A DNA stretch of 64,000 bases from Laetmonice hystrix (Eukaryota), in assembly GCA_965235115.1 (NCBI GenBank), contig OZ249436.1, positions 15,688,001 to 15,752,000 on the forward strand, in the 5' to 3' direction. The first letter of the stretch is position 1. The number at the start of each line of letters is the position of its first letter. Both the position numbers and the translations under genes were made by a program. The notes under the pieces were generated by a model. It searched no databases and had not been told where the DNA came from. It saw nothing but the letters and a program-made list of their open reading frames with translations. Below are positions 1 to 64,000 of this stretch, piece after piece.

Positions 1-160
1 TGATGCCTGCCGTGTGGCGTGCCAAACCTCGTGACGCTGTGTTCGATGGCAGTAGACGTGAGTCTGTGATGGCTGCCGTGTGGCGTGCCAAACCTCGTGA
101 CGCTGTGTTCGATGGCAGTAGACGTCGATCCGTGATGCCTGCCGTGTGGCGTGCCAGACA
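1..160. repeat. ~65-bp tandem repeat (about 2.5 copies visible, truncated by window start)
   Basis: tgatg(c/g)ctgccgtgtggcgtgcca recurs at ~1, ~67 and ~133; the first two copies continue aacctcgtgacgctgtgttcgatggcagtagacgt. Confidence 0.9.
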
Positions 161-804
161 CGTCAAGTACTTACGATAAGTACCCGGGCTTCAACGGAGC
201 CGGACTGAAGAACACCGAGTAAACACACTGCTGTCTACTGGCTCAAGGAGCATTTATAAATACACACAAACTGGCGGGTTTACAGCATCTTCCAGACGAG
301 GAGAGAAATATGCTGGCAGTCACAGAAGTAACGTTTGCTTCAGGTGTTTCTCTGAAACGTTGCGCCTGACGAAGTTGTATCAATGAATTATACGAAGCCA
401 AATTTGGCTCTGGCATGACGTGGATTTTTCAAAGAGGGGGGGGGGGGCAGGGCCTCTGGAAGACTTTTGGAAGACTAAAAATGCTAGGGGGGGCTACTTC
501 CCGGAACCTGCAGATATAAATTCTAACATTTTTCAAAGAGGGTTCGTCCTCTCGACCCCCCCCCCCAGTGTAACTGTCCTATATATTCACGCAGTACAGG
601 AGAATGACTATAACCATGGAAAGTGATAGAGGGAGGGACGCCGAACGTTTTACTTTTACAGCTCTAGGCTCAGTGGTATAGTCGATTCAGTCTTGGAAAA
701 TGACGTCAGGAATCATTATTTGCTAGATAAATGCACTGCTGGATGAACAGGGTCTACCGAATACAGGAGCAAGACAACCACGTCCATTGGCCACACCAAA
801 TGCA

Positions 805-2387
805 AACTAGTGACAACGTGCCATGGGCACAGGTATCCCATTCACCTATTGAGGGTATCATAGGTCACGTGACCCCAAAAATATTGTGCCAAAGGAAAGA
901 TGACTTCCTATTAGTGTTTAATAGTGACTATGGCTCTATCTTCAACCATTTACTAGTTATAGCCCTTGGAAAATATAGGTCAGCTCCTTATGACGTCATT
1001 AGTTCACGTGACCTGAAAAATAAAGCTGTATAATGAAAGATCATATATGACTTCCTATTAGTGTTTAATAGTAACTATGGCTCTATCTTGAACCATTTAG
1101 AAGTTATAGCCCTGAGAAAATATAGGTGACCTCCTTATGACGTCATAGGTCACGTGACCTAAAAAATAAAGGTGCACAATGAAAGAGGATATATGACTTC
1201 CTATTTGTGTTTAATAGTAGCTATGGCTCTATCTTCAACCATTTCCTAGTTATAGCCCTTGGAAAATCTAGGTGACCTCCTTATGACGTCATAGGTCACG
1301 TGACCTGAAAAATAATGGTGGCAAATGAAAGAGCATAATGACTTCCTATTAGTGTTCAATAGTAACTATAGCTCTATCTTCAACCATTTACAAGTTATAG
1401 CCCTGGTAAAATACAGGTCACATCCTTAACATCATCAGGTCACGTGACCTGAAAATAAAGCTGTATAATGAAAGATCATATATGACTTCCTATTCGTGTT
1501 TAATAGTAACCTTGACTGTATCTTCAACCATTTAGAAGTTATAACCCTGACAAAATATAGGTGACCTCATGATGACGTCATAGGTCACGTGACCTGAAAA
1601 ATAATGGTGGCAAATGAAAGAGCATATATGACTTCCTATTAGTGTTTAATAGTAACTAAGGCTCTATCTTCAACCATTTACAAGTTATAGCCCTGGGAAA
1701 ATATAGGTAATCTAGGTATGACGTCATAGGTCACGTGACCTGAAAAATAAAGGTGCATAATGAAAGAGGATATATGACTTCCTATACGTGTTCTATAGTA
1801 ACTTTGCCTCTATCTTGGACCGTTCTTGAGTTATATCCAAATACCGACTTCTGACCAGTTTTCCTCAACTTTGAGGTCACGTGACTCGCTTAATATAGGT
1901 CAGATCGCTTATTCCCGACGTTCCTGAACTGAGCCCACTGATGTTCTTCCATGAGTTCAGTTTCATTGAATTTCTTTTAAATTTGAGGGAGTTGAAAAGA
2001 TTTAAGTGATTTCTTTATTTTGACCTAGTTCTCATATGGGTCAAAGGTCAAAGGTCAAAGTGCCCCCTATAATTATACTAGCCACCTGTCCAATAATGAT
2101 GATGGCAATGGTTTTTAAAAAAGTCTAATTTACCATGAAATACAGTACTATATATCTGGAACCGTTTTTACGTCATTACGTCATGACGTTACGTCATATG
2201 ACGTCATGGGTCAAATGGTCAACTTACCTTACCATGGCCAACCTATGTGCCAAGTTTCATTGAGATATCTTGAAAAACAATACCAAAGTTAACGGAACTA
2301 CTACTACTACTACGGGAATAATAAAAAGGAAGATGAAACCATACAATTTCAAAATCCCATTCACCTAGAAGGTGAATGGGATAATAA
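805..2387 (-). mobile_element. Non-autonomous Helentron/HINE (DINE-1-like) element with internal tandem array
   Basis: Subterminal IR tatcccattcacct (834-847) matches the hairpin atcccattcacct-aga-aggtgaatgggat (2354-2382). Short palindrome gtgccatgggcac (818-830) lies next to a CTAG terminus (807-810). (CTA)n microsatellite at ~2298-2313, central tandem array, A-rich flanks. This is the known HINE layout. Confidence 0.75.
860..1885. repeat. ~146-bp tandem array (~7 units) inside the HINE
   Basis: ggtcacgtgac-like motif recurs at ~863, 1003, 1148, 1294, 1438, 1583, 1729 and 1874, with shared gacttcctatt...tatcttcaaccattt blocks. Confidence 0.95.
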
Positions 2388-4262
2388 AGACACATTATGC
2401 AAAACGCTCTTTTTGAAGGCAGCTTGCCGCTGGGCACGAATGTCCACCCCGAGGTATCAATGATGATGTCAGTATACCAGCCATAGCGGGGGTCATTCAT
2501 GGGATCGGTGTACGTCGGATTTTTTAGAAGTGACCGATTTCTGTTTCAGTGTTACTAAATAGGAAATGGTCGGTCAAAAGGGCAAAAGGTCGGACGTAAA
2601 TTGGACCTGTAAATCATGACAGTGATGGTAAAACAGGTATTTTCATGTTCACATAGCACGACGTTCCAACCTTACAGTGTCAACATCGTTTTAAAGGGGT
2701 TAGCGTCGCGTGCCGAACGGGTATCACCCCAGGAGGGTACGACGCCCCTTCCTGGTTCCTGAAGGTGTCAACTTGAGGCTACGAGTCACGAGTGTGTCAA
2801 AAGATGGGGCCTCGCCCCAATCACCGTGTTAACGGTGGCTTCATCTTGCCGTACGAGAACACATCTCAATGGGCTCTGGCTAATGAAGTCATTTGTTTCA
2901 TTGACCTTCCAACCCGACGCGTTATTTGCTAGATAACGCAGAAAGTAGGCCGACAGCTTTTTCTATACATGGACTCCTTTCATACTGGAAACCGTGTGCA
3001 ATCAGAGATTTCTCCGTTGGAGTAGCTAGCTATATGACCTCACAAACCAACTAAGAGTAACGGAACTGTACCGGCCATCACACCGCCTGTAAAATGGCGT
3101 GGGTTACTTCCTCATTCTCACGGTATGAGATAAACAATTATATTTCCTGAGGATGTAGCTCAGTAAAAGAACACATGCATGTAAACTAGATCTTAAGCAA
3201 GTTCTTCTCAGCAAAATCTTATTCAAAGGCAATTGCAGGTGTCTTCGTCGGCATCTGTATTAATGAAATGATTCAATATTACTTCTTCTTCGCCCGTATC
3301 TAGTAAGGGCATGATTCTATTTGCAATTAAAATCCCAGTGGTTAATTCCCTTTATCAAAAATGACTTGTCAAATAATCTTTCCCGGCAACAAAACTCATC
3401 TCCTAAATTATGTGAATTGTATTTCTGGCTGGCAGAACATCTCCTTAAATCTCCTCAATCAATGCTGTTGGGTAACGAACGCATTGCCATGCACACCAAA
3501 ACAAGAGCCAAGTTGAAGCAAAATTATGACATCTACTCAACACCATATTTTAGTCATATGAAAAGTTCAGATTTCAATAATACATGATAAAATGATAGTA
3601 TATGAACGTATCATGATTATTATACAGAATATATTGATAAGTCCAGTTAGCCAGACAGTAACTGTGTGTAATCCAATGTCAACCCTCTATAACATAAAGG
3701 ACGCAGCCACAGACGTTCCACTAGCGCTGGCAGATGGCTAGAACAGCCCCCTGCCCTCTTTTCAAGAGCAGGTGGATCATTCATCTTTATTAGTTCTCTA
3801 CTGAGGCATCACCAAGTCGTCTTTAATTTCCTTGACGAACATGGCGACATATTTAAAGTTTCTAAGTGAAAATAAATAATCATTATAAGCTTCCAATGAA
3901 TGATAAATACTCCTACTTAAATGATCACCTGGTTATTGGCAAACATTCTAAAGATCGTAGTTATTTTCTTGTCGCACATTCCCCTCCCCGTTCAAAGTTG
4001 GGGGGGGGGGGATTCCCTCCCCGTTCAAAGTTTGGGGGGGGGGGGGGTCAGTGTGACGGATGACGTGTGGCTAGACGACTGAGGACTTTAGTGGGGAAGT
4101 TTCGTCAAGAACTTCTTCTCCCGGCGGCTGGAGTGAACGAATCGAATGAACTAACTTGTCCGACAGCAACTCCCTGAGGAGGGGAGGGTAGGCATGTCAG
4201 CGACAGTCTGCGACCAGGAAAACGTCACCGGCACACACACACAATGGACACGTCATGCTTAA

Positions 4263-5040
4263 AGGTAATTCGGCACAAAATTCAGGTTACCAAATAAATC
4301 GAATTGAAAAGATACCCCGACTGTTTTTCTATCACTTGAGCACGACGCTATGGACAGGTATATTTCCTTTGGTTAAATATCAAATAATAAAATAGAAGCA
4401 TGAGATTCTGTGGGACCTACGTAACATTCATAAGTCCGGGTAGGTTTCGTATACTTCAGGCAAAACAAAATGAATGGCATATATTTGAGTCAAGGTATAT
4501 GAAATCCGCGGATAAGGAATTGGGCGAACCATATTGCATTATGCAAAAAGGTCCGGACGACCATATTGCACGGGGACCATCCTCCATGCGACACCGGCCC
4601 TGGGCTTGGGGTGGCGCGCCCAGTGAGGCTCCGGTCAAGTCCACGCGGGGCTGGTGGCGGACGCGCTGATCTCGGCAATCCCTAGCGTCTCCTCATCACT
4701 ATCGATGGGTTTCCGTCTAGGTTTTAATAAATATGGCTGTAAGCTGTAAACATTCCCATGGAATTCATATTCGCTATCTTCCGAGTCCCCCAACGACGCC
4801 ATCTTTGTATGTGTGTAGGTTTTAGTTCCTCCCAACCTAGGGAGCAGTCGTGTTGTGATTGGTCAGACACTGTGATGTCAAATAAGCAGACGCTATGGCG
4901 GCATCCACACGCTGAGCAGGCTCCGGCACTAAAATGCTTATATCTGAACTATTTGAGCACCAATTGTTTTCAAATCTTTTCTAATTTGCCTAAAATTTCA
5001 GTGGCCTGGCCATGTACCCAATGGGGGAAGCCTTTTCTTT
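4263..5040. mobile_element. Degenerate TTAA-flanked, Kolobok-like non-autonomous element
   Basis: Begins TTAA|AGG at 4259. The internal minus-strand ORF (4635-4835) MASLGDSEDSEYEF..LQPYLLKP resembles the acidic QPY.FEP N-terminus of P2X7-like/KolX proteins. Right end is poorly matched. Confidence 0.4.
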
Positions 5041-6126
5041 TAAATATACCTGTGTTTTTTGTTTACATCGGGCTTCGTAGAGGATGCTGTATTATCTGTA
5101 TGACAAAATAATATTGTAACAGTTGTATGGAAAAACTCCATTTTACATCCAAGGATACAGTGGTTCAGAACCGCTAGATTAATTGAACGCTGGAAGCCTT
5201 ATCCCTTCCATTCATGACAAGTGATTCCATAATTGGTTTACGAGTGGGCATTTATCTCTGGCAATTAATCATCCTACTATAACAGGAAAGAACAGTCTGT
5301 CGACTGAAGCACCTTCACAAGTCCGGCTGATGGGTGTTCCTAACCAAACTGTTTCTCTTCAATATTGATTCACCCGGCTTTTACAATCAGCGGAACCCCC
5401 CCCCCCCCATCGGCGATGTTGTGTGATTGCCCAGCACGGAAAGTTAGTTTTGCTTTTGGAAGTCATTAGCTTGAGTGAACTATAGGGGCCTATACAAAAT
5501 GGCCAGGTAGACTCTATTGCCTATACACTCGAATTATACCCTCGTCGTATGTTTGCATTCCTAAAGCTCTTTTGACAGTTTTGTTGAATGTAGGACTTCT
5601 GTTCATCATGTCCACTCATGATGCGATGTATGTAATCTAAATAGGTCAAATACTCAAATTAAATACTCAAATTATTTAAAATGAGTATATAATTAGGAGG
5701 CAATATGTCCAGGCAATGTATTTTTCATCACTTCAACTGTGATTGCCGTTTCGTAATATTGTTTTGTCATCGGCCTATCAAGAAATGTTATCTGAGGTTC
5801 AAAATGGAAAGCTGAAATCACATCTTATTAAGTCGATGTGCAAACGGATAATTAAAAAAGATAAAGCGGTGAAGATTAAACGTTGTATTGTCACATGAAG
5901 AAACATCTATAATAAATGAGTTTAAAAAAAGCGACATCCTACTTCATCTACGGGGGTGCTGCCTTCAAACGGCAGCTGCCGCTTTCAAAGTTTATTCCCA
6001 GAGCACTCAGGTCACCAAGGGTCAGAACCAGCCAGCAGTTTTGAACACTGAGGTTAACACATGCCATTTTGTACAATACTAGATACTATACAGGCCCGTA
6101 ATTTCCATCAAATTATTGAGGGGGCT

Positions 6127-6736
6127 TGTTCCGGCTAGATACGTCCGAACGGCTAGTTATGTCCGATAAGAGATATGTCCGCAAACATCAGCTAGATATG
6201 TCCGAAGAAATGGATATGTCCGCAAATATCAGCTAGATGTGTCCGGTACCGGACACATCTAGCTGACATTTGCGGACATATCCAGATTACCGGACATATC
6301 TAGCTGACATTTGCGGACATATCCAGATTACCGGATACATCCAGCTGGGGAACTACCTACTAGTCCGGGGGCCACTAGTCCGAGGGTTCACTAGTCCGAA
6401 GTTGACAGTAGGCAATGGCAGGGGAACATGGGGCAAATAGGGGTTAACCTCAGGGGGGCGTTAATCCGTCAGCCCAGTGGTGACAGACCAATCCCCTATA
6501 TGGGTTAGAGTTAAGGTTAGGTTTAGGGTTAGTTATATTTAGTTTTTGGGTTAGGGTTGCCTATTGCCCACTTCGGACTAGTGAACCCTCGGACTGGTGA
6601 ACTTTCGGACTAGTGAACCCTACCCTCTAGTTGATATTTGCGGACATATCCGGGTTACCGGACATATCTAGCTGATATTTGCGGACATATATCCTCTCGG
6701 ACATAACTAGCCGTTCGGACATATCTAGCCGGAACA
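6127..6736. mobile_element. Ginger-like MITE (TGT...ACA) with 5-bp TSD
   Basis: TIRs tgttccggctagat... / ...atctagccggaaca built from repeated gatatgtccg/cggacatatc units; direct repeat GGGCT on both sides (6122-6126, 6737-6741). Confidence 0.8.
6347..6626. mobile_element. Small MITE nested in the Ginger-like element
   Basis: actagtccg repeats at left and cggactagt repeats at right; internal degenerate ttaggg-like tract (~6502-6558). Confidence 0.7.
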
Positions 6737-7951
6737 GGGCTCGACGACCAAGGTTCTCCCCGGTAAAGTATTGGATAATTATTAGGTATAACACTGGAAA
6801 TATTGGGGGGAGGGGCTTAAGCCCCCTAGCCCCCCCCCCAATTCCGGCCCTGCTATACTCCACACGGCCCGTAATGATTATAACACACAATAAAAGGAGA
6901 AGCTTTGATTCATATGGCGGAAGATTGGTGGATATCTAAACTAAAGGAGAAGCACCAAAAGGTCGAACGTGGACTGTACCATAGACTCTAGGTCTATGAC
7001 TGTACGAACCGGCCAGGTGGGGCACGGAATCAATACAGTCGTCCACTTTACAGGAAGAAGTATAATATGGGGACCTCCACCGAGTACCTTAGGCTGATAG
7101 AAATTGCACATGCACTATATCATCATGGGGACGACGAAAATCACAGGTCATCGTCTAGAGCAGAATCCCCCATTTATCGCTATCGAGCGCTTTGAACAAC
7201 GACCAGCAGGACATAAACGAGCTTTCGTGGGAGAATATTCGATCTTCACAGTAGGTGGTCATCAGAGGCTGACGTGGTATCTGGACATTTGAAGAACGGG
7301 TCTGGACGGAGTCTGTCTGTCAGTATACTACAGTATCCCACGGCAGCAGACGAACATCGTATTTAGATAACCCGGACTCCGACTCCGGCCGGTAGAGGGA
7401 GCCACGTGCTCCTTTTTACGTCCGGCCCAAGTGGCGCGTGCATCCACTCCGAACTTCCAAACACTTGCGGTGCTGGCTGCAGACAGCAGATGGTTCGGTT
7501 CCGACTGGTAAAGGGCCTCCTTCCTCGACTTCAGGCCGAGTCGAAAACGAAACATCACGCGTTAACGGGAAAAACTGTGGGAGGTAATTATAATCAGGCG
7601 GCAGGAATAATGATGGTCCGAATTAGTTCGACGTTGTAATTTATTTTTTTCATTAAAAGAAGTAAGCAAACTTTGCGAGATTTCCGCCGAGAGCATATAA
7701 ATATGAGATCCACAACTAATCATTGACTTCTCTCCGGCGTAATGGCCGAGTATCAGTTGAACCCCAGACGAGATACTAACCTCCTATGACATGGCATGTT
7801 CACGAGTGATGGCAGTTCCCAATTTGTGAACTTATTGAAGATGAAAGGTGAGGTCCCGCTGAGGATGTAAACTGGCTGAACCCACTCAAATAGCCACCCC
7901 TGCTAGATAGTGGAGAGAAATACATCATCATAACGAACAGGTCATACGACT

Positions 7952-8020
7952 AGCTGGTTCCCTGCTCCTCATTGGAAATATAGATATCTCCTATAGAGGA
8001 GTCAGAGGCAGGGAACCAGC
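7952..8020. repeat. Mini inverted repeat flanked by a direct repeat (probable MITE remnant)
   Basis: gctggttccctgc ... gcagggaaccagc, with caggtcatac at 7938-7947 and 8021-8030. Confidence 0.55.
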
Positions 8021-10044
8021 CAGGTCATACCAACGTCGCGCTGTTTCCAAACGTAAACTCTGCGGGCTGTAGGCTCCGATATTGGAGTCCTACTATCCGT
8101 TTCATTTTTCTGATCATCATATTTATACATCATATATAGCTGTGAAAGATCTGTTATATCTCGTCGTTATATACTCGGGATATGCCTTTAATGATAGATT
8201 GAAGATATGTAAATATGTTTATATTACTGAGTATAGGAATCGCCGTTTCTTGAACAGACCTATACCAGGCTGTGTATAGGAGATGACTCCAGGCAATATT
8301 TCAGCGGTTATACTTGGTCGGAAGACAAATACCCTCAGTAGAAGTGCCCATCGAGAAACTGACTTTGTACATAATCCAGGAAGATAGTACTTCTATTTTT
8401 TAGGATTATACCCAGGGCACTTCACGGAAGGATATTCCTTTTAACATACTTGGTTTAAGTATCTTTTCTATCCTGCATGGTGAAAATACTTGGATCACTC
8501 CAAGCTTGGCCTGGATTACTGCCTAACCCCCGTGCTATCTGGTCATAATGTTATATGGAGGGCATATCAAAACAGCGAAAACGATCGGCAATAACAACTG
8601 TGATGAAAACTGACAGAGTTGAAAGTCTCGATAAAAATAGTTGTTGGGGTAGGGGTGGGGGGTGGGGGTAACACCCTTGGTAAACTACCTGCGATCGCCA
8701 GTCATGTCGTCCAGTTGTTGGGGAGATGCCTCACTGAGCCTCCTCCACTTGAAGATAGCTAGATTTTCCTCCTCGAGTAGCTCGATGATGGATTGCCAAT
8801 AGTGGAGCCTGCTGTGGTGAATGGGCCCTCAGTTATTCCATTATGTGTAATAGGACACAGCACGTCAATGCGGGACCATTGAATGCATTACTTCAAGTAG
8901 CAGCGCCATTGCCAACGTCGAAAGTTGTCACTCGCAATCAGAAAGCATGATTACCATCACCACCGTTCTGAGCGCAGTAACGAGGTCAAAGTTCGAAGAT
9001 CAGATGTCAGTTCAGAGAATCGAATGCAGTTCGTTATAGTAGCGTACGAACCGTATAGAGGGTTCTATTCATAATCATGTCCCGAATAATGGCGATGAAA
9101 ACCGATATAGTGAGTGAGGGAAAGGACACGCAACGATGGCCGTCAAGTGATAGTCGTGTTGCTCACGTGATTTCCTTTACCCTGCGGCCCAAGGCGGGTG
9201 TCAAGTCTATATAAGATGTACACATTAACTCGCAGCGGGATTCTGAGCAGATCGACAAATGTCGAAAAAATCCACATATCGGTCTTCGATACTGCAGTCA
9301 AAGCAGGTGTAAGTGTAAGGGAACAATTTTGAAAATCATATTTGCAGAGAAATGTGCCTGTCCGAGCATTCCACAAACTTTATAATTCATGTTTATTCAA
9401 GGAATACGGAAATTGTTTGGTATCGTCTGCAATACAAGAATTTACATACGGGTTCAATTTCGACTGTGTGTTGACTGTATAGCATAATGTGCGTAACTTT
9501 CAGATCATGATGATAGAGAAATAATGAGAAATCTTTCCTCTTTTCGGACACTCCTACAGTGATGCATTCATCTGATTTATTATATCTATCCTGATTCTGC
9601 AACGTTGGGAGCCTTTCAGGGAATGTATGACATGTTCAGATATCATTTACCTAAAGATCCAGCTACACAGACCGATTTACGGCCGATTGTGAGATACGGC
9701 CAATTTTTCTCTATAGTTTTCCTATGGAGAAATCGGTGTGTGTATCTGGGCTATGCACCACCCTTCCTGACACGAAAACATCGACTTGTTAAATGAACGA
9801 ATTGGATAGCTCCGTTTTCGACGTGTTAAACGAATTAGCATTGTGTTCTTTTGGGTCGATTTTCCAAGAGGACCGACCAGATATCGCTCCAGCTCGCCAC
9901 GTGATGGATCAGAATCCCCATAGCTTTATTTACTGCCAGAATTAGGTGTCAGAATTTACAACGAGCCAATGTAATTCGATACCTGACAACACACAGAGAT
10001 AAAACAGCAACAGCGAGCAGATTGATTAATATCTCATGTGGACA

Positions 10045-11352
10045 CGTCAGAGAAGTCGCACAGCTTGTAGAGAGTAAAATAATCGGGTATACCTGGCCCG
10101 TCTGGTTGTACACCCGGGTAACGGACAGAGAAAGTACCTGAGAACGTCAGAGAAGTCGGACAGCTTGTAGAGAGTACAATAATCGGGTATACCTGGCCCC
10201 TCTGGTTGTACACCCGGGTAACGGACAGAGAAAGTACCTGAGAACGTCAGAGAAGTCGCACAGCTTGTAGAGAGTAAAATAATCGGGTATACCTGGCCCG
10301 TCTGGTTGTACACCCGGGTAACGGACAGAGAAAGTACCTGAGAACGTCAGAGAAGTCGGACAGCGTGTAGAGAGTACAATAATCGGGTATACCTGGCCCG
10401 TCTGGTTGTACACCCGGGTAACGGACAGAGAAAGTACCTGAGAACGTCAGAGAAGTCGGACAGCATGTAGAGAGTACAATAATCGGGTATACCTGCCCGC
10501 TCTGGTTGTACACCCGGGTAACGGACAGAGAAAGTACATGAGAACGTCAGAGAAGTCGCACAGCTTGTAGAGAGTACAATAATCGGGTATACCTGGCCCC
10601 TCTGGTTGTACACCCGGGTAACGGACAGAGAAAGTACCTGAGAACGTCAGAGAAGTCGGACAGCGTGTAGAGAGTACAATAATCGGGTATACCTGGCCCG
10701 TCTGGCTGTACACCCGGGTAACGGACAGAGAAAGTACCTGAGAACGTCAGAGAAGTCGGACAGCATGTAGAGAGTACAATAATCGGGTATACCTGCCCGC
10801 TCTGGTTGTACACCCGGGTAACGGACAGAGAAAGTACATGAGAACGTCAGAGAAGTCGCACAGCTTGTAGAGAGTACAATAATCGGGTATACCTGGCCCC
10901 TCTGGTTGTACACCCGGGTAACGGACAGAGAAAGTACCTGAGAACGTCAGAGAGGTCGGACAGCGTGTAGAGAGTACAATAATCGGGTATACCTGCCCGC
11001 TCTGGTTGTACACCCGGGTAACGGACAGAGAAAGTACATGAGAACGTCAGAGAAGTCGGACAGCATGTAGAGAGTACAATAATCGGGTATACCTGCCCGC
11101 TCTGGTTGTACACCCGGGTAACGGACAGAGAAAGTACATGAGAACGTCAGAGAAGTCGCACAGCTTGTAGAGAGTACAATAATCGGGTATACCTGGCCCC
11201 TCTGGTTGTACACCCGGGTAACGGACAGAGAAAGTACCTGAGAACGTCAGAGAGGTCGGACAGCGTGTAGAGAGTACAATAATCGGGTATACCTGCCCGC
11301 TCTGGTTGTACACCCGGGTAACGGACAGAGAAAGTACATGAGAACGTCAGAG
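10045..11352. repeat. 100-bp tandem array, 13 units, with 3-unit higher-order pattern
   Basis: Exact 100-bp period (acgtcagagaagtcg...aaagtacctgaga); the ORF track repeats at 100-bp offsets. Confidence 0.98.
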
Positions 11353-11677
11353 CGTTTGATTGACATGTCCATCTCGTTTAGAAAATATAGGCCTTGTATC
11401 ACTGCAATTCTCCAGTATCAAATTCGGCTTTCGTATTGAGGAGAGGTAATTTTCTCGTCCTCCTGTCGAGAAAATATCCTGTCATGAATCTGTACCGCTC
11501 ACTGTCCATCGCAAAGTAAACTGGAATTTCACATCGTTGTCCCTGTCTCGTCTAATTGCTAAAACAATGCGAAATGTCAGCATGTATATATACACGGCAT
11601 GCAGTGACCGACCGTGCCGTCTTGATCATGTTACTATCGTGCATAGCGGTCTTTTTCATTTAATTATCGAAAACTCA

Positions 11678-11753
11678 AGAGATAGAGAGAGAGATAGAGA
11701 GAGAAAAGAAAGAAGAGAGAGAGATGAGAGAGAGACAGAGAGACAGAGACAGA
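11678..11753. repeat. Degenerate (AG)n/(AGAGAC)n microsatellite
   Basis: Direct reading. Confidence 0.9.
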
Positions 11754-12116
11754 GCATTTTGATTTAATTTGGAGCCCCAAAAAAGAGGAACAGATCGATG
11801 TACACAAATATAAATCGACTATTGCTGGGAACGTTTAACGGAAATACCTCGAAACGTGGAAAAGCTACAAACAAATGGTGTATTAGGTGGACCTTCTTAA
11901 AAGAAGATACCGCGGCTAGTAAAAGGACTTCAAAAGGATACAAATAAATGGCCTTTAACTATTTTATTCTTTCTATTAGTGACATGTGCCTGCAAGCAAA
12001 TTTTGTACATTAACGTTTTGGGGTGCCCATTTTAGGGGAAATATCATAAAAACACTAGAAACTATAGGGGCCTACCCCCTGGAAAGATTCGGCGAGGAAC
12101 ACCCCGCAGGTGATTC

Positions 12117-12552
12117 GTACCGGGAGGTACTGCTTATTGAATGGTGTACGGGTCCTGACTTCTACCGGGAGGTACTGCTTATTGAATGGTGTTTTGGTGA
12201 TGTGGTCTTTCATTGAAATTGATTGATAAACAAATGGTGTACGGGTCCTGACTTCTACTGGTAGGTACTGCTTATTGAATGGTGTACGGGTCCTTACCGC
12301 TACGGGGAGGTACTGCTTATTGAATGGTGTACGGGTCCTGACTTCTACCGGGAGGTACTGCTTATTGAATGGTGTACGGGTCCTGACTTCTACTGGGAGG
12401 TACTGCTTATTGAATGGTGTACGGGTCCTTACCGCTACAGGGAGGTACTGCTTATTGAATGGTGTACGGGTCCTGACTTCTACCGGACGTACTGCTTATT
12501 GAATGGTGTACGGGTCCTGACTTCTACTGGGAGGTACTGCTTATTGAATGGT
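12117..12552. repeat. 42-bp minisatellite (~9 units, one interruption)
   Basis: gggaggtactgcttattgaatggtgtacgggtcctgacttctac(c/t) repeated. Confidence 0.95.
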
Positions 12553-14040
12553 TCGACCTAACGCTTTTGCATAATGTCACGAGATTCGCTTACTTTACAG
12601 ACTTGGTGGAAAGGAATTCGATTCTTGAAAGCCTATATATTTTTGGAGGGGGTGCAATATATGACATAAGTACCATTTGTAGAAGTGATGATAATTACAA
12701 TAACATTATTAATGTTATTCGCACAGTTATGACAAGACTATTCTGGGAAGGCACTAAGGAAAGAATTAATCTTGAAGAACCTTCGTATGGCCTGACAGTG
12801 CTGAGCCATATTGGGGGGGCTGTACTGTATTATCTACAAGCACAGCCGGGTCAACCCGGCATACTATCTGGATTTATTCAGGGGGTAAGCCGCTTAGTCT
12901 CTGCAAGAATTTACTCCCTTACAGGTTGACATAGATCTGTGGGCAGCATGGAATCAAAGACCTCCGTATAGAATCAGGGTTGAGCTCGACAGGATCATGG
13001 AATTACACCTAGGCCTAATTGAAAAATCGTAATGACGGACTAATCCATATAATGATTCATCGATGAATAATTCAGCATTACAGTGTCTCGATCACATGTA
13101 AGAACGGTAATATTACAGTGTGTCGATCACATGTAAGAACGGTAATACTACAGTCCTGTGAAACTGCATTAAAGAGGCATTTTAGTAGAACGTAATAAAT
13201 ACAACAGAACTTCTATTGCTGTTTTGGTGATGTGGTCTTTCATTGAAATTGATTGATAAACAAAGGGTTTCAGCTTACCGTCAGTTTCTGCCAGAAATCA
13301 GCATTTCTCTATAAGGCCCATGCATTAGACTCAGAATCGACGGGTCACGCCTCCTTTTCGATGTGCTTTCTTGCTGTCAGAACGTGATACGCAGATTCTT
13401 CGCGCATGCTCCCTCGCTTCAAGCAAATGCCTTATTTTCTGCTTGGCATTCAGATATAACTGGAGCTTTCGTCCGACTGTAGGAAGGCAGGGGGTCCATT
13501 CTTGAAAGGAGGGGCGTAGCCCACCATGCGAGCGCCGAAGTCTTTTTCGTCCCCCGAAAAATTTGAAAATTGAACTGGCAAATATGCATTTTTCTGGCAT
13601 CTGGGACCCAAATCAAAGGTTACAGTTAGCTGAAAAAGATCTCTCCCAGGGTCCGGAAATAACGGGGGGGGGGGGGGGGGGGCGTGCATAATGGATCTAT
13701 CAGTTACTCGTAGTCATAGTTTCTAATGGCACGAGCTCATAAAGTTGTTGTTGTTGTTGTTGTTTTTATTTAGACTCACAAGCCAATACATACTACAAAA
13801 TCACATAGGACAAATATACATGTATCATCTATACACAGCTGTGGGTCAAGGCCACTTCATCCTTAGTAAAAAATGACTGTCAATCCAAGCAGCAACATCA
13901 TAATATTTAAATATACATACAACGTCATTATACAGAAAACTTAAATGAAGGTTAACAATAAAGTATTTGTTTGCGTATAGGGAGCCAAAGGTTTCGCCTC
14001 GAGTCGCGGTTCGAATGGACACAAAACTGTGGTCGCATGC

Positions 14041-15833
14041 TGTAGCAACCACTTTTGTCATTTTTACCACTTTTGTCACAGGTCACCACTTTTGTCACAA
14101 AATCCCTCACTTTTGCCGTTCTCGGGGACACCCCTTTAGACATATTTTTTTTACCAGTTAAATCAAAGCCACGACTTTTGTCATGCACCACTCTGCCCAC
14201 TTTTATCACACCAAACATTTCTCCCTAAACACCTAGTTTTCGACTCAAAAATCTCCTCCTCCTATTCCTCCTGTGCCATATCTGACTACTTGTACGATTC
14301 TGGCGTATAATGTACGATTTTTGAATCCGTTTGTACTGTGATTTACGCATTTACTATTAAGATCATAATCTCCTATTAGAGAGAGAGAGAAGAAGAAGAA
14401 GAAGAAGAAGAAGAAGAAGAAGAAGAAAAAGTGAACTTGGTCTTAGTCGACTAGATACGTTCATCCTACCGTTCGAAGATCTGGCGTCTGAGACAACACG
14501 TGATAACCCAATGGTAGCCGCCATACGGAACTATGCCACAGATCGACCCACTGACGGGGAACGGGTTGTATTGCTACATCCCTTTAGAAGAGTCGTATCG
14601 CACTTTTCTCAGCCTTGCACCCTCCCGGCTCCAAGTGGACACTTTGCGACTCATCATACTATCAGTGTTTGACCATCAGCACGTGTTGCCAGACTACGAC
14701 CGAACGTGGACCCATGCAAGCTCCTTCCGACCCATCAGCCAGTTCATGGGAGACAGACCCGAGTCTATCTAAGCGATACTTTCAGACGTGACCGTTCACT
14801 GTACATTTGACCAGTGGTTTCGTGGCTTTATATAGTGGGGAGGTCAAGCTGGACCTCCAGAGTGGTGTCTCACACAATCATATTGTTTTAGTAAGATAAA
14901 CACATTTTACAGGCGACAACCAAAGCCTTGGAGGTGTAGATCCCGTCTGGAGCACTAAAAATGGGGTGACCATCCATAGTTTCTTCCTGCAAGTTGATTT
15001 TATTAAAAGATATTAATAAAAATGATAAAATCAGGGCAACATGGACAACGAGGCACGTGACACCGACGTTCTGCATACGACAGTCGTCAAGCAGCGTCAA
15101 GATCCACATAGTTACAGTCATTTATATACAAATTAGGGTCGCACCTCCAAAACCAATTGCCTACATGGTTGTATTTTAGTGGGTTCTTTATCACAAAGCA
15201 ATATAAGTGAACACCGACTTAAACATCAGAAGGTTTCTTAGATAGAACAGTATTTCACATTAATCAAGACACCATTTCCTGCCTGTCCAAATTAAGTCAA
15301 GGTGCTGCAACAAAGCATGTCAGGTGAAACTGTTGACTGCAACTGACTGACTGACTAGACGTACAGAGTCACCGGCCAGGTGTGACAAACAAACCTGGAC
15401 AATAGAAACCACTACCTGATATTTATAGCACAAGTATTTGTTAGAGGAGTGCGTATGTACACTGGCATATCACCTACTCTATTTACCAAATTTACGCTTT
15501 TTGAAGGGTCATTGTACACCATGGTTGAAAACAGGGTGGGCAGGTCTGTACCACTATGAGTCCTGGTGGTAGCCCAATAGATTTGCTGCTGTGATACAAT
15601 TTAATAAGCTAAAACTATTATAGTATAATAGTACCTCCTCCCACACATACCTGACACCCCGGCCCCCAGCACAGCCGGTTAAAAATTATGACTAAAGTTG
15701 GGTGTCCTCAATAAGTACAAAAGTGGGCGATTTTGTGACAAAAGTGGTGACCTGTGACAAAAGTGGGCATTTTGTGTGACAAAAGTGGTGACCTGTGATA
15801 AAAGTGGTAAAAATGACAAAAGTGGTTGCTACA
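14041..15833. mobile_element. Non-autonomous Ginger-like DNA transposon (TGT...ACA, 5-bp TSD)
   Basis: ~65-bp TIRs tgtagcaaccacttttgtca... / ...tgacaaaagtggttgctaca made of ccacttttgtca subrepeats; TSD CATGC at 14036-14040 and 15834-15838; no transposase ORF. Confidence 0.85.
14378..14428. repeat. (AG)n(GAA)n microsatellite
   Basis: Direct reading. Confidence 0.95.
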
Positions 15834-17548
15834 CATGCTGGTAGGCCTATCATACACGATCAGGTGAAGGAACTACGCTTGCATTAACGCTTGCATTAAC
15901 GCTTGCATTAACGCCTAGGTCTACGGCCAGTTTTGTGTAGCCTTGTGCAAACGGGTGATAATGCCCCAGTGAATCGGTTACATATAACTGTACTTCTATG
16001 CATATATGATGCACCACCGATGATCAGGCCGGCTTCAGGTGCAGATACTCTTTCCACCGGGGTGATAATATTTCCACCGCGGTGATAATATTTCTAATAT
16101 TTCTACCGCGGTGGAAGAATTTCCACCACGGACATAATATTTCCACCGCGTTTTCATTTGAGTTTCTTGGATTCTCATATAATTTTCCGTGTTTTGTCAG
16201 ATAATATTTTGTCTCCATCGCAAGCTATTCTGCCTTCTCTATAGTTATTCCAAGTTCGTTCTCCACTATTCGCCGTAAAGGAATGTGAAATCGTCGATAT
16301 TTAAAAGTAAACACCCCCAAAAAACCTATCGCGATTTCCTTATAGGTGCCGAACTTTGGCCCATTTAACACCGGACCGAATAGAGATCTGTCCAAAGATA
16401 TCTCCTCTTTACACAACCAGTCGATCTATGTCAGCGAAACACTTTCTTGTAAAACAAACCCCAGGCAAAGATCTCCTGGGCCCCGTTGCATATTCAAGAA
16501 CCGGCCGATAAGGATCGTTAAAATGTTCAAAAACGTTGCATATTACAGATTTAGCAGTCACTAAAATCAGAGTGTTGCATAAAAAGAGGTCGCAAATAGT
16601 GGTCCTTAAAGGTGTTGCACAAAGTAGCGCTCCTTAGGGGGGGGGGGTCTCTCTGTACAATCGCTGAACCGTCTAACAGTTCCTAAAATGGTTGCTAGAG
16701 GCCTCCACTAAGGCCCACCAAAAAGGTGCGCGCTAAAGGCTGGAAGAGTGGAGTGTGTCCCATCTACCAGGGCGCCATTGCATATTTTTTCCCATTAAGG
16801 ATCACTAAAACCTTTACGATCCTTATTTTTTTGCGACTAGGTTAGCGCTCGCAATGTTAGAAGTCGCTATCTGCAACGCGCCCAATATTACCAGTCGTTA
16901 CATAATCCCCATTAGTGGTCGTAAAAGTACCTGAGAGCAGCATCTCACTGCAACACCAGCTTCTTGAGGCAGTTCCCGGCCCTGTTGCATTTTGTCCCCC
17001 TTAAGGATCACCAAAAACCTTTACGATCCTTATTTTTTTGCGACTACTAAGGGCTCTACTGACCGTGCCGTTGCATATCAGATACCCCATGTTGTCACAA
17101 GGGTTAGCGCTCGCAATGTTAGAAGTCGCTATCTGCAACGCGTCCAATATTAGCAGTCGTTACACAATCCCCATTAGTGGTCGTAAAAGTACCTGAGAGC
17201 AACACCTCACTGCGACACCAGCTTCTTGAGGCAGTTCCCTAATTAGTCGTCAGGGGGCGAAATGGGTAGACCGGACTTGGCCGTGTAGCCTATGTTGCTT
17301 CATGTCAACAATTGTCCATGTTCACCAAAGCCGGTCTTTTATGAGTCGTAAAATAACATAATAATAAAGTACTTTTAGTGTTAATTCAAAGTATTTTAAT
17401 GATTTTTTGCTAAAGGCTGACATTATATTTTATTATATTTTATTATATATTTCCCCAATTGCCACACATAATGTCTAAGCCAGATGTCACAGTTTATACA
17501 GAAAGCTTGAATTCATGTAGGAATACCCCTTATCTCCTACACAAAGTC

Positions 17549-17961
17549 TATATAGCCTGTATCGAAGGATAGATCGTGTTCCTGTCTGTTACGAGCAATC
17601 GCCAGTAATATTTACCCTTAATTACGGCCAGTTTGGCTCAGTCCCGTTTTTTTTATTTAATGTTTTTTAAATGTATTTATCTATTCTCTATAGCCTGTAT
17701 CGAAGGATAGATCGTGTTCCTGTCTGTTACGAGCAATTGCCAGTAATATTTACCCTTAATTACGGCCAGTTTGGCTCAGTCCCGTTTTTTTTTATTTAAT
17801 GTTTTTTAAATGTATTTATCTATTCTATATAACCTGTATCGAAGGATAGATCGTGTTCCTGTCTGTTACGAGCAATCGCCAGTAATATTTACCCTTAATT
17901 ACGGCCAGTTTGGCTCAGTCCCGTTTTTTTTATTTAATGTTTTTTAAATGTATTTATCTAT
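17549..17961. repeat. Three tandem copies of a ~139-bp unit
   Basis: cctgtatcgaaggatagatcgtgttcc... at ~17556, ~17694 and ~17833. Confidence 0.95.
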
Positions 17962-18831
17962 TTAATGTTTGTCAAAACCCCACAATAGCGGGCACTCCTA
18001 TTAAGACTACTCCGCATTGTGACCACTTTTTGTCAGTCCCAAATGGCCTTCCAACCCTTCACTCCGGCTCTAAACTATTGTCGCGCAAGGTGCATGTGTA
18101 ACAACCCCACTTTGAAATTACGCACTTAAACATTGTTCAAAGTCCGTTAAGAATTGGGTCCACGTCAACGCACTTTCAGTTTTCTTTTTTAAAGTGCGTT
18201 GAAGTGGACCCGAATCTTAACGCACTTTGAAAAAGAAATCAAAGTGCGTTGAGGTGGTTCAACAATTAACGCATTTTGAAAATATTTTTTAAAGTGCGCA
18301 ATTTTTTTTGTTTGTTTGGTTTGTTATAGATCTGTCAATCAAGTTGAGACAACAACGGCACAATGACTGGTTATGACACTGATCACCGTAACGCGCGTTA
18401 CGCCGATCCGAGATGAAGGAAGGCAAGTCTCGCGTCAACTAAAACTAGGTGTAGTTCAAGCAGTTCCATTTCTCTGCATTGACAACAAAGAGAACCCATA
18501 TTTATGTTGTATCATAGTTTTATATTGAAGGATGGCCTATAAAGGCGCAAATGTTAAAAAAGGTGTAGGCCTAGCCCTAGGTACAATTCCCTTTAGGCCC
18601 TAAGGCTTGTGCAAAATCAAACAAAAAATCAAACAAGTTTGAAATGATAAGTCTAAGTATTCACCGTCTATTATTTCACCAACTTAAATTGGTGTTAAAT
18701 TGGCGTTACGGGTATCATTGCCGCATCCATTTTCTCTTAATTTAAGCCCTGCATGCTCGGACCCTGAAATAAGACAAACGGCAGTCTACGCTGTTATCAT
18801 GATATTTAGACGTTGTCCTGATGTTGTTGAT

Positions 18832-19139
18832 GTACGGAAGCCCGTTGATGCCACAATGTGAAAATATTTCATATAGCCGCCGCGACATAATAACTGGCGG
18901 CCCCGACATAATTATGTGGCGGCCGCGACATAATAACTGGCGGCCGCGACATAATAACTGGCGGCCGCGACATAATAACTGGCGGCCGCGACATAATAAC
19001 TGGCGGCCGCGACATAATAACTGGCGGCCGCGAGTTATTATGTCGCGGCCGCCACATAATTATGTCGCGGCCGCCACATAATTATGTCGCGGCGGCTATA
19101 TGAAATATTTTCACATTGTGGCATTAACGGGCTTCCGTA
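18832..19139. mobile_element. Fold-back MITE with internal 21-bp repeats
   Basis: Long TIR tacggaagcccgttgatgccacaatgtgaaaatatttcatatagccgccgcgacataat and its reverse complement; inner (ataataactggcggccgcgac)n switches orientation near 19030. Confidence 0.9.
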
Positions 19140-19365
19140 TTGACGCACCGTAACCCTTGCAACTTGGACAAAAACACGCGAAGCTAGTATCGAGATCCTC
19201 CATTTATGATCAGCGTAACGCGCGTTACGGTGATCAGTGTCTAACCAGTGACTCACACATAGGCTATACGATCCCTGGAATAGCTTTCCTTTCACAACCA
19301 TCTGTGTGCTGGCCAGCTTTATCCTTGTTAGCTCCATGTTATCCTTTGTTATCAGTGAAAAAACC

Positions 19366-19524
19366 AAGGGCGGATTCAGGATTTTTGTAGGGGGGGGCGT
19401 GGGGTGGAGGGGGGCGTGGGGTGGAGGGGGCGTGGAGTCTGAGTGGTAAACTGTGCGCTACGCAAAGTATGGGTGCAAGCCATTTTTATGGGGGGTGCGC
19501 CCCCACCCCCTCGATCCGCCCCTG
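19366..19524. mobile_element. Small hAT-like MITE
   Basis: aagggcggat... / ...atccgcccctg termini with a G-rich interior. Confidence 0.55.
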
Positions 19525-20539
19525 CAAACGATTTTAACGGCGGTATTTTTGCTATAAACTAATTTCTCAGCTTCTCCCCCATTCTACTATAAACTGACCA
19601 TCCTTTATGAGTTAATTCAGTATCAGTATCTGGACTTGCATTATACATGCTACAAAGAGTTCCGACCCATAAATACAACGTATACCCCATTATGTCACTC
19701 GTGTAGGCTCCAGGTAGATGAGACACTCCACTCTTCCAGCCTTTAGCGCGCACCTTTTAGGTGGGCCTTATCGGAGGCCTCTAGCAACCATTTTAGCAAC
19801 TGTTAGGCGGTTTAGCAATCGTACAGAGAGACCTCGCTTAAGGAGCGCTACTTTGTGCAACGCCTATAAGGACCACTATTTGTGACCTCTTTCTTATGCA
19901 ACACTCTGATTTTAGTGACTGCTAAATCTGTGCAACACTTTCGATCATTTTAACAATCCTTATCGGCTGGTTCTATTATTATTTCCCTGCTCAACAACTG
20001 CAAGATCACGGTGCAGGCTGTGTGCTCTTGACACCGCAGCTGCTGGTGGCTAACGTACTTTGGTTGTTTCCACTGCAGTCCCTGACTTTGTGTGGGAGGG
20101 ATATTCCTATACATGAATTCCAACTTTCTGTATTAAAACTGTGACATGTGGCTTGGACATTTGTGTGGCAATTGGGGGGAAAGTGAAAAACAATACGTAC
20201 CTGGAGGGGTTCTAGTAATCCACGTTAGTTGTTGACCGATATAGACAAAATGACCGACTTTCTCTCACAGGTAAATTTGACAGCTGTGATCGTAAGGTGT
20301 CACTGCTGCCTATGTGTCAAGACACACAAAACATTTCTCTTATATTTAGGGGAGGGATCACCTACCAAAACGGTCATATCTCTGGCAGTTTTCAACAGAT
20401 CTTAATGAAAATAGTTGTGCTTAAAGAAGGTAGGATGATAAGCCAAATTTATGAAAAGTTTCTCCTGTGACATGACTTTTTCGCGTCATGACGTCATTCA
20501 CCTATTCTAGATAGGACCTTCGTACTTATAGGTCTGTGT

Positions 20540-20612
20540 GTCTCAATAGCTGAGTGGGTAACACAACCGAACGAAAAGCTGGACATCGTGGGTTCGAATC
20601 CCACTAACGGTT
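20540..20612 (+). pseudogene. tRNA-derived segment (Pol III A/B boxes), not a credible tRNA gene
   Basis: A-box-like tagctgagtgg and B-box ggttcgaatcc in a gtggg/cccac T-arm; acceptor and anticodon stems do not pair well. Confidence 0.55.
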
Positions 20613-20734
20613 GGAATTTTTTTCTGAATTTTTTTTCGTAACTACAAATTATTCTGAAAACCATCCCCACAGCTGACCGCTAACCCAGGGAGAATACTCC
20701 TTCCAATGAGTTCCCATACACTGTGGGGTTTAGC

Positions 20735-21047
20735 CCAATCTAATTAAAATTAGATCTTAGTTATTTCGCATGCGCTACATACTAGGCTACTAACTAGGAT
20801 CTAACGGCATCCCGTATGGGGTCACCTCAGGCTGACCTTTGACCCAGATTCAAGTGTGCCGTTGAAAATGCCTAGAGCGCACACCGAAGATTTCGTAGGC
20901 GGCTCGCTGATTGGCTGAATCCCGAGGTCAACCTGAGGTGACCCCTAATGGAATGTCCTTAGATCTAGGTATGGAGCGCAGCCAGCACCGACACAGCCGA
21001 GAGAGACGCGGAATACCAAGATCTAATTTTAATTAGGCCTAGATTGG
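20735..21047. mobile_element. MITE with ~8-bp TSD (hAT/P-like)
   Basis: TIR ccaatctaattaaaattagatctt / aagatctaattttaatta[ggccta]gattgg; TSD ggtttagc (boundary ambiguous, 6-10 bp); inner IR ggggtcacctcagg/cctgaggtgacccc. Confidence 0.8.
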
Positions 21048-22705
21048 GGTTTAGCCCAATTTGGTATAGATTTGTTGATATAAGTTACGTGACCTACAAG
21101 TTTCACTATTTAAAGGGCTCTGACCACACAACTGAATGCAACTAAAATATGTGGGCTGGTTCCTAATTAGTACATTTTTTACCAATATTTTACTGATAAC
21201 TTTTGACCTTCGTAAGGACTGGGTCACACGTCACATCTCACATAAAATTAATGTACGATTTTGAAGTAGATCTCTTCCAATTATCCTGGTCAAATTTGAC
21301 ATAATGGTTCCACAATGCGCTCTCCATATCAATCTTTTCATTTCGTGTAGCCTATGGGTCAACAGGCTTACAAAAATGTCTGTCTGTATTTTTATGTGTT
21401 ATTTTACAACTCATAAAAGACCGGCTGTGACGAACATGGACAATTGTTGACATAAAGCAACATACAAGGTCCAGTCCGGTCTACCCATTCCGCCCCCTGA
21501 CGACTAATTAGGGAACCTTCCTCAAGAAGCTGGTGTCGCAGTGAGGTGTTGCTCTCAGGTACTTTTACGACCACTAATGGGGATTGTGTAACGACTGCTA
21601 ATATTGGGCGCGTTGCAGATAGCGACTTCTAACATTGCGAGCGCTAACCCTTGTGACAACATGGGGTATCTGATATGCAACGGCACGGTCAGTAGGGCCC
21701 TTAGTAGTCGCAAAAAATTGAGGATCGTAAAGGTCTTAGTGATCCTTAAGGGAAAAAAATATGCAACGGGGCCCTGGCGTGGATTAAGGGGGCTTCCCAA
21801 CATAATCTCTAGGTGTTTTCTAAGCAGGGCCGAGCTGTGCTTCCATCGGGCCTGCAGCTTGTCGGGCGAATCAGGAGGTGCGCCTTAACCATCATACCAG
21901 GGGATGCATCAGTAGACGTCAATCTCGTCTTTCTCGGGTAGCTATTACTGGTCTTCTTTCAATTCTCTGGAGTCAGAGGAAATGACTCAAGGACGCCATC
22001 AGAGTCAATGTGGTCGTTACACTAAAACCTCGCGCCGCCCCCTAATTAAACGTCAGAAACACATGCCATCGTATTGCCCATCAAGGCGTGCCTGTCTCTA
22101 GTGTTGTTGTTATGACGACCCCTATTATCCGGACCGACTCTCCAAGGTAACAGTCTTGTTATATCGCGAGTAGAGCCGACTCCTTAACCCTCTTTGCTTT
22201 CTTGACCACGTTCTGTACTCCATTACAATCTCAGTTAGAAAGCTCAGTCACTCTCTATTCGCTTCCTTCTTCCATTTCCTGTTCAGGGCGCTCTCGGTTG
22301 CCGAGACCATTATCTGAACAGACCCCTTCAGACCCGGCACTGGTCCGCTGACACCGAAGTGCATGCTGGGTGAATGTTGAGTGTCAAGTACCCTTGGTCA
22401 CTGACTTCTCCACGAAATGATGAGTGCTACTGCATTGAGTTAACAACATGGTGGCGGCGAATTCTCGTCCACCTTATAATGGACGCATTGTAATGCTTCC
22501 CAAGTTGCGAATAGATAACGCCTGAATGTTTCCGAAAAGTAGAAGTAATGTGGGAGCCAAGTTAGAGTTACGATAAATTTGAATGTAGGCCTATGGTCAG
22601 TCGACCTAATATTACCTTCAAGAAAAGTCCGATTTGAAGCCATTAAATTCCTCCACATGAGTGATTATTATCAGCGTATTTGTGTACGCTTTGCGTTCAA
22701 CTCAT

Positions 22706-22882
22706 GGCTGAGGCCCCGGGAACTGAGCTGCTGGAGCGTGCGCAGGCTGAGGCCCCGGAAACTGAGCTGACGGAGCGTGCGCAGGCTGAGGCCCCGGGAA
22801 CTGAGCTGATGGAGCGTGCGCAGGCTGAGGCCCCGGGAGCTGAGCTGATGGAGCGTGCGCAGGCTGAGGCCCCGGGAACTGA
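22706..22882. repeat. 39-bp GC-rich minisatellite (~4.5 units)
   Basis: ggctgaggccccgggaactgagctgatggagcgtgcgca repeated. Confidence 0.95.
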
Positions 22883-25420
22883 GCTGATGGAGCGCGCGCA
22901 GGTTAATTCAAAGCCTATTTATAAGCTAGGCACCAAGCTTATTTACTATAGCTATACTGGATTAATTATTAATTAGATGTGAGAAAAATAAACTATGGAA
23001 ATTTATTACACGGTTGATAAGAAAAGGAGCGTTTATAATCTAATATGCTAAAATATAAATACAGAAAAAAGACACAAGTATGATATTCTACGGATTGTTA
23101 AGACAGCTATATTTTAGGCCAGATATAAAATAATCAGTTGTTATTGTAAGTTTTTGTCCTTGCGCTCAGCGCTCAACCCTATTTTGTGTTTATTGTTAAT
23201 TACACTCTCTAAAAGAAGTTTTCATTTGTAATACGATCAATAAAAGTTAAACATCGGCGTTCCCGGCGAAATTAAGCAATTATGTTTTTGAATCGTGACA
23301 AGAGTAACCATGATTATGATTTCTTTAAAATGTGCTTTCATCAATGTTTTGGTTGGAATGCCTTCATTATTATCCTTCAAATAAGGAATAAAAATGGGAT
23401 CGTCCCAGTTCTGCCATCTCAGCGAATGTCAGCGAATGTTGCGTTCGTTCAAGGCAGCTTGCCACTAGAATGTTTAAGACACTCGTACATGTCGCATGGC
23501 CTTTACTCAGGTGTCTTACCACATGTGAAGCGCCACCATAATTATAGATGACTGGGACAGGGACGTCAGGCATGATAGGGCTGGAACACCCGCAGGGACA
23601 CATTGGAATGGTTGTATGGGGACGAGAAGCAATTTGGTCGTGTTACCGGTAAAAGGACGTTGAGATGCCATTGGCAGTCGGATTGATTAGGCATGAACTC
23701 CGGCACCGAGCCCTTTGTACCTCAGCGGCGGGCATATTATCCCGATATTTGACGAATATAGGGTGTGACTCGCGCGCCTGGCATAGCCGTCTTCATGGTG
23801 TTTATTGCGGGACAAATGGTGGTCAGTGTAAATACTAATTCATCATTTCGTGCGGATCAGCACTTATTAAATATCTACATATTTATTCTTTCTTGCCATT
23901 AACTGTCAGGAACAACCTACGATTCTCACGACAGAAAGCCCTTGAAAAGGGCAACCGGAACCAACGTCACGTGAGTTTCTGCACACGGTGGAAACAAAAA
24001 CTGTCTGGTCTTGACAAGATCCAACCCAGAGCCGAATTCTACAGCGATAAATCCACGCAAGTGTTCCTTCAGACCTCCAAATCAGTGTAATGATAGACAA
24101 GTGTTTTTGGTGAATGGCTTGGAGCCGTTAAGGCTCGTCACCAGTAAATGACGCAGTATACTGTCAGAGCTGGGAGAGGAAAACGGGTGTTCCTCTCTCA
24201 GAAACAACAAGTGACGTACGTCTTGTTAGAAAATGGGGGTGGGGGGGGGGGGGGGTGTTCCAGGCCAGGCCAGAATGTTGAAAGGGCCGCCATGAAGGGC
24301 AGCAAGATCCCAACCATGGTCCTAATATACTTTATACATCATTAGCATTGTTTGGGCGGTCAAAATGTTACTATCGACGGGAGGGCCTAAAAGTTCACCA
24401 TTTCGGCACTACAGCTCTGGTTGGGCCTGTGGTAAGTGTCAGCCAGAGCCCCCCCTTAGTGATGAGATAACCTTTGTTGATAAACAACCTTTCTTTGTTA
24501 CGTTAAGGTCCTACATCACAGCAGTAGTTGTTGTCTATTTGCGGTGTAAGAAACAACTCTCTTGTTTGCAAAATGCTCAAGAAAGGGAAACACCAAACAA
24601 TAGAATGTGCGATGAGAAGGTAATTTAATAAAGACATAATAAGATAATAAATCACGGCCCGAGATGGCACACAATAATTACGGTGGCGTGTCCTATATAG
24701 GAAGTAGGCCCCTATTCTTATGTTTATCCGTGTTCCGCGTTCGGCCTACAGTGCACAGTGTAAATATAACGGGATAAAGAGAGCGCACATTACTCAGACG
24801 TCTATACCTCATGCCGTGTGCCAGATATAACGGTTTTTGTCGCCCACAGAGGACGGCCGAGTCTGCAGAGAAGAGTGTCTGCAGCAAATGATGTCTCGTT
24901 CCTAAAGGCACTCGAGGAGGTGCCACTCTTACGGGAACTACCACATTCAGCGAGTTCAATACTTGTTTTTACCTTATGGGATGGCCGCCTGGAGATTGGC
25001 ATTAGCAAGAAGTTGCGCAACTTTAGCAGTTTTGAAAGTCTCTACATAAAACTCTCGACAGAAACCTTGATTGCAACATTTGGGAGCAAGTTCGTAGTTA
25101 CCACTCTCGGCATCGTTCTAAGAGGAGAGATCCAGTGACTGGATCATGAAACTGGTCAGGTTCTTGCAATAAGCTGATAACGCAGGGGGAAGTTAAGCGG
25201 GCCCTAACCAGTTCTTGTTAAAGTACGGATCATGTTTGACGAACTCACTTATCAACTCTGTGAACACTCTCTCCAAAACATTATTTGAATCCCTCGCCGG
25301 CTGAAAAAGACTTGATATTATGCTTGGAATATGAAAATTTGTACTGCTTAGTTATCCGCAATACGTGTGAAATACGCAACTGCAACTTCCACCGTCCACT
25401 GTCCAATATCCTATTGTGAA

Positions 25421-25698
25421 GGGGTGGCGCAGTGGTTCTTGGTCCAAAGGTTCCGAGTTCGAGCCGCGGCCTCGCCGGACTTTCCTGCATAGCAGTGCTG
25501 CCGTGTCACGATACGTCTATGTGGGTCCCTTGGTATCTATCGAAAAGAGCAAGGGTTCGCCCCGGTGCGCGGGTTTCTTACTATCATACCATCATGATCA
25601 AACAATGGATTTTAACGACTGAGTTAGTTACCTTGTTCTCGATATAGCTGATATAGCTGAAATACATGTACTGTTAAACACCAACTACTCACTTACTC
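25421..25698 (+). mobile_element. tRNA-derived SINE
   Basis: A box tggcgcagtgg, B box gttcgagcc, 3' tail gatatagctgaaata...gttaaacaccaa followed by short actc repeats. Confidence 0.65.
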
Positions 25699-26454
25699 CC
25701 TCTATTCTGAATACGGTGTAATGGTTATGTTGGCCATAAGAATAATCCCGGCATTACCGAGCTGCCATTGCCACACGATCTCATCTTTTTATGCACGATG
25801 ATAACGCACACATTTTAGCGTTTCTTTTCAAAACTGTGCTCACAAGTCTGGAAATAAAAAACCTGTTGTCCCACGAGGATCACAATGGGCTCCGAATTTC
25901 AAGCCAATTGGCTCCTTATCAAGTGGACTTATTACACTTGAGCCGGCGGTTGATCCGAGAAACTGAGCCGCTTTTGTCGTCATGATGACACGGGATCGAG
26001 CTGATTGCCTCGCGATTTTGTGTTGATTCGGAGAAGGCCTCAGGACAATCTGTTTGCTATTCGAAACCGAAAGAATTATCCTGTAGTGGATTCCGCAGTG
26101 CATAGAGCGGATTGGGTGAAGGAAAGTTCTCTCTGCACACTGACTATGTTCTCAGCCCTGTCAATACAGGCCGTCATACCATAGAAGGATCTAACGGTTC
26201 AACCGATAAGTGGCACCTGTCAGGAAGTGGCCAAACGTTTCGGGATCCATTTATCATGATGACTCATTCACCTCACTAGTATAATAATAATAGTTAGTAC
26301 ATTGATTGGTTTATGGCGTACCATAAACATGGATTCGCAGATTAATTTTGTGGTCGAAAAAAAAACAACTGCATAGTTGATTGACTGGATTGTCGAATCG
26401 GAACCAGTAACAGCCATGATAAACCAGAGCGCGATCTCCTCTATGCCCCCCGCC

Positions 26455-26611
26455 CAGTGGCGTACCCAGAAACTGGACCCAGGGGGGTGCTGGGGGACCC
26501 AGGGGGCGCTGGAAATAACCAACCAGGGGGCTGTGGGCCACCAAAAAAAATGGGCAAATTGAGGGGGGTGCTTGAGCACCCCAAGCACCCCCCCCCCCGG
26601 GTACGCTACTG
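26455..26611. mobile_element. ~157-bp hAT-like MITE
   Basis: TIR cagtggcgtaccc / gggtacgctactg; near-matching 8-bp C-rich flanks (6 of 8). Confidence 0.75.
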
Positions 26612-27032
26612 CCCCCCTCTAGAGTCAAATCTATGCCCTTATATCATTATAATGAAAACATACCGTTTACATGAGATTAGATCTATCGCTTCTCTGCAAA
26701 ATTACCGTCCCATAAAAAGTTGGTGCGGCGGAAACTTACCCCCCCTCCATTTGCCCCCTCCCTTCCCTTGCTACGCCACTGCCAGGAAGACATCATATCA
26801 GCTCGGCCACTCTGGTGGGAGTTGAAAAGGGCCGTAAAATGTTTCAGGTTCTAAGCACGCAAAAGCTAATGTGTGGCAGAGTGATTGATAGATTTCTTGA
26901 TGTGCTCTATGGTTGCCGGTGTCGTATAGGCATGTAGCAACTCAAACGCCGTCAAATCCAGAATGATTGTTACACGTAAAAATCTATAACAGGTCCATGT
27001 GGGGTTGGAATACGAGACTATTTCACCTCAGG

Positions 27033-27626
27033 ATTGGTCGTTGTTTCCAACAGTTACTGTAACTCAGCATTGGTTGTTGTTTCCAACAGTTACTGTAACT
27101 CAGCATTGGTCGTTGTTTCCAACAGTTACTGTAACTCAGCATTGGTCGTTGTTTCCACCAGCTACTGTAACTCAGCATTGGTCGTTGTTTCCAACAGTTA
27201 CTGTAACTCAGCATTGGTCGTTGTTGTTTCCAACAGTTACTGTAACTCAGCATTGGTCATTGTTGTTTCCAACAGTTACTGTAACTCAGCATTGGTCGTT
27301 GTTTCCACCAGTTACTGTAACTCAGCATTGGTCGTTGTTGTTTCCAACAGTTACTGTACCTCAACATTGGTCGTTGTTGTTTCCAACAGTTACTGTAACT
27401 CAGCATTGGTCGTTGTTGTTTCCAACAGTTACTGTAACTCAGCATTGGTCGTTGTTGTTTCCAACAGTTATTGTAACTCAGCATTGGTCGTTGTTGTTTC
27501 CAACAGTTATTGTAACTCAGCATTGGTCGTTGTTGTTTCCAACAGTTACTCTAACTCAGCATTGGTCGTTGTTTCCAACAGTTACTGTACCTTAACATTG
27601 GTCGTCGTTGTTTCCAACAGTTACTG
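27033..27626. repeat. 33/36-bp minisatellite (~17 units)
   Basis: cattggtcgttg(ttg)tttccaacagttactgtaactcag repeated; unit length varies by one GTT. Confidence 0.97.
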
Positions 27627-30600
27627 CCGAAAGCTGAAACCCTACCCAGCATGTATGGACTTGTCTAAGCTGTCTCGTATAGAAGCAGACTATTAGGGGC
27701 GGACCATTTGATACGGTGGGGGAGGGGCTGCGGGTTTTTTGAAAAAAATCATCTGTTCACCAAACGCAGAGGGGGGAAGGCCTCGGAAGCGAGTAGGCTG
27801 GGCGCCCCCCTTAAATTTTCCAAAGATCCATCAAGAGAGGCATAGGAACCGGGGGCAATATCAAAAGTGAGGGGCTGAAGTGTCTTTCCGCTCCCCCAAC
27901 ACCATGCCCCTAAATTCATATAGGCCTCCCTGGGACGGCCAGATCACGCAGGGCTCTTCATTTCAATCAGAATTTGATCCCCAGATGCCGGGCAATACAG
28001 TTTTGGGCCTTCCAAATTTATGTTTTGTCCGGGGAGCCAACTTTAACATAATCTAAAGGGAGGTCCCCTTGACCCCCGCTGACCAAAAAAAGCTATACTA
28101 GGCGCCTCAGGAAGTCAGTTTATCAACGATTTCAGTTACTGTTTCGCTGGTGGCCCAGCCGTTGTTTATCAAGGGATCAACAGATTAAATGAATATGAAC
28201 CAATGAAGTGAACCTTGATTGAAGTCCTGTTATAATCCAGCCGGAATCAGTGGGTGATTGGACCCCGGCTCGTATCTCATGGCTAGACTGACAATCTAAT
28301 GGACGAAGCTCGTCCTCTTTCATTTCCCGGACAATCCGCTCTGGGAGTAAACCAGAGAAAGGGTGACATCGGGTCGGGAATATACCGTATATTGATGACG
28401 TTTTGGTTAGGGTCGTATACCTGACTGAGATGACTAAGGATTGTATACATGAACAAACAGATTGAGAATTGAGAATTCTGCCAGGTTCGTCCCGAATTGT
28501 TTGGAATGACGCGAGTATTGATATCCACCGACAGTGATTATAGAAGAGACCCGGATGTTAGCTCTCGTCTGGAATTAGTGCACGTATATGGGCAAGCAAT
28601 ACACCGCTTCTCGTAAACAAAGTCATAATAGGTCGAACTAAAAAGTTTGACAAAATACACGCCTGAATTAAGTATCACTACAATAAAGATATACAGTAAT
28701 TATATTACATAGTTGATGATTTGTCCGCCAGCCAATGGGAATCCACTCTATGTAATAAGATCACTATCTGGTATTTTGCTGTCCATTAGTTGCATTATGG
28801 ACCTTGTGTATTGTAAAGATTTGACTTTGATCTTCTTAGCGTATTCCCACGAAAGGGCACACGAGTATGCCTTGGCAGTAGGGATCTCTGTCATCTCCCT
28901 AATTGTGCATTCTGCCTCTTCAGATTCGACCCCTTGGAGGGAGTTCGTCTATCACAGGGGAGACCCCGTGCAATTATAGCAACGAAGAAGCAAATGAGCC
29001 AAAGTTCCCCGCAAACAAGACATGTAACTTGTAACGGCCTTTAGCACTTTACCCAACTGCAATATGGTTCCTGGTTCTTGATTCATTTGGAGTCCCACTA
29101 GATTGGTTTTAAACTGCCAGAACTTGGGGGTCTTATTATACTATTATAATGAAGATAAAACGGTCCAGATTAAATTCACCCATTATAGTATAATGGTACA
29201 GTTGTATAATTTATACTTATATAATTATAATCATATATCAATACTCCACTGGCTTTAGCGCATGGCTCAGATCTTTTTCTATAGGATGACCAGATTTGTA
29301 AAAATAATGAACAAAAAGGAATTAAGGAACATGTGGCGTTCAAGCAATATGGACGACTACCCACGACTAGCCCTAGTCGCACGACTGAACTGATCGCAGG
29401 GAATCGCAGGTCCTAGTGGGACCTAGGCATTAGAAGACCTGCCTTATTTTGTTTTTTTAAATAAGACAGTGCGAGACAGAATTCTCTGTGTGGGAGAGCG
29501 TTTCCTTGAAGTTTGTCGATACGATATGGAATAGACTGGCAATAAATGTGAATTAATATTATAATATTGATGTAGGGGAAAGACATATTTCCTTAATATA
29601 AAATTAATCAACGAGAAATACAGAAGGCATAAGCTTCATAGATGGTTCATTGATACCTATAGGCCTATCTGATGTTCATTATGTGCATCTAAACGAAATG
29701 ATTTTAACGATGTTAATTGTAACATGGCTGACTGGCGTATACTGTTCTCTTTGATATCAAACCTGAGAGAAGTTACTATATGTCTACACACCCATGAAAG
29801 GACGAGATACAATTATACACCAGCCCCGACTGTTCGGGACATCCCGTAGTCGTATGGATACCTCCTTCCTATTGCGAACAGTGAAATCGCGAACGAAGTA
29901 ATCAGGGACTATTGTCCATACGGGTCCACGCCTCGGAACATGCAGAGGACGTACGTATAGGCATTGAACGTTACAAAATGATTATGTATATCCAGACAAT
30001 GATTTGGAATGATCTTCCAGACATATGCGCGCACACTTCTATATAATCACATTCGTATCGAAATGCCATATCATTAAATCCAATGTGAATAATGATGGTG
30101 ATTGTAGGAGTATGGCGAATATTGTACACATCTGTGTATGTAACGAGGACGACGTGTATTGACCGAGTTGTTTCCCTGCTCCATCAGTAACGTTGTGTGA
30201 TTGTCGTAGAAATGTGCCGATAGACAACACGACCAACCAGGACAGTAACCTCGCCTGCTTCATTAAAACTCAGCCGCCCAGTATTGAATGTGCAAACCTG
30301 TCTCCTGAAATGGAACCGTCAAGGGCTGGACCGTGGGAGAGGAAATTAGATCGTCATCGAATAACTTCTCAATCCGATATTCACAGTTCGACGACCCTGC
30401 CGGTGGAGTTGTCATCAGTGATAAATCACGGTTTTACACTGGTCAAAGCAAGTATCTCAATAAAAACAAATGAAATATAGACATTCCTTAAAGAAGTTCA
30501 GCAAAATTAATTTTGCCGTGAATTTTAGTTAGAAGTTGGTCGGACGGTTAAGACGTACACCGGAATGCAATTAGTTCAGGTTGCTATGATATCTGATTTC

Positions 30601-31108
30601 GAAAGACGATTTTTAAAACTCATTTTTGCCCATGGTGACGTTCAATGAAACCATTTAGTTAACTTTTTATTTATATATTTGTTAAGTATTGAAATTATGA
30701 GTTACAGTGAAATGCAGCATCATTTCCAAATATTAAATACCAATCTATATTCACATGTCAGCGTCTACAGTATTTGTGTCATTCTATGAGCTCTTTCTGA
30801 TTGATCAATAAAATGTCGTTATCTGGAATGCCCTTATTTTGCTCTCTCTGGACCACGTTTTTTTTCGGGAATATGATAATTGTTCCAGATCCGTGTCATG
30901 TTTTGCTCACTCACCCAGTCACAATTTATGAGGCGATTTATTCACACTGTTTACAAACCGACTGTAGTTTTCGTTTTGCAGTGTATATTATCATCCATAA
31001 TTATTATTACCTATCATCTAAATATAGATCAATCCGCACAATGACATGATTGTTTCAGGGATGTGCGAACATTCAACAAAAGTTGATTCCTGCTCTGTTT
31101 TGTTACAG

Positions 31109-31856
31109 ATACATCGCCATCGTCCACCCGATCCGGGCTCACATTCTGTGCAGCAGAATGAAGATAGTTCTGGCTATCGCAGTCATCTGGCCCACTTCGC
31201 TTCTCCTAGGGCTCCCCACCGCATTATTCAATCAGGTCCGGAGACCGCACGCCAACTTCCCAGTGAAGCTTTGTATGATGAACATCCCTAGAGGTTACTA
31301 CCTGGGATACAAGTTCACGGAGTTCGCACTTTTCTTCATAGGGCCGGTGCTTATCCAAAGCATTCTATACGCCATCATCTGTAAGCAATTATTTGTAGGC
31401 ACTCAGGAGCTCCACAGACGTCCAGCAGTAAATAGAAGCGACGGTACATGCGCCCGCGAAGACTCGGACGCCATCAAAGCTCGCAAAGGTGTCGTCAAGA
31501 TGCTTATTGCTAGTGTACTGGTATACTTTTTTAGCTACGCCCCAGCTCAATTACCGCTGCTGTACAATACCATATCGACCAAAGTGTTTTCTCAAAATTG
31601 GTCATTTCTTGTCCTCGTCATGACTCTCGCCTATGTCAACTCGGCCGCCAATCCCATTCTATATTGCATCTTCAGCCAGAACTTCCGTCGTCGTTTCAGT
31701 CGTGCTCTTTGCGCATGCGTCAGGCGTAAAGACGTACCCGGTTACCAACGGAAGTGTTCAGCGACAGTGGAGACGTCACTCGGAACACGTGGTGTCGTCA
31801 GATTTACGAGTTTGCGAACTAACACGGCAACAACGGCTCTGATGTCAGAGGCGTAA
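31109..31856 (+). CDS. Terminal exon of a class A rhodopsin-like GPCR, probably a neuropeptide receptor (end of TM3 to C-terminus)
   Basis: Splice acceptor ctctgttttgttacag immediately before (R)YIAIVHP, i.e. a phase-2 intron in the E/DRY motif. TM4 W, ECL2 Cys, TM5 P..Y, basic ICL3 end KARKGVVKML, TM6 FSYAP, TM7 NSAANPILY, helix 8 SQNFRRRF, stop TAA. Confidence 0.95.
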
Positions 31857-32403
31857 TCAATGCAGTTGGACTAGGATCCATTTTTTAATTAAAAATGCAC
31901 GATTGGTGATGACAGCATCCGACAGTTGGTACGAGTAAGTATGAAATCGACGGGTCTCATCAGCAGGCGTATTCTCCGATCGAGATACGGGAAAACCTGT
32001 AACGTAATCGAGATAGTCTTAACGACGAATCATTGTAACCAATGTGAAGGTAATCAGTAACTTATTAAGTAACGAGCAGATGATCGTGTCTCATTTCACA
32101 ACTAAGGTATTAAGTATTAATCGTTCAACATTGTGGTGACCACATTGATGATACCCCAACACACAGAACGAAATATAAGTCCCGGATAGAATAGTTTCCG
32201 TCGCTTTGATCATGACATGCTACGTCCTAAAGACGTGCCTCGAAACGGTAAACCGATTATCATTCTCTGGATTACCCAGTGCTCCACCGGTTTTCATTGT
32301 TGGTCTCACATGTCTTTTATGGTGTCTTATATAGTGGCATATAGTGTCGAATTATTAGCCAATCAATATCGATATTTGTGTTGGCCTTTTTGTATGTTTA
32401 TTG

Positions 32404-32429
32404 AATAAAAAGGAGTATAAAAGAATAAA
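32404..32429 (+). promoter_or_regulatory. Candidate polyadenylation signals for the GPCR
   Basis: Two AATAAA hexamers ~550 nt after the stop; common by chance in AT-rich DNA. Confidence 0.3.
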
Positions 32430-35400
32430 AGCCAACCAAATTAATTACGTCATTACTGTAAGAATAGTCTTATTAAAATCAAAATATTATAATCAATTGA
32501 TGTATGCTAAACGTCAGGATGGGGGAGAAACACAACAAAACTTCAATGATTACCGGAGCATCTTTCTTTTAGTATTTGTTATTGATAGGTCTAGTTGATA
32601 TAAATAACGCGTCAATTACAAATTTTCGTCTTTCAGGTTCCAATGTGTGTAGTAGGTTGTATGGATACACGTTTGCGAGTGATGCTTCCCCATATAGGCC
32701 CTATCAAGTCGTCAAACTATTATTACCAACATTTTTTACATAAACGTATATAATACAATTCTTTCAAAGAAGTGTTTCAAACAATAACACTAGATAAAGC
32801 CTGGCATATAGATGTTCACTTAGTGGCCTAACAGAAACGACATCAACGATCATTCTTTTGAAACAAAAATGTCAGGGCATTCTTCTATTAGGATGTTAAA
32901 GGGATCCAAAATATTGCGTTAAAAATTTCTGTTCTAGACTATCTGTTCTAGACATGGCCGTTGATTTCGTGTTGTACTACATGGAGTGTCATATTTAACC
33001 TGTGAAATTAGGGGGACTCATACATCAGGCTGATCGCAAATCGTATGCGTTGTAGGCGGTATACAATCAATACAAGTATGTTCCCGATAACATTAGTGGG
33101 CAGTTTTAAAATTAGTCAGCATAGGCCACCGAAGCAACACGTTTTACACTTGCGCGCCACCTCGTGGTGACAACAATCTTTCCCCGGTATTTGTAGAGAA
33201 ATCTGATACTACAATGTTAATCCTGTGTTGTACGGTCGGTACATCCTAACAGTGACAGATCTTATTATAGTATCTAATATTATAGTAACGATTTTTTTCA
33301 TACGGATACTAGAAATAAATGCCGGTTGAATGTCAGGTCAGATGAGGAGAACCATTACCACATCATGGTCACTTTTGACATTTTGTTAACAAAGTAAAAG
33401 TAATAAAGGTTACCACAAACTTCGCACACTTCCGAGTATTATTAGTATTGAGATGTGCAATATATGGGGGAAATCTTCAAAATTGGTCAGATGATCTCAC
33501 TGCCATCCGTCTTACGGAAAGATGTTGACTCCTGGAATGTTTTTTTTTCAGCGTGGTTATGGAAACTATGTCATGTACTTTGGTAGAGGTCATTGACATT
33601 TGAGCGTTTCAAATCCCATGGGACGCATCGACTAATGTGGAGTGCGTGAGGAGAAAATGAGAGAAAGAATAATTCCTATTATTTAATTCAATGAAAAAAT
33701 CCCCCGTCATACCCCGAAAGGGTAATGTAGTACAGTTATGATTTTCGAAAAAGTTTATATTATGAACAGATGGTGGAGGATGTACGGAGAACCCTTTCAG
33801 ACCATGGACTAAACTGTTTATGTAATTTCTAAACATCGTGATCTAAAACGTTTTATTTTCGTTGGTTTCTTTTTGTGCAATTAATTGAAACATAATTAGT
33901 ACAAGCGTTCATTGTGTCGGTAGTCATGGGCTAATGATCATGTACTGTATAGTGGGGCAGATCTCAGACTGCAGATAACGTTATTGCAGACTATATTTAT
34001 ATGTTACGTAAACGTAATGTCAAGTGACGTATAATATTCGTTCTTAACCTTGTACATAAGCCTCCTCCAATTTATTCATTTCGATACTGAGAGGAGGAAA
34101 ATAAGTCAGGTACATGGATGGGTAGCATATTGCGGATTATACACTTACCTTAACATTGGTGATAGCAAGACGTCTCCGGACGTGACACTGGTATTCGTCC
34201 TGTCCCAGGACATGTTACAATGACGGATACAGACACAAACATTAATCAGTACTACTTTATACAGGGGTCATATTTTGTATGATTCTGACCAGAACTTAAC
34301 ATTAGCTATGTATGCTCTGTGTGTATATGTGTAAATGTAAGGACTAATAAATTAGGGTGATGTGACGCAAGGTACTCTGAGTTATAGATGTTATTACAAG
34401 TTTCAGGAAATTTAGCAAAACACGGGCGGCCTTAAACTTAAACCTCGTGCGTGATTGGTTGAAGACAATTGGATAAACTGTCGTTTATAGCGGCGGAAAG
34501 AGTGCGCGTCTGTGACGTCACGATATGGTGGAGGGGGCAACCTGCCCTTATAAATCTGACTCTCAAACATTTAAAACACCTCCCGCCGACTTTGTAGGAC
34601 TAATGTGAAACAAAATGATGGTTTTGTTAAGTTCTGTCCCTGATTTGCACGCCAGGACACGTTCTTGACGCCATCTGTCTTTATATTTTTAACGCCTTCG
34701 TAACAGAAGGTAATACGGCAAATTGGTGGTTATATGAAAAAATACCCCATGACAAAGACTGAATTGCCTGGAGCAGTAATTTATTGTAATGGTTTATTTT
34801 ATGGGCTTTTAACTTAGGCATCCTTTAGCAAAGCACATCACTTAATACAATTTTAAATCAAGTGCGACAGTCGTACTATCGACACATCAAGTAGGGAATA
34901 TAGTCATGATAGTGCCATCGACTTAAAATGGTTCACCGTTCATATAACGATGTTCGACGGCACATCGCGATCATGATTACATCACCAACGGAAGCTACAA
35001 CTCGGCACCAGTAATGTATTACACGAGACTGAGTGTCTCACGTAATGGCTGTTTGTCATGAGTAGATTACGTAGTCAGTAATGAGTTAAAATTCAAATAT
35101 CGATTAAAGGCAAAATTAGATAGCCCCTCGGAAAGCATGGTAACTCAATATTCATCTAGTAGAAACCTCTACATAATCGTCTTATAATCAGTCATAGGCG
35201 GCGGAAGCAAAATGTCCTCCCCCCCCCCAATATATTGTTCCGCCGCTAACAGTCTAAAGTGCTGAACCCACCAAGGCGATTCCCCTTGCCACTACCATGC
35301 GGTTTTTGATTTAATGGTGGAATTTCACTCTGAAATTTTTCCTGGCTGGCCTTCTCCGTTTCAGGAAATGGGTTCCATCCTCTAATCTCAAAATTACAGT

Positions 35401-37751
35401 CAAATAAAAGGGTGATGTCAAAATCGCATGGGCGTCGCAAGGGGAATCGCCTTGGTGGGTTCAACACTAAAACTGGAGGGTCATATGGTGTGAGGCGTAT
35501 GACGACGGTCAGCCCGTTCGGATTGCCTGCCCCTCGCTGCTCACTTTGTACCTGAGGGAGAAGTCGTCCCCACATACCCGATTCCCTCCGACCCGATGGT
35601 CGCCGACCCAGGTAAGATGCCATGGTTAGATAGGCGAGACAGAGATGACCGGAAAACGGGGGAATATCATCCACGTACCTCGGCGTCATACCTGGTTTGG
35701 TATCCTGATGTAAAATGGGTTGCATAAACTTCAGTGGAAAGTCCCGCTGGTGAAATCCCCCAACAGCCATGGCTCACTGGTTTCACTGAGTTCCATTGGC
35801 GAGAAGGGTCACGCAGCCCTCCGATCATGTGACCCCAACCTGAGGTAGGAGTCCCTGATCGGTGGTCAGATCGATGACTGGCCAGCCGTCGACTGGTCCA
35901 TCTGTCAGCAGACTGACGGCGTGGAGACGTTTGGGGGGAAAGTCTACCAACAGAAGCTATCCCCATGAAGCGAAACGGTGTGTGGCTCAACTATACAATA
36001 TAAAGTTATCATCCTGTCCAAGGGACGTAGAGAATGAATCCGTCAATTAACCCTCCACCCTCGCCCATATTTTGCTATGTTTGCCGTCCCAAGTTACTAG
36101 AGAAAAGAGCAGATTAAAAATCGGAATGTATACAACGCCCGCGAAGGGAAGATAATGGCTCCGAGTTACGTTTCATCACCACGGGTGATGAAATCAATTA
36201 TGTATCACTCTTTAAATGGTCGGAGTGAATGCAAAAGCAACCGGTCCCAAAATCCTATCGTCAATATAACATGGAATCGTTTTAGACGAATTTCTTTTCC
36301 AGTCACAAACGAGATGCGTGTAGAGACCGACTTCTGGGACAGGGAGCGAGAGATGATGCAGAAGAAATGGATACCAGGTATAAATGCTGACTTCAATGTA
36401 TCAGAATAATATTGTTTTATGTGTCCTTCACACAGAAAGCGCTCGAGCTACTCTTTTGTGGTCTCCTCACAGACTCCTCCACTTTCGTTCCTATAGTGCG
36501 TTTCTCTTTTGTTTTGCGTCTTTTGTTTTGGTTTCCAAACAATGAGCGCGCGAACATCTCGGAGAGATGGAAATAATCGCAAGGCAGTGCTGAGTACAGC
36601 AATAATCTGTATGGTCAGACGTGCTACACAATAGGATACGTTCTGATTTCTTAGGGAGATTGCACCCAGCCACGCAATGAACTCTAATAAAGTAGTAGTA
36701 CGCGTTGTCATCACAACCTTAAGGTGAATTCATGCCAATATTAATGTTATCACGACAGACTATTCTATACAGCAGCGGCTCAATAACGGACAAGGTGAGA
36801 GAATATCCACCAAACCTTCTCCCGGAAATGATTCACAAAACTGGCAGCTACTATTGTTATCCTAAAGGAAGGGCGAAGGAAAGTGGGGGGGGGGGGATTT
36901 GTTACGATTTCAGCCATTTGCAACAGTCATTGCCGAGTAAATGACGTCCTACGTAGAATAGTGAAAGTAGGACATAGATCTTACGTTTAAACATATTGGG
37001 TTCCCCAAACAATATATTCAGCAAATGACCTTAGCACTATAGGTCCTCGTATATGCATCATTGCTAATGTTGTGTTGAAAGGTCATTTAATTATAAGCTT
37101 TAAAGTCGCCATGTCTCACAAAAAACGATGACAAGCACTTCTTCCTTAATTACCATTCGGTTATGTTCTCATATCTTGTCCTCACGACGGACTCAGACAT
37201 TAGAAAAAACGTATTTTTTTACTTTTTCGTGCTTCCATGCAATAATTACCTTTTGTTTCAGAATTCAGTTAAGCTCTCCACGTCTAATAACTGCGTCTAG
37301 CCTTACATAAAATTGGTTGTGATTATAAGACCGAAAGACGTGACTCTTGACTGGCGCCGAGGGGTATAGACAATTGAATCAAAACGTTAATATCTCTCAT
37401 AACGAAAGATAATGCGTACATTATGCTGAAATGAATTGTGCTGATGTCTGACCAGAAGCGTGTGTACCAACACCCACGGAGTTCATACTGTAGGTATACG
37501 GGCATTCTCCATTCGTGACGGGCTCCACGTTATCTGGTTATAAGTTTCACTGGGTCGATAGCCGACTGCCCTTCGGACCAGATCATTCTCGCCTTCTCTG
37601 ACTGGAATAGGATGGCGGGACGGGCTGGTGTGTCGGGGGAGTGAATTACAACACAGTGAAGGTTTTCTAAGGGAAGGTTCACACTGAGGATTTCCCCAGG
37701 GTAATACCCGGGTCAGTGGTGGTGAGCTGTATGTGAACGCGCTTAACCCCG

Positions 37752-38124
37752 TGTAACGTTTTTAAATTCACCCCTCCCGAACCCCCCCCCCCCCGAATTT
37801 AAAAATCGTTTTCAAATTCCTCCCCCCATTTTCAAATCCTCCTCCAAGAATTTGAAAACGTTTTCAAACTCACGAAAAGGAAATTAAAAATGTTTTCAAA
37901 TTCCTTAGGGGGAATTTAAGAAAGTTGTCAAATTCTGTGGAGGGAGGATTTTTGGTCGAAAGTAAAGATCCATAGCCCTGACCTTATCCCTAACCCCGGT
38001 CCCTACACCTCCCAAAAACATATCCCTATCCTATCCCTATCCCTGAGCTTAACCCGAACCCCTGTCAAAATATATTGTGATGAAGTTATCATAGGGGAAT
38101 AACGGGGAATTTGAAAACGTTACA
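37752..38124. mobile_element. MITE with TGT...ACA termini
   Basis: tgtaacgtttt.aaattc / gaatttgaaaacgttaca; internal ttttcaaattc repeats and a (ccctat/ccctaa) tract; no clear TSD. Confidence 0.6.
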
Positions 38125-38577
38125 GCTAAAAATAATAAAACATATTATAGTAACGACCTTCAGTTCCAATTTCCCGAAATTACACCATTCTAAACCCAAC
38201 AGTTTTTGTGCTAACATCTATTTACACCTAAAACGGTCAAGATCACATAAAGGTCATTGTAAGGTCACACCAAGGTCAAGGTAGAACAAAAAGAAAGTTG
38301 GCCCCTCTGAGACCCGAACTTGATGCAATTTCTACCATTATTTTAGAAGTTATGCCAGATTGCCCAAAACTGGCGCACGCCATTTTCTTTGATTAGCCGC
38401 CATCTTGACACCATGATTGGGGGCGCTGGAGTTTTTCCCTGCTCCAATCTTTTTTATTTCACAAGGGGGTGGAAAGATGTGTTTTGGTACCTCAATATAA
38501 GCTAAAAACATGCTTTCCCGGGACAGCAGTGTGAACCTGGCTTTAGTATCTATGTACCTTTCTGCCTCCTCTTAGCT

Positions 38578-38635
38578 ATCGCCATCGCCATCGCCATCGC
38601 CATCGCCATCGCCATCGCCATCGCCATCGCCATCG
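38578..38635. repeat. (ATCGCC)n hexanucleotide microsatellite
   Basis: Direct reading, ~9 units. Confidence 0.95.
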
Positions 38636-41104
38636 AGATAAACCTGGAAATGGTTGGACAGACTTGTACCAAATTTTGTGTCGGACCAGATGGACCAGAT
38701 GGTAAGTTACCTTTCGTTCCCATCGGTTCCCATCGGTTCAAGATGCCGTTGTGCCTCTCTCCTGTTTGTCACCATGACCTCACCCACATCCTTGGTGATG
38801 GCCTTCATCATTATCATCTTTATTCTACAACATAAAATACGCCTTTGTGTAATTATAGCACGAAAATTTCCACATGAATGATTTCGGTTCTGGGCCCAAT
38901 TTAAGTTCAGGTGCTCAGCCAGTTTTGGTTCACTATTCCACAGTATCCCTGAAGTGTTAAGAGGGCGCTGGTCGATAAACTGGTCCCGGTTGGGGATGTG
39001 ACTCCATCGAGGCGCATCCTCACCGGGTTTTGCCGTTAAGTGCATGGCGGGTGCCGAAGTACATCACTTGATAGCGTTCTCCTCCGACTAGCATGACTAA
39101 TCAGACAATGTTGGTGAATCTTTACGAAAAAAATGGTGCCATATTTTTATTCTTTCTATAGGTGAGTGAGTAAATTGAGCTAGGTTTTATGACTTGTCGA
39201 GTTGATATGCAAAATTGGTATTTCAGTGGTCAAACGATGGCGATTAGCGCACGTGATATCGCCTGAACTCATCGGTTATGCATCGCTAATGTATCGCTTA
39301 TCTGTCGCCTATGTGGATAAGGCCCTTAATATTCATGATGGCATTAATGCACATTATAAAACGTAATATACCCCGGTGAAGTGATACCGCACACTCATGA
39401 CGTCATTCCTGAGCTGTCAAAAGCATGCTCGCAGCGTCCAATAAAGTGGTTGAAATTGGAGAGCCGAGTGGAAAAAGGTGCCGAGAGTGGAGTCCTCCAA
39501 GATTCTAAGATTGACTTCCTAAAGTTCTGTGTGCATGATATCTGTAGAGACCTTAACTATTCATTGATACCGTTATTTACCTCGTTTAATTAGCTTTCCT
39601 AATGATAATAAGAGGTAAAATCGGAGGTTCTTCCCCAAACCACATAACCGCTATCGTAGTGCTGCTTCCGTAATCAGACCAAGAACTTTCCTACCCCCCC
39701 CCCACCCCATCGTATACATCTTTAGTGAATTCGAGTTATCGAAAGTTATCTTAGGCTACAGGGTTGCTTTTATACATGTACAAGTTTTGACCAAAGAAAA
39801 AACTACCTACATGATCACATACCTCCCTTCCATGAGATTCTGAATGTGATCTGCAGTCAATTAAAATCAGGCCTCAACATCTCTAAGCGTTATTATATGA
39901 CTTCAGGATACTTACGCCACTGCAGGTCTTCAATTACACTTTAACATTTAAGAAATGTGCAAGACTGGCAATTCATTTTGCAATATTGAGTTTATGTGAT
40001 ATTCTCCTTTATCTTTCACGATTAGAAACGGTGAAGATAAGTGCTGGTAGAGAACCCCCCTAACCCCACCCCACCCAACTCACCCGCCTGGTGTGGGCAG
40101 CAATCAGCGCCCACACCAGGCCAAGGGAAGGCACTGAAAGGCGCGGGGATCAGCTCTAGTTGAAAATCGTATTCAGGAGAAAAATCGCTTTACCTGCTGT
40201 GATTGGTCAATTCTCCTTACATTTTCAGACGACACACGATTATCAGTAAATATAGATAGCCCTGTGCACGGAAAGAGTAATTACTGAGAGCTTGGATGTT
40301 ATAATCCAAGCCAACAGCCGTGCGCCTCCATCTCTGATTATGAAACCATTATTATGTTATATACATCGGGATTACGTCCGTTTTTAACACATCAAGCATA
40401 TCACCATTATAAGTTACATAGGTTATTCCCAATCTCAAACTCTCCTCATTGCACCGCGCAGTCCATGTGTGTGTGGTCGTACATTGGTGCTGAGACACCA
40501 ACAATGTGAAGATGTACAATATTAGCCAGTATATTTTTAGTGACAAGCTCCCACGAAGCCATGTCTGGTCTCTAACCGTCACTCAGATCAGTCTCCCCTC
40601 CGATCTTTCTATGATTATGATACATCCTGGAGTAGGCTTCATTAGACAAAAAATATGAGAAGAAAACGACTTAGGAAAGACGCACAACCACCAAGCCACC
40701 AGTACTCAGGTAGGTTGAACCCCCGTAAACGGAACCTCGTCATTTTACTTAATCCTATAGGATCATGCGGTGTTGGGCAATTCGGCCGAGATTCGTGTGC
40801 GTGCTTGCTTGCAGCAGTTGTACCATGTGATGACGTGGTGGGACCGCCAGGCTGGCGTACAGCCTTTATCAAATACCACGCCTGAGTAGTTCCCTGCCCA
40901 TGGCCGAGGCAATTAATAATGGGGGAAAATGAAAAATGCATTTCTTCTCTACATATATGTGGGACCTATCTGCATCCGACCCATCCCTCACCGATACTAG
41001 TGATGTCTTCTTCCTCCTTAAGTAATCGGGTTAGATTGCATTTTTAAACGAAGAAGGTTTTATTTACATTAGACCAGAGTCTCCTTCTCTTGAGATATAA
41101 TGCC

Positions 41105-41192
41105 TAATACACAGACAGGGCTTCTTGTTCATGCTAATACACAGACAGGGCTTCTTGTTCATGCTAATACACAGACAGGGCTTCTTGTTCAT
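41105..41192. repeat. 30-bp unit in three tandem copies
   Basis: ctaatacacagacagggcttcttgttcatg x3. Confidence 0.95.
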
Positions 41193-43528
41193 CGATTCCT
41201 GTCCTTCCGACAATGTTTGCCGACTGGCATTTGACCTTGCCAGGTTTTGTGTCGTATTACATTAGGCCTAGTTTGTTGTACACATATAGGCCTACTGTAT
41301 ATCAAAAGGCGTAGAGTGAGATGAAACAAAAAGGCCTGAATTCATAAACGGTCTAGTCTTACATGATTCTTATACATTCAGCTCTTTAGGGGACAAGGTT
41401 TTAGTTTGTGTGCAAGAAGGTCCCAACTCCGAGCAAGACATGTCTTTATTCTTAATATATTTGACACCATGAGTTCAACTCACCGTTGAACTCACCGTAT
41501 AGAAAAAATTGTCTCGTGGAGTTTGGCCCTTATTGAATTCCAAAAATGGGTCTAATTTATGTGTGTAAAAAGTTCGGCAAACAGTTATAGAGGACAAAAG
41601 AGGAGTCGAACGTGAGATGGAAGCGTTATTTCCAGAAAGGCCGAAAACCAGAAAAACGAATTTCGTGTCAATATGTACTCTTCCAAAGGAGTCTTTGAAA
41701 ACCCACAATTCCGACCTTGTCTTTGCTTAGCCATCTCTTCTGTACTAGTTCAATGACATGCACCACATCCAATGTCACCCGTCCGTCCACACACGCTAAG
41801 AGAGAATTATTGCTTACTTGTACACCAGATTTTAACAAGCCCCTTGGGACGATTAAAATTTCTTTTGTGAATTACACAGGTGAGACTAACCATGTAGCCT
41901 ACGTTGGATAAACACAGCAAATGATCTAATCACGCTTTATGAAATCTGACGGTTCTACGTTAATCTTGGAGAGATTAAGTAACAGATGTGAATGTCATAT
42001 ACTTTATAGATCGAGGATTAGGTACTGTAAAATTGAACCTGCATAGATTCTAAAATTAATTGTCGTAGTTTAGTATTTCTAATGGGCCTGGGTCAACCCA
42101 TCTCTAACGAGTGAGCGATAATAAACCGACACCACGGGCCTAGGCCAGTAAGAGACTTTGGCTCCCTATATACAAGAAATTAGTTTCTACCAGATTTTAA
42201 GCTAGATGTACACAAATAGAAGGAGCTGGTTGCCGAAAATTTTCCCTGACTACAATTTTCCTGGTCGATGCATGAGGCATTGTCTGAAGTCTTGCCCTGG
42301 TCTGAAGTCTTGCCCTGCGCCGTGACTCGATTCACAATATTGGTGGATGCGGGACTACGACATGACAAACCCTACTGGTGGTTTTACTGATTGTGCAACG
42401 ACAGGCGTATTAGTAACGTGATCATGTTTCTGGGTGTTCCTCGGGGTGACATCGTGGTTAACAACCCGAGAAACTAATCCCGAAATGACCCCAAGCGCTC
42501 CCTAGAGATCACATTACTGGCGCAGCCACAACCTCTGTCGCCTTCATAAAAAGGCACGCAACTCTTCATGAAATCTATGAATGAAGCGGCTCCTTCAAAA
42601 GGTCGCCACCATTCAAGGGTTGGGGATGTCCTATGCTCTGAGTATTTTGGTACAAATAGATAGTGAATGGATGCCGGGGATCTTTTGTGATGTCTACAAT
42701 TCGACATCATGTAGATGCACTTGTTCGGGTCCTATTTCATAACGTGGCGAAAGTTATTCTGAAGTGGAGAATGGTCCGAATATAAGTTCACCCGATTAAA
42801 TTATCATTGTGCATTGCAACACAGCAAGGAGTGGTTCGATATGGTGGGGGTGGGGGTGGGGGGGGGGGGGGGTGGGTGTGTGTGTGTGTGTGTGTGGGGG
42901 GGGTTAACGGAAATAATTGAAACATATCGGCATGAGTCCTGAAAGGCTTACACCGGGAATTTTACAGTGAGAAGGTATTAAACATTATCATCAAAATGAT
43001 ATAATCAAATGAAACAAAAAGTACAACAAAGGCTTCGGTTGGCACTTCTTTGCTTGCTTCCTTTTAACTGTACCAGTAACCCCAAGCCTTCTCTTAAATA
43101 GGTTAACAGTCTGATTGATAATTCATTTAAATTCCAGCGTGGCTTTAGTTTCGCGAATCTTGCCAACTTATCTTAATGCATTGTCCTGTTGGTAAGGCAG
43201 AATTGTTGTCCAGGGCTTTGGCACGCGTTCGCGCCTCCCAAAATACAGTTATACCTAGTTACGTTCGAATTGATTTACTAACGTTGCAGGACCCCGGGGG
43301 CAGGCGGGCTGCCACCAAACAACACAAATATTTTACACGAGGGCACGGCGGCCCCTGCCTGTGGCCTGCTCGTGGCCTGGCTGGATGAGTTCAGGACCTC
43401 GGATGTCTGGGCCCTCCTGTCTGCAGCCCGGCACTCTACATATTCTGGGCTCCTCATATACTCGATCCTGATCAGTCTGAATTAGCATGCACGAAGTTCC
43501 CGATCTAAAAAAAGCAGAGCGGACTTAA

Positions 43529-43920
43529 GGTCATGTGCGGCACCTCAAATCTCACACCATATCTCGTCATGTAGTAACCCAAGCCAAACCCATTACATAT
43601 CAATATAATGCATTTCAATACAAACAATAAGTATTTTTTTATTTAAAAAATGTTAAGAGAACTATATGTCACTGTAGTTACTTTTTTTTATTATAAGCCT
43701 AGATTATTATTATAGAAAGGTCTCAAAGGGATTCCTGTTAGGTACCTGTTAGGTACACTCAAATTAACAGCAACGTGCATTTCCTATAGACAGCCCACAC
43801 AAAAGTCAGCATGGTGACATGTGGATATTTTAACCTTTCTAAAATCAGAAACACTTGTTCTTCTTATCAAAATACATAATATTGATATGTAATGGGTTTG
43901 ACTTAGTGTAGCACATAACC
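43529..43920. mobile_element. TTAA-flanked Kolobok-like MITE
   Basis: TTAA|ggtcatgtgcggcac ... gtgtagcacataacc|TTAA; internal IR aaacccattacatatcaata / tattgatatgtaatgggttt. Confidence 0.8.
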
Positions 43921-45765
43921 TTAAAGCGACAGCCGTACCTTAGATTTAGTATCGTACGGTTAAAGACTGAAACATAGAGGATACTTTGCTACATGTAGTA
44001 TCCCACCTATACCATACTCAGAAAGACTTGCAAGCTTAAACCTGCCTACACTGCAATATAGAAGAGAAAGAGCTGACATTATACAACTGTTCAAGATCAG
44101 TCACGACATAGACCTAATACCATTCGGAGAGACTCCGAATCGGTGTTTTCACAGCAAGCAACGAGAACAGTACAAGTGTACTGCACAGCGGCAATTTCGA
44201 AATTATGTAACCTGAGGTAATGTCCACGTGACTTGGAAACTCTTCCTAGCCAACCTCGAGACACTGGTTCTGTCATTCTACCTTCAGTCGGCAATCAGGC
44301 CACAAACCTCCACCTTCCCCACCGCCAGCCTGGAAGTATTCGAATTGGTGCTTCGGGCCCAGGAAATACAATAAAGAAGTATGATCTTAAGACGCAACCT
44401 TGCAATAGCATAATTTCCTCATGTCCGCAGTGTCGGAGAGGATATTGTATGTCATTTCTCTTACACCTTTTTGGTAAAATGGAATCGAAGTTAAATGAAT
44501 TTTATATAGTGATAATCCAATAATTTAAGCGAAGTTAAATGAATTTATATAGTGATAATAAAATGTTTACGCTTTCCTCTGCCTGCGGCATCAGGGAGGA
44601 AACTTGTCCCTTGAGACGTGAAATGTTTCGTCACAGAAGTAGCAGGTGTAGAAAATAAAATTTCTACAAAACGGAATAACGAGTGGCGTCCTGTGAAAAA
44701 GTAAATTCCAGCAGAAGATGCGAAATTTGAAGCAGATGTTTCAACTTACTTTACCAACCAAGGCGCGAGGACAGAAGTACAAATATCAAATTCAGCAACC
44801 ATCGGGATTAGAAGGCAATTTTTCCCACACCGAATGACTGGGGCATGCAACCAGCTTAATCCTGTATCCTGTAACTGTCTCCGCCACAACAAGCAAGGAA
44901 GTGTATAAATCATCCAAGGCTGTTACGACTACCATTTCATATATTGACAATGGCCCACTGCCGCTTTTCCTATATTTCCTATTTCTCACCATGCGCATAC
45001 AAGTACAAAATGCTGATCCTGACTCCTGTGGGTACCCAGACTGAGAGAATGGGATTCGGCGCAAAATATCTATAAGACGGTCTCAATACGTCTTAGGGGT
45101 AATAAATGGCCTGTCATACGGTACATTCATAAGGTAGATGTCAATCAGGGGCCAGGCAGGTTCCTAGACAAACAAACAAATGAATGAATAGCTAGTAGAC
45201 GGATTTGTCCTCGTCAAGTACGATCGTCTGGGCACGTAACACCAACATAAGAATGTCGGCTCACTTCAATCGTAACATGTCTCAACTCCTCAAAATAAAT
45301 ATATTTCTCGTAACCCGTTTGTTTCGGCCAAAATATTAAACACTGCAAAGTCGTGAAACCTGATAAGGTGGACTTTCTGAAAGTTTCTTTATTTTAGAAT
45401 GTTGGTTTCAAGAAAGTATTGTGCCTTTCCCCGATGGCGTGAGGCGGGTACTGTTATCCGTCTCATGTGTACGCGTCCATGTTTATTGACGACCGTTCGA
45501 TAATAATACCACGGCAGTCAGGCTACCATCACATATAGCATGGTCCAACTGGCTCGGAATGATGAAGTTCCATTGGTGAGGTCCCACAGAGCATTCCCGT
45601 CCGACTACAGTCGTGTTTGTCGATCAATAATAACTGCAAGGCGGCCCTCATAAAATCACTTTGTGAAGAAAACAGTCACACCTCACCCAAGAAAAATTAT
45701 GTGGCCTCCATTTGTCAACAAAAGTATATCTGGCTTGGCCTGTGCCTCCTAAGAGTGTCTCCACA

Positions 45766-46108
45766 AAGGGGATCTACTAACAAAAAAATAGAAATTCTAA
45801 AAAGTATTCCTTTAGTCGAGGGGGCGAGAAAAAAGTGGCCATTTGGCACACATGTCAGTCTTAAGTTTTCCCTTCTTAACAATATAATAAAAGACCCGGA
45901 AAAAAGATAATTATGATAAAAAGATAATTCTGGTTTTCACTGTGTATGTGAACGCGAATTTCCAAGGGATAGGAAAACCGTGTACACCGTTTCAAAGTTA
46001 CTTATTTTTTAACAAGAGATCGACCAATTGTCTTTTTCCCCGATCCTTTATCCTTTTAGGGAAGAAAATCGGAATTTGGTACACGTATTTTCGTAGTGGA
46101 TCCCTTTA
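45766..46108. mobile_element. Probable degenerate TTAA-type MITE
   Basis: aaggggatctacta ... tagtggatccctTTAA imperfect TIR; left TTAA not conserved. Confidence 0.45.
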
Positions 46109-48163
46109 AATTAAAAAAATCCTACATTTGAACCCCCCCCCCCCCATGTAAACAAAATATTTAATGCCTGCGTATTGCCGAGCAGGTCGGTTGTCTGTAC
46201 TCCATCAGTTTCCTTCGATCGGTCGGATATTATTGCCAAGCCTGTTGTGGACAATCTTCTACTATTGACCAGATAATGATGACGTATGAGGCGACCAGTG
46301 ATTGGCCATGACGCGTGTAACCTGATGTTGGTGGGATTGACGTGCACCATTTGGAACGCCAAGTGCCGAGTCTGATGGTTCTAATTTTATGGGTTCATTT
46401 ATCAAAAACACAATCAACTAATCGAAACTTTATGACGCTGACGAGGAACAAGATGTAATTCTTTTATTATATCCTCCGTTCCAAGGATACAGTACACAAG
46501 GATACAGTACACAACTGTCATTATTATACTCCTTTACACAAATACTAATGATACTAAATTTTGTCGAACTTTAAAATGGTCTGTCCTGATACTGAATCAT
46601 TTGGACAGTTCTTATCTTATTGCATATGAGGATGCAAATTCTTCAGGTAAACATTGGAAGTGGCCCCGTCGACTATAGATGTCTTTCCTGTGCACTCATG
46701 ATGCTATTCGTTTGAAGCATTATATTTCCCAGTTGGTCGTGGTTTTGAAAAGACTTTCACTCACTGATGTGATTGTGCGCAGTATCATTTCCTCCGCTTG
46801 GGGCTCAGTTATAGTCGACTTCAATATTTATACAAACACGCTATTAAGGTTCTCGAATTGGCAATGTACGTCTAAAAATTACCAACGGTGTTTAGTCACT
46901 GAGAGGATGATCTTTTTTCAAATCACATACATAGTATTGATACATCTCCTCATCAAAGCGAAATAGTAAAATTTTAGAGCCAAAAGACCTGACAACTCAT
47001 AATGCTAGATGTAACCCTTATGAATATCTAGATCAATATCTTGCGAGCTACACGCGAACCGTGTCTGTGGACTGACACTTTCCCCAAGCCGTGCAGAAAG
47101 GTTGTCTCGGAGACCGAAACGTTTGTCCCCACTGATCCCAAATACGTAGCCGAACATTCTCCATGCCGAATACAAAAGTGGGACTTATAACTGGTAGGCA
47201 TGTCACTGCAGCCGGGCGGCTTGATTTCCATTATGGATCACTCCGCTGTGGATGGAATCGGGCTACCCGCGACTCGAGATAAGTAAATCTCTTTAATGTT
47301 ATAAAATCCTATTGACCGTCCTGACACCAGCAGATGGCCTTGTGGGATGGACCAATCTATACGTATAAATCCACAATGTTCGCATTACTTGAAATGATCT
47401 GGACGTTCTATATACATGCTGTGAACGACTAAAATATTGAATTCACCACATCCCAGCATTGGCATATAATGGCTTTTAAGACTGTACCATTAACTCAGTA
47501 TAAGAGGACATGTTACAGCGATACCCATGAGACATCTAGAGTTACTTTCGTCCTATAGTTAATTTTCTCGGAGTTCGCTTGTATAATTAAGTACAGGTAT
47601 AGGCCCGAGCAGCACCGTTCTCTTTTAGATTACCGATACTTAAAATGGCGCACATGTGGCTTATAAGGTGTGACAATATCAGTATTACTGAACTGAAGAT
47701 CGAAGGTGTTTTTTTTTCATTTCGTTATATTCACTATAGTGATCTCAGACGAATAGTCCATGTCTTCTCACACTACAGATAACTGGCGATGGGCGAAAGG
47801 CCCTGGGGCAGTCAAAATGTCTTTCTCCCCAGTGCGCAGAAAATCAATGAGTTAGATCAATCCTATTACCCGTCATATTTAGACAATTACCGTTATACCC
47901 ACTGCAAGGTGTAACTTGATAGATACTAATCGTAGCTTGATGTCGTCTAATGTTGCACTGTATAGTCACTGTAGTTTTCTGGGTAACAGGTCTAGATCAA
48001 CACTAGAAACTACAATGGTTAACATCTATAGATCCCGACCGCTTGCTAATTCACAATGTGCTGTGTAACAACCTTTAATGTAAATACGAGCTCGACGACA
48101 ACGTCGTGATCATTTATGATGGCTGTAGAAGTTGTACTAAGTCAGTTAACTGGCCTGCATCTT

Positions 48164-48199
<36 letters not shown>

Positions 48200-48238
48200 C
48201 TACTAGTAGTAGTAGTAGTAGTAGTAGTCGTAGTAGTA
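48164..48238. repeat. (TAG)n microsatellite
   Basis: Direct reading. Confidence 0.95.
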
Positions 48239-49662
48239 AACGTTGGGTAAAATCCACTAATGTTACTATCCCTATGTACTGCAATCGACATAATAGATCT
48301 CATATAAGACCGTGCGGAGGGTATAAATAGAACCAAACGGTCGTGCTTCAGTCCTCAACATTCTGTCGACACGAAGTGAACGGACGTCCCACCTCCACCC
48401 CGAAGTCTTCGTATTTGTATTATGTGAAATATACGTATTCCATCTAAGCTTATTTGGCCACATTCGCTGGGGTTTCCCAGCTGGATAGGGTTATGGGGAG
48501 GGTTACTCGGGGTCAGCGTCGCTGCCCAGGGGGGGGGGGGGAATAGGGTTGATTTCGGAGGGCATTCCGAGCTTTTTCTTTGGGGCCCATGTTGTCTTCA
48601 CCTAATTAGGCTAATCAGTATTCTATCAGACTCCTATGAGTTTTGACATAACTAGGCCTATATAACGACTTATGAAGGAGTAGTGTGTTATTATGTGGTG
48701 TAATTCATTATTCAACGTCATTGTAGAGTCCCTTCATAATTATGATAAAGGATCTGGTATAGAGTCCTCTTATAGGGGATCGACGGGTTACAATGCAAAT
48801 AAAATGTAACCTACAATACCATCCTCCTCTCCGAGCTTTGACTTCATAAAAATGATTTACAATAACGCTTATTTTAACATAAAGAACATAGCTATTAAAG
48901 ATACACAAACGCAATCTAATTTTCCACTCACATTTTGCCGTGTTCCTTAATGCATAGACCTTTTCATCCTTGACGCTATTTTACCTTGGAAGTCTATTCG
49001 CCAGTTATAGATACAATTTCAAAGGGTGCCATCTAGGTCTAACGGAATCATTCGCTACGAATGAAGTTGTTCTGTTTGTATTCTACCTCAAGCACAGAAC
49101 CGGCTGCATAGTGTATGATGGGAGTTTATTGCGTCAGCCAAAACGAGGCAGCTTTTAAATCTAGGTCACACGTGAACGGCATGGCCGTGGGGTATTCCCT
49201 GTACACCTATTGGCAAGCATGTCGCGTACAATATCAGGCCCCCTACTGGCGAAATCTGCAAAATCGTAACGACTTCTAAATCATAACAGAGCGAAATCCA
49301 TGGGGTTTAGGTGACAACATTGAGAAATGGTAGCATATACGGCAAGTTCTTGGACAACCGACAACCTCGGGGTTACCGAACTGCTGCAACCGAACCTCGT
49401 ACAACCAGTCATTCTCCAACAGACAATTGTATCCACAAACACGAGTTTCGGACCAAGTCCGCCCGTGGTTAACGTTGTTCTCAAAGTCGGATGTAATTGG
49501 GCTCTGTGGATGTCAGGCTGATTCCTACCGTGGGGAATCAGGCCACTTGGATATGGACGAAGTTAATCTTTCCATGGTCAGAACTGATCCGAAAGTACCA
49601 TTGGTACTGTGTTTTAATTACGCTGGAGATTAGCGGGGTCCTTGTTCTTACGGTACCTTTCA

Positions 49663-50658
49663 CTAGTTATCGAGAAGTGATTGATTGTTGACATCGACTT
49701 TCTCACACTTGGCCACTTCCACTGGGAACTTTTCCTCTGAGAGGGTGGTCAGTCGGGAAGGTGACATTCCTTTGTTTTTCCCCCGGGTGTTACACCGAGA
49801 GTCAAGATTGCTGTTGTTTCCGTTCGTGTGCTCAGATGGCTTCAGGGTTGTGTTGAGGCCGACCTCAGTGGCGTTATTATTTCCTGAAGAGGCAGGGATG
49901 GGGTTGAGTTGTGATCCTAGCCGTGGAGACGTGAGTATCAGAGCGTCCTCCCCCTTGCTCACGTCAAGGTCCGAGACGTCAGGGCCCCTGTCCTCGCCAC
50001 GTGGAGATCGAGGTGATCCACTTCCGTCATGTTCGTCACTGTAATTCACTGTAATATCTTGAGACTTGTGTTCCGCGGGTTGACCAACCTCGGCTGTGCT
50101 TTCACAAGGTATAACATAAACTCTCGTCTGGGGTTCGGAATTACCAGAAACCTTGTCGTGAGCCGCACTGCACTCCGAGGGCAATGTTTTATTTGATATC
50201 CGGAAAGGTATTTTAAATATTCTTCTTATTCTCTGAATTTTAGTTTCCGACTTTACTTCCTTATTTTCCAAATCAGACATGGTGTTTTGTGACTGGTATA
50301 AAACTGCAACTTCTAAGGCATCATCGGATCCTAATTCAAAGGCCAGTTTCACTCTGAGCAGATCTCGCGTCGTTTGACTACAATCACTGGCATTCTCTGG
50401 CGGTAGCTTCCGTTGGTGCCATCGGTCGAGAAGTTTGGCTACGACGAATCCAATGATGACAAACACGCTTAACCCCATGAGGGTGACCACTGGTTTGAAC
50501 TGGTTCTCTACCGTTTGTGTCCTCGTCTGAGGAGATTCTCCTGTTGACAGATTACCATTGCTGCTGGTCAGGGAGCCGGAATACACGGAGGGCAAGCGTA
50601 GAATGAGAACACAGCCTGTTGAGACGATCCAGGGTTTGTCTGCAGAATGATGATCCAT
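49663..50658 (-). CDS. Putative single-pass membrane protein of unknown function (331 aa)
   Basis: Longest ORF in the window, non-repetitive. Weakly hydrophobic N-terminus, short S/T-rich segment, TM helix VVTLMGLSVFVIIGFVVA followed by KLLDRWHQRK, long S/E/N-rich tail. No family recognised. Confidence 0.65.
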   Translation of the reverse strand: MDHHSADKPWIVSTGCVLILRLPSVYSGSLTSSNGNLSTGESPQTRTQTVENQFKPVVTLMGLSVFVIIGFVVAKLLDRWHQRKLPPENASDCSQTTRDLLRVKLAFELGSDDALEVAVLYQSQNTMSDLENKEVKSETKIQRIRRIFKIPFRISNKTLPSECSAAHDKVSGNSEPQTRVYVIPCESTAEVGQPAEHKSQDITVNYSDEHDGSGSPRSPRGEDRGPDVSDLDVSKGEDALILTSPRLGSQLNPIPASSGNNNATEVGLNTTLKPSEHTNGNNSNLDSRCNTRGKNKGMSPSRLTTLSEEKFPVEVAKCEKVDVNNQSLLDN

Positions 50659-51895
50659 GATTTGTCTGTAGCATGCATGCTAACAATCCTCATGCACCGG
50701 AAATAGAATGTGAAGTATTTCACATTCAGATACTAGATTTCACTACGTACATGGCGACCCCACTTGATAGAGATCAACCCCCAGTTGCTTCAGTTTACGA
50801 GGTTGCACGAAGTATATGGCAGGCCTTACTTAAATACCTGTAGCCTTCAGGATACCACGAACGGCGATATTCCGTGAAACATTTTGGTGAGAAAATACTT
50901 CTGCTCAGTCAGGCGGTCGTCAGTAGATGCTATTTTAACACGAGGCTCGCCCAATTGATCCAGGCTCCGATTAGATGTTATGTAAGTAGTTTCGCGCTTT
51001 TAACATGTTAGAATGATATTCGGAAACATGTTGAGTGCGATATTGACACAAGGTCTGTCTCAAGAAGGCATTTCTACTTCATATAGTTCCTGCGGACGAC
51101 ACATTGGATATCATTATTTAAAATACTTTCATGTTGATTTCCGGAGTGGAATTCGAAAATAAGTTTGGTTTGAGGATCAGTACACAGGCACTTGCTACTT
51201 GGGAATGCCAACAGCAATCAGCTGTAGGATAAAGCCGATTACACATAAAGTATTGTACCGCAGGTTTTAGGCGGTATTCGTAAGTGCCCATGAAAGGCGA
51301 TCAATAGGCGATACAATCAGAAGAAAAGGGAACCAAATGGGCGAACCGACTTACCTGTTCGCAAGCTACATCAAGGGTCGACTGAAGGAACGGATCTGAC
51401 GATAAGATACTTAGTACCTCCAAATTAACTCATGCGGCTTCAGACAAGCTTCGAGAAGGGGCCTACTAACCCCACGAGAATGACTATCATCAATCCCGCA
51501 TAATAGAAACCTGTTTTGGCCGCCTGTGTCAAACCATTTATAAAATATAAAACATTCTACTCTGATATAATGCCGTACATTTTGCGCTCTGGATGACAAA
51601 TGGATACATGATCCCACCCCCTAGCATATGGTTATGAAATAGACCCGACTAGCAATACATTTAGTTCCGTTTCAGATCACCGACTATCAGACAAAGGTGG
51701 GTTTTACTGCGTCTGTCATTATGTTGGACACTCGGCACACCGTTCGACCGACTTCGTCATGTCTCGGCTGTACGGCGAAGGTCGCCATGTTGGGGGGTGG
51801 GTGGCTAGGTCGGGATCAGTGGCCCGGATGTATACAACAGCAAACTGAAATTCCCACGGTGCCGCCGTGCCGAAAATAGAAAACTCCCCACTTAA

Positions 51896-52350
51896 AGTCG
51901 CATGCTAAAAACACGTTATGGAGGATTTCCGGCAATTATCCATCATGACCGTGTACTAGGGATCCACGTAAATAATCCTACCACAGCATTTTGTCCTTCG
52001 ACGTGTTTTCGCTGCGTATGCAGCACAAGTAGGTTCTATAAAGCAAAACGTAGGCCTATAGATTTCTCCCGATAGCACATCTCCCGCCATAATTTGGTAG
52101 ACAACCTCCCATCAACCCGTGTAATTGCGTACTGCGTCACATCCTGTGTGTGCACTCTCTGCATGTGCTTAGTCACGTGCTTCGCTTAGTTGTAAACAAT
52201 TCAGCAGTTGCATTTTCTATGCCTACTCGATCGTTCGACATCAGAATGCCACCCAAAAAATATTTTACGAAATCAGAGAAGCGGGCAAGGAAAGAAAGAT
52301 ACAGAAGTTGGAAAAGACAGCAAGTCAATCTCGGAAACCAAGGTAAGGGG
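51896..52350 (+). mobile_element. Longer copy of a Kolobok-like TTAA element (same family as 62699-63227); right end not defined
   Basis: TTAA|agtcgcatgcta start; ~390 bp closely similar to 62699-63080; continues into the short ORF MPPKKYFTKSEKRARKERYRSWKRQQVNLG. Confidence 0.7.
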
Positions 52351-53110
52351 TCGTTAGAATATCGGGTTTGCTCGCAGGTAAAGAAGAGGCTGTTTTGCCT
52401 CTGTGGTAGAAAATTCGAGAAGGATACGTTGAGAAGGATATGTTGAGAAATTAGATTTGAACTATGTGCCTGTGCGTAGGGGGAAGTTGGACTATTTACT
52501 GCTCATCTCTAGAGCGATGCCGCTTTACACGACTTTGTGCAAATCCTGGAGAAATAGCTGCTTCATACATCCGGGGCCTGGTTCGCCTTCGGATATTACC
52601 TACAAACAGCCAATCAGAAGCAGCGTCGGTGTTCCGAGTGATATGTTGGAGTGAAGTGAGACTATTTCAGGTCAAATTCATAATGTCGACGATGGATTCC
52701 ACTTTGACACTGAGGACTTGTTACAATATCAAACAAAATACAGTTTGATGAGCTCACTCACTATTTGAGGGTATTCCATGAATCAGGTTTCGAATCGGTC
52801 CCTGTGCTGACAATAATTGACCGACAGGCGGCGAGAGCAGTCTAAGCCCAAATGCACATAGTCGAAAAATTGAAATTAAAGGTGCAATTTGATGTCATTT
52901 GGTGCAATTTGGAGCGCAAAATGAGGTATTTAATGAAATGTCAAAAGTGACCAGCAAAACATTTTAAAAAGGCATGAAGGGGGTGGCTAGCCCCTGATTG
53001 TCGGTTGTAGAACCGATTTTCATAAGACCGGCCGATTTACGACCGATCGTGAGAACCACGGCCGGCTCTCCAAAAGTGGTAAAAATCGGCGTAGTAGATT
53101 TGGGCCTTAA

Positions 53111-53692
53111 AGGGAAATGTGAGTGTTTAAAGCGCCACCTAATGAGTCGCGTTGGTACCACTGGGGAAATGTGAGTATTCAAAGCGCCGCGTAGTGAGCT
53201 TTAACAGAAAAATGTTTGGCTTATTTATGCAGTCAACTAGTTTGATGTGGAGATCAGTAATATTTTTTAAACCATGAACCAAACTGTGTGCCAGAACCTG
53301 TCAACTCCATTGAATGCTATAGTTAAGACCCGTGTTTTACCAAGGCACTGACTGTTTGGCAGGCTGTAACTTTTTCTTTTATTCGGCGACCCCTCAATTT
53401 TTTTGGTTTTAAACAATTAGTCCTGATCCACTTTATCTTGTGACCGAGTTTCAGGAAAAAATTTGTGGTCATTTTTTAACTATTAGTCAAAATGTCTGAA
53501 AAATCCTGTTTTTCCCATTGAAACCTACAGTAAAGACCCATTTTTTACGGAGGCCTGTATAAAAAAATCTAATTTGGTGACATATGATTTTTTTTGTTTC
53601 TTTGTACTCCTAGGGACAAAGGCTATCCCCCATAAAAATATTTTGAAAATTCTAGTGGTCAATCAAATTCCGTCGAACACTCACATTTCCCT
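53111..53692. mobile_element. TTAA-flanked Kolobok-like MITE with perfect 17-bp TIR
   Basis: TTAA|agggaaatgtgagtgtt ... aacactcacatttccct|TTAA; extra internal TIR copy at ~53164. Confidence 0.88.
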
Positions 53693-55286
53693 TTAAGGGC
53701 AAGTGCTAGTGTGAGGCCAAATTAAAAAAAAAATTGCAGATAAACAGAATATGTTCTCCTCTTTCAAAATTCAGCAAAAAAGTTTTTTGGTTAAGAGCTT
53801 TTGAAATTGGTATGTTCGTCATGTTAATAATGTTCAAAGGTATACGTCTTTCTTTCTTTTTTTGACCGCTTCTATTTGTCATAACACCGTTATGACAAAC
53901 AGAAGTGGTAAAATAAGTTTGACTTTGAACATTTTTGCTCATTTACACCACAGTAAAAATAGTCAATTTTTTTTACCACTTCTATTTCAAGTTGTCAGAA
54001 GTGGTTAAAAAAAGAAAAAAGTCTGCCTTTGAACATTTTCACTGTGGTGTAAATGAGTAAAAGCTTTCAAAAGCAAAAAACACTAACCCGGTGAGGTATA
54101 AGTATCGCTTCGCGTGTAGTATGGGAAATTATATCTGTTTCACGCCGATAGGGTTTAGGTGTTCATCGTTAAAGCACTCAGAGAGTATCTCTGGTTCAAA
54201 TGACTCCAAACTGCAGACATGGACTGTAAAGCTAAGGCCTTAGACTACATCAATAAATAGAAACCCACAGAAATGAGGAAGTTACCGTATTGCTTACTCA
54301 CTCCATCCATCCAGGTGCTCACTCCATCCAGGAAAACAATTTGTTAGTAGTCGTACTGTTACGAACCCATTGCCACTGCAGCAATTTCCCCAAACTTGGG
54401 TCAATGTCTGGTATTGCCGAGTTTTCCACAACTCGAGTCAGTTTATTCATCTATATTAATGAAACCAATCGATTGGCAAGACGGCACATGAGGCTGTGAC
54501 CTCCTTAATTAAAAAAATAGACAAATTGCGGTGAGTGACTCTGAGCTTCTCGTAAAGATTCGAAAATGCTTAAGAAATTTAGAATGGGTATACGATCTCG
54601 GTATCCACAAAATCTATGCCAGTTTGAATGGTCTGAATGGTAAGACTTGCGATTCGGATCCAACTCGTATTGTGACCTTGCCTCCGGCTTTCTATTACAA
54701 TGATTGCAGTACTTGACATGAGTTCCACTCGTGCCCATCAGCTTGCGATATGGCATGCAGTATACTCAATAATTCGTGTAGTTCGCCTTTGGCCTCCAGC
54801 GGCTTGGTTCAAAAGCACAAACGATGTTGGTTTTAATGAGGAGATGGTCCTGTGCTCGAAGCGTATGCTGTATTAATGGTGGGTGCTGCAATCAATCAGT
54901 CAGTCACAGCCAAGAGGGATTATACGGTCGTTTCAAGTAGATGTTTCCCATGGCTTCATAATCTTAACATGCATGGCATAGCCTATTAAATGGTGAACTT
55001 CCAATATAGTTTGTTCCATTTCTTCCCGTTGTCAAACTGTAAGAACCCCCCCCCCCCCCCCCGGATGATCTCTCATTTTTATCACCTTTTATAGATACAA
55101 TTTTATATATCTTTCTAACGTGACATTCCACCTTTTCTCTCTCTATCTTAGAAATACTGTTGTGAACAGCACGTCTGTTATTCAGAGACCCTGTTTTCAT
55201 GTTCAACTAAATTGCGTCCGTTCTTTTCGTTTTCTTAATGCCGTGTCAAATATCATATTAAGATTCCCCCTCGCTTTACAGCTGAC

Positions 55287-55374
55287 GCCCACTCACTATC
55301 AAACGTTACATTAAGGCCCACTCACTATCAAACGTTACATTGAGGCCCACTCACTATCAAACGTTACACTGAGG
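55287..55374. repeat. 29-bp unit in three tandem copies
   Basis: gcccactcactatcaaacgttaca recurs three times. Confidence 0.9.
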
Positions 55375-55417
55375 ATGTATTATAACGAGTTCATTTCGGG
55401 TGTCAGTCCGGGACCTT

Positions 55418-57545
55418 CAGTAAGTAGTATACCAGGCCTACATAAATGAGTGTTGAGGTCAGTGTCCTCGCCTCAGTAAGTAGTATACCAGGCCTACATA
55501 AATGAGTGTTGAGGTCAGTGTCCTCGCCTCAGTAAGTAGTATACCAGGCCTACATAAATGAGTGTTGAGGTCAGTGTCCTCGCCTCAGTAAGTAGTATAC
55601 CAGGCCTACATAAATGAGTGTTGAGGTCAGTGTCCTCGCCTCAGTAAGTAGTATACCAGGCCTACATAAATGAGTGTTGAGGTCAGTGTCCTCGCCTCAG
55701 TAAGTAGTATACCAGGCCTACATAAATGAGTGTTGAGGTCAGTGTCCTCGCCCCAGTAAGTAGTATACCAGGCCTACATAAATGAGTGTTGAGGTCAGTG
55801 TCCTCGCCCCAGTAAGTAGTATACCAGGCCTACATAAATGAGTGTTGAGGTCAGTGTCCTCGCCTCAGTAAGTAGTATACCAGGCCTACATAAATGAGTG
55901 TTGAGGTCAGTGTCCTCGCCCCAGTAAGTAGTATACCAGGCCTACATAAATGAGTGTTGAGGTCAGTGTCCTCGCCCCAGTAAGTAGTATACCAGGCCTA
56001 CATAAATGAGTGTTGAGGTCAGTGTCCTCGCCCCAGTAAGTAGTATACCAGGCCTACATAAATGAGTGTTGAGGTCAGTGTCCTCGCCCCAGTAAGTAGT
56101 ATACCAGGCCTACATAAATGAGTGTTGAGGTCAGTGTCCTCGCCCCAGTAAGTAGTATACCAGGCCTACATAAATGAGTGTTGAGGTCAGTGTCCTCGCC
56201 CCAGTAAGTAGTATACCAGGCCTACATAAATGAGTGTTGAGGTCAGTGTCCTCGCCTCAGTAAGTAGTATACCAGGCCTACATAAATGAGTGTTGAGGTC
56301 AGTGTCCTCGCCCCAGTAAGTAGTATACCAGGCCTACATAAATGAGTGTTGAGGTCAGTGTCCTCGCCCCAGTAAGTAGTATACCAGGCCTACATAAATG
56401 AGTGTTGAGGTCAGTGTCCTCGCCCCAGTAAGTAGTATACCAGGCCTACATAAATGAGTGTTGAGGTCAGTGTCCTCGCCTCAGTAAGTAGTATACCAGG
56501 CCTACATAAATGAGTGTTGAGGTCAGTGTCCTCGCCTCAGTAAGTAGTATACCAGGCCTACATAAATGAGTGTTGAGGTCAGTGTCCTCGCCCCAGTAAG
56601 TAGTATACCAGGCCTACATAAATGAGTGTTGAGGTCAGTGTCCTCGCCCCAGTAAGTAGTATACCAGGCCTACATAAATGAGTGTTGAGGTCAGTGTCCT
56701 CGCCCCAGTAAGTAGTATACCAGGCCTACATAAATGAGTGTTGAGGTCAGTGTCCTCGCCTCAGTAAGTAGTATACCAGGCCTACATAAATGAGTGTTGA
56801 GGTCAGTGTCCTCGCCCCAGTAAGTAGTATACCAGGCCTACATAAATGAGTGTTGAGGTCAGTGTCCTCGCCCCAGTAAGTAGTATACCAGGCCTACATA
56901 AATGAGTGTTGAGGTCAGTGTCCTCGCCCCAGTAAGTAGTATACCAGGCCTACATAAATGAGTGTTGAGGTCAGTGTCCTCGCCTCAGTAAGTAGTATAC
57001 CAGGCCTACATAAATGAGTGTTGAGGTCAGTGTCCTCGCCTCAGTAAGTAGTATACCAGGCCTACATAAATGAGTGTTGAGGTCAGTGTCCTCGCCCCAG
57101 TAAGTAGTATACCAGGCCTACATAAATGAGTGTTGAGGTCAGTGTCCTCGCCTCAGTAAGTAGTATACTAGGCCTACATAAATGAGTGTTGAGGTTAGTG
57201 TCCTCGCCTCAGGAAGTAGTATACCAGGCCTACATAAATGTGTGTTGAGGTCAGTGTCCTCGCCTCAGTAAGTAGTATACTAGGCCTACATAAATGAGTG
57301 TTGAGGTCAGTGTCCTCGCCTCAGTAAGTAGTATACCAGGCCTACATAAATGAGTGTTGAGGTCAGTGTCCTCGCCTCAGTAAGTAGTATACCAGGCCTA
57401 CATAAATGAGTGTTGAGGTCAGTGTCCTCGCCTCAGTAAGTAGTATACTAGGCCTACATAAATGAGTGTTGAGGTTAGTGTCCTCGCCTCAGGAAGTAGT
57501 ATACCAGGCCTACATAAATGTGTGTTGAGGTCAGTGTCCTCGCCT
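55418..57545. repeat. 56-bp tandem array, ~38 near-identical units
   Basis: cagtaagtagtataccaggcctacataaatgagtgttgaggtcagtgtcctcgcc(t/c) repeated head-to-tail without spacers. Confidence 0.99.
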
Positions 57546-58344
57546 TACCGCTGCCAGCCACTCATTATGAAACCTTAGATTGAGGACGTATTATGATAGG
57601 TTTAATCTGGGTGGCACGTGCCTGTTTGGATGCCCGCCCACGTCCTTGTCGTTAAACTAAGTACTTGAACCTGGTGAATGGCCTCTCTCAATCAAGAACA
57701 TTCAGAAACGAGTGCTGGGGTCAATAATATATTACGTTATGCCTGGCCTCTGTAGCAGTCAGGGATCTTCAGTAAGTAGGGCCTATTATTCAAAAAAATG
57801 AGTGCTGAGGTTTCGTTGAGTGACGATGATTAATGCCACTAACGGCCACATGGGGCGTGGCAGAGTGAGACCAGTCACCGTAAATGTGTATTTGAATTGA
57901 AGCTGTGCTGTCAGACTGTCCAAGTTGCACTTTCTTTCGACTGTGGAATCGCCCAAGTGAAAGTAGCAGGCGAAGTGTTGACATTACCACTGAGAGCAGC
58001 GATCCACAGGGCGCCGTGGTCAGGTAGAGGGTAGGGAGATTGGAGGTGGCCGCAGGCTGGTTGCATGGGTCACTGTGCTCGGATATACTGCGATCACCTT
58101 CCCTTCAAATAAGTCCACAGCACCTGGTCACATCTTTTGATATTTACATTCTGGGAGAGTGTGACACGGGGTGTCAGTCATTCTGACCTGGCCTCAGGGG
58201 ATCTGTAACCGATCAGCATGGACTCCTCATATCTGTGGATCCATGTGGAAAATTCTGATTGGGTGCGCGAAACGGGGAACTGCGACTGTACGCCTCCTTC
58301 AAACATAGAGGATCAACAGGGTCGTTTAAAAGCTAAGGCTGTTG

Positions 58345-58570
58345 GGTGACAGGACAACCACCCCCTGGATATCGACCCCCCCCCCCCTTCCCCTTAATCC
58401 CCCGGACAGCCACTCCGGACATCACTCCCTAGGACATTCACTCTATACATGGACATCCACCGATCCTCACACCGTCCCCGACAGCCACCCCCGGACTTTT
58501 ACCCCTTAGGACATTGGCCCCCAGGACATTCAACCATAGTGAGGGACTGTCCTTGGGGGTAAATGTCATA
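58345..58570. mobile_element. Degenerate MITE built of ggaca..acccc repeats
   Basis: Repeated ggacanynaccccc motifs at left; gggggtaaatgtc at right. Confidence 0.45.
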
Positions 58571-61474
58571 TGAGATCCCCGCCCATTTCGTCGGATGTGC
58601 ACGACCTTTATAAAGTGTGTATCATTTCGTCGGATGTGCACGACCTTTATAAAGTGAGTGTACATATCCAGCTGAAGACGCCGAATCAACATGTCCCCAG
58701 GCCCAGCCTCCTACTCCTCATTCACCGTATCGCCCACAGCTGCACTCACCTCTCGTCGCCTGTTCATTACATCATAACGTACCGCTGCAGTGTTTTGTCT
58801 ATCCGATCTCCGCCAGGTGGCGTGTCATGCGACCCTGTGACGAGCGACATCGTGCGGCATATTGTGGAATGTCAATACATTTTAGGGCGAGTTTCGAGGT
58901 TTGCATTTTCTAGGTATAGAGTCTGGTTCCTTTGCGCGGATTACGAAGAAAGTAGCTTGATGGGAAATAGGCTTAACATGTAGGCCTATCTTTTGACCAT
59001 TGGCATTGCTTTCAGCTACGGCACGAAATATAGGACTACATGTTCATTTTTCCTAATGAAGTGCTCAATTTAAGCATACTTATCCTTCATTAGCTGTGTC
59101 CTAACTCTTGACATTTTGTCAATCTAATGACTACTCTTGCACGTGGCAGGCAGTGAGTATTAGGTAAGATGATCGGTTCATGTAAGGTCAGCGGTGGCTC
59201 CGCCTGGCGATCCACACCGTCGGTCCGGCACTGGCAGCCTGCTGTCATCTTGACCAATCACTGCCAGGGTCTGAGCTGGGTTGTCGGTAAAACTACGCTG
59301 TCATCTGACTGACCCGTGCCCACGACGTAACGTCACACCGCTCCGACTATCGGACTGGTGTTTATCAGACTGAACGTATACAAATCGACCTGTGCAGCTG
59401 ATAATAACCGATTTGTTCCATGAGCCATCTAAGTGAAAATGTCTGCCACTGACACAGATTGTCCGAGAAATATTGAGACTGTTTCCTGGCACATATTGAT
59501 AATGCGGATATTGATCGCAAGAAGCCGAGAGACTTCACGGGTGGGGTTTGAGCAGGGAGAGTGGGCGGCCAAAAATGCGATTTATAGCGTTGTAGGTTCT
59601 CTCGGCTGAATTATTACTATGAGCTTATTCTTTTCCGTCTAGAAAAGTTAGGAAAGCCATAATCGTTGCAAATCCGCTCCTGCTCGTCCAGGGCCTCGCA
59701 CATCCATTTTCATGGAATCGGGTTGTTGAGTCGATGAAAGGGGTTCAATTTACAGAAAGGTAGATTTCACAAGCACATTTCGTAAAGTAACAAAGAAACC
59801 ACAGGTTACCTATTGGAGTTATTGTAAAATCTCATTATACCCCTTTCAAATACATCGTTAAAGTATATAGATCTATATCGAGATGTCATAACGTCTTTTT
59901 ATGGCGTCATAAAGATTTCATTTTTGTACCAGTTGGTACAGTAGGCCTACCAGGAGAAGCTAATAGTAAGATCATTCATGCCATGGCCCTTATAGAGGGC
60001 TATAATTTTTCACATTCATTTGACCTCTGATTCTTGTCCTTAGCCAAAGCTGGCTCAAGGGTCAAAATATGATAAATTCGTTAATCCTCTGCTAAATTTT
60101 GAAGTATTGCAGGGGGGATCTCTATAGAAGAAGTCAGTAACGCCGTTTTAAAGCGATCTGACATATTTTCACTGAGTCACATGCATGACCGCAAAGTTGT
60201 TCAATTTCCCATTTCCCAGTAAGGAGGGTGTACCTTTGCTATTTTTCCGAATATCTGAAAGAACCTTAGTAAATACATTCGCCTAATTGACATGTTTAAC
60301 AAGCTGTGGCAAGGATTACGTCAGGTTACGTAATTGAATATTTTATGGAGTTTTCAACACCTCAGAATAACGATGACATGTTTACGAATGGAAAGGGAAT
60401 CTGTAGACTGTATAAGTGTATTGGTTAACATGCCAAACCCATAACGGGAAGGACAAATGCGAATGTGTGCAGACATTTTTTTTTCAGATCAGTAATTCTA
60501 TCAAAGTTCATTTCATATAAAACAGAGGATATTTTATGGTTTAACTACTGACGTAATTTAAAAACGTCATGATGATGTCAAACACTCTGTATGCTGTCAC
60601 AGCAAGGTGAGTCGACCAGGGTGTACTGATAATGAATCATGTAGTCAGCGATCCTGATGCCAGGTGGAACACTGCTGGGATAGACTCGTGTAATTAAACC
60701 TAATTAAACCTGGGGAAATGGGATTCGGGGTTGCCCAGCAACACCTTGCCACTAGTTTTTATTTCTAGTTTTACTCGCTTTAGATATAATGTGATTGTTC
60801 TATCTACGTCGGGAAATTCAACGCGGGTAAAATTTAAATTATTCATTAGGATTAGGCCCCTACACAACATGTATAAGCTGATTTCATTTCTGGGCGTTAC
60901 ACTTTAACTAAGCACATACAAACTGATACCGGGTATAATCTGATCAGGCCTTAATGGACTCTTGCAATACGAAAGAAGTTTAAATCTGTTGTGTTTAATT
61001 AATCAGAAACAAAGGATGTCCATGCACACCCACCCATACAGACAGGTAGCCAGTTACGTATTTGCGTGGGAGCTATACCTTCTTGCCATGGTTTCATAAC
61101 ATCTCTTGCGTACGAGTGGGCCTATATTCACCATTGATTGAGTTGGCGTTTAAACTGGTCATCTGCCGCACTCTTTGATACCTCGTTACGTATGGCCTAT
61201 TAATAGAGATGGTCGGTTCATCTTCACAATAACAAACAAAGAACGGACCACAGTAAGAAGGCGTATGGCCTCTCTATACGCCTACCTCTGGGGGTGTACG
61301 ATTAACTTGTTGGTTCAAACTCCTGCCCCCAATAATGATAATTATGTTTACACTTATGTATTGATTATACAAGCCAGGATAACTGCATCAGTTCCCCAAG
61401 GTCTGCAAAGAATAGATTGTACCTGTTTCTGGACATTAAGGCACCTCGGGCGTCATATTGGGTTCTGTAGAACG

Positions 61475-61573
61475 TTATCTGAGACAGGAGTACACTATAT
61501 AGAGATATGATTGCAGATCACCGATCTTATCTGAGACAGGAGTACACTATATAGAGATATGATTGCAGATCAC
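61475..61573. repeat. 52-bp tandem duplication
   Basis: ttatctgagacaggagtacactatatagagatatgattgcagatcac twice. Confidence 0.9.
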
Positions 61574-61919
61574 GGATGGGAGAATATCGCCTCTGGGTGA
61601 CGCAAGTGTCGTCTAGAACAGAGAGGAGAGAATGTACACCGGTAAATGGACAGAAAGTGCTCGGGTTTCTCCATTATTGGGACACATGTTGAAGAGTTTC
61701 ACCCAAATGTATTGTCTCGGTCTATCCTGACAACTATAGCAGAAGACTAAGACTAGGCCGTGTAATTTGACACCGGCAACCATCATAAGCCAATTCGCAA
61801 ACCATGAATCAGAATAAGGGGGCATTCATACCGAAAGCCAGAGGCGCGAGCGGCGCCTCAGTTTTGAAAGAAACACGCTAAAATTGCTAGGACCTTTCCG
61901 ACCGACCGCATGGTTTTAG

Positions 61920-62188
61920 GGTGGTTTGGGTGGGTGTTTGGGGGTTTACGCCTTGCAACAGCCAGGGTCATATCACGGCGGTGAAGATGATGGTGAAAGT
62001 CAGTTTTTTTTTGGTGGAGGAAACCGGAGTACCCGGAGGAAACCACCGGCATTCGGGAAGGAACTGACTGACAAACCTTTCACACACGCAGCCCAGGCCG
62101 GGGATCGAACCCGGATCGCAGTGGTCTGAGGCGATGGCCCGAGGTGTCATGAGCAAACACCTTAAATCACTCGGCCACCCAAGGCCCC
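61920..62188 (-). mobile_element. tRNA-derived SINE with V/Meta-type conserved core
   Basis: On the minus strand: A box tggccgagtga, B box ggttcgatccc, core ggtttcctccgggtactccggtttcctcc, tail cgccgtgatatgaccctggctgttg..ggcgtaaac plus cacc/caaa-type repeats. Confidence 0.85.
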
Positions 62189-62698
62189 GGAACATGGTTT
62201 TAAAAATTCGCGAGTGACGCGCGACAATTCCTCAAACAACCAATCAGAAACTAGGTCAGCGACCCTGACATGTGTGCAAGTGAAATTTGTTGAGTCATAA
62301 TAAAAATAAAAGTCAAAAAGTTCCGCATGGAATGGATATGTCATACTGAAGTATAATTGTAAAACACCTATCCACTAAAGAAATGAACCATCCAGTCCTG
62401 ATAATTTCTGTAACCTCATCGTGACTCCAGCACCCGATTTCCCCAAATAGAGCGATGCACAAGTGAATATCTCAAAATGTATCACGATGACCCTTTTCCT
62501 TGCATCTACCAATACCCTGCATAAAAATAGATTGGCAACAGATGAAAAATGGGAGACTAAACGTAACTGAGAACGACACTAGTGATCTCCGTCAACACCA
62601 GTAGCCAACGAGAAGAGATTGTATACATGACAGTACACCTCTAAATGGACGAGGAGGAACTGACAGGAGGGGGAGAAGTTATGAAACAGTGTAGTTAA

Positions 62699-63227
62699 AG
62701 GGGCATGCTATGGAACACGTTTTTGAGGATTTCCGGCAATTATCCAACATGACCATGTACTAGGGATCTAAGTAAATAATCCCACCACAGCATTTTGTCC
62801 TCCGACGTGTTTTCGCTGCGTATGCAGCACAAGTAGGTTCTATACGACCAAACCTATAGATTTCTCCCGATAGCACATCTCCCGCCATAATTTGGTAGAC
62901 AACCTACCATCAACCCGTGTAGTTGCATACTGCGTCACATCCTGCGTGTGCACTCTCTGCATGTGCTTGTTCACGTGCTTCCTTTAGTTGTCAACAATTC
63001 ATCAGTTGCACTCGATCGCCCGGCATCAGAATGCCACCCAAAAAAATATTTTACGAAATCGGCAGAGAACCGGGCAAGGGAACTTCATAAACTTCGATTT
63101 CCCACGCAAAATGAAACTGATAAGTCTGTCGTTGTTTACCAAGCAATTTTAATGAAGGATCTCTTTATGAAAACAGCAAAAGTTCTTTAAAATACAGATT
63201 TTTCACATTTCCTCATAATATGCCCCT
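62699..63227 (+). mobile_element. TTAA-flanked Kolobok-like MITE, complete ends
   Basis: TTAA|aggggcat ... atgcccct|TTAA; paralogue at 51896. Confidence 0.85.
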
Positions 63228-63779
63228 TTAAGGCTTTCGTTAATGTTACTGACCCCTTGTATGCAACTATTTAATATAATTTAAACATTCTGCTTATGGT
63301 ATATAAATTACTGGTACATCCATGACAAATCATATCAATTTAGTTAGAACATTAATTGAAGTATAATGTTAAACATGACACTGGGGTCAGTTCTGTTCAC
63401 TCTGGGACCTGCTCAGGTCATGGAGGACATTCTCGCTCACAGTGTACGTGTCCAGTCTGAGTGCTTGCATGACGTATCGTAACCGATGCTCGCGCCACGC
63501 GCGCCGAACGCGCCGCGCGGGTTTGGTGTGAATGCCTCTTTAAACTACAATCTGTTGTTTGTAGTTGGAGCATAACACCGGCAAACACTTTTGGCTGGGA
63601 CATATATCCCTTGCAATATGCTCTATACGTGTTGATTCGACTCACCAAAATATATAGTTAATCTCGAATAGTAGACGATAGGTGGCACTGCCTTCTACTT
63701 GACGCGCTCCACCACGTGGTGAGATAAGCAGAGATAGATCAATAGATAAAGGTGCAGTATACTACGGTCCACCTGCGGG

Positions 63780-63870
63780 CAATTCCGTTTGGTACCGTAC
63801 TCCTCCGGTATAATTCCGTTTGGTACCGTACTCGTCAATCCTCCAGTATAATTCCGTTTCGTACCGTAAT
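63780..63870. repeat. Three spaced copies of aattccgttt(g/c)gtaccgta (probable MITE arm)
   Basis: Direct reading at ~63781, 63812 and 63850. Confidence 0.6.
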
Positions 63871-64000
63871 CTTCAATCCTCCGATATTGCTCCAATTCCC
63901 AGTTGAAATTTCCAATAAATGCCCACTTCATGAGAGGGTCCTGACTATACTCGTCTCCTGCAGTAAAACTGTATGAAACTATCAATCGAATGGTCTAACT

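Follow-up and report, generated by a model that had tools for sequence, protein, structure and literature searches.

The window, that is, the whole 64-kb stretch of DNA analysed here, carries 15 copies of the palindrome TAGGCCTA, three of them inside a 56-bp minisatellite array and 12 outside it (Table 1). At least 12 non-array copies in unrelated contexts had been proposed in the original prediction; all 12 were exact in position and have mutually unrelated flanks, and T precedes AGGCCTA in every one of them. One copy lies in a miniature element, MITE 'A', with 23-nt inverted repeats starting CAATCTAATTAAAATTAGATCTT and a 10-bp target duplication, GGGTTTAGCC. The motif at 15842 is not part of the dispersed repeat whose end it adjoins, because all 29 other copies lack TAGGCCTA next to that end.

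Table 1. Occurrences of TAGGCCTA and associated repeats in the window
Feature	Position	Strand	Remark
TAGGCCTA copy	13010..13017	.	Exact match; window and sample contain no paralogue spanning it
TAGGCCTA copy, 8 nt past the end (...GGTTGCTACA) of a dispersed repeat	15842..15849	.	
TAGGCCTA inherited inside a dispersed repeat	18566..18573	.	Genomic flank-pattern matches
MITE 'A', 311 bp including the insertion, host of site 21034	20736..21046	+	
TAGGCCTA as a private derived 6-bp insertion in the right inverted repeat of MITE 'A'	21034..21041	.	
TAGGCCTA in single-copy DNA	22586..22593	.	X1 contig 21773-22770, 0 differences
TAGGCCTA in single-copy DNA	29660..29667	.	X1 contig 29404-32999, 0 differences
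Two TAGGCCTA copies (41263, 41287), 24 bp apart	41263..41294	.	Instance of clustering
TAGGCCTA copy	48653..48660	.	Exact match
TAGGCCTA, with a net 6 bp more than two paralogues	52051..52058	.	Placement at TA not clean
Three TAGGCCTA copies (57169, 57281, 57449) in the 56-bp minisatellite	57169..57456	.	Aligned units
TAGGCCTA copy	58981..58988	.	Exact match
TAGGCCTA copy	59942..59949	.	Exact match
Motif-free paralogue of 51931-52178	62735..62976	+	91% identity, 242 vs 248 bp

The expected number of copies, assumed beforehand to be about one for an 8-mer in 64 kb, was approximately 0.67 in 100 dinucleotide shuffles of the window, with a maximum of 3 and no shuffle reaching at least 15. The suspected enrichment over a Markov background was also found: with the array masked, the 12 observed copies compare with expectations of 0.66-0.88 from models of orders 0-3, rising to 1.5, 3.1 and 7.0 at orders 4, 5 and 6, respectively. 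Models of the highest orders draw their parameters from the TAGGCCTA word itself. When all TRF arrays were masked, TAGGCCTA was the top-ranked 8-mer of the window (12 vs 0.72, 16.8-fold). The excess is pervasive, as had been supposed; the word is spread and clustered genome-wide. The 627-Mb genome contains 168,757 copies vs 3,469 of the reversed word, which has a CpG, and 20 random 10-kb stretches contained 67 copies, with at least one in 18 of the 20. In a TRF-masked sample of 214 kb, TAGGCCTA ranked first by count among the 256 palindromic 8-mers (58 copies vs 2-9 for each of the 15 other WWGGCCWW words), and it was 14-fold enriched in the sample even with tandem repeats masked. The near-variants, thought to be frequent as well, fell into two groups in the sample, with TAGGGCCTA/TAGGCCCTA 9.5-fold enriched (7 vs 0.73) and TAGGCTA/TAGCCTA just 2-fold; the one-sided forms TAGGTA/TACCTA showed no enrichment there. 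The two single-copy sites, 22586 and 29660, are spanned by read-derived contigs, which may share their sample of origin with the assembly, and the excess is not an assembly artefact.

TAGGCCTA forms when a TA already in place gains 6 bp. The clean case is site 21034, where the window reads ..AATTAGGCCTAGATTG vs ..AATTAGATTG in every one of the 10 other copies of MITE 'A' that were fetched. The TA in question lies in TTAGATTG in these 10 copies and in the left inverted repeat of the same element, and in TTAGGCCTAGATTG in the window; GGCCTA, located at a TA, is the whole difference between the right and left inverted repeats. The motif was thus gained and is not ancestral, as originally inferred. 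A genome search with MITE 'A' gave 1,073 first-look candidates, and because its 40 scored matches are 99-100% identical, the event at 21034 is recent. We surveyed the 86 genomic copies carrying 1-10 extra letters in the last 22 nt of the element. GGCCTA at the fourth TA occurred in one of them, the window copy, and the first TA carried exact TAGGCCTA in 72 and decayed forms in six more. These 78 copies constitute a subfamily in which a second, different TA has the same six-letter gain (the comparison being GGAATACC vs GGAATAGGCCTACC). Other insertions were TA in two copies, TCTA in one and AAT in one, with a further 3-nt insertion in one subfamily copy; three cases were flank coincidences. GGCCTA therefore accounts for two of approximately 6-7 insertion events in this 22-nt stretch. 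Among 76 distinct 6-bp indel strings between paralogues, not all of them independent, five were of the TAGGCC type, reducing to two independent events. The expectation that +GGCCTA would be the dominant insertion was not borne out by these counts.

The gain had been proposed from two paralogue comparisons, of which that in MITE 'A' stands as described. At 52051, the net 6 bp are absent from both 62735-62976 and the paralogue L010, but the gap lands on a TA only if an extra C-to-G change at -1 is assumed. Further cases come from other repeats: the motif at L018:1196 is absent from three of three paralogues, the 865-bp satellite provides another gain (L017 vs L013), and at L038:647 just the first TA is kept in 12 of 18 aligned paralogues, with a 10-letter gap in the one displayed.

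The approximately 360 kb sampled contained 130 distinct flank contexts, and flanks were unique at 68 of 82 sites. The inner letters were GGCC at all 130 distinct sites, independently of the flank. Letters that stay constant whatever the flank fit retained transposon ends and not flank-templated repair, and the templated repair insertion offered as the second option in the original prediction is disfavoured accordingly. The sites show a weak symmetric target preference, R-TA-Y, whose left and right sides are independent (GTAC 2.8-fold enriched, TTAA 0.46-fold, CTAG 0.22-fold), with G at -1 or C at +1 in 85 of 230 half-sites (~37%). They are also clustered. Five of 42 inter-motif gaps in the TRF-masked sample are shorter than 100 bp vs a Poisson expectation of 2.7%, and one flank of L052 has five copies within ~70 bp, TAGGCCTAGGCCTAGGCCTA among them.

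We consider TAGGCCTA to be probably the excision footprint of TA-targeting elements of the Tc1/mariner/pogo type with GG...CC ends. Insertion of such an element would give TA-GG...CC-TA. On excision, a GG 3′ overhang would stay on each flank, the cut in the GG-ended elements presumably lying 2 nt inside the 5′ ends; since two GG overhangs cannot pair, end-joining would fill both and ligate them into TA-GG-CC-TA, leaving a net 6 bp more than the single TA that stood there before. A base lost or added from time to time could then yield TAGGCTA or TAGGGCCTA, and a further round of insertion, at one or the other TA of a scar, and excision could yield TAGGCCTAGGCCTA and the local clusters. Scars inside other mobile elements or satellites would be copied along with them and inflate the count. 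Such a model would need a strict 2-nt cut, because TAGGGCCCTA, the product of a 3-nt cut at GGG termini, was not among the TA-N6-TA words occurring at least four times in the sample. The cleavage geometry, the repair route and the role of GG-ended elements as scar makers are our reconstruction, and the evidence connecting elements with scars is circumstantial because no locus was found where one copy holds the element and another holds TAGGCCTA.

Scars of this kind are known; the scale seen here is unusual. Passages of published reports state that the donor is cut exactly at the 3′ ends of Tc1/mariner elements and 2-3 nt inward at the 5′ ends (PMC2170065), that Tc1/mariner footprints are 2-4 bp (PMC7913693), and that excision of Passer, of the pogo superfamily, leaves behind 0-4 bp (PMC9976928). 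A flank preference around TA, here R-TA-Y, is likewise given for ZB (ATATATAT) in an excerpt of PMC7913693. TAGGCCTA shares with the footprints of Tc1/mariner elements (Tc1/Tc3, Sleeping Beauty, ZB and Minos type) a doubled TA around a few end nucleotides, the likeness being drawn from genome sequence and not from an excision assay. Described Tc1-type ends usually start CA...TG, whereas the letters retained here are GG/CC. The 168,757 copies and the rank of commonest palindromic 8-mer are unusual for Tc1/mariner, and the literature search gave no description of such a scale among the matches listed. The footprints of hAT, Transib/RAG and Mutator elements are likewise small palindromic insertions at former transposon sites, but opening of their hairpins copies the flank and makes the letters site-dependent; here the letters are always GGCC and the target duplication is 2 bp. 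A hairpin footprint of the hAT/Transib type was rejected, as the insert is not an inverted copy of the flank and is GGCC at all of the distinct sites.

Resident elements of the predicted form, flanked by TA and bounded by GG...CC, were found in two families reading TA-GGG...CCC-TA, whose outer two letters at the two ends are GG and CC. The L007 family (1,176 bp) has 13 near-full-length copies with 91-98% identity and boundaries at TAs; TA precedes 16 of 20 fetched ends, there are 49 terminal inverted repeat hits, and the family has ~25 copies. The L009 family has five copies of ~2.5 kb. One L007-family copy is inserted at the TA of a scar (TAGGCC-TA followed by GGGTC of the element). The 3-nt flanks of the elements found here do not repeat. 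According to excerpts of PMC4482050, inverted repeats of ISL2EU/PIF-Harbinger (PHIS) elements often start with G/GG and AT-rich targets are preferred, but the target duplications given there (AT for ISL2EU, TWA for PIF, ANT, CWG and TNA) are not TA, unlike those of the elements here. Pogo, Tigger and Passer duplicate a TA target, have short inverted repeats and encode a DDE_1-type transposase; the elements here share the duplication and the inverted repeats, and possibly the type of transposase. A perfect pair of L007-type terminal inverted repeats spans 5.95 kb, of which 2.1 kb was sampled. An ORF within it (L085:1631-1990, minus strand) gave a DDE_1 match that is below threshold (E 0.0076, 16.3 bits, Pfam cut-off 22) and limited to the first third of the domain; the rest of the sampled 2.1 kb gave no domain. 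Used as a query, this ORF hit places in the same genome that overlap strong DDE_1 hits (E 1.5e-10 to 2e-7). These matches weakly suggest that the 5.95-kb GGG...CCC element holds a pogo-like transposase remnant. The L007 and L009 copies themselves gave no Pfam domain, and the approximately 360 kb of sampled sequence gave no transposase; the genome has at least 150 DDE_1 and at least 57 DDE_3 matches, many of them in ORFs that are intact and present in several copies.

The L007 family is unlikely to be the main source of the scars, because its preference at -1 differs. The base at -1 of its insertion sites was T in eight, A in five, C in three and G in none of 16 ends, vs G in ~37% of scar half-sites, a mismatch established for one family; the chance of no G in 16 ends is 0.63^16, i.e., ~6e-4 by arithmetic. 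This mismatch would also be expected if the GG-ended elements were bystanders and the motif were written by a TA-targeted, sequence-specific insertion other than transposon excision, for example by an endonuclease or domesticated transposase that cuts TA with templated or stereotyped GGCC addition, or by abortive transposition. The GG-ended families (~25 and five copies) are tiny vs ~1.7e5 motifs, and the product is uniform, with one-base variants enriched 2-9.5-fold vs 14-fold for the exact word. At 52051, the base before the TA differs as well, being G in the copy with the scar, as though the writing had extended beyond six letters. We nevertheless regard this explanation as unlikely. We know of no such process, and the papers containing the motif string were, among the matches listed, only about primers or oligonucleotides. 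TA duplication with two end nucleotides per side is what Tc1/mariner chemistry predicts in the passages of PMC2170065, elements of the form TA-GG...CC-TA are present in the genome, and R-TA-Y resembles the A-TA-T preference stated for Tc1-type elements in an excerpt of PMC7913693. Equally unlikely in our estimation is its most novel form, a dedicated and still undescribed break-and-fill process, for instance by a TA-cutting nuclease, domesticated or highly active, with breaks that are always repaired to GGCC; if true, it would be a sequence-specific insertional mutator that had converted, by arithmetic from the window and genome counts, roughly 0.4% of the TA dinucleotides of the genome, and it would also seed (GGCCTA)n repeats.

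The copies of TAGGCCTA are not all independent events: many are inherited with repeats and some were made by substitution, and there have therefore been far fewer independent events than there are motifs. At 18566, all 16 genomic flank-pattern matches (0-8 free letters permitted) carry the motif and none an empty TA; one element family has at least eight conserved copies in ~300 bp, the 865-bp satellite has one per monomer, and a single insertion is common to the 78 subfamily copies of MITE 'A'. Longer shared repeats, named beforehand as a finding that would count against recurrent insertion, thus contain part of the excess. Hitch-hiking as the main cause of the excess, a few ancient occurrences having been amplified with the transposable elements and satellites around them while insertion no longer recurs, is slightly less credible still. 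The number of distinct flank contexts, the 14-fold enrichment and first rank among palindromes after masking of tandem repeats, and the independent polarised gains at different TAs of one young MITE and in other repeats all argue against it, and it leaves unexplained why every founding event placed the identical six letters at a TA.

Excision footprints remain preferable also to microsatellite-like slippage of GGCCTA or point mutation biased to the palindrome, without break and repair, which we consider very improbable. Tandem forms, TAGGCCTAGGCCTA(GGCCTA), are present in the sample, and substitutions have created the motif: TAGGCCTA in L008 is derived from TAGGCGTA, and each of the three minisatellite positions has CAGGCCTA in 34 aligned units and TAGGCCTA in two, so that these copies are derived by C-to-T from the CAGGCCTA of the unit. 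Slippage needs a pre-existing unit, whereas the polarised cases begin at a bare TA, and single units far outnumber tandem ones in the sample; such processes account for the tandem forms at most. Retention of the motif by selection for some function, for instance the binding of a protein, would suit a perfect palindrome that is highly enriched and clustered but is scarcely credible for one whose context is not conserved, which was recently inserted within MITE inverted repeats, satellites and other repeats, and which decays by ordinary point changes, as in six of the 78 subfamily copies.

The palindrome TAGGCCTA was found 15 times in the window, three times inside a 56-bp minisatellite and 12 times outside it. 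The 12 coordinates listed in the original prediction are all exact matches, and these copies do lie in unrelated flanks, as had been claimed. Dinucleotide shuffles gave a mean of 0.67 copies per window, and 0 of 100 shuffles reached 15. With the minisatellite masked, the claimed excess also held against a Markov background, the 12 observed copies comparing with 0.66-0.88 expected at orders 0-3, 1.5 at order 4, 3.1 at order 5 and 7.0 at order 6, though at the highest orders the estimate derives largely from the word itself. When all TRF arrays were masked, TAGGCCTA was the top-enriched 8-mer of the window (12 vs 0.72).

In this respect the window resembles the rest of its genome. The assembly (627.5 Mb, 35 contigs) contains 168,757 copies of TAGGCCTA versus 3,469 of the reversed, CpG-containing word. 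Twenty 10-kb stretches drawn at random from eight contigs (L001-L020) yielded 67 copies in total, with at least one in 18 of them. After tandem repeats were masked in these stretches and the window (214 kb), 58 copies remained versus 4.1 expected; the other 15 WWGGCCWW words occurred 2-9 times each, and TAGGCCTA ranked first among all 256 palindromic 8-mers, above the AT-only words. The copies are clustered, with 5 of 42 gaps shorter than 100 bp (2.7% expected) and 11 of 42 shorter than 300 bp (7.8% expected). A local hot zone was noticed in one further stretch (Table), and another (L052) carries five copies in approximately 70 bp, directly beside a MITE insertion. The sites at 22586 and 29660 were present in read-derived contigs (Logan contigs of three runs from one sample, compared over 13000-32999); no GGCCTA indel was found among the matches listed, which were mostly repeats and uninformative on polymorphism.

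The clearest evidence for the gain of GGCCTA at a pre-existing TA, which had been proposed from a comparison of internal copies, came from site 21034, located in the right inverted repeat of MITE 'A'. The left inverted repeat of this element reads CAATCTAATTAAAA, without the six letters, and its right-hand counterpart, taken from the opposite strand, is CAATCTAGGCCTAATTAAAA. The window carries AATTAGGCCTAGATTG at this position, while all ten other fetched copies carry AATTAGATTG; as the 40 scored matches of the family are 99-100% identical, the six letters are derived and were gained recently at a TA. MITE 'A' is very young and looks like the product of a recent burst, judging from 1,073 first-look candidates and the 99-100% identity of 40 scored matches. 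Its target duplication has a Mutator-like length, and the element sits within another repeat, itself represented by copies that share 100% identity over 197 bp.

Coordinates and characters of the features described in the text (L and C1 handles denote stretches of the same genome and contig 1, respectively)
Feature	Location	Size or copies	Characters
MITE 'A'	window 20736-21046	311 bp	23-nt inverted repeats (CAATCTAATTAAAATTAGATCTT); 10-bp target duplication GGGTTTAGCC
56-bp minisatellite	window 55417-57545	38 copies, 98% match	unit contains CAGGCCTA
L007 element	L007:478-1653		ends GGGTCAAATCACCATGAGTGGGCC
L009 element	L009:2109-4683	five copies, about 2.5 kb	ends GGGGCATTCCACAGTA
~865-bp satellite	C1:19565-90405 (start of contig 1)	at least 70 kb	one TAGGCCTA per monomer
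TAGGCCTA hot zone	L022:2400-3100	~eight copies per 700 bp	
~590-bp MITE	window 53106-53697	7,846 first-look candidates; 39 scored copies 95-97% identical	ends AGGGAAATGTGAGTG...CCCT; TTAA on both sides (piggyBac-like target)
1.8-kb element	window 14043-15831		30-nt perfect inverted ends (GCAACCACTTTTGTCATTTTTACCACTTTT); internal 19-41-bp tandem repeats
7tm_1 open frame	window 31050-31853 (+)	268 aa	rhodopsin-family 7tm_1, E 3.8e-25; without internal TAGGCCTA
Mab-21 open frame	L016:5042-7129 (-)	696 aa	Mab-21 nucleotidyltransferase and Mab-21_C domains (cGAS/Mab21-like gene)

Genomic copies of MITE 'A' with 1-10 extra letters in the last 22 nt were then screened (n = 86). One was the window copy. 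Exact TAGGCCTA was present at a different TA (GGAATACC to GGAATAGGCCTACC) in 72, and six more had the same second-TA motif with one point change; the simplest reading of these 78 copies is a subfamily derived from one scarred source copy. GGCCTA was thus gained independently at two TAs of MITE 'A'. The other copies comprised two with +TA at the TA used in the window copy, one with +TCTA, one with +AAT and three chance flank matches; one copy of the subfamily has a further +3. Of the roughly 6-7 insertion events in this segment, 2 are GGCCTA gains.

Further gains were found in other paralogues. The insertion at L018:1196 was absent from all three paralogues, and the ~865-bp satellite shows another GGCCTA gain between its copies in L017 and L013. 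At L038:647, the first TA alone is kept in 12 of 18 aligned paralogues, with a 10-letter gap in the one alignment displayed, and the gain is 10 bp, consisting of GGCCTA plus TGTA; three of the remaining paralogues carry TCGATCTA and three have other gaps. At window position 52051, the predicted gain held as a net 6 bp relative to two paralogues, but it falls on a TA only if a preceding C-to-G change is also assumed. Among 6-bp indels between paralogues of at least 85% identity, TAGGCC-type strings made up 5 of 76 distinct strings, which reduce to two independent events; independence does not hold for all 76 strings either, since several come from satellite copies or represent shifted versions of one event. 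An indel spectrum based on these data was dropped because the independent events were too few. The GGCCTA process is real and recurrent, but it is not the dominant source of indels, a point that the original prediction had put up for testing.

Not every copy of TAGGCCTA records its own gain. Site 18566 is inherited, as TAGGCCTA was present in 16 of 16 genomic matches to its flanks, and one element family has eight or more conserved copies within about 300 bp. The ~865-bp satellite, which was also seen on other contigs (L017, L013, L038 and L039), includes monomers that lack TAGGCCTA or carry TAGACCTA instead. Membership of longer shared repeats, the alternative raised at the outset, accounts for part of the excess. 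Substitution is another route: the three minisatellite copies are C-to-T changes of CAGGCCTA, each aligning with 34 units that have CAGGCCTA and two that have TAGGCCTA, and a copy in L008 derived from TAGGCGTA.

The insert was GGCC at 130 of 130 distinct sites sampled, and this constancy excludes a scar templated by its flanks through a hairpin. Reconstruction of the target revealed a weak, symmetric preference for purine-TA-pyrimidine, with GTAC enriched 2.8x and ATAC/GTAT 1.6x, and with TTAA and CTAG at 0.46x and 0.22x, respectively. The two sides of the target behave independently (G..C at 16 sites vs 16.6 expected). Variants are few. In the sample, TAGGGCCTA/TAGGCCCTA were enriched 9.5x and TAGGCTA/TAGCCTA 2x, TAGGTA/TACCTA were not enriched, and tandem forms such as TAGGCCTAGGCCTAGGCCTA also occur. 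Two further TA-bounded palindromes were moderately enriched in L001-L020 plus the window, TACATGTA at 3.3x (22 vs 6.7) and TAGATCTA at 3.6x (10 vs 2.8); they are possible scars left by elements ending in CA...TG and GA...TC.

By sequence-level criteria, TAGGCCTA behaves like a Tc1/mariner/pogo excision footprint, which it resembles in the duplicated TA and in inner letters matching the ends of resident TA-flanked elements. An element of the form TA|GG...CC|TA, if cut two nucleotides in, would leave a 3' GG on each flank; these overhangs could not pair, and filling in both before joining, a step we infer, would give TAGGCCTA. Tc1/mariner donors are cut 2-3 nt within the 5' ends and precisely at the 3' ends (PMC2170065). 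Footprints of 2-4 bp for Tc1/mariner elements and 0-4 bp left by a pogo-superfamily element are given in PMC7913693 and PMC9976928, respectively. TAGGGCCCTA, predicted from GGG ends and a 3-nt cut, was not among the TA-N6-TA words seen at least four times in the sample, so the model needs a strict 2-nt cut. ISL2EU, considered for its 2-bp duplication, was rejected since it duplicates AT, not TA, and the target duplications of PIF-type elements ruled these out as well, both according to PMC4482050.

The predicted TA|GG...CC|TA elements do exist: two convincing ones, in L007 and L009, were recovered from approximately 360 kb of DNA, where inverted-repeat scans for TA-flanked elements were noisy and these two alone survived. 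A candidate at L018:3250-4115 was rejected, as the inverted repeat there continues beyond the TA. The L007 family has 13 near-full-length copies, 91-98% identical and bordered by TAs, and 49 TIR matches genome-wide. TA immediately precedes 16 of 20 fetched ends and the 3-nt flanks show no repetition, indicating a 2-bp target duplication. One copy lies within TAGGCC-TA-|GGGTC, having used a TA that belongs to a scar. Pfam searches with the ORFs of both elements gave no domain, and the 80 ORFs of at least 150 aa in the ~360 kb included a LINE and host genes but no DNA transposase. A perfect L007-type end pair 5.95 kb apart (C11:21235722-21241672) encloses, in its central 2.1 kb, a 119-aa ORF weakly matching the start of the pogo-type DDE_1 domain (E 0.0076, 16.3 bits, below the cut-off of 22); used as a query, this ORF gave own-genome matches overlapping strong DDE_1 loci (E 1.5e-10 to 2e-7). 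The genome contains at least 150 DDE_1 and at least 57 DDE_3 matches, including many intact multi-copy ORFs, such as pogo-like ones of 441, 544 and 563 aa and Tc1-like ones of 355 aa.

Both GG-ended families are small, and no locus occupied in one copy and scarred in another was seen in the DNA sampled. In the L007 family, the one family sampled for target preference, the preference does not match that of the scars: the base before TA is T in eight, A in five, C in three and G in none of 16 cases, versus G at approximately 37% of scar half-sites. This mismatch makes the L007 family an unlikely main source of the scars. Elements ending in GGCC...GGCC were not found in the sample.

The scar is of a known kind, its GG/CC form is new, and its scale is unusual. 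Among the matches listed, a literature search found no account of the TAGGCCTA motif or of a genome-wide build-up of such scars; those listed for papers containing the string were primers and oligonucleotides. If the excision reading is correct, one scar would rank first among the palindromic 8-mers in an animal genome of 627 Mb and would form a countable fossil record of cut-and-paste movement far above what the surviving copies suggest. It would also offer a natural read-out of germline end-joining of non-complementary 3' overhangs, and the scars themselves would be amplifiable within MITEs and satellites. As a sequence-specific source of 6-bp indels, the process would be a potential confounder of k-mer, motif-discovery and indel-spectrum analyses.

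Other features were recorded alongside. Long G/C homopolymer runs occur across the whole window (GGGGGGGG 62 and CCCCCCCC 50, counted as overlapping 8-mers), and such 8-mers are 10.6x over expectation with arrays masked. Own-genome matches to 14.3 kb of the window (41000-55300) were almost all to the ~590-bp MITE, and the ~155-bp end of the 1.8-kb element recurs as a dispersed repeat, with 395 first-look candidates. Pfam matches to cadherin, laminin, rhodopsin-type receptor and LINE domains show that the DNA is animal, and the 7tm_1 frame probably belongs to a GPCR gene, as a single-exon segment of it.
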